From: Anaerolineae bacterium
Lineage (GTDB): Bacteria > Chloroflexota > Anaerolineae > Epilineales > Epilineaceae
Length of the DNA: 33,469 nucleotides
NCBI GenBank assembly: GCA_029262755.1
Contig: JAJCYU010000205.1
Location: 1-33,469 of the forward strand
Reading direction: 5' to 3'
The notes beneath the pieces are model-generated. The model ran no database searches. It was given only the letters and a program-made list of their open reading frames with translations, and was not told the DNA's origin. The translations under genes and the position numbers were made by a program. Positions 1 to 33,469 of the stretch are shown in pieces (position 1 is the first letter of the stretch; every line of letters starts with the position of its first letter).

Positions 1-1
1 G

Positions 2-3000
2 GTGGTTCAGATCATCGAGAACACGGCCGAGGTACGGGCGACGACCTTCGACCCGTGCCTGGACAACAATACGGACACGGAGCCCCCGACGGTCAACCGC
101 CAGTCGGCGGTCACGTTCGTGAAGGTGGACGATCCGGACCCGGTGACCGCCGGTTCGGAGCTTCGCTACCGCGTGACCTTCGGCAACGACGGGCCGAGCA
201 CGGCGACCAACGTCTCCGTCACGGACCTGCTGCCCGCGGGCCTGAGCTTCGTGCGCTGCGAGCCGCAGACGCCGGGCAACCAGGTGACGTGTACGGCAGC
301 CGGACAGACCGTGACCCTGCGCGAGATCCAATCGGGTGGCCCCGTGGTGTGGAACGACACGCCGGGTACACCGCTGAACGACCTGGATCCGGGCGAGACC
401 TACACCTTTGACCTCATCGCCTTGGTCGATTCGGGCTACGTGCTCGACGGGCTGGGCGACACCGGTCCCGGTGAGGCCTGTGAGGGCCTGTTCGCGGCCA
501 CGGGCTACCCGCACTTCGCGCACAACAGCGTGACGATCACGGCGGCGACGTCGGCCGACACGCACGACGAGTGCACGCGGGTCAACGGCCTGGCCGACCT
601 GGAGATCACGAAGACCGACATCTTCGGGGATCCGATCCTGAACCCCGACAACTACTTCCTGCAATGCGACCCCGTCGAGCCGGGCGGGATGATCACCTAC
701 AACCTCACCGTGACGAACAACGGGCCCTCCGACGCGGCGCAGGTCGTGGTGATGGACTGGCTGCCCGAAATGTTCGTGGCGGTCGATCCGGCGCAGGTGA
801 TGGTTGAGATCGCCGGCGGCGCGGGCTTCGTCGAGGAGATCCGCGATACCGGCAAGATCACGCTGGTGATCGGCAACGATGACGGGTTGTTCGGACGGCT
901 GAACGTGGGCAACAGCGTGGTGGTGACGATCCGCGTGATGGTCCGCCAGGACGCGCTGTGCGGTGGAATCGCGGTCAACCAGGCGATGGTGACCACGCGC
1001 GCCCTGATGGGGCCGCCTCCGATCACGAGCCCGACGGCGGATCCGGACCTGACGAACAACCAGGATTCGGAAGAGACGACCATCGAGTGCCCGGCGGTGA
1101 CCATCAACAAGACCGTGTCCTACGACGGGCAGTGCCCCGGCGTGGACTTCACGACCACGAACCGCCTGAGCGCGGGCGCGACCTTCTGCTACGAGATCAC
1201 CAACAGCGGAACGACCTTCCTCGACGAGATCCGGATCACCGATACGCTGCGCTCGCGAAGCGAGATGTGGCCGACGGTGATCTTCACCGACGTGATTCGC
1301 TTCGCGACCGATCCGAAGATCCCGGTGCCGCCGGGCGCAACGCTGAACCGCACGTTCACGGTGCCGCCGCTGAACAAGGAATGCGGCAACGTGGTCAACG
1401 AGGTCTTCGTCACGGCCAACCCGGTCAACTCCGGCCGCACGGATCTACCGTGCCTGGAGCTGGTGGAGGCTGAGGATTCGGCGACGATCGAGGTTCCGTG
1501 CGCGGGTGTGGACTTCCGGCTGCAGCTGCCGGTGCTGGACACCGAAGAGTGCGAGACCTGGGTGCAGGTGCAGAACGTCGGCGACCGCGAGACGATGGCG
1601 ATGCTGGTGGTCTGGGGCGACTCGGGCTTCTGTCCGCCGCAGGCGGCGGGCCCGCTGAAGGCGGAGTGCTCGGGTCTACTGCGACCGGGTAGTGCATGGA
1701 GCTTCTTGGCCAACCAGATCCCAACGGGTTCGCGCAGTGGTGTGGTGTACTCGCTGGCCACGGACCGGGTGACAAGCCCGGGCGGCGGCCGTCTGCCCTT
1801 CGGGCGCATCGTGTGCGAGGAGTTCTTCTTCGGCGTGATCGGAGACGACTTCGCGTGGGCGGAGTTCGACAGCGCCTACCGTGAGCGCCTGACGTGGGAG
1901 GGGCTGGACTTCAGCACCTATCACGGCGAGCCGCTTGCGGTTACGGTCAACCGGGCGTGCCCGGATCCGGCCGATCCGAACCTGACGATCAACGCGGCCT
2001 ACACGGGCGTCTCCAGTGACATGGAGGGCGCGCGGGATCCGCGGGCCGGCGGCTTCGCGTTCTTCGCGCCGCTGGTGTTCGCGGGTGTCAACGATATGAA
2101 CTCCACAATCTGCATCCAGAACTCCGGCACCGAGTGCAGCTCGCTCGAGTTGTGGTTCAAGGGGCAGGACAACTGCATGCGCCCGACCTTGGCCGATGTG
2201 CTGAGCCTGGCGCCGGGCGAGTCGATCTGCTTCGACCCGAGCACGGTGGTCGGGCCGGATTGGTTGGGCTCGGCGTGGATTCGCGCCAGCCAGCCGATGG
2301 GCATCGTGGTGGACACGAAGGCGCCCAACCACTTTACGAGCTACAACGGCTTCGCGGCAGACATCCACGACTACGGCTTCACGGTCGGCAACATGATCAG
2401 CTACCTGCCGTTGATCTACTCGGAGTACCAGGGCTGGGACACGGCGATCCAGGTGCAGAACCTGAGCGCGGTGACGGCGGCCAAGGTGAAGGTCTACTTC
2501 CAGGACCGTGCGGGCGGCGTCATCACGACGCTCGTGGACTGGGTGTGCCCCTTCGGCTCGCAGACCTTCTTCCTGCCGGTGCTTTCGGCCTTGCCGGGCA
2601 ACTGGGTAGGCAGCGCGCGGGTCGAGAGCCAGGAATGGTGGTCGCCCGGTCAGCCGCTTGTAGAGCCGCCGCGCATCGCGGCGGTGGCGATGATGGAGAA
2701 GTGGGCGGACCCGGCGCGCACGATGCGGCGCGAGGCCGTGGCCTACAACGGCCAGCCGGAGTGCCTGCTGTTCGATTGGCAGATCGCAACGGGCACGAAG
2801 GGCGGTCTGACGTCGGGTTCGGCGGTCTTCGCTGTGCCGCTGGTGGCCAAGGGCAACCGCGGCATCACCAGCGAGATCGGGATCACGAACCTGGTGCCCA
2901 AGCCGGGCTTCACGGACTTCGCGATCTACTTCTACGACCAGAACGGCCTACTGGACTTCGTGTGCCAGAAGCTGTCCGAGAAGCAGGTCGAGTACCTGGA

Positions 3001-3277
3001 CCTCAACACCTGGGGCTTCATCCACAACGGCTACCTGGGCTCGATGGTGGTCTCGGCCGTCTTCTGGGAGCACCCGGTCTTTGACGACCGAGGCGTCTTC
3101 GAGCGCAACCTGGTTGGTCTGGGCGGCGTGGCCGTCGAGCGCGTCGGCGGCGTACAGGGCGCGGACGACGTGCCGGGCGATGAGTCGAAGGCCTTCGAGG
3201 CCTTCCCGATCTTCGATCACTTCACGCCGGAGGAAGAGCCCAACTGTCCGGGCGTGCCGCGCCAGCTGCGGCCGTAG
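2..3277 (+). CDS. 5'-truncated giant surface protein: DUF11-type repeats plus conserved four-repeat Cys-rich C-terminal block; paralog of 3621..10232
   Basis: Open frame from the window edge with strong G/C third positions. DUF11-like motifs YRVTFGNDGPSTATNVSVTDLLPAG and ADLEITK...YNLTVTNNGPSDA...DPDLTNN. Collinear similarity to the downstream gene from DPCLDNN to the C-terminal PNCPG. Confidence 0.85.
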   Translation: MVQIIENTAEVRATTFDPCLDNNTDTEPPTVNRQSAVTFVKVDDPDPVTAGSELRYRVTFGNDGPSTATNVSVTDLLPAGLSFVRCEPQTPGNQVTCTAAGQTVTLREIQSGGPVVWNDTPGTPLNDLDPGETYTFDLIALVDSGYVLDGLGDTGPGEACEGLFAATGYPHFAHNSVTITAATSADTHDECTRVNGLADLEITKTDIFGDPILNPDNYFLQCDPVEPGGMITYNLTVTNNGPSDAAQVVVMDWLPEMFVAVDPAQVMVEIAGGAGFVEEIRDTGKITLVIGNDDGLFGRLNVGNSVVVTIRVMVRQDALCGGIAVNQAMVTTRALMGPPPITSPTADPDLTNNQDSEETTIECPAVTINKTVSYDGQCPGVDFTTTNRLSAGATFCYEITNSGTTFLDEIRITDTLRSRSEMWPTVIFTDVIRFATDPKIPVPPGATLNRTFTVPPLNKECGNVVNEVFVTANPVNSGRTDLPCLELVEAEDSATIEVPCAGVDFRLQLPVLDTEECETWVQVQNVGDRETMAMLVVWGDSGFCPPQAAGPLKAECSGLLRPGSAWSFLANQIPTGSRSGVVYSLATDRVTSPGGGRLPFGRIVCEEFFFGVIGDDFAWAEFDSAYRERLTWEGLDFSTYHGEPLAVTVNRACPDPADPNLTINAAYTGVSSDMEGARDPRAGGFAFFAPLVFAGVNDMNSTICIQNSGTECSSLELWFKGQDNCMRPTLADVLSLAPGESICFDPSTVVGPDWLGSAWIRASQPMGIVVDTKAPNHFTSYNGFAADIHDYGFTVGNMISYLPLIYSEYQGWDTAIQVQNLSAVTAAKVKVYFQDRAGGVITTLVDWVCPFGSQTFFLPVLSALPGNWVGSARVESQEWWSPGQPLVEPPRIAAVAMMEKWADPARTMRREAVAYNGQPECLLFDWQIATGTKGGLTSGSAVFAVPLVAKGNRGITSEIGITNLVPKPGFTDFAIYFYDQNGLLDFVCQKLSEKQVEYLDLNTWGFIHNGYLGSMVVSAVFWEHPVFDDRGVFERNLVGLGGVAVERVGGVQGADDVPGDESKAFEAFPIFDHFTPEEEPNCPGVPRQLRP

Positions 3278-3370
3278 TCTGTACGTCCGCTTGATTCACT
3301 AGACCCCATCGCGGGGCCGGCTCACCTGGGGGGGAGAGCCGGACCCGATCGCGCACGAGCACGCGCGAGC

Positions 3371-3414
3371 AACGCACGCGGCCCCGGCGATTCGTCGCCG
3401 GGGCCGCGTGCGTT
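3371..3414 (+). terminator. Perfect 20-bp inverted repeat hairpin (terminator or mRNA stabiliser) between the two paralogs
   Basis: AACGCACGCGGCCCCGGCGA-TTCG-TCGCCGGGGCCGCGTGCGTT, followed by only a short T run. Confidence 0.7.
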
Positions 3415-3620
3415 TGCACCGGCGGCGTCGGAGCGCCGGTTACGCCTGGCAGGACGGGCCGTTTCCCTTCCTACGGAAAGGCAGACTCACAACCTCTTCA
3501 GGAATTCCTCACCGAACCCGTATCTTCGAGGGCCTCGGATTCGTTTCACACCATTGACGGAACCCGCCTGTCGCGGAATTCCCCTGCGTCGCGAATTATT
3601 CTCACTTGAGAGGATGCTCC

Positions 3621-6600
3621 ATGTTGAAGACACCCGGGCCACGCACTGACGGCGCCCCTCGATGGCTTATGTTTGCCCTAGCGGCGCTTCTGGCTGTAGT
3701 CGCGATTCCAGTGTTTGGATCCGGGACCGCGCATGCGCAGGATGTCGTCGTGGACTTCGAGGTCGATCCACCGATCTCCGCAATCGCGGGCGACACGCCG
3801 TTCTTTGGCTCCCTGACGACCTTCAGCTTCGATGTGGAGGTCTTCAACGACAGCGAAGACGATGCGGAGGACGTGGTTTTCGAGTTCTTCGTGCCGAAGC
3901 ACACCTTTGTGACCGCGATTACCTTTGGTGGCGATCCGCTGAATTGTCAGGCCGGCACACCGGGTGACTCTAACAACCCGGCGAACTGTCGCCTTGGGAC
4001 GCTGAACGAGGGCGACGACCCCATCATCGTCCACATTGAATTGAACGTGAACGCCGATACGCCCGAACTAACCTGGCTCGATATTGACGTCCAGGCTTGC
4101 TACGAGGACGACGACAGCGATGGCGCGCCCCAGACCAGCTGCGACGGCGACGAGTTCCCGTCTGACAACGAGGCGCACGCCTTCACGTTTGTCAGAACGG
4201 CGGCCGATCTGAACATCGTGAAGTCGCACACCCCGGCAGGCTCAACGCTCAACGCCGGCGAAGACATCGACTATGTGTCCACCGTCACCAACAGCGGTCC
4301 CAGCGTGGCGCGGGGTATGTTCTTCACGGATACGCTGCCCCCGGGCGTGATCTTTCAGGGAGTCGAGGTCTACGATCAGCACGGATCGCGTTTGCCGCTC
4401 GGCGGCGATTTGAACTGCGGCTTCCAGAGTACACAGGGTCCCTCCGGAACGGTGTGGTGCGAGTTGGGCGATCTGCCGCCCGGGCAGCCGATTCAGGCGC
4501 AGTTGCGCATCGTGATCTCGGCGCAGATTGCGCCCAGCGCGCCGGCCGGCTTCATCTGCAACACCTCAAGCGTCCGTTCGCTGCAAACCACAAATTTTAC
4601 GGCCGACACTGATTTCGCGCCCTTCGCGGGGGACCTCAGCAACCCGGACTGCGTTACCTTGAGGGATCGTGCGCAAGTCGTGATCCGCAAGAGTTCCTCG
4701 CCACTGCACCCTGTGGCGGGCGAAACATTCTTGTGGAGCTACGAGATCGAGAATCTGGGACCGACCGACGCGCGCGACGTGCTATTCACGGACACCTTGC
4801 CGCAGGGCCTGGCAGCCGACGGCAGCACCGTCTACTTCGACTACATCGATGACCAGGCACATGCCTTCTGCAGCGAGGTCTCCTCCTCGCCGTCGGTCAT
4901 CAATTGTCGACCTACGGGCAGTCCGTTTACCGCGCCACCCTACGTCCTTCCGGCAGGCGAGACGGTGACCTTCAGCGTTCTCGTGCGGATTCCCGCGGAG
5001 CTCGTGCCGGGAACGTACACGAATACGGGCAGCGTCGCGATCGACAACAGCACCTTCACGATCACCACCTTCAGCGACGATATCGAGGTGCGCAGCGTCG
5101 CGGACCTCAAGGTCCAGAAGTTCGTCAGCCCGCACAACCCCGTACGCGCCGGCGAGCAGTTCACCTACACGATCCTCGTGGACAACCTCGGTCCCTCCAC
5201 AGCCTACAACATCGTGGTGACGGACACCCTGATCAGCAGCGGCTTAGTGCGTGCCAATGGGTGCTCGCTCGCCATCCGTACGTCCGGCGGTTCCATCGAC
5301 GAGTTCAGCTGCAACTTCGCGCTGTCCACGGGAGTCTTCGACTTCGCTACGATGGGCGCCAACCATCTCAACCCGCGTTCTACCACGGACATGGGCCGAG
5401 CGATCATCACGATCAACGCAACGGCGGACCAGCCCATCGATCTGACCAACACGGTCACGGTGCGCAGCGATTCCTTCGACCCAGACCTAGCCAACAACAT
5501 GGCGATGGTTGCTCACAGCGTAAGCGCGGTGAGCGACATCGCCGTGACGAAGACGGCGATGGGCGAAATCGTGGATCCGGCCTGCGGTACGGCATGGATC
5601 TTCGACCCGAACGATCCGGGAGTTTTCCCTGCTCCCGGATTCGTGGCGTCGCCGACGAACGTGACGGCAGGACGGCGGATCAGCTACACGCTGACCGTGA
5701 CGAACAACGGTCCGAGTCACGCCGAAAACGTGGTGCTCAGCGACCGGCTGCCTGCGGGCGTGACCGTCGTGCCGGGCAGCCTGGTGGCATCGCAGGGCAG
5801 CTGCCAGACGGGCACGCCCGGCGATCCCGACGACCGGTTGACCTGCGGCATCGGGTATCTGCCTGCCGGCGATTCGGCCACGGTGACCTTCAATGTTGTG
5901 ACCGACAACGATCTGGCGCCCGCCATGGTGCTGGAGAACGACGTCTTCGCCTCGGCCGACCAATTCGATGACGACAACGCTAACAACTACGCCTTTACGC
6001 AGACGATCGTGAACACCTGGGCCGATACCGAGATCACGAAGATCTCCGTGGGCGACAACATCACGGGCTACGACGCGACGACGATGCGCCCGATCCACAC
6101 GGACGTGGCCGGCCAGGCGACGGCCGGCCTGGAGTTGCGCTACGAGCTGACGGTGCAGAATCGTGGGCCGAGCGTGGTGCGCAACGCGCAGGTGCTCGAT
6201 CTCCTGCCGGGGCAGCAGGACACAGGGCTCGACCATGATCCCGTGACCTTCCTTCGCGCAGACGGCGCCTATTGCCGGCCGGCCGACGAGCTGCAGGAGT
6301 TCGGCGTCTTCGGCGCCGGCGGCGGTAAGTTCGGCCAGGTGCTGTGGTGCAACCTGGGCGACCTGGCCCCCGGTGAGCGGGTGACCTTTGACATATACGT
6401 GAGCGTGGATCCCAGTGTGCCCGACGCGACAACCCTGACCAACGGGGCCTTCGTATGGTGGGGCGCATCGAGCCCACCGGCGCAGCCCGGAGGCTTCCTC
6501 GGCTTCCCCTTCCCGCAGATTCCGCCCTTCTCGCCGATCACGGATGATCCGTGTCTGGATAACAACTACTTCGAAACGGACACGCTCATCAACGCCGTGG

Positions 6601-9600
6601 CTGACGTCGGCGGTCCTATCCCGGGTCTCGGCGAGAGCAGCGTGCGCAAGATGGACGTCCCGGCGGAGGATCGGCTGGACCGGCCCTTCGAGCCGGACCT
6701 GGCGATTGCCGGTGACGAGCACCGTTACGAGATCACGATCGGCAACGCGGGTCCTTCGGACGCGCAGGGGCTGACCGTGATCGACACGCTGGACTTCAAG
6801 CAGGCCGGCATCGCGGGCGAGACCTTCCTGCGCTGCGAGCCGCTTGATCCGGATGACGAGGTGACGTGTATTCCGGGCCCGGGTCCGAACCAGATCACGG
6901 TGCAGGAGTTGATCGTCCAGAACGAGCCGATCATCACCGGCGGCGTCGGCGTATTGCCGTCGATGAGCTTCTTCCAGTTCTACCTGATCACCGAGGTCGA
7001 CTCAGGCTACGTGCTTGATGCGGACGACACCGGCACGGCCAACGGCCTGGTCGCGCAGAACCAGATCGATGCGACGGCGACCACGACAGACTTCAACCTG
7101 GCCAACAACACGGACCGCGAGATCACGGAGATCATCGCTGAGGCCGACCTGCGCGTGACGCTGGTCGACGACGCGGCGGGCTTCATGGCCTGCGATCCGG
7201 TCGAGCCGGGCGGTACGATCTTCTACGAAGCAACCGTGTATAACGACGGTCCCTCCGACGCGCGTGCGGTGATCCTCGAGATCCAGTTGCCCACCGGCGG
7301 TGTTGCGCTCGATCCCGATCAGGTGATGGTCGTGGCCGGCAACGGCGCGGTGATCGAAGTGCGCGACGATGGCCGGATCTTGGTCGCGGTCGGCAACGAT
7401 CCGAACAACGAGGGCGTCAACGAGCTGGCACGGCTGAACGCCGGCAACTTCGACACGATTCAGATCGAGGCGATGGTGACCGCGGACGCGGTCTGCGGCG
7501 AGGATATTGCCGCCACCGCGACCGTGCGTACGACGCGCAGCTACTTCGCGCCCTTGACCGGTGCGAGTGAGGTGCCGCCGGTAGTCACCGGTGCCGTGGG
7601 CCGCTCCTGGTTCTTCTTGGACGAGAGCAGCCTGGAGTTGCTCTACTTCATCGACGTCGCGAATATCGACAACATCGTGGCGGCCCATATCCACCGCGGC
7701 ATGGTGGGCATGAACGGCCCCGTGGTCTTCACGCTCTACGGCGGCGCGCCGCCGCCCTTCGGCCCGGGCAACCCCATCGGGGGCGTTGTTCAGCTCTCGG
7801 CGGGCGATGTGGCGGACCTGGACGCGCAGCGCTTCTACGTCAACGTCCACACCACGGACGTGCCCTCCGGCGAGATCCGCGGCCAGATCGCGCTCGACCC
7901 GGCGGCGCCGACGCCATACGCGCCCGGCATTGGGCTGGGCCCGCGGACACCGACCCTGGACCCGAACCCGTTGAACAACACGGATGCGGAGACGACGACG
8001 GTCGTGTGCCCGGCGATTGCGGTACGCAAGACGGTAAGCTTCGACGGGCAGTGCCCGGGCGTAGACCTTTCCACCGTTGTGAACCAGACGGGTCAGGCCG
8101 TGACGTATTGCTACGAGATTAGCAACACCGGCACGACCTTCCTCGACACGATCCTGCTGACGGACACGCTGACCACGCGCACCACGATGGCGACGGTGAT
8201 CTTCACCGACGTGATCACGGCGGGTCCGGTTGATCCGAAGCTGCCGCTTGGGCCGGGCGAGACGGTGCTCAGCCAGGTTACGGTTCCGCACGTGACAAAG
8301 GAATGCGGCACGGCGACGGACGTGGTCGATGTAACGGCGGTTGCTGTGAACTCCGGCCGCACGTTGATGCCGTGCATCAACGGCGCGACTGCGCAGGACA
8401 CGGCGCTCATCGAGATTCCGTGCGACGGAGTCGGCCACCGGCTGCAGTTGCCGGTCGTGGGCGGCGAGAATTGCGACACGTGGATTCAGGTACAGAACGT
8501 GGGCAACCGCGACACGAAGGCGATGCTCGTCTTCTGGGGCGAGCCGGGCGCGTGTCCGCCGCAGGCGGCGGGTCCGCTGAAGGTGGAGTGCTCGGGCCTG
8601 CTTGCGCCGGGAACGGCGTGGAGCTTCGCGGCGAACCAGATTCCGGCCGGCGCCAACAGCGGTATGGTGTACACGCTGCCGACGGACAAGGTCGTGGACT
8701 ACTTGGGTCAGCGGCTTTCCTTCGCGGACCTGGCCTGCATGCGCCTCTTCGACATGATCGTGGGCAGCCACGAGTGGTGGTACCGCTTCGACACGGCCTA
8801 CCGGGCGCAGGAGAAGTTCTACGGCCCCTTCGGCCCGAGCGGAGAGCAGCTGGTGCTGGACTTTGAGACCTACTTGGGTGAGCCGTTGGCCGCGACGGTG
8901 AACCGGGCATGCCCGGATCCCACCGATCCGAACGTAGTTGTGCACGCGGCCTATCGCGGTGTCTCGGCAGACGAAGAAGGTGCGCGTGATCCGGTCTACT
9001 CGGGCTACACGTACTACGCACCGTTGGTCTTCGCCGGACGTGGAGAGCTGAACTCGACGTTGTATATCCACAACTCGGGCGACGAGTGCACGAGCCTGGA
9101 ACTCTGGTTCTCGGCACAGGACAACTGCCTGCGCAGCATCTTGGGCGATGTACTGAGCCTGGCGCCGGGCGAGACGGTGACCTTCGATCCGAATACGGTG
9201 ATCGGTCCGGACTGGCTGGGCTCGGCGTGGATTCGCGCGTCGCAGCCGCTGGGCTTGATCGTGGATTCGATGGCGCCGAACCACTTCACGAGCTACGCGG
9301 GCGTGCCCGCGGATGTGTATGACCTCGGCTTCAGCCTGGGCAACCAGATCAACTTCGCACCGCTGATCTACAGCGAGTATCAGGGCTGGGACTCGGTGCT
9401 GCAGGTGCAGAACATGAGCGGCGTGAACGCGGCCAAGGTCAAGGTCTACTTCCTGGACCGCAGCGGTGACGTGATCACGACGTTGGTGGACTGGGTCTGC
9501 CCGCGCGGCAGCCAGACCTTCGTGCTACCGGTGATCGGCGCGCTGCCGGGCAACTGGGTAGGAAGCGCCCGAGCGGAGAGCCAGGAATGGTGGACGCCGG

Positions 9601-10232
9601 GCCAGCCGCTGGTAGACCCGCCGCGCATCCAGACGGTGGTCATGCTGGAGAAGTGGGCGGACCCGGCGCGCACGATGCGGCGCGAAGCGGTGGCCTACAA
9701 CGCGCAGGAAGAGTGCCTGCTCTACGACTGGCAGCTGGGGTCGGGCAAGGGCGGGACGAGCTCGGGCAGCGCCGTGTTCGCGGTGCCGCTGATGGCGAAG
9801 GGCAACCGCGGGATCACCACCGAGCTGGGCATCACGAACCTGGTGCCGAAGCCCGGCTTCACAGACTTCGTGGTGTACCTCTTCGACCAGAACGGGATGA
9901 TCGACTTCGTGTGCGAGAAGCTCAACGAGAAGCAGGTGGAGTACATCGACCTGAACTCGTGGGGCGCGATCCAGCCGGGCTACTTGGGCTCGGCGGTGGT
10001 GAGCGCGGTCTTCTGGGAGCACGATGTGTTCGACGCGCAGGGCGGCTTCGTGCGCAACCTGGTGGGCTTGGGCGGCGTGGCCGTCGAGCGCATCGGGGGC
10101 ACGCTGGGCACGGAGGACGTGCCGGGCGACGAGTCGAAGGCCTTCGAGGGCTTCCCGACCTTCGATCACTTCCTTGCACCGGTGGAGCCGAATTGCCCCG
10201 GCGTGAGCGGGCGCTTGCGACCCGGGAGCTAA
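3621..10232 (+). CDS. Giant secreted protein (~2200 aa): signal peptide, 8-9 DUF11-like Ig repeats, inserted CHRD domain, conserved four-repeat C-terminal block
   Basis: GAGAGGA RBS before ATG 3621. Signal peptide ends ...GTAHA/QD. Repeated ADL-x3-K...Y-x5-N-x-GP...TDxLP motifs. CHRD motifs (LTGASEVPPV, AAHIH, FYVNVHT, GEIRGQI) at ~7542-7889. Confidence 0.88.
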   Translation: MLKTPGPRTDGAPRWLMFALAALLAVVAIPVFGSGTAHAQDVVVDFEVDPPISAIAGDTPFFGSLTTFSFDVEVFNDSEDDAEDVVFEFFVPKHTFVTAITFGGDPLNCQAGTPGDSNNPANCRLGTLNEGDDPIIVHIELNVNADTPELTWLDIDVQACYEDDDSDGAPQTSCDGDEFPSDNEAHAFTFVRTAADLNIVKSHTPAGSTLNAGEDIDYVSTVTNSGPSVARGMFFTDTLPPGVIFQGVEVYDQHGSRLPLGGDLNCGFQSTQGPSGTVWCELGDLPPGQPIQAQLRIVISAQIAPSAPAGFICNTSSVRSLQTTNFTADTDFAPFAGDLSNPDCVTLRDRAQVVIRKSSSPLHPVAGETFLWSYEIENLGPTDARDVLFTDTLPQGLAADGSTVYFDYIDDQAHAFCSEVSSSPSVINCRPTGSPFTAPPYVLPAGETVTFSVLVRIPAELVPGTYTNTGSVAIDNSTFTITTFSDDIEVRSVADLKVQKFVSPHNPVRAGEQFTYTILVDNLGPSTAYNIVVTDTLISSGLVRANGCSLAIRTSGGSIDEFSCNFALSTGVFDFATMGANHLNPRSTTDMGRAIITINATADQPIDLTNTVTVRSDSFDPDLANNMAMVAHSVSAVSDIAVTKTAMGEIVDPACGTAWIFDPNDPGVFPAPGFVASPTNVTAGRRISYTLTVTNNGPSHAENVVLSDRLPAGVTVVPGSLVASQGSCQTGTPGDPDDRLTCGIGYLPAGDSATVTFNVVTDNDLAPAMVLENDVFASADQFDDDNANNYAFTQTIVNTWADTEITKISVGDNITGYDATTMRPIHTDVAGQATAGLELRYELTVQNRGPSVVRNAQVLDLLPGQQDTGLDHDPVTFLRADGAYCRPADELQEFGVFGAGGGKFGQVLWCNLGDLAPGERVTFDIYVSVDPSVPDATTLTNGAFVWWGASSPPAQPGGFLGFPFPQIPPFSPITDDPCLDNNYFETDTLINAVADVGGPIPGLGESSVRKMDVPAEDRLDRPFEPDLAIAGDEHRYEITIGNAGPSDAQGLTVIDTLDFKQAGIAGETFLRCEPLDPDDEVTCIPGPGPNQITVQELIVQNEPIITGGVGVLPSMSFFQFYLITEVDSGYVLDADDTGTANGLVAQNQIDATATTTDFNLANNTDREITEIIAEADLRVTLVDDAAGFMACDPVEPGGTIFYEATVYNDGPSDARAVILEIQLPTGGVALDPDQVMVVAGNGAVIEVRDDGRILVAVGNDPNNEGVNELARLNAGNFDTIQIEAMVTADAVCGEDIAATATVRTTRSYFAPLTGASEVPPVVTGAVGRSWFFLDESSLELLYFIDVANIDNIVAAHIHRGMVGMNGPVVFTLYGGAPPPFGPGNPIGGVVQLSAGDVADLDAQRFYVNVHTTDVPSGEIRGQIALDPAAPTPYAPGIGLGPRTPTLDPNPLNNTDAETTTVVCPAIAVRKTVSFDGQCPGVDLSTVVNQTGQAVTYCYEISNTGTTFLDTILLTDTLTTRTTMATVIFTDVITAGPVDPKLPLGPGETVLSQVTVPHVTKECGTATDVVDVTAVAVNSGRTLMPCINGATAQDTALIEIPCDGVGHRLQLPVVGGENCDTWIQVQNVGNRDTKAMLVFWGEPGACPPQAAGPLKVECSGLLAPGTAWSFAANQIPAGANSGMVYTLPTDKVVDYLGQRLSFADLACMRLFDMIVGSHEWWYRFDTAYRAQEKFYGPFGPSGEQLVLDFETYLGEPLAATVNRACPDPTDPNVVVHAAYRGVSADEEGARDPVYSGYTYYAPLVFAGRGELNSTLYIHNSGDECTSLELWFSAQDNCLRSILGDVLSLAPGETVTFDPNTVIGPDWLGSAWIRASQPLGLIVDSMAPNHFTSYAGVPADVYDLGFSLGNQINFAPLIYSEYQGWDSVLQVQNMSGVNAAKVKVYFLDRSGDVITTLVDWVCPRGSQTFVLPVIGALPGNWVGSARAESQEWWTPGQPLVDPPRIQTVVMLEKWADPARTMRREAVAYNAQEECLLYDWQLGSGKGGTSSGSAVFAVPLMAKGNRGITTELGITNLVPKPGFTDFVVYLFDQNGMIDFVCEKLNEKQVEYIDLNSWGAIQPGYLGSAVVSAVFWEHDVFDAQGGFVRNLVGLGGVAVERIGGTLGTEDVPGDESKAFEGFPTFDHFLAPVEPNCPGVSGRLRPGS

Positions 10233-10269
10233 TCGGCAGGACGTAGCAGCAACGTAGCAAGAATTCAAG

Positions 10270-10303
10270 AGCGGGGAGGGCAGCGATGCCCTCCCCGCTT
10301 CTT
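10270..10303 (+). terminator. Intrinsic terminator after the giant protein gene
   Basis: 13-bp stem AGCGGGGAGGGCA-GCGA-TGCCCTCCCCGCT with a GNRA loop, followed by TCTT; starts 38 bp after the stop codon. Confidence 0.75.
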
Positions 10304-10444
10304 GCTGCAAAGGCGCCGTAGGAGCCCTTACGCGCCGGCCTGACCCAAGTCCGAAGACGTCTGCGACGTTCAGCGCCGCCAACGTATCGCCGTCGCTGTC
10401 TAGACGGCACCGCGTTGAATTCGCTCGATCAGCGCTTCACGGGC

Positions 10445-10547
10445 AAAAAGAATGCATGCGCCCGACCCTGGCAGCGGTGCTGAGCCATGCGCCCGGCGGA
10501 CTGATCGGAACCCGGGGCATCAACCCGAGGTGCCATCGCACTCATCC
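10445..10547 (-). ncRNA. Candidate ~100-nt structured small RNA (unassigned family; strand uncertain)
   Basis: On the minus strand 5' GGAUGAGUGCG pairs with 3' CGCAUGCAUUC (one mismatch, two G-U), enclosing three hairpins, followed by UUUUU. A TACGTT -10-like hexamer lies 8 nt upstream. Confidence 0.3.
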
Positions 10548-10552
10548 AGCAG

Positions 10553-10610
10553 CCAAACGTACTGCCAAACGGTTGTCGATCTGACTTCACCCCAAACGGT
10601 TGGTTGTCGA
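10553..10610. repeat. Short direct-repeat cluster (CCAAACG x3; CCAAACGGTTG x2; GGTTGTCGA x2)
   Basis: CCAAACG at 10553, 10565 and 10592; GGTTGTCGA at 10571 and 10602. Confidence 0.6.
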
Positions 10611-10669
10611 GCAGCCGTTCACGTTGATCGACGCGGTTCGTAGAGCCGACGCTCGCATGGAGACCGGCT

Positions 10670-10696
10670 CCCGCGGTGGCCCGTGGCCACCGCGGG
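10670..10696 (-). terminator. 12-bp perfect hairpin just downstream of the 10717..12198 gene
   Basis: CCCGCGGTGGCC-CGT-GGCCACCGCGGG, 20 bp past the stop codon; no clear U tract. Confidence 0.45.
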
Positions 10697-10716
10697 CTTC
10701 CTTCAACCGTTCGAAT

Positions 10717-12198
10717 CTACGGCGCGACGTCGTAGCGGCAGCGGGCTTCGAGGCCGAAGTCCGGCATCGTGGCGATGATGGTGCGTCGTCCGGGCTCGCC
10801 GAGGATGCCGAGCGCGGCGGCCCACGGACGGCCGTTTACGATCGGACCGTCGTAGAGCGGTCGCTCGCCGGGGGGCGCGTGATCGATCACGATGCGGCCG
10901 CTACGCGTGCTGCTGAAGCGGGCGAAGAGGATCGTGCCGGGGCGGTAGGAGCGATCGCAGCCGGCCGACAGCCACAGGCGCAGGTCGGCGGGCGCAGGCG
11001 TGGGCGTCGGGCCCGCGGTTGGTCGGGCTGTGGGGCGCGGCGTGTTCGTTGGGGGCAGCGGCGTCGGCGGGTTGCCGGCCGCGGCCTCGAGGACAAGCAC
11101 CTGGTTGCGCGCCCGATCGTCGACGGCCAGGAGCAAGCGATCGTCGTAGGAGGCCATGGCCAAGCCCGCGGCCGCGCCCGAAGGCCAGCCTCCGGTGAGG
11201 ACCGTGCCCCAATCGCCGTTGCTGGCGTCGCGGATGGCGTAGTGATACGTGCCCGGCGGTCCCTCCCATACCAGGTGCGTGTTCTCCTTGGGTCCGAGCG
11301 CCATCGCCACGTGCGTGGCTGCCTGCTCGCCGCCTGGAAGCTCCGTCTCCAGGTCCCAAACCGCATCGTCACGTCGCGCCCAGACGGGGCCGGTGGCGGT
11401 GGGAAACGCGAGCTGCGGCACGTCGCCGCGATCCAGGACCAGCGCGATACGCCCAACCACGTCCACGGGGCTGATCACGGTCATGTTGGCGCGGCGCGGA
11501 AGGTCGCGCTCGTAGTACACGGAGCTGTTGGTCAGATCGTGATAGGCCACGTGATATGCGTCATCGGCGCCGACGGCGACGGCTCCGTGCCGGCCCACGT
11601 CCCCGATGGCGTTCGTGCGCAGGTTGAAGTCCTCCCGTGAGGCCCGCCACCGGCCCTGGCGCCAATCGAGGTTGGTCGCCGAATGGAAGCCGATGTGAGG
11701 ATCACCGCCCGCGGCGACCGCCAATGCCACCTCCGTGCCGCTCGGGTTGCTCGCCTCGACCTTGATGCGCTTCCACGTGCCGTCTGATTCGGGGAACGCG
11801 TAGCGCACACCGTAACGCGGATAGTCGTACGCGACGTGAAGCGCATCCCCGGCCACCGCGATCGAGGTCGTGGCCCCGATGTCCTCCGGGCCGTCGACGC
11901 GGGTCGCGGTCCATTCGCCGCCGGCCTCGGCTACGTGGAGCACCTCGGCTCCCGACGGGCCTTCCGGACCGTACAGCGCGAGGTGCGCCTGACCGGAAGC
12001 GTCGAAGGCGATGGAGGGACGGCTACCCGGAATCGTGCCTATGGTCTGCCAGACAATCTGATCCGGAGATGCGGCGGCGCGCGGCACCGTCGCGTGCGCT
12101 GCGCCCAACGCGAGCGACGCGATACTCACCGCGAGCGCGGGAATCCACGCGACGCGCGCGGCCTTCTTCAGCATGTGAATCGTCTTCGAAACGCCCAT
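10717..12198 (-). CDS. Secreted seven-bladed beta-propeller protein with Pro/Thr linker and small C-terminal Cys-paired domain
   Basis: GGAAGGAAGGG RBS before ATG 12198. Signal peptide ending AAHA. Seven repeats of the type SIAFDASGQAHLALY / SIAVAGDALHVAY / AVAVGADDAYHVAY. PPTPLPPTNTPRPT linker. Confidence 0.75.
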   Translation of the reverse strand: MGVSKTIHMLKKAARVAWIPALAVSIASLALGAAHATVPRAAASPDQIVWQTIGTIPGSRPSIAFDASGQAHLALYGPEGPSGAEVLHVAEAGGEWTATRVDGPEDIGATTSIAVAGDALHVAYDYPRYGVRYAFPESDGTWKRIKVEASNPSGTEVALAVAAGGDPHIGFHSATNLDWRQGRWRASREDFNLRTNAIGDVGRHGAVAVGADDAYHVAYHDLTNSSVYYERDLPRRANMTVISPVDVVGRIALVLDRGDVPQLAFPTATGPVWARRDDAVWDLETELPGGEQAATHVAMALGPKENTHLVWEGPPGTYHYAIRDASNGDWGTVLTGGWPSGAAAGLAMASYDDRLLLAVDDRARNQVLVLEAAAGNPPTPLPPTNTPRPTARPTAGPTPTPAPADLRLWLSAGCDRSYRPGTILFARFSSTRSGRIVIDHAPPGERPLYDGPIVNGRPWAAALGILGEPGRRTIIATMPDFGLEARCRYDVAP

Positions 12199-12243
12199 GA
12201 AAATCCCTTCCTTCCGGCGTGCGGCAAGGGGTCGCCGCACTGA

Positions 12244-12270
12244 ATTATTCTTGTCCATATGAACAATAAT
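12244..12270. promoter_or_regulatory. AT-rich imperfect palindrome over the sufB -35; candidate SufR operator
   Basis: ATTATTCTTGTCCATATGAACAATAAT with ATTATT/AATAAT arms; 18/27 identity to the reverse complement of 21679..21705. Confidence 0.55.
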
Positions 12271-12279
12271 CGCTATACT
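12251..12279 (+). promoter_or_regulatory. Sigma70-type promoter of sufBCDU
   Basis: TTGTCC-17 bp-TATACT, ~120 bp upstream of sufB. Confidence 0.75.
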
Positions 12280-12397
12280 CGAACGCTGCGTTGACCGCCC
12301 CAAACGGGCATCGGCGCACCCCTAATCATCGCGTGAAACAGGGGTTCGCGGCAAACGTGAGCCCCTTGCTCGGCACGGTAAATCAGGAGCAGCCCCT

Positions 12398-13846
<1,449 letters not shown>

Positions 13847-13924
13847 GGCTCCTGCCCACGAAGTTCCGTCACCCACCGCATCCGGTGCATTGCGCCGGCC
13901 GATAGCAAGCGAGAAGACACCATC

Positions 13925-14697
<773 letters not shown>

Positions 14698-14701
<4 letters not shown>

Positions 14702-16098
14702 GCGGATCCAATGCAACTGCCCCGAACGACTCGTCTCCCGTCCTGAACGCGGTCGGCGACGGCGCGGCCGGACGCTTCGTCGCGGACTTCAAAGCGACCT
14801 CGGGTCAGCTGTCCACCAACGGCCAGTCGTGGCTCGCGCCCATGCGCAGTGCGGCGATCGAGCGCTTCGCGACGCTCGGATTGCCGACGAGGCGCGACGA
14901 AGCGTGGCGCAAGACCGATTTGCGCTCGCTAGCCCGGACTGCCTTTCGCCCGGCCGCCGAGGTCGTTGCACCGGACGCAGACGCCATTACCGCACGCGTA
15001 GCGCAGCTGGCGTTCCCGTCCGTAGCAACGACGCGGCTCGTGTTCGTCAACGGGCGTTTCGCGCCGGAGCATTCCGACGCGTACGTACCGACCGACGCGG
15101 TGCGCGTCGAGCCCCTCGCGCATACGCTACGGGAAGCGCCTGAGCTTGCACAGCCGCACCTGGGTCGCGTGACGGAAAATGATGCGGATGCCTTCGGCGA
15201 GCTGAACACGGCGTTTATGACCGACGGCGGATTTGTGCTCGTGCCGGACGGCGTCACCGTAGTCACGCCCATCCACTTGATCTTCCTCACCGCGCCGGCG
15301 GACGGACCCGTGGCCCAGTATCCGCGCAATCTGTTCGTGATTGGAGACGGTGCAACCGCCACGATTCTGGAATCCTACGCGGGCGTCAACGACACGGACG
15401 TGTACCTCACGAACGCCTATAGCGAGGCGGTGGTCGGCGTCGAGGGCAACCTGACCCACTACAAGCTGCAGCGAGAGAGCGAGTCCGCGTACCACGTGGC
15501 GCGCTTGCAAGGGCGCCAGGAGAACGAGAGCACGATCACCAACACCAACGTCGCGCTAGGCGGCCGAATGGCCCGTACCGACATCGACCTGCACGTGGAC
15601 GGTAGCCGCTGCGAGACGATCATGAAGGGCCTCTACATGGCCCACGGCGAGCAGCACATCGACAACTACACCCGCCTAGATCACGCGCAGCCGGATTGCC
15701 ACAGCCACGAGCGCTACAAGGGCATCTTGGACGGGCGTTCCAGTGCCGTATTCACGGGCCGTATTCTGGTGCGGCAAGATGCGCAGCAGACGGACGCCAT
15801 CCAGGAGAACAGCGGATTGCTCCTCTCACGCGATGCTGCGCTCAGCACGCAGCCTCAGCTCGAGATCTTTGCCGATGACGTGAAGTGCACACACGGCGCC
15901 ACCGTGGGTGAACTACCGGAGAACCAACTGTTTTACCTCCGTGCGCGCGGTATCTCGACGGAAGAGGCCACGGGCATCCTGGCCTACGGCTACGCGAACG
16001 AGATTATCGAAGACATCGAGATCGAGCCGTTGCGTGAGCAGTTGGAGCAACTGATCCGCCTCCGCGTCCGAGAGCGCTTCGCCGCGCTCAAGCGCTAG
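14698..16098 (+). CDS. sufD: Fe-S assembly protein SufD
   Basis: ATGA overlap with the sufC stop. Motifs [52 protein letters not shown]. Confidence 0.96.
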
Positions 16099-16114
16099 CG
16101 GCGGCTACGTTCCG

Positions 16115-16729
16115 GTGAGCGATCTCTCCGACCTGTACCAAGAGGTCGTCGTCGAGCATGCGCGGAGCCCCCGCAACGCAGGCGTGCTGGAGGGCGAAGG
16201 CGTATTGCGTGCGGACGGCGACAATCCGCTGTGCGGCGACCGGATCACCGTGATGCTTGAGATCGACGCCGAGGAGCGGATCCGTGAGATTCGCTTTACC
16301 GGAGATGGCTGTGCGATCTCGACGGCCTCGGCGTCGCTCATGACGGAGGCCGTCACGGGTCTCGGCGTCGCGGACGCGTTGGCGCTCTTCGCCCGGTTCC
16401 GGGAGGTCATGACGACCGATGCAGATCCCGGCGCGACGTCGGCGGACGTGCTCAACACCGCCGCACGCGATGCGACGGTCGTGGATGGCGCCGATGTGGG
16501 GCATGCGGGCGTAGAGAGCGCAGACCCCGATAGCGTACCGCCCCTCGGTATGCTCGAAGCGTTGGTTGGCGTGCGTGCCTATCCCATGCGCGTGAAGTGC
16601 GCGACCCTGGCGTGGCACACGCTGCGCGCAGCGTTGCCGGACGAACCGGCCGCCGTCGCACCTACGACGCGGACCGTGCCCGTATCCGGTCGCGCCGCGG
16701 ACAGCGTCCCAGTGGTGTCCACCGAGTAA
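16115..16729 (+). CDS. sufU: SufU (IscU-like sulfur transfer protein) with an internal insertion and C-terminal extension
   Basis: LYQEVVVEHARSPRN, NPLCGD, GCAISTASAS, RVKCATLAWH; GTG start 16 bp after sufD. Confidence 0.92.
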   Translation: MSDLSDLYQEVVVEHARSPRNAGVLEGEGVLRADGDNPLCGDRITVMLEIDAEERIREIRFTGDGCAISTASASLMTEAVTGLGVADALALFARFREVMTTDADPGATSADVLNTAARDATVVDGADVGHAGVESADPDSVPPLGMLEALVGVRAYPMRVKCATLAWHTLRAALPDEPAAVAPTTRTVPVSGRAADSVPVVSTE

Positions 16730-16776
16730 GGGCGCCGCACACGATCCCGCTTGCCCCTATCCATCGACTCGCGCCT

Positions 16777-17925
16777 TCAGCGTTGCAGGATGAGCGTACC
16801 GAAGGTGCGGGGATCGGTCCACGATCGGGACGGGCTGCTCGAGATCATGGTCAGCTGCACGGGGGTAGGCAGGTCGTTGTCGCTGACGTTCAACGCCCAG
16901 CCGATCGCCTCGGTGCGAAGCGGATCCACCCCCAAGAGCGCCCACGGAATCGCGCACTCGATCGCGTAGCCGTTGTTATGAAGCAAGGCCGCTAGCCGGA
17001 TGCCGCCTGCGTCGCGGTCCGTGGGGCGCCACGTCCAGGCTTCGGGCTCGCGGCCCTCGAAATTGCCGGGCGATAGGCCGATCTGCCAGTCGTCCCCGTT
17101 ATAGGTGCCCATGTCCCAATCCGCTTCGAGGTCTGTGTCGAGCTGGAGTTCGAGGCTGTCGCCAAGGTACATCTTGCGTCCCGCGGCGCCGTCCGGCTGG
17201 CTGAATACGTTGTCGAACACGCGCACCGCTACGTATAGCGCGTTCTCGTCCCAGCCCGTCCATGCTCGGGCGGTGATGTCCAACGCGCCTTCGAAGTGCT
17301 CCGGTTCGCCGAAGACGACCGCGTCGAATGCGGTGTGGTCATGTAGCCACTCGTTGAGCCCTCCATCGATCTCCGGCGACGTTGCGAAGCGCGGTGCAGT
17401 CCAGACGGGATTGCCCGGCCTGGTGCGGGCGGAGGGCGTCGGCGTGGGTGTAGGGACGCGTGTGGCCGTTGAAATCGTCTGTCCGGCCGCAGCAGAAGTT
17501 GGGATTGTCGGCTCGGAACCACCCGTGCCACCGGAGTCCGAGGCGCCCTGCAGCGCCAGCGACGTCGCCTGCGCAGCCGCGCCGGCCATGGCGCCCCCGC
17601 CCGTACCGGTGCTGGTGCCTTCCGACGGCGTCGCCTTCGGTTCGCCCGGCGTAGGCGCGGTCAGGGAGACAGCGGCACGGCCCTCGGAGGCTGGGGACGG
17701 CGCGAGGGCGACCTCGCTCGCGCGCCGGTCAAGAAATCGGGTAGCGAGCAACCCGGTCACGGTCAGCGCGAAAAGCGCGAGCGTGGCTGCACCCATCCGG
17801 CGCACCGCGGGGGAGCGGCCTCCCGAAACGCTGTCGGCTACGTTCAGGTCCGTCTGCGGCGAGCCGCATTCGGCGCAGTACCAGCTTGCGCCCTGGTTGC
17901 GATGACCGCACTTTGCGCAGATCAC
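16777..17925 (-). CDS. Membrane-anchored protein: zinc ribbon, single TM helix, Ser/Thr/Pro linker, CBM9-like sugar-binding domain
   Basis: N-terminal CAKCG...CAECG; hydrophobic ATLALFALTVTGLL; PEIDGGLNEW...WDENALYVAVRVFD...GDSLEL...GYAIECAIPW is typical of CBM9-like domains. Confidence 0.8.
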   Translation of the reverse strand: MICAKCGHRNQGASWYCAECGSPQTDLNVADSVSGGRSPAVRRMGAATLALFALTVTGLLATRFLDRRASEVALAPSPASEGRAAVSLTAPTPGEPKATPSEGTSTGTGGGAMAGAAAQATSLALQGASDSGGTGGSEPTIPTSAAAGQTISTATRVPTPTPTPSARTRPGNPVWTAPRFATSPEIDGGLNEWLHDHTAFDAVVFGEPEHFEGALDITARAWTGWDENALYVAVRVFDNVFSQPDGAAGRKMYLGDSLELQLDTDLEADWDMGTYNGDDWQIGLSPGNFEGREPEAWTWRPTDRDAGGIRLAALLHNNGYAIECAIPWALLGVDPLRTEAIGWALNVSDNDLPTPVQLTMISSSPSRSWTDPRTFGTLILQR

Positions 17926-18094
17926 GGCCGGCCACTCATGCGGAAGCGTAGGTGGCCACCGCAGCGTCCGACGACCCGTCGACCTGTGTGGCGAGGCACC
18001 ACGATCCGCCGGCGGACGACGCTCCCACTGACGATAGGGAACATACCTTCAAATGACGCCTCGGAAACTAGTTGCTCTGCGCCCCGACCAAGCC

Positions 18095-19570
18095 TCATCC
18101 CGTCATCCGGCGTGGATCGAGGAGGCGATCGAGCTCCTCCTCCGATAGGTCGGTCAGCTCGCGGGCCACATCTTTCACGCGGCGGCCCTCCGCGTAGGCG
18201 CGCTTCGCGATGACAGCGGCCTTGTCGTAGCCGATCACGGGATTGAGCGCCGTGACCAGAATCGGGTTGCGCTCTACGAGCTCCGCGATACGTTCGTGAT
18301 TGACGGTCATTTCCCGTACGGCCATGTCGGCCAGCACACGCGCGGCGCCGGCGAGGAGCCCGATCGACTCCAGGAGGTTGCGTGCGATCACGGGCAACAT
18401 CACGGACAACTGGAAGTTGGCGGCCTGGCCCGCGACGGTGATCGTCGTGTGATTGCCCATGACCTGGGCCGCGACCATGGCTGTCGCCTCGGGAATCACG
18501 GGGTTGATCTTGCCGGGCATGATCGACGAGCCGGGCTGCAGCGCGGGCAACGTGATCTCGGCAAGGCCGGCGTTAGGCCCCGAGTTCATCCAGCGCAGAT
18601 CGTTGCTGATCTTCATCAACGACGTGGCCGCCGCGTTCAGGGCGCCCGAGACCGCAACGACCGTGTCGTTGGAAGCCTGGGCGACGAAATGGTCGGGCGC
18701 TTCGGTGAAGGGATAGCCGGTGAGTGCAGCCAGGCGCGCCGCCACGGCCTTGCCGAAACCCTGGGGCGTGTTGATGCCCGTGCCCACCGCCGTGCCGCCG
18801 ATGGCGAGGGCCGCCAATTCCGGCACGAGATCTTCGATGCGAGCCCGGCCGCGACGAACCTGGTTGGCCCAAGCGCCCATCTCTTGGCCGAGCGTGACGG
18901 GCATCGCGTCCATCAGGTGGGTGCGGCCCGTCTTGACCACATCCGCATGCTCTTGCGCGCGTTGGGCGATGGTGTCCGCCAAGTGATCGAGGGCCGGCAG
19001 CAAGTCCTCCGTGAGCGCCAAGGTGGCTGCGACATGAATGGCCGTGGGAATCACGTCGTTGGACGACTGGCCCATGTTCACGTGGTCGTTGGGATGCACC
19101 GGCGCTTTGCTGCCCAGCGGTGCGCCGAGGGCCTCGTTCGCGGCGTTCGCGATTACCTCATTGGCGTTCATGTTGGAAGACGTGCCGCTGCCCGTTTGAA
19201 AGACGTCGATCGGGAAGTGGGCGTCGTAGCTGCCGTCGGCCACCGCGCGCGCCGCATCTTCGATCGCAGCACCTACCGCGTCGTCGAGTTGGTCGAGATC
19301 GCGGTTGACGCCCGCTGCGGCCAGCTTGACGAGACCGAGCGCGCGCAGGAAGCGACGGCCGAAGCCGGTGTCGGAGCCCGCGGCATGGGCGTAGCGGCTG
19401 CCGAAGCACAAGCCGCTGATCGGAAAATTGTCGACGGCGCGTTGGGTCTGGGCTCCATAATACGCGTCCGCGGGAACGCGGACTTCACCGAGCGAATCCC
19501 GCTCTGCGCGGGTGGGCGAAGCGGACGTGTCGGCCGCGGCTAGGTCGAAAGCGGGCGGGCGGTCGTTCAT
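18095..19570 (-). CDS. fumC: Class II fumarate hydratase
   Basis: GAGAGG RBS before ATG 19570. Motifs [57 protein letters not shown]. Confidence 0.95.
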
Positions 19571-19637
19571 GGCGCGATACCTCTCGCGGGCGCGATTGAT
19601 GCGCGAAGTGGTGGGCGGTCGCGGTGCGTCCCGAGCA

Positions 19638-20939
19638 TTAAGCGTTGAGGCCGAACATTGCTTGCGCATGCTTGACGCCCTCGACCAAGTCGTCGATGTC
19701 TTCCAGCGTATTGTAGACGGCGAAGCTCGCGCGCGTGGAAGCAGCGACACCCAAATGATCATGCAGCGGCATCGTGCAGTGATGCCCGGCACGCACCGCG
19801 ATGCCGCGCGCGTCTAGGATCGTCGCGAGGTCGTGGGCGTGTAGGCCATCAACCGTGAAGGAAACCACGCCTTCGCGCGCAGCGTCGGCCGCGGGTCCGA
19901 GCAGCCGCAGACCGGGCAGCGCGTCGAGACGTCGCGCAGCGTCCCCGGCTAGCAGACGATGGTGCGTGGCGATGCGATCCATGCCGAGCCCTTGCATGTA
20001 GTCGACGGCAGCAGCAAGTCCCACGGCCTGTGCGATGGGCGGCGTCCCGGCTTCAAACCGGTACGGTGCGTCGTTCCAGGTGGAACCCTCCATCGTGACA
20101 CGGCGGATCATCTCGCCGCCGCCCTGCCACGGGGGCATCGCTTCCAAGAGCTCGTGGCGCGCCCATAACACGCCGATGCCCGTCGGTCCGAGCATCTTGT
20201 GTCCGCTGAATGCGAGGAAATCGACATCGAGTCCCCGGACGTCGACCGGGCCATGCGGCACGCTCTGCGCAGCGTCCAGAAGGACCTTTGCACCCACCGC
20301 ATGGGCGGCGGCGACCACCTCGGCTACCGGATTCGTCACACCAAGCGTATTGGATACGTGGGCCATCGTCACAAAGCGCACGCGATCGTCCAGCACCGTC
20401 GGCAATGCGTCGAGATCGAGGGTGCCGTCGGGTAGCAGCGGTATGGCGCGCAGCTCCGATCCCGTGCGCCGCGACAGCAACTGCCAGGGCACGAGGTTGC
20501 TGTGATGCTCCATCGGCGTGACCAGGATCACATCCCCCGGTCCGAGCTGATCTTGCCCCCAACTGCCGGCCACCAGGTTGATGGCGGCCGTCGTCCCGCT
20601 GGTGAACACGACCTCGCGCCGGTCGTCCGTGCCCAAGAACGCGGCGACACGTGTTCGGGCACGCTCGTAGAGGTCGGTCGCCTCGGCGGCAAGACGATGA
20701 ACCCCGCGGTGGACGTTGGCGTGGGAGTGGGTCTCGTAGCGTCGCATCGCATCGAGGACCGCGTTCGGCCGCTGGCTGCTCGCAGCGCTGTCGAGGTAGA
20801 CCAACCTCTGCCCGTTCTGCTCATGCGCCAAGATCGGAAAATCGGCCCGGACGACCGCGCCATCCAGTGGCTCCGTCAAGACGGGCGATCCGGGATCGGC
20901 CACGGGCGGTGGGTTCAAATCGAGGGTGCTTGGGTTCAC
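19638..20939 (-). CDS. sufS: Cysteine desulfurase SufS
   Basis: [40 protein letters not shown] (PLP Lys), RAGHHC (group II catalytic Cys); GGGAG RBS before GTG. Confidence 0.95.
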
Positions 20940-20992
20940 GCGGGATCTCCCTGGGCTCGGCGGCGCGCGCGAAGCGTCCTCCGCGGCCCATG

Positions 20993-21027
20993 AAAAACGG
21001 GGGCGGGACCTTGCGGCCCACCCCCGT
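20993..21027 (-). terminator. Intrinsic terminator between the A-type carrier gene and sufS
   Basis: Minus strand ACGGGGGTGGGCC-GCAA-GGTCCCGCCCCCGT-TTTT with a GNRA loop and U tract. Confidence 0.8.
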
Positions 21028-21124
21028 GATTGGTTTGTGCGTAGAAGCGCCCGTCTGCGTCACTCGTGTGCGTTACTCGTGCACGGGACGGATTCCACGA
21101 TGCGGTGAGTCCGAAGCCCGAGCG

Positions 21125-21586
21125 CTAGTGGCTGCAGCCCGAGCCGCAACCGCCGCCTGCCGCGGCCTCGGAAGCCCCCGGTTCGCCCTTGCCATCTTCG
21201 TTCTCCGTCCGGAAGCTGCTTCCGCAACCGCAGGACGAGGTGGCGTTCGGATTCTCGATCTTGAAGCCGCCGCCCATGAGGCTCTCGACGAAGTCGATCG
21301 ATGCTCCCTGCAAATAGGTGATGCTCACAGGGTCGACCACAATTCGCGGGCCGGCATTCGCCTCAAACACGAGGTCGCCGTCTTCGATCTGATTCTCGAA
21401 GGCCATGCCGTACTGAAAGCCGGAGCAGCCGCCGCCGCTGACGAAAACACGCAGCGCGTGGTCGGCCATGCCCTTCTGCTCCATGACCTCGCTCAGCTTC
21501 TCCGCAGCCGACGCGGAGATCATGATCGGGGAAATTCCGACCATCTCCTGCGGCGCGGTTCGAATGTCCTGGTCCTCACGAATCAT
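21125..21586 (-). CDS. A-type Fe-S carrier (HesB/IscA/SufA/ErpA family)
   Basis: LRVFVSGGGCSGFQYGM, IDFVESLMGGGFKIENPNATSSCGCGSSF; AGGGG RBS. Confidence 0.95.
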   Translation of the reverse strand: MIREDQDIRTAPQEMVGISPIMISASAAEKLSEVMEQKGMADHALRVFVSGGGCSGFQYGMAFENQIEDGDLVFEANAGPRIVVDPVSITYLQGASIDFVESLMGGGFKIENPNATSSCGCGSSFRTENEDGKGEPGASEAAAGGGCGSGCSH

Positions 21587-21651
21587 CGCGATGATCCCCT
21601 TCGTGAGCGGCTAACGTGCCGCGTTGGTTGGCAATAGCGTCCATCGGGCAA

Positions 21652-21680
21652 ATGGTACCATATCGGAGGGAGCCCGCCAA
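21652..21680 (-). promoter_or_regulatory. Sigma70-type promoter of the A-type carrier gene
   Basis: Minus strand TTGGCG-17 bp-TACCAT with an extended -10 TGn. Confidence 0.6.
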
Positions 21681-21705
21681 TATTGTTCGTCCGTATCAGC
21701 ATAAA
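21679..21705. promoter_or_regulatory. Candidate SufR operator between back-to-back promoters
   Basis: Reverse complement TTTATGCTGATACGGACGAACAATATT matches the sufB site at 18/27 positions, including GAACAATA. Confidence 0.5.
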
Positions 21706-21707
21706 GA

Positions 21708-21736
21708 TTGACCGGACTTCCGCCCCCTTCTATACT
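21708..21736 (+). promoter_or_regulatory. Sigma70-type promoter of the sufR-like gene
   Basis: TTGACC-17 bp-TATACT, ending 9 nt before the ATG. Confidence 0.8.
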
Positions 21737-21745
21737 GCCGGGGTT

Positions 21746-22387
21746 ATGCAAGACACACGCAAACGCATCCTCGATTACCTGCGTACGCATGGTCGCGCTG
21801 CCGTGGATCCCCTGGCGGAGCACTGCGGGTTGGCTCCGGTTACCGTGCGGCACCACCTCAGCGTGCTCCGCAGCCGCGGCTTGGTCGTGATGGATACCGA
21901 GCCCGTAGGGCGCGGGCGGCCACGCCACGTCTATCGGCTCAGCGCGCTCGGCGGCGAAGAGGTCGTCGAGGATCGCTATCGGCATATGGCGGTCCGGCTA
22001 TTGGAGGCCATGAAGGCCGGTAGCCGTGAGTCCGCGGAGCTGTTCTTCAAGGACATGGCGGATCGGCTCGTGGCGGAACGCAAGGCCGAACTACTCGATC
22101 AGCCGATCGAAACACGCCTCGACGCCGTGGGCGCTCTTCTGGGGGATGAAGGCTTCGCGGTGTTCTGGGAACAGGACGGAGATAGCTATCTCGTGCGCGA
22201 GGTCGCGTGCCCGTTTCAGGGCTTGGGCGCGGATCACCGCGAGGTTTGCTGTATGGACATGCACCTTCTCGAATCGCTCGTTGGTGCCGACGGTACGGTC
22301 GTCCGTGAGCGTTGGCGTTTGGAAGGGGACGACGAGTGCGTGTACCGCGTCGTGCCGCGTGTCCCGGTCGTCGAGCGCAGCACGTGA
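21746..22387 (+). CDS. sufR: SufR-like winged-HTH transcriptional regulator with C-terminal Cys cluster
   Basis: TRKRIL...VTVRHHL..L...GLV...GRGRPRHVYRLS; C-X12-C (CPFQGLGADHREVC) plus a terminal ECVY; located in the SUF neighbourhood. Confidence 0.75.
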   Translation: MQDTRKRILDYLRTHGRAAVDPLAEHCGLAPVTVRHHLSVLRSRGLVVMDTEPVGRGRPRHVYRLSALGGEEVVEDRYRHMAVRLLEAMKAGSRESAELFFKDMADRLVAERKAELLDQPIETRLDAVGALLGDEGFAVFWEQDGDSYLVREVACPFQGLGADHREVCCMDMHLLESLVGADGTVVRERWRLEGDDECVYRVVPRVPVVERST

Positions 22388-22424
22388 CGCGTATCGGCGA
22401 CGTGCTCCGCATCGGGACCCCTCG

Positions 22425-22970
22425 GTGGTAGCGCGTTCGACGCCGACCCTGTCCTTCGCTCCACGCCACGAAGGTCCATGGTTGTTGCGAGGAGCGCTCG
22501 GCGGGGCCCTCGGCGGGCTAACCGGCCTGCTCGCGGCGAGCGTCACCCACGTCGTCCTTGGGGGTGAGGCACTCGTAGCGAGCAACGCCCTCGGAGCTAC
22601 CGTCGTGCGCTGGCTGCAGATCGGTCAAACGCAGGCCTTCGACAACTTCTATCCGGACGCCACCTTGGGAGGCGTTCTGCTTGCACTGATCGCCGGCGCG
22701 TTGGTCGGCGCGCCTCTTGGTGCGTTGGTGGCGCGATTCCCCGACGACCATCCGGCCGCCTGGGGCTTCGTGTGCGGGATCGCGCTCTGGGCGATCACCC
22801 GCTGGGTGCTCGCACCCGCGTTGGATCCCGCGTCCCTGCGCGTGCTCGGAGGCTGGCCGTTCGCCGCCGGGCACCTTGCGTTCGGGCTGTCCACGGGCAT
22901 GTGGCTGGGTGCAGTGAGCCCGAGGCGTAGCCCTGCCACCGGGCAATTGTCCCGCACCGACTCGCCGTAA
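22425..22970 (+). CDS. Hypothetical integral membrane protein (~4 TM; DUF6789/DUF1440-like by eye); start uncertain
   Basis: Gly-rich hydrophobic helices, WGFVCGIALW and GHLAFGL motifs; first plausible in-frame GTG after the sufR stop. Confidence 0.65.
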   Translation: MVARSTPTLSFAPRHEGPWLLRGALGGALGGLTGLLAASVTHVVLGGEALVASNALGATVVRWLQIGQTQAFDNFYPDATLGGVLLALIAGALVGAPLGALVARFPDDHPAAWGFVCGIALWAITRWVLAPALDPASLRVLGGWPFAAGHLAFGLSTGMWLGAVSPRRSPATGQLSRTDSP

Positions 22971-23226
22971 CGAGGCCCGTCGTCGTACGTCCTGGTTGTC
23001 GTTGCGCGACCCATGGGCTCGTCCAACAAGAACCTGACGAACCAAGTCGGCTACTGCCGCATCCGCATCAGCGCCCTGCAGTTGCCGGACATTCGCCTGC
23101 TAGCACCTCGTCTCATCCGAACCCTGGATCGGCGCTTCGGCGCCCTTACGTTCGGTCAACGTAGTATTGGACGAGCCCTACGGGCCGTCGCAACGTGCGC
23201 TGCATTCGCGCCGGAGAATTCGCCCT

Positions 23227-26200
23227 ATGCCCGTCCATCCCCCCCGAATCCACGCGGCCCCTACCGAGCGCCGCCTCGATGCCTTGGTGATGCGCACGGT
23301 GACCCTAGCCTTCGTCGCGCTCATCGGTGCCGCGTCGCTCCTGTCGCTCGTGCCCGCACCGTCCACCACGGGCGCGGCATCCCCGGCTCTCGCTCCGTTG
23401 GCCCAAGGCGCCGGCTCGCCTTGGGTGAAGGCGGTGGACGGTCTGCCGGGCGACAACGTCGGCGATATCGCCTTTGTCGGCGATCCGAATCGTAACTTTC
23501 GCTACTACATGATGGAATCGATCGAGTTCGGCCTGCATCGATCCCTGATCTCGCTCGAGGGTTGGCGACGGATGGCGCCCAACCCGGCCGCGCCCCAAAC
23601 CACCCGCGTCCGATCGGTTGCCGTCGCGCGTGATGACATCGACGGCCTGCGCGTGTACGCCGGCCTACAGGCGCGTCCGCTCTTCGGGATCAGCGAGGAT
23701 GCCGGCGCATCGTGGCGTTCCGAGATCGGACCACCGGGTGTCAGCCGTGCCGACCTGCTCGACGTCACGACGGACGGCACGATCTGGCTCGCGCAAAACG
23801 CGGCCACGGATCTTTGGCATTCGGAGGACCGCGGCCAGAACTGGGCGATCGACGCCAATCCGACGGCGCGCAGGGATCCCATCGACGACCTGTTCGCATC
23901 GCCCGACGAAGCCCGCATCTGGATGGTCGCGGGCGGCAGGATCTGGCGCAGCGAGGACAGTCCGGGAGCGTGGCAGGATGTCCTCGGCCCGCTGATCGCA
24001 GCACCGATCACGATGACCTTGACGGTCGAGTTCGCGTCCATCGACAAGGACGGTCGGTTGTGGGCCGTAGGGAAACGTCTGGGGCAGCCTGCCGCTCAGG
24101 TGAGCCTCGACGACGGCACGACCTGGATGCCCGCAGCGTGGCCGGCCGACACGCTTGGGGCGAAGGCCACCGCCCTACACGCGGGGCGCGCCGGATTCGG
24201 CATCCCCGCGGCCTGGTTGGCCGTGGACGACGGCTTCGACGGAGCGCGGGTCTTCGAGACGCGCAACGACGGTGCATCGTGGTCGGAGGTCTTCCGCGCG
24301 CCGATCGCGGTATCGGTGATCGCCGTCGATCCGGTCATGTACGATGTCTTCGTTGGCACCGATGGCTTGGGACTGTACCGATTGGACCAACCTCCCGTGC
24401 ATACCGGAGCGGTCTCGGCCGAGATGCTCGCGGTTGCGGCGCCGACCTATGGCCAGGACGATACGGTTCTGGCTTTGGGCCAGGTGACCCCGCTGCTCGG
24501 CACGCAGCCGGGCACGACGCCCGCGTGGAAGCTCGTGTACCGTTCTCGCGACGGCGGTGAGAGTTGGGCACGCCGCTACGTAACCACAGGGCTCGGCACG
24601 CGGCTCGATCCCTCGCCCGCCTTTGCAAGCGACCGCAGACTGTACAGCGGGCGTTTCCTGTCGACCGACTCAGGGCAGCGCTGGCGCTTGCTCGCGCCCA
24701 GGCCCGGTGGCGGTGATGTTCCGTACGTACAGGCCGTGGGGCCGATCACCGGCTCTCGGCCGTCGCTCTATGCGCTCGATGTGCCCTTCGTGGCGGGGGG
24801 AAGCGGCACGGGCGCCGGATTGCAGTTCAGCGGGGACGGTGGCGCATCGTGGCAGAGCACGGACGCCACGGTCGACGGCATCACCGCGATCGCGATCTCG
24901 CCCGGATTCGCGGACGACGCCACGGCATTCTTCGTCACGGACCGCGGCAAGGTGTTTCGAACACAGGATGCCACCAGCTTCGAGGAGATCGGTCGTTTGC
25001 CGCTCCTAGCAGGGCAAGGCGCCGTACCCGGACTGGCCGTCTCGCCTTCGTTCGACCGCGACGGCACCTTGGCGGCCGCGGTCGACAATCGGGCGGCCGT
25101 CCAGCGGTCCACGATCTACGTCTCCAACAACGGTGGCCGCACGTGGGATGAGCGCGCCGCGGGGCTCGCGCCGCGTGGTCGCCCGAGCGCGTTGATCCTA
25201 TCGCCCCGCTTCGAATTCGACCGCATCATGTTCCTAGGAACCGGTCGCGAGCGCGGCGATGTCTTGGAGCCGGCAATCTACGCCTCCGATTCGGCCGGCG
25301 CCGAGTGGTTCGGCGAAGCGCTGCTCGGCGAGGGAGCCGTGCAGGCCTTCGCATGGGGCGGCCTCGCGGACGACGGCCGCTTGTTCGCCGCGACAGGCCG
25401 AGAGGGCCTGTACTACCGCGACACGGACGGCGGACCGATCGTGCCCGTGCTGCCCACCGTGACCGCCTCGCCCACGCCGGCGCCGGCCACCGCGACCCCG
25501 ACCCGCACCGCCTCGCCCGTAGTAACGGCCTTCCCGAGCCCAACGCCGACGCCCGAGCTACAGACCCTGTGCGTGGAGGCTGTTGCCGATACCCACGCAC
25601 AGGAGACCCGGCCGGGAATCAGCGCGGGCCTGGAGAACGAGCTGCTCATTTGGGACGACGATATCGAGACGGCGCACACCTATCTGCGCTTCGAGCCCCC
25701 ACTGTTGCCGGTGGGATCGCAGACCGTGACCGCGACGATCGAAGTGTGGCTGCGTGCGCAGCAGAACGAAGGCGCGGCACCGTCCGCCGAGATGCGCAGC
25801 GTCGCAGAGCCGTGGACCGAGTCACGCATGACGTGGAACAACAAGCCGCGCTTGGGCAACTCGATCGCCACCTCGGTCGTCGATAGCCGACCGGCATGGC
25901 AGGTGTGGAACATCGGTCCTCTGGCCGCGACATGGGCCGGCGATCCGTCGCGCAATCACGGTGTCGCGCTCCTGCCGGTCACGGGTGCTTCGGACGCGAT
26001 GCGCGTCAAGCTCGCTTCGCGCGAGAACTCATCGGACCCCGCTCCGCGACTCTGCCTTCGCTACCGAGCGCCGCGCGTTGAGCCCACGGCCACGGAAACC
26101 CCGGAGCCCTCGCAGACGCCCAGCCCCACCGCGTTGCCTACCGACGGCCCTTCGCCCACCCCGAGTGAAACGCCCGAGCCGAGCAGTACCCCATTGCCCA

Positions 26201-26346
26201 CGCCTACGGATGCGGCGACGAGCACGAGCACGAGCACGCCGTCGCCCACGGCGACGCCTGTCCCGACCGCAACCCCGACGCTCACTGCGACGCCGGATCA
26301 TGGCGATGGATTCGTGTTCATCCCCTTCGTGGTGAAGGGCCGCTAG
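23227..26346 (+). CDS. Secreted Asp-box (BNR/VPS10-like) beta-propeller protein with DNRLRE-type domain, Pro/Thr linkers and C-terminal FIPFVVKGR tail
   Basis: About nine S-x-D-x-G-x-x-W boxes and SPxFxxD repeats. ADTH...YLRF...WTESRMTWNNKP...NHGVAL...SREN...PRL is the DNRLRE-type pattern. GGAG before ATG 23227; ATG 23290 is an alternative start. Confidence 0.8.
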   Translation: MPVHPPRIHAAPTERRLDALVMRTVTLAFVALIGAASLLSLVPAPSTTGAASPALAPLAQGAGSPWVKAVDGLPGDNVGDIAFVGDPNRNFRYYMMESIEFGLHRSLISLEGWRRMAPNPAAPQTTRVRSVAVARDDIDGLRVYAGLQARPLFGISEDAGASWRSEIGPPGVSRADLLDVTTDGTIWLAQNAATDLWHSEDRGQNWAIDANPTARRDPIDDLFASPDEARIWMVAGGRIWRSEDSPGAWQDVLGPLIAAPITMTLTVEFASIDKDGRLWAVGKRLGQPAAQVSLDDGTTWMPAAWPADTLGAKATALHAGRAGFGIPAAWLAVDDGFDGARVFETRNDGASWSEVFRAPIAVSVIAVDPVMYDVFVGTDGLGLYRLDQPPVHTGAVSAEMLAVAAPTYGQDDTVLALGQVTPLLGTQPGTTPAWKLVYRSRDGGESWARRYVTTGLGTRLDPSPAFASDRRLYSGRFLSTDSGQRWRLLAPRPGGGDVPYVQAVGPITGSRPSLYALDVPFVAGGSGTGAGLQFSGDGGASWQSTDATVDGITAIAISPGFADDATAFFVTDRGKVFRTQDATSFEEIGRLPLLAGQGAVPGLAVSPSFDRDGTLAAAVDNRAAVQRSTIYVSNNGGRTWDERAAGLAPRGRPSALILSPRFEFDRIMFLGTGRERGDVLEPAIYASDSAGAEWFGEALLGEGAVQAFAWGGLADDGRLFAATGREGLYYRDTDGGPIVPVLPTVTASPTPAPATATPTRTASPVVTAFPSPTPTPELQTLCVEAVADTHAQETRPGISAGLENELLIWDDDIETAHTYLRFEPPLLPVGSQTVTATIEVWLRAQQNEGAAPSAEMRSVAEPWTESRMTWNNKPRLGNSIATSVVDSRPAWQVWNIGPLAATWAGDPSRNHGVALLPVTGASDAMRVKLASRENSSDPAPRLCLRYRAPRVEPTATETPEPSQTPSPTALPTDGPSPTPSETPEPSSTPLPTPTDAATSTSTSTPSPTATPVPTATPTLTATPDHGDGFVFIPFVVKGR

Positions 26347-26451
26347 CCGGCTGGGCTGCCGCCGTGAAGCGGGTATCGGTTGCGGGTTGCCGTTGCAGCC
26401 ACAAGCAATGAAGTGTTGCGGCAAAAGCCAATTCGTTGCGCTACCGTCCGT

Positions 26452-26958
26452 TTACGCGGGTGGCGGAGGCGCGATACGCTGCACGCCGGAACGCTCTCTC
26501 GCATCCAGCGCGTGCCAGAGATCGTCGACCGTGCGTCGGTCGTCGCCAGGCAACGTGAGGTCGGGGGCCAGGTCGCGTAGCGGTGCGAGCACGAAGGCCC
26601 GCTCCGCCATCCGCGGATGCGGCACGATGAGCCCCGGCCGCTCTACCTGGAGCGCGCCGACCAGGAGCAGATCGATGTCGATCGGTCGTGGCCCAAATCG
26701 CGGCCCCGCTTCCCGACTCCGTCCGAGGCCGCGCTCGATGCCGAGCGCGAGCGCGAGCAGGCGATCGGGCGGTAGCGCGCTGCTTCCGCGCAGGACCAGG
26801 TTGAGAAACGGAGGCTGGTCTTCGATCCCGACGGGCCGCGTGGCATACCACGGCGACACGCGGACTCCGCCCAGGACCATGCCGATGCGCTCGACCGCGC
26901 GCTGCATCGTGGCGGCGCGATCGCCGAGGTTCGCGCCAAGGCTAAAGGTTGCGATCAT
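26452..26958 (-). CDS. folK: 2-amino-4-hydroxy-6-hydroxymethyldihydropteridine diphosphokinase
   Basis: SLGANLGDR, QPPFLN, IERGLGR, GPRPIDIDLL, VPHPRMAERAFVLAPL; ATGA overlap with the upstream gene. Confidence 0.96.
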   Translation of the reverse strand: MIATFSLGANLGDRAATMQRAVERIGMVLGGVRVSPWYATRPVGIEDQPPFLNLVLRGSSALPPDRLLALALGIERGLGRSREAGPRFGPRPIDIDLLLVGALQVERPGLIVPHPRMAERAFVLAPLRDLAPDLTLPGDDRRTVDDLWHALDARERSGVQRIAPPPPA

Positions 26959-27800
26959 AGGGCGCGACGCGGCTCGTCCGGCGCAGGACGCCCTGCGCGA
27001 TCGCCCTCCGCGAAGCGGCGCATCGCATCGGCGTGCGCATCACTCGCCCATCGCGCGGGGAAGAGCGCGCGTTCGGCCGCCATGGCCTCTGCGGGCGGCG
27101 TGAGGACGCCCGTGCGCAGCAGGGCCTTGACGTCGCGCACCGCCGCCGCATCTGCGCGCAGGAAACGGGCGATGCGTGTTCGCGCAGCCTCGGCCGCGCC
27201 GCCGGCCTCAGCGACGTGGTCCGCGAGGCCAAGCGCTCGGAGCTCGCGCGCGCCGAGGGGACGCGCGTCGAGCAGCAGGCCCATCGCGCGCCCATAGCCG
27301 ACCCTGCGCAGCAACCGTTGGCCGGCGCCCCAGCCAGGGGTCAGGCCCATGCGCAGGTGGACCAGCCCCCATCGTACGGCATCGTCCACCACCATAAGGT
27401 CACAAGCCAGGGAGATCTCCGCGCCCCCGCCCAGGGCGTATCCGTTCACAGCGGCCACGACCGGAATGGGCAATGCCTCGAGTTGGGCCAGCGCATCGCC
27501 CATGTGGGCTGCAACGCGCCGGCCGTCCGCGATCGTCGGGGCGGAGGCGAGGGCGACCTGATCGCCGCCGCTGCAGAACGCGACCGCGCCAGCGCCACGT
27601 ACGAGCACGGCCCGCAGGCCGCCGGCGTCCGCGGAGGACGCTCGCTCCGCTAACGCGGCGACACACGCCGCGAACGCGATCATGCCGTCTTCGTCCAGGC
27701 TGTTGTGCGTCGGCGGATGGTCGAAGGTGATCTCCGCGACGCCCTCTGCGTCCACGTGGAAGCGCAGTCGGGCGGCGGGCGCCTCGGTGTCCGTCACCAC
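26955..27800 (-). CDS. Enoyl-CoA hydratase/isomerase (crotonase) family protein; start approximate
   Basis: AFCSGGD, PVVAAVNGYALGGGAEISLACD, GLTPGWG; GTG at 27800 or 27797. Confidence 0.9.
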   Translation of the reverse strand: MVTDTEAPAARLRFHVDAEGVAEITFDHPPTHNSLDEDGMIAFAACVAALAERASSADAGGLRAVLVRGAGAVAFCSGGDQVALASAPTIADGRRVAAHMGDALAQLEALPIPVVAAVNGYALGGGAEISLACDLMVVDDAVRWGLVHLRMGLTPGWGAGQRLLRRVGYGRAMGLLLDARPLGARELRALGLADHVAEAGGAAEAARTRIARFLRADAAAVRDVKALLRTGVLTPPAEAMAAERALFPARWASDAHADAMRRFAEGDRAGRPAPDEPRRAL

Positions 27801-27899
27801 GCAGCCGTGCGACGACCGGACGCGGCCGCGGCTCGGAGGCCCCGACCCGCGCACAACACACCCCGAAGCGGTACCGCAGGCGCGACGTCTACGCTAGCC

Positions 27900-28490
27900 T
27901 CAGCGATCATCGCTCGCCGCCTCGACTGCGGCGGCCGACGTGGCAACGGCGTTGGCGCCGTCGTTGCGCATCCGAGCTTCGACCGTCTGCCACGCGATGG
28001 CAGCACGTGTCGCGACCGCCGCGATGGCCGTCGCGCGTACGTCTTCATCGCGCAGCAGCTCTCCTGCCTCGTCGCGCAACCGCGCGACCTCCGTGCCGAT
28101 CGCCGCCTCCGCGGTGGCGGCCGCGTGTTCTGCGCTGGAGCGCAGATCGGCCTCGGCCGTCGCGCGGAAACGAGCAGCTTCCGTGGCGATTACCGCTTCC
28201 GCCGTCTCGCGCACGTCGCCGACCTTATCCCGGATGGCCGCTTCCGCCGTGCCCCGCGCACTGGCCGCCTCCTCCGCGATGGCCACCTCGAGCGTCGCCC
28301 GGGACCGGGCGGCCTGCGTGCCGACGACAGCCTGCCCTTCGGCGGCGGCTGTTCCGGCCGCTTCCTCTGCACTCTGGCGCAATTGGCGGCGCGCCGAGGG
28401 ACTGCACGCGGATGCGAAGCTGCCCAGGATTAGCGCTACAACGAGGACCGTTGCGGCGCGTCCCGTCAACGTTGCGGAGGCTCGCCTCAT
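27900..28490 (-). CDS. Putative alanine-rich lipoprotein with 15-residue repeats
   Basis: ATGA overlap with the upstream gene; basic N-terminus, hydrophobic stretch and lipobox-like FASA/C; six 15-aa repeats mostly ending in TAE. Confidence 0.7.
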   Translation of the reverse strand: MRRASATLTGRAATVLVVALILGSFASACSPSARRQLRQSAEEAAGTAAAEGQAVVGTQAARSRATLEVAIAEEAASARGTAEAAIRDKVGDVRETAEAVIATEAARFRATAEADLRSSAEHAAATAEAAIGTEVARLRDEAGELLRDEDVRATAIAAVATRAAIAWQTVEARMRNDGANAVATSAAAVEAASDDR

Positions 28491-28876
28491 GCCGCGTCGA
28501 TGCTCGCGCTGCATCGCACGCGCAGGTGAGCGTCCTCGCCGCGCACGTCGACGTAGAAGTTGTCGCCGCCGAAGTTCGAGGAGCGATGCAGCCGCATCTC
28601 TGCGTGGGCATGGTCGTCCGGTCCGATGTCATGCTCCGTGGCATCGATCCGCAGCTCCAACTCGCCGCTGTCCTCGGTGATGTTGACGTGGAATGCGGCA
28701 TCGACGATGCCCCGATCGCCTTCGAGGACCTTGTGGGCCTCTGGGCTGCGCCAACGCTCGATACCGTTGATAGTGACGCGTAGGCTCCACTCGGCGCGCC
28801 CCACGCGTTCCGGGTTGGCAAGCGCTTGGAACTCATCGATTCGAAAGTTGACACGCTGCCGCTTCGACTCGGTCAT
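28487..28876 (-). CDS. Hypothetical beta-rich protein (possible C2-like fold)
   Basis: AGGAG RBS, ATG start, coding-type codon bias; alternating beta-strand pattern and LRIDATEHDIGPDD loop. Confidence 0.75.
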   Translation of the reverse strand: MTESKRQRVNFRIDEFQALANPERVGRAEWSLRVTINGIERWRSPEAHKVLEGDRGIVDAAFHVNITEDSGELELRIDATEHDIGPDDHAHAEMRLHRSSNFGGDNFYVDVRGEDAHLRVRCSASIDAA

Positions 28877-28913
28877 GGAAGGCTCCTAGTAGGGAGGTGC
28901 AGCCGGCGCGGCG

Positions 28914-28942
28914 ACGATAGCGGGGGGCTCATGCGGCCGCAA
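28914..28942 (-). promoter_or_regulatory. Sigma70-type promoter of the minus-strand operon ending in folK
   Basis: Minus strand TTGCGG-17 bp-TATCGT, ~37 bp upstream of the ATG at 28876. Confidence 0.55.
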
Positions 28943-28967
28943 GTGGTTGCGCGGTCCCGCCGATCAC

Positions 28968-28996
28968 TTGACAGAACGTATACCGAACCGTAGGAT
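28968..28996 (+). promoter_or_regulatory. Sigma70-type lexA promoter
   Basis: TTGACA-17 bp-TAGGAT. Confidence 0.8.
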
Positions 28997-29009
28997 AGAA
29001 CGCATGAAC

Positions 29010-29023
29010 GGAACACCTGTTCC
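29010..29023. promoter_or_regulatory. LexA operator (GAAC-N4-GTTC, Gram-positive/Chloroflexota type)
   Basis: GGAACACCTGTTCC between the lexA promoter and its RBS. Confidence 0.85.
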
Positions 29024-29048
29024 CGGGTGTTCGCGATCGGAGGTAGTC

Positions 29049-29720
29049 ATGACCCGTGCAGAGCGGCCCCTCAACGAGCGACAACGATTGATCCTGCGCT
29101 TCATCGCCTCGCAACTCGAAGAGAGCGGGTACCCGCCCACGATTCGCGAGATCGGCAACGACGTCGGCATCTCGTCGACCAGCGTGGTCAACTACCACCT
29201 CAACAAGCTCAAAGAGCGCGGCCTGATCGAGCGCGACGACCGCGTGTCGCGCGGCCTGAAGCTTACCCGTGGCGCCGGTGCGTACCTCGACGCCCCCATG
29301 AGCTCCAATGACGTGGGCGGGAACATGATCCGCTTGCCGCTCCTGGGTCAGATTGCGGCAGGGCAGCCGATCGCCGTGCTCGACCAGCCCGATCCCGAGA
29401 GCTTCATCGAGGTCTCCGGCGATATGGTGGGGGCCAGAGAGGAAGTCTTCGCGTTGCACGTCAAGGGCAACTCGATGATCGATGCATTGATCAACGACGG
29501 CGACATCGTGGTCCTGCAGCACGCCGACACGGCAGAGAACGGTGAGATGGTCGCGGCGTGGATCGAAGACCGGGAAGAGACGACGCTCAAGCGCTTCTAT
29601 CGCGAGAACGGCCGCATTCGTCTGCAACCCGCGAACCCGACCATGGAGCCCATCTTCGAGCGTGATGACAACGTGCGCATCCAGGGCAAGGTCATCGCGG
29701 TGATTCGCAGCGTCGCCTGA
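29049..29720 (+). CDS. lexA: SOS repressor LexA
   Basis: GGAGGT RBS; GYPPTIREIG...SSTSVVNYHL HTH; IAAGQP cleavage site; GNSM (Ser) and TLKRF (Lys) catalytic dyad. Confidence 0.97.
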   Translation: MTRAERPLNERQRLILRFIASQLEESGYPPTIREIGNDVGISSTSVVNYHLNKLKERGLIERDDRVSRGLKLTRGAGAYLDAPMSSNDVGGNMIRLPLLGQIAAGQPIAVLDQPDPESFIEVSGDMVGAREEVFALHVKGNSMIDALINDGDIVVLQHADTAENGEMVAAWIEDREETTLKRFYRENGRIRLQPANPTMEPIFERDDNVRIQGKVIAVIRSVA

Positions 29721-29863
29721 GAGCGCCACCCGAGGGCTCTGGCCGCGCAGCACTTCGGTTCCGTACCGGTTCGGTAGCGCGGGTTCGACAGCACAATTCG
29801 AAACTCCGTAGGGTCCGGCCGCAATCCGTTCTCGGCTAGGGGCCCCTTCGGTCTGTCGCCATA

Positions 29864-29869
29864 TATAAT
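29864..29869 (+). promoter_or_regulatory. Consensus -10 hexamer upstream of tal
   Basis: TATAAT 42 bp before the ATG in otherwise GC-rich DNA; no good -35. Confidence 0.5.
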
Positions 29870-29911
29870 GGCCGCACGCCGCCGCTGTCGCTTGCCTCGG
29901 GAGAACCTCGC

Positions 29912-31045
29912 ATGAACTCGACAAACCCATTGTGCCGTCTGCTCGACGAGGGTCAGAGCCCGTGGTTGGACCAGCTGCGGCGCGAATGGCTGGCGGATGG
30001 CACCATGCAGGCCTTCGTGGACGCGGACTGCGTTCAAGGCGTCACCTCGAATCCCTCCATCTTCAAAGGCGCCCTCCAGGGAAGCGAGGCCTACGGGGAG
30101 CAGATCGGTTCCCTGGTTGCCGCGGGTCTGGACCCGGAAGCGATCTACGACCGGCTCACCCTGGACGATATCCAGGGGACCTGCGACCTCTTTCGCGGCC
30201 TGTACGACGAAACGGCGGGCCGCGACGGCTACGTGAGCCACGAGGTGACCCCGGCCCTCGCCTACGACACGGCCGGCACGATCGCCGAGGCGCGCCGCTT
30301 GTGGAACGCCATCGATCGTCCCAACCTCATGATCAAGATTCCCGCCACAAACGAGGGCATCCCTGCGGTGCGCACTTGTCTGCGCGAAGGCATCAACGTC
30401 AACATCACGCTGATGTTCTCGCTGTGCCACTACGATGCGGTTGCCGAGGCCTACTTGGCCGGGCTCGAAGAGCGTTTGGAGGACGGTCATCCGCTCGATC
30501 ATGTCGCGTCGGTCGCCAGCTTCTTCGTCAGCAGGGTCGACAGCCACGTGGATGCGCGTCTGGACACGCTCGCGGCGGCGGGGCTCGAAGGTGCAGCTGC
30601 GCTACGCGGTGAGGCGGCGGTGGCCAACGCGCGCCGGGCGTGGCGGAGGGCGGCCGAGGTGTTCGGCAGCTCGCGCTTCGCTCGGCTGGCCCGCAGCGGG
30701 GCAAACGTGCAGCGCGTACTCTGGGCCAGCACCTCGACGAAGAACCCCGCCTATCGCGACGTGAAGTACGTCGAGGAGCTGATCGGGCCGGACACGGTCA
30801 ACACGTTGCCGCTGAAGACGCTTGAGGCCTTCCGCGACCACGGCGTCGTCGCGCGTACGATCGATGCGCCCGGTACGATGGTGCGTGCCGATGAGGTCAT
30901 CGGCTCCCTGTGCGGGATGGGCATCGACCTGGAAGAGGTCGGTCAGACCCTCTCACGCGACGGGGTGGCCGCGTTCCAGGCGGCGCTCGACGACGTGATG
31001 GCCACCGTCCGAGACCAGGTGGCGCAGCGCTCCGCCCGGGTCTAA
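29912..31045 (+). CDS. tal: Transaldolase (long, type 2)
   Basis: GQSPWLD, GVTSNPSIF, LMIKIPAT (Schiff-base Lys), INVNITLMFS, ASFFVSRVD, LWASTSTKNP. Confidence 0.96.
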   Translation: MNSTNPLCRLLDEGQSPWLDQLRREWLADGTMQAFVDADCVQGVTSNPSIFKGALQGSEAYGEQIGSLVAAGLDPEAIYDRLTLDDIQGTCDLFRGLYDETAGRDGYVSHEVTPALAYDTAGTIAEARRLWNAIDRPNLMIKIPATNEGIPAVRTCLREGINVNITLMFSLCHYDAVAEAYLAGLEERLEDGHPLDHVASVASFFVSRVDSHVDARLDTLAAAGLEGAAALRGEAAVANARRAWRRAAEVFGSSRFARLARSGANVQRVLWASTSTKNPAYRDVKYVEELIGPDTVNTLPLKTLEAFRDHGVVARTIDAPGTMVRADEVIGSLCGMGIDLEEVGQTLSRDGVAAFQAALDDVMATVRDQVAQRSARV

Positions 31046-31181
31046 GGGCTCACCAAACGATAGAAGGCGCTATTCGGCCACCGCTAGACAGCCTCATCGC
31101 CCCGCTGCTCCTACGCAATGGCGCTGCCCCATGTCTAGCGAAGACCGCGTGCAGGCGCGGCGCATCGAGCTCGCACGTAGC

Positions 31182-32252
31182 TCAGCGGCCCGCGCGAGCC
31201 TTGGTGGTCGCAGCGGCCGCGGATGCGGGGCGGGCACCACATACGCCGGAGACGAACAGGTCGAGGCCGAGCACGGCGTCCATCCGACCAGTCTTCACGC
31301 CCACATCGATCGCGAGCAAGCGCTCGAGCGCTTGGGGCAAGAATTCCGGCGAGAATCGGCGCGCCTGAGAAGCTACCTTACGGGCCACGAAGGGCGCTAC
31401 ACCCATGGCGGATGCGAGCGCGGCCGGCTGGGCGCCCGCGTCCAACAGCGCGCGCGCTCGGGTGATGAGGCGAAACTGGCGAGCGATGAGCGACAGGAGC
31501 CGAAGCGGGTGTTCGCCGTCGTCGAGGAAGCGATGGAGCTGCGTGGATGCCCGCGGTCCGTCGCGCTCGGCCAAGGCGTCGACAAGCCGAAACACGCTGT
31601 CGATGCCGACCGGCGTCACGAGGAGCGCGACGTCCGCAACAGTGACGGGCCGGTCGCCGGCGTAGGTCAATAGTTTCAGGATCTCGCCGTCCGCCAATCG
31701 CAGATCGAGCGTGCCGTCTCGTAGCAGCGCATCGGCCAGCGCTGCCGCGGCCGGTCGTTCCACCGTACCGCCGTGGGTCTGTGCACGACGCGCGATCCAC
31801 GAAGGAAGTTCGCCCGCACGCGGCGGCGCGAAGGCGCGGATGAGCGCCGCCTCGTCCGGCACGGGCTGCTCCGCACGCCATGCGGTCGCCCATGCGAGGA
31901 TCGGGTTGCGCTTGTCGAGCTTGCCCTCTGCAAGGACGAGCCTCGTTGTGGGCGGCATCGTCGGCAGGTAGGCGGTCAAGGCCGCGGCCAATGCCTTCCG
32001 TCCCGCCAGGCTCTTGTCGCCGCCCCGGCTGTTGCAGCGGCCGACGAGTCCTTCCACGACCACGAGCCTGCGCTCGCTCAGGAAGGGCGCGGCGTCGGCC
32101 GCTTCTTGCAGTTTGCCTACGGTCAGCCGCCGCCCGTCCAGTTGGGTTGAGTTCAGCTCCGCGACGGGATCTTCCTCCGCGAGCCGCTTGCGCAGGCCGC
32201 CCACGGTCTCTGCAATCGTGAAGGGGTCGTCACCGTAAAACAGATAGAGCAT
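31182..32252 (-). CDS. holA: DNA polymerase III subunit delta
   Basis: MLYLFYGDDPF, APFLSERRLVVV, EILKLLTY, VFRLVDAL, LLAIDVGVKTG; ATG 32264 is an alternative start. Confidence 0.93.
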   Translation of the reverse strand: MLYLFYGDDPFTIAETVGGLRKRLAEEDPVAELNSTQLDGRRLTVGKLQEAADAAPFLSERRLVVVEGLVGRCNSRGGDKSLAGRKALAAALTAYLPTMPPTTRLVLAEGKLDKRNPILAWATAWRAEQPVPDEAALIRAFAPPRAGELPSWIARRAQTHGGTVERPAAAALADALLRDGTLDLRLADGEILKLLTYAGDRPVTVADVALLVTPVGIDSVFRLVDALAERDGPRASTQLHRFLDDGEHPLRLLSLIARQFRLITRARALLDAGAQPAALASAMGVAPFVARKVASQARRFSPEFLPQALERLLAIDVGVKTGRMDAVLGLDLFVSGVCGARPASAAAATTKARAGR

Positions 32253-32357
32253 GGGGCGTCTCATGGGAGCTGGTTGCAATGGGGATCGAGGCGAGCATGT
32301 GGTCTACGAATACGGGGCATTTCGGCAAGTGGTCGGCCGACGGGCAATCCGAGTCCG

Positions 32358-33071
32358 CTACCGCTCCGCGTCCGGATAGCCGACGGGCTCAGCCTTATCG
32401 TTCGCCGGCGCAGATGCACGATGCGTTCCGCCCGGTCCCGTCGTCGTTGCCCCGTTGTCGGGACGATCGTCGCGGCGGTGGGCATCGTCCGGATGCTCGC
32501 CGGCCGCCCAACCACGCGGCGCGTCTTGCACGTCGGACCGAGCACGACTGCCGTCATCGCGGTCCTCGATCTGCACGCGGTGAACGACGTGCTTGCCACG
32601 TTCACTACGTACGACCGATACCAAGCGCGCATCGGCGGCGCGGGGAAGCGTGGTGACATGCTTCTGGGCCATCGGGCCAAGCGGCTTGCTTGCCACGCCG
32701 GCCAACGTTCCGGCGAGCATCAAGCGCGGCAGCGTTTCCAGCGCGTGTTCTTTGCGACCACCCTGTCGGAGGTGGTTGATGGCCAAGAGGGTGGTGAGAC
32801 CGGTGACCATCCCGCCCACGACGAGGTTCGTGCCGCAGTGGGGATGAATGGCCAGATGCGGCTCTGCGTCGAGCCGGGCCATGGCCTCGCGCACCGCAGA
32901 CTCGACCTCGACCGGATCGACGCTGCCGTATAGCCAGAAACCGCGGCTGTCCGATCGGCCGGCCATCGACAGGCCGGGATCGCGCGCCGAAAGAATGTGG
33001 ACCGCCGCGTGCTCGATGGCGTGGTTGCGTCGCGTACGGCGGATGAAGGGAATGTCTTCGAGCAGGCTCAT
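32358..33071 (-). CDS. DUF6391-like protein with a disordered C-terminal tail
   Basis: AAGGAAGG RBS; RRNHAIEHAAVHIL, GFWLYG and LAIHPHCGTNL motifs (family name from memory). Confidence 0.75.
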   Translation of the reverse strand: MSLLEDIPFIRRTRRNHAIEHAAVHILSARDPGLSMAGRSDSRGFWLYGSVDPVEVESAVREAMARLDAEPHLAIHPHCGTNLVVGGMVTGLTTLLAINHLRQGGRKEHALETLPRLMLAGTLAGVASKPLGPMAQKHVTTLPRAADARLVSVVRSERGKHVVHRVQIEDRDDGSRARSDVQDAPRGWAAGEHPDDAHRRDDRPDNGATTTGPGGTHRASAPANDKAEPVGYPDAER

Positions 33072-33189
33072 CGTGCGTGCCTTCCTTGGGTAACGGCCCA
33101 TTGAAGGGCCCTTGCGGTCGGCGAGCGATCCGCCGGACGGGCGCGGGCCGCGCCGCCGATCGGTGGTACGAAGCACACCGGGGCTGGTT

Positions 33190-33469
33190 TCAGGTGCGCG
33201 TCTCGTTTGGGTCTGCGTCAAGGCCGGCCGTTTCTGCCGCCGATGGGCCCAGAACTGCGGCCATCTGCCGAAGAGCTTCGTCGAGATCTTCCATCGAGGC
33301 CGCGTAGGACAGACGTAGGAACCCGTCGCCACCGGGGCCGAAGCCCGTGCCGGGCAACAATGCGACCCCGGCTTTGTCGAGCAGTGTCTCCGCCAGATCC
33401 TGCGACGACAGACCCGTAGCCGTGATGTTCGGGAAGGCATAGAAGGCCCCAGCCGGCAACGTGCAGCGG
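33190..33469 (-). CDS. 3' end of a class I/II PLP-dependent aminotransferase (truncated by window edge)
   Basis: PAGAFYAFPNI...AGVALLPGTGFG...GFLRLSYA. Confidence 0.9.
   Translation of the reverse strand, partial: RCTLPAGAFYAFPNITATGLSSQDLAETLLDKAGVALLPGTGFGPGGDGFLRLSYAASMEDLDEALRQMAAVLGPSAAETAGLDADPNETRT

Follow-up and report, generated by a model that had tools for sequence, protein, structure and literature searches.

A short C-terminal motif of secreted proteins and a four-repeat beta-sandwich block of giant DUF11 proteins in an Anaerolineae genome

The window, i.e. the whole stretch of 33,469 nucleotides that was analysed (contig JAJCYU010000205.1 of assembly GCA_029262755.1), carries three genes for surface or secreted proteins that are considered here:

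2..3277, + strand: P0001, giant DUF11-repeat surface protein, 1091 aa, 5' part missing at the contig edge
3606..10232, + strand: P0002, giant secreted DUF11 protein, 2208-aa frame
23227..26346, + strand: P0003, secreted BNR/sortilin-like protein (Pfam, NCBIfam)

Both P0001 and P0002 scored above the curated cut-offs for DUF11/TIGR01451 repeat proteins. P0001 returned 99 bits over two stretches with DUF11 PF01345 (Pfam) and 85 bits with TIGR01451 (NCBIfam), while P0002 gave 242.6 bits over six stretches (E 7e-73) and 172 bits respectively, and a CHRD domain was found in it at 7545-7889 (Pfam, E 2e-30). Reading of the translation placed the likely start of P0002 at MLKTPGP (3621), followed by a signal peptide. 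The two genes would encode secreted fibre-like proteins in which serial DUF11 Ig-like domains follow a cleavable signal peptide. PMC13319060 describes GhlA of Litorilinea aerophila as a grappling-hook-like DUF11 fibre, a surface filament built on a giant string of such Ig-like domains in a related Chloroflexota class, to which our proteins are likened by their DUF11 make-up only. GhlA is reported there to have an N-terminal hydrophobic anchor, whereas P0002 shows a cleavable-looking signal peptide.

Each giant protein ends in a block of about 590 aa, organized as follows:

1508..3274, + strand: P0001 block (residues 503-1091), four homologous repeats predicted to be beta-sandwiches
1508-2041, 2042-2386, 2387-2815 and 2816-3226, + strand: P0001 repeats R1, R2, R3 and R4, each with an LP strand first
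1517-1537 (RLQLPVL), 2060-2080 (FFAPLVF), 2399-2419 (SYLPLIY) and 2828-2854 (FAVPLVAKG), + strand: P0001 LP segments
8430..10229, + strand: P0002 block, four repeats, 70% identity to the P0001 block
8439-8459, 9012-9032, 9351-9371 and 9777-9803, + strand: P0002 LP strands

The four repeats, their LP openings and their closing motifs agree with a preliminary description of this DNA: x[IV]x[VI][QT]N follows each LP segment of P0001, and the repeats close with AAYTG, TSYNG, VAYNG or KAFEA. P0001 also has a fifth LP-like segment, EAFPIFDHF (3197-3223), which had escaped that description. Self-BLASTP detected no internal repeats; the homology of the repeats was established by hhalign on sub-alignments of 40 family members, which returned probabilities of 96.9% for R2-R3 and 94.6% for both R2-R4 and R3-R4, R1 being more weakly related (80% to R2, 56% to R3 and 23% to R4). 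In the AF2 model of the P0001 block (pLDDT 88.5, pTM 0.91) the LP segments form strands E11-14, E189-201, E304-309 and E447-457 (block numbering) that open each repeat, as the same description had supposed. Repeat 2 superposed on TM1070 (1nc7_A; Z 12.0, rmsd 1.9, 100 of 116 residues, 15% identity) and on the Anabaena sensory rhodopsin transducer, ASRT (2ii7_A; Z 8.2, 13% identity), placing it in the TM1070/ASRT-like beta-sandwich fold, to which R3 and R4 are connected by their hhalign homology to R2. The block differs from TM1070 and ASRT in containing four fused copies within a secreted protein, the match being clear for repeat 2 only. According to the model, the block is predicted to consist of four complete homologous TM1070/ASRT-like sandwiches, of which the LP segments are the integral first strands. 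Searches with the P0001 block returned no Pfam or NCBIfam match (in Pfam none, DUF5719 included, at E <= 0.1), while its family comprises 27 paralogous ORFs in the genome and 985 representative clusters at E <= 0.001.

The third protein, P0003, starts with a hydrophobic segment, the database protein P0154 likewise beginning at 23227, and carries a CBM96/DNRLRE domain at 25573-26058 (Pfam, NCBIfam). Its end had been correctly described as an isolated peptide behind a Pro/Thr tether:

26074..26310, + strand: Pro/Thr-rich linker of P0003, from the sequence
26311..26343, + strand: P0003 tail FVFIPFVVKGR, tail-matrix score 13.9

A tail terminates six of six P0003 homologues, whose identity ranges from 66% down to 26%. 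As already reported, neither a C-terminal TM helix nor an LPxTG signal was present in the translations of P0001, P0002 and P0003. Because Suf, fumarase and aminotransferase genes separate P0003 from the giant genes, the interval 1508-26346 was rejected as a single gene cluster. The 5.06 Mb of the genome contain about 121 motif genes, so that any gene has a chance of approximately 53% of lying within 16 kb of one.

At the scale of the genome, at least 85 curated C-terminal copies were collected, from which the consensus [ILV][YFW]LP[LWIFMV][AVTS]x[RK] was derived. Stop-to-stop ORFs of 300 aa or more numbered 4232; in these, the strict motif occurred 88 times at 4-8 residues before the stop versus 0.9 times per position elsewhere, a C-terminal enrichment of about 20-fold. 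A stretch rich in P/T/S/A precedes 42 of the 85 tails, and just 0-8 variable residues follow the basic residue. A signal-peptide-like segment was found in 49 of 75 uncut tail ORFs; this count came from a crude hydrophobicity test, and some of the stop-to-stop ORFs to which it was applied are spurious in this 65% G+C genome. The tail proteins with a length of 400 aa or more number 74, and nine in a sample of 20 of them had recognizable Pfam families, namely S8 protease, beta-lactamase, PPC, Laminin_G_3, Big_6, Big_9, LVIVD, PD40 and DUF11 with dockerin. In the tail matrix, 119 internal sites reached a score of 8 or more. Of these, 36 immediately precede a terminal vWA domain at the C-terminus and 11 are followed by Pro/Thr linkers, mostly directly behind a signal peptide. 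Altogether the genome contains at least 130 copies. In the AF2 model of the motif with its vWA domain the motif had a pLDDT of about 58 and no secondary structure, and it is therefore a free linear element. By these results the tail is a genuine C-terminal signal, lacking any TM segment, that secreted proteins carry across the proteome, and it looks like an as yet undescribed device for retention at the surface.

The distribution of the tail was evaluated with a DNA pattern, which gave 26 matches in this genome versus 0 in a reversed codon-order control and 6 in a second, built-in control. Fourteen of 301 sampled Chloroflexota genomes, from five families, were tail-rich, defined by a minimum of 14 matches and of three times the control, a threshold chosen after the table had been seen; the pattern covers CTN leucine codons only, so that low-G+C genomes are under-counted. 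In five tail-rich genomes, 19 of 30 fetched matches were true C-terminal tails. The motif is thus common in several Chloroflexota families, in keeping with the remark in the preliminary description that such tails are common on secreted proteins of this phylum. These data also bear on the idea that a G+C-rich composition and the many spurious ORFs of the genome produce both the tails and their likeness to the repeats by chance. False frames do occur among the stop-to-stop ORFs and some short-ORF tails are probably spurious, but the idea is refuted by the positional enrichment, the empty reversed control, the retention of tails in homologues from other assemblies and the true tails in five other genomes, and its probability is practically nil.

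The preliminary description had read the tail as a donated beta-strand docking into the four-repeat block, and the giant proteins as fusions of passenger, tail and acceptor, on account of a gap-free likeness between the P0003 tail and repeat 4. This likeness proved to be at chance level: in the matrix built from the 85 tails, VFAVPLVAK scored -6.3 and VFAVPLMAK -13.0, values equalled or exceeded by 4% to 18% of all Pro sites, against a median of 14.7 for real tails, and the block strands as a whole ranged from -13 to +3. The LP segments are indeed strands at the start of each repeat in the AF2 model, tails end 24 of 150 block-family representatives, and four proteins of the genome (C375, C404, C157 and C80) combine block, linker and tail in one chain. 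However, every repeat has its own first strand, repeat 2 matches a complete solved fold, and strand-deficient acceptor homologues were not evident among the 45 repeat-bearing ORFs of the genome; with complete repeats whose LP strands score as ordinary Pro sites, the fusion reading does not hold. P0003 is not linked by neighbourhood to the giant genes. Among the 14 tail-rich genomes the full block was found in two only, the present one (G000) and G290, and the block profile had no match (E <= 1e-5) in seven that are 92-100% complete, in four of which (G015, G108, G207 and G295) real tails were confirmed. Docking of the tail into the block of the giant proteins is unsupported and very improbable.

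A wider relationship emerged from comparison of the block with a secreted family of about 490 aa resembling DUF5719 (PF18986). The two profiles aligned with 99.5% probability in hhalign (E 8.5e-23), and their LP strands matched in register, the connection of the block to DUF5719 being a matter of profile-profile comparison only. The C212 paralogue of this genome reached 27.5 bits versus the DUF5719 cut-off of 26.2, a DUF5719 match (1.4e-5) occurred in one of 40 block-family members, and several database relatives carry DUF5719. By these alignments the block is apparently a divergent member of the DUF5719-like family, and the giant DUF11 fibres terminate either in a paralogue of this protein or else in a tail. 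The literature searched contained no mention of DUF5719. It is an uncharacterised family, whose Pfam model is partly reached by the 490-aa relatives, and the block differs from it by a large insertion in repeat 1 and by its fusion to giant DUF11 fibres.

In 10 genomes the gene for the 490-aa protein adjoins genes for GT4, GT2, a methyltransferase, a nucleotidyltransferase, a Wzx-like flippase and LuxR-Kelch proteins, and in this genome it adjoins the gene for a 1324-aa Wzy_C protein. Since the family genes lie in envelope-polysaccharide biosynthesis clusters, the block may bind or assemble with the glycan layer of the cell, as anchor or distal head, a role deduced from the neighbourhood of a distant paralogue and from a fold common to many non-lectin sandwiches.

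The 490-aa family was present in 14 of 14 tail-rich genomes versus 56 of 287 others. The proposal that tail and repeat family go together across genomes stood for the wider family and failed for the full block, and because the DUF5719-like family occurs in every one of the 14 tail-rich genomes, its connection with the tail has to be kept in consideration. The tail might dock by strand addition or exchange onto this conserved, mostly single-copy protein, possibly a glycosylated S-layer or sheath subunit, which the giant proteins would join through their block. S-layer glycoprotein genes often sit in glycan clusters, as does the gene for the 490-aa protein. In four family-negative genomes with a mild excess of the pattern, 0 of 29 matches were real tails, and in the tail matrix three C212 paralogues reach 8.6-11.6 with the first strand of repeat 3, inside the tail range. 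On the other side, no strand-deficient member of the family was found, domain 1 aligning with its own strand; many family-positive genomes (e.g. G095, G104, G140, G171 and genus g53 of f34) have no tail excess; and the 14 tail-rich genomes come from five families, so that kinship can explain much of the association. We regard this docking as unlikely. Also quite unlikely is the fuller proposal of an undescribed Chloroflexota display system, in which an 8-residue TM-less peptide at either protein end would dock as an added beta-strand onto a conserved DUF5719-like four-sandwich protein, encoded in an envelope-glycan gene cluster and forming the outer layer or sheath, the giant DUF11 fibres joining via a fused paralogue.

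Donor-strand complementation is known from chaperone-usher pili, TasA fibres and archaeal threads. The present case resembles it in the occurrence of a terminal hydrophobic, strand-forming peptide beside Ig-like or beta-sandwich domains and in the tail-like first strands of the related family; however, the defining incomplete acceptor fold was sought here and not found, and there is no chaperone or usher.

The comparison with sortase signals is closer in some respects. Like LPXTG, the tail is short, C-terminal and built around an L-P core, and many secreted enzymes and adhesins of one genome carry it, often behind a Pro/Thr stalk, but it has neither TM helix nor charged membrane tail and also occupies N-terminal and internal sites. 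The NCBIfam sorting-signal models matched neither five tail segments (E <= 10) nor P0003 (E <= 0.01). The genome encodes two or three sortases and five classical substrates with LP[SAK]TG, a TM segment and basic residues. Being TM-less, in a genome whose sortases have their own classical substrates, the tail is not the sortase signal. The PEP-CTERM, PGF-CTERM and GlyGly-CTERM signals of exosortase, archaeosortase and rhombosortase differ likewise, the tail having no TM segment and no matching NCBIfam model.

The motif might still be the recognition site of another extracytoplasmic enzyme, such as a protease, a transpeptidase or a glycan or lipid transferase, responsible for covalent sorting or maturation. 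A short, exposed and strongly conserved linear motif within flexible linkers would suit such an enzyme, the variable 0-8 residues past the basic residue look dispensable, and known sorting signals are also short motifs, the L-P core recalling LPXTG; the sequence data that suggest tethering would also agree with a site of cleavage or modification. However, no TM segment would hold the substrate at the membrane, transpeptidation would be pointless at copies located a few residues past signal-peptide cleavage, and no candidate enzyme was found, the sortases having their own substrates. We consider an enzyme site somewhat unlikely.

The motif, whose positions, conservation, spread and independence from sortase were observed, is best explained as a new short envelope-tethering or sorting motif, the block being a glycan-layer-associated head or anchor module, a reading to which we give about an even chance. 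The motif has the form basic-hydrophobic-[YFW]-L-P-hydrophobic-small-x-[RK]. Located in flexible Pro/Thr linkers of secreted enzymes and adhesins, it is found C-terminally, at the N-terminus of the mature protein or directly ahead of a terminal vWA domain. We infer from the sequences that it tethers these proteins to a conserved envelope component: the short peptide would form a strand that docks non-covalently, and the Pro/Thr linker would serve as its stalk. Non-covalent wall binding is the task of the SLH, LysM and WxL modules. These are folded domains of 40-160 aa, whereas the tail is an 8-residue peptide; the MYXO-CTERM signal recognized by myxosortase (PMC11980579) differs too, being tripartite and including a TM segment. 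The likeness to all of them lies in the use of lineage-wide tags that keep dozens of secreted proteins on the surface.

The envelope of the Chloroflexota, a major phylum that abounds in soils, sediments and wastewater sludge, is poorly understood. A single tag on more than 100 secreted proteins in a genome, among them proteases, esterases, lectin-like proteins and giant adhesins, points to a sorting or tethering pathway that is missing from the present picture of this phylum. The definition of the motif would make the surface proteome predictable from sequence and offers a handle for the discovery of the receptor or enzyme and possibly a small display tag, while the envelope-glycan clusters give DUF5719-like proteins a first context. 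If docking onto these proteins were true, a cell could present over 100 different enzymes and adhesins by means of one short tag, with no need of a sortase, a membrane anchor or a lipid.

The peptide FVFIPFVVKGR that closes the secreted protein P0003 is one instance of a strong short motif of secreted Chloroflexota proteins (hereafter the tail), which appears to be undescribed, as no account of it was found in literature searches (one of them swamped by chemical names) or among the NCBIfam models. The window is contig C205 of a draft genome (G000; 5.06 Mb, 428 contigs, 84% complete), and its proteins have relatives in Chloroflexota MAGs labelled Ardenticatenales, Caldilineae, Anaerolineae and Candidatus Epilinea. 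The features concerned are the following.

Features of the window

2-3277, truncated by the contig edge: P0001, giant protein of DUF11/TIGR01451 Ig-like repeats, in tandem with P0002
3606-10232: P0002, giant protein of DUF11/TIGR01451 Ig-like repeats, in tandem with P0001
7545-7889: CHRD domain among the DUF11 repeats of P0002
12398-16729 and 18095-20939: housekeeping genes (SufB/SufD, SufC-like ABC ATPase, NifU-like; fumarase, class-V aminotransferase (minus strand))
16777-17925, minus strand: CBM9-domain protein, without the tail
23227-26346: P0003, BNR/sortilin-like protein with a CBM96/DNRLRE domain and two Pro/Thr linkers, ending in FVFIPFVVKGR
32358-33440, minus strand: DUF6391 protein, without the tail

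Since the 13 kb separating the giant genes from P0003 are occupied by genes for Suf Fe-S assembly, fumarase, a class-V aminotransferase and the CBM9 protein, the stretch from the giant genes to P0003 is not one gene cluster. In general build, P0001 and P0002 resemble GhlA of Litorilinea aerophila (Caldilineae), a protein of 6,596 aa with 49 DUF11 domains that forms polar grappling-hook-like filaments (PMC13319060); the likeness lies in the DUF11 make-up.

The preliminary description had taken such tails to be common on Chloroflexota secreted proteins, an observation that was confirmed and extended beyond P0003. Among the 4232 stop-to-stop ORFs of at least 300 aa in G000, the pattern [YFW][LVMAIF]P[LIVFMAW][LIVFMATS] occurred 88 times 4-8 residues before the stop, against a background of 0.9 per position. 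The 85 curated tails of this genome gave the consensus [R..]-[ILV]-[YFW]-L-P-[WLIFMV]-[AVTS]-x-[RK] followed by 0-8 residues, with a P/T/S/A-rich stretch preceding the tail in 42 of them, and a crude cut returned a signal-peptide-like hydrophobic segment in 49 of the 75 tail ORFs uncut by a contig edge. A Pfam scan of 20 tail proteins, sampled as every third from the 74 that are 400 aa or longer, recognized families in nine (subtilase S8, beta-lactamase, PPC, Laminin_G_3, Big_6, Big_9, LVIVD, PD40, and DUF11 with dockerin) and none in the other 11. The last of these combinations belongs to a 1951-aa protein, and therefore one giant DUF11 protein has the tail, not the four-repeat block described below, at its end. 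The tail was kept in all six database homologues of P0003, at 66% to 26% identity, the two most distant of which carry it with no Pro/Thr linker.

The tail is not a sortase signal. G000 contains two sortase genes above the Pfam cut-off (contigs C9 and C281) plus a third fragment, and five classical sortase substrates bearing LPSTG, LPATG or LPKTG followed by a TM helix and a basic end, four clustered on contig C376 (LPSTG or LPATG) and the fifth on C393. NCBIfam sorting-signal models gave no match to five tail segments at E <= 10, and P0001, P0002 and P0003 have neither a C-terminal hydrophobic helix nor an LPxTG signal, as the preliminary description had stated.

The C-terminal ~590 residues of P0001 and P0002 form a block of four repeats (R1-R4), each opened by a hydrophobic-Pro-hydrophobic (LP) segment; in P0001 a fifth LP-like segment lies at 3197-3223. 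All the motifs previously listed for these proteins were recovered at their places in the translations. Self-BLASTP of the block detected no repeats, so profile methods were required to show them; hhalign comparison of segments taken from an alignment of 40 family members then established the homology that had been claimed, with probabilities of 96.9% for R2-R3 and 94.6% for both R2-R4 and R3-R4, and of 80%, 56% and 23% for R1 with R2, R3 and R4, respectively. Repeat 1 contains a long insertion. Pfam and NCBIfam returned no match for these ~590 residues.

An AF2 model of the block (40-row alignment) reached a pLDDT of 88.5 and a pTM of 0.91 and showed four beta-sandwich domains in one packed body. 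The LP segments were modelled as domain strands (E11-14, E189-201, E304-309 and E447-457), each running into an x-V-x-V-Q-N strand. A Foldseek search of the PDB with the whole block yielded nothing beyond single-domain matches of low TM score, and the ESM Atlas nothing beyond "hypothetical protein" clusters and a single one for DUF5719. VIA-align, run over 48,161 chains, placed repeat 2 on TM1070 (1nc7_A; Z 12.0, rmsd 1.9, 100 of 116 residues) and, at Z 8.2, on the Anabaena sensory rhodopsin transducer. The superposition on TM1070 indicates that the LP strand is the usual opening strand of a fold that is known and complete.

In G000, giant fibre-like proteins make up an entire family. Using phmmer, 27 block-bearing ORFs were found in this genome; the block is terminal in eight giant or edge-cut ORFs of up to 11,555 aa, is followed by a linker and the tail, in that order, in four, and by ~165-190 further residues in five (contigs C403, C259, C275, C193 and C187). 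Such an extension matched the proprotein-convertase P-domain (PF01483) in 2 of 40 related proteins, to which the five ORFs were likened by appearance. Very large block-ending ORFs lie on contigs C209 (11,555 aa), C108 (4880 aa) and C44 (4834 aa). Among 1.8 billion representatives, 985 clusters matched the block at E <= 0.001, some with three tandem blocks and many with a signal peptide and block only; the tail ends 24 of the best 150 block-family representatives.

The preliminary description had proposed that the tail docks as a donated beta-strand into this block. The modelled LP strands leave this idea unrefuted; as a whole, it is not supported by the data. With a score matrix built from the 85 tails, the eight LP strands of the two blocks scored between -13.0 and +3.1, against a median of 14.7 for the tails, whose 5th percentile is 7.7. 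The proposed likeness between tail and repeat 4 did not hold up, the repeat-4 strand being equalled or exceeded by 4% (P0001) and 18% (P0002) of all Pro sites. In an uncontrolled co-fold, the block minus the LP strand of repeat 1 (residues 18-596; alignment of 40 rows) was paired with the C-terminal 40 residues of P0003; the scores of 0.25 and 0.30, the mark being 0.32, weigh neither way on binding.

Docking would also call for strand-deficient acceptors. Single-repeat HMMs matched 45 ORFs of G000, 18 of them outside the block paralogues, and revealed a secreted family of ~490 aa with four repeats. One paralogue on contig C212 seemed to lack an LP strand after the signal peptide and to have an additional LP segment at the C-terminus, which prompted us to consider a strand-less first domain in this family. 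This was rejected on viewing 60 of the 75 members of 440-560 aa, most of which have a short hydrophobic segment at the place of the first strand and end directly after the last repeat, and by the profile alignment, in which this segment falls in register with the LP strand of repeat 3. No open acceptor domain was found among the 45 repeat-bearing ORFs or the 60 members viewed.

Copies of the motif away from the C-terminus were examined by scoring all Pro sites with the tail matrix (ORFs of at least 300 aa, last 15 residues left out), which gave 119 sites scoring at least 8 in G000. Thirty-six have a Pro/Thr linker on one side and a C-terminal vWA domain on the other, in the order motif, x-x-Cys, DxSxSM; another 11 precede a Pro/Thr linker, most of them a few residues past the signal peptide, and four are genuine first strands of sandwich repeats. 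The remainder is heterogeneous: near-terminal tails that have longer extensions, copies at the N-terminus, membrane segments and spurious frames. When linker, motif and vWA domain were modelled with AF2 (13 paralogues; pLDDT 86.9), the vWA domain was confident and the motif had a pLDDT of ~58 and no secondary structure. The motif thus acts as a free linear element within flexible linkers; the vWA domain as its acceptor in cis was discarded on the same ground.

The 36 vWA-ending proteins are encoded on contigs C60, C76, C105, C112, C176, C185, C193, C266, C284, C291, C306, C334 and others (loci L108-L120). Ahead of the vWA domain they share a Pro/Thr linker, a tail-like motif and a conserved Cys, which pairs in the alignment with a C-terminal "PC", and many have an upstream "FPVPxVxV" segment.

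The distribution of the tail was surveyed in 301 Chloroflexota genomes (the tallies include the unpublished G173, G272, G038 and G227, all negatives). A first DNA pattern including the stop codon caught only three tails and was dropped; the pattern adopted gave 26 matches in G000, against 0 for its own reversed codon-order control and 6 for the built-in control. Genomes were called tail-rich at 14 or more matches and no less than three times the control, a threshold chosen after the table was seen; 14 of the 301 qualified, from five families (f1, f4, f10, f18 and f55), and 19 of 30 translated matches from five of them were true C-terminal tails. The expected co-distribution of tail and block was not observed, as the full four-repeat block occurred only in G000 and G290 among these 14. 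The block profile had no match at E <= 1e-5 in seven (G015, G011, G024, G108, G207, G295 and G198; 92-100% complete), which rules the block out as the tail's general partner.

A member of the ~490-aa family was detected by its profile in 14 of 14 tail-rich genomes vs 56 of the 287 others, and this co-occurrence is why docking of the tail onto that family was still considered. The association is nested, all tail-rich genomes examined being family-positive and many family-positive genomes having no tail excess; in four family-negative genomes with a mild excess of the pattern, none of 29 matches was a real tail. Because the association comes from five families of kin and the DNA pattern under-counts low-G+C genomes, it is a lead and no proof, and we regard docking onto this family as improbable.

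Several ~490-aa members reach Pfam DUF5719, a name for which the literature searched returned no paper. The block aligned with the family over repeats 2-4 (probability 99.5%, E 8.5e-23), and the alignment kept their LP strands in register. Four of these DUF5719-like proteins (P0194, P0199, P0207 and P0214) end in a tail-like, proline-free "AFLT[VIF]GR", a hint from sequence that the Pro of the tail may not be absolutely required. The C212 locus (L141) of G000 contains the following genes.

Features of contig C212

3-845, 883-2631, 2934-4472 and 18019-19608: four ~490-aa paralogues
10576-11985 and 12169-13812: two Kelch proteins
13988-17959, minus strand: Wzy_C (O-antigen-ligase-like) protein, 1324 aa
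also on C212: NAGPA phosphodiester glycosidase

In ten genomes, the family has as neighbours GT4 and GT2 glycosyltransferases, methyltransferases, a nucleotidyltransferase, a Wzx-like flippase, a phosphodiesterase and LuxR-Kelch proteins. The latter, LuxR-type HTH domains fused to Kelch repeats (family F4, 330-471 aa), lie near the DUF5719-like gene in five of the ten (L142, L146-L148 and L150, in G295, G076, G242, G108 and G279), on the opposite strand in four.

The tail is most likely a tethering or sorting tag. From the glycan-gene neighbourhood and the fold, we infer that the ~490-aa family and, by extension, the block of the giant proteins work with an envelope glycan layer.
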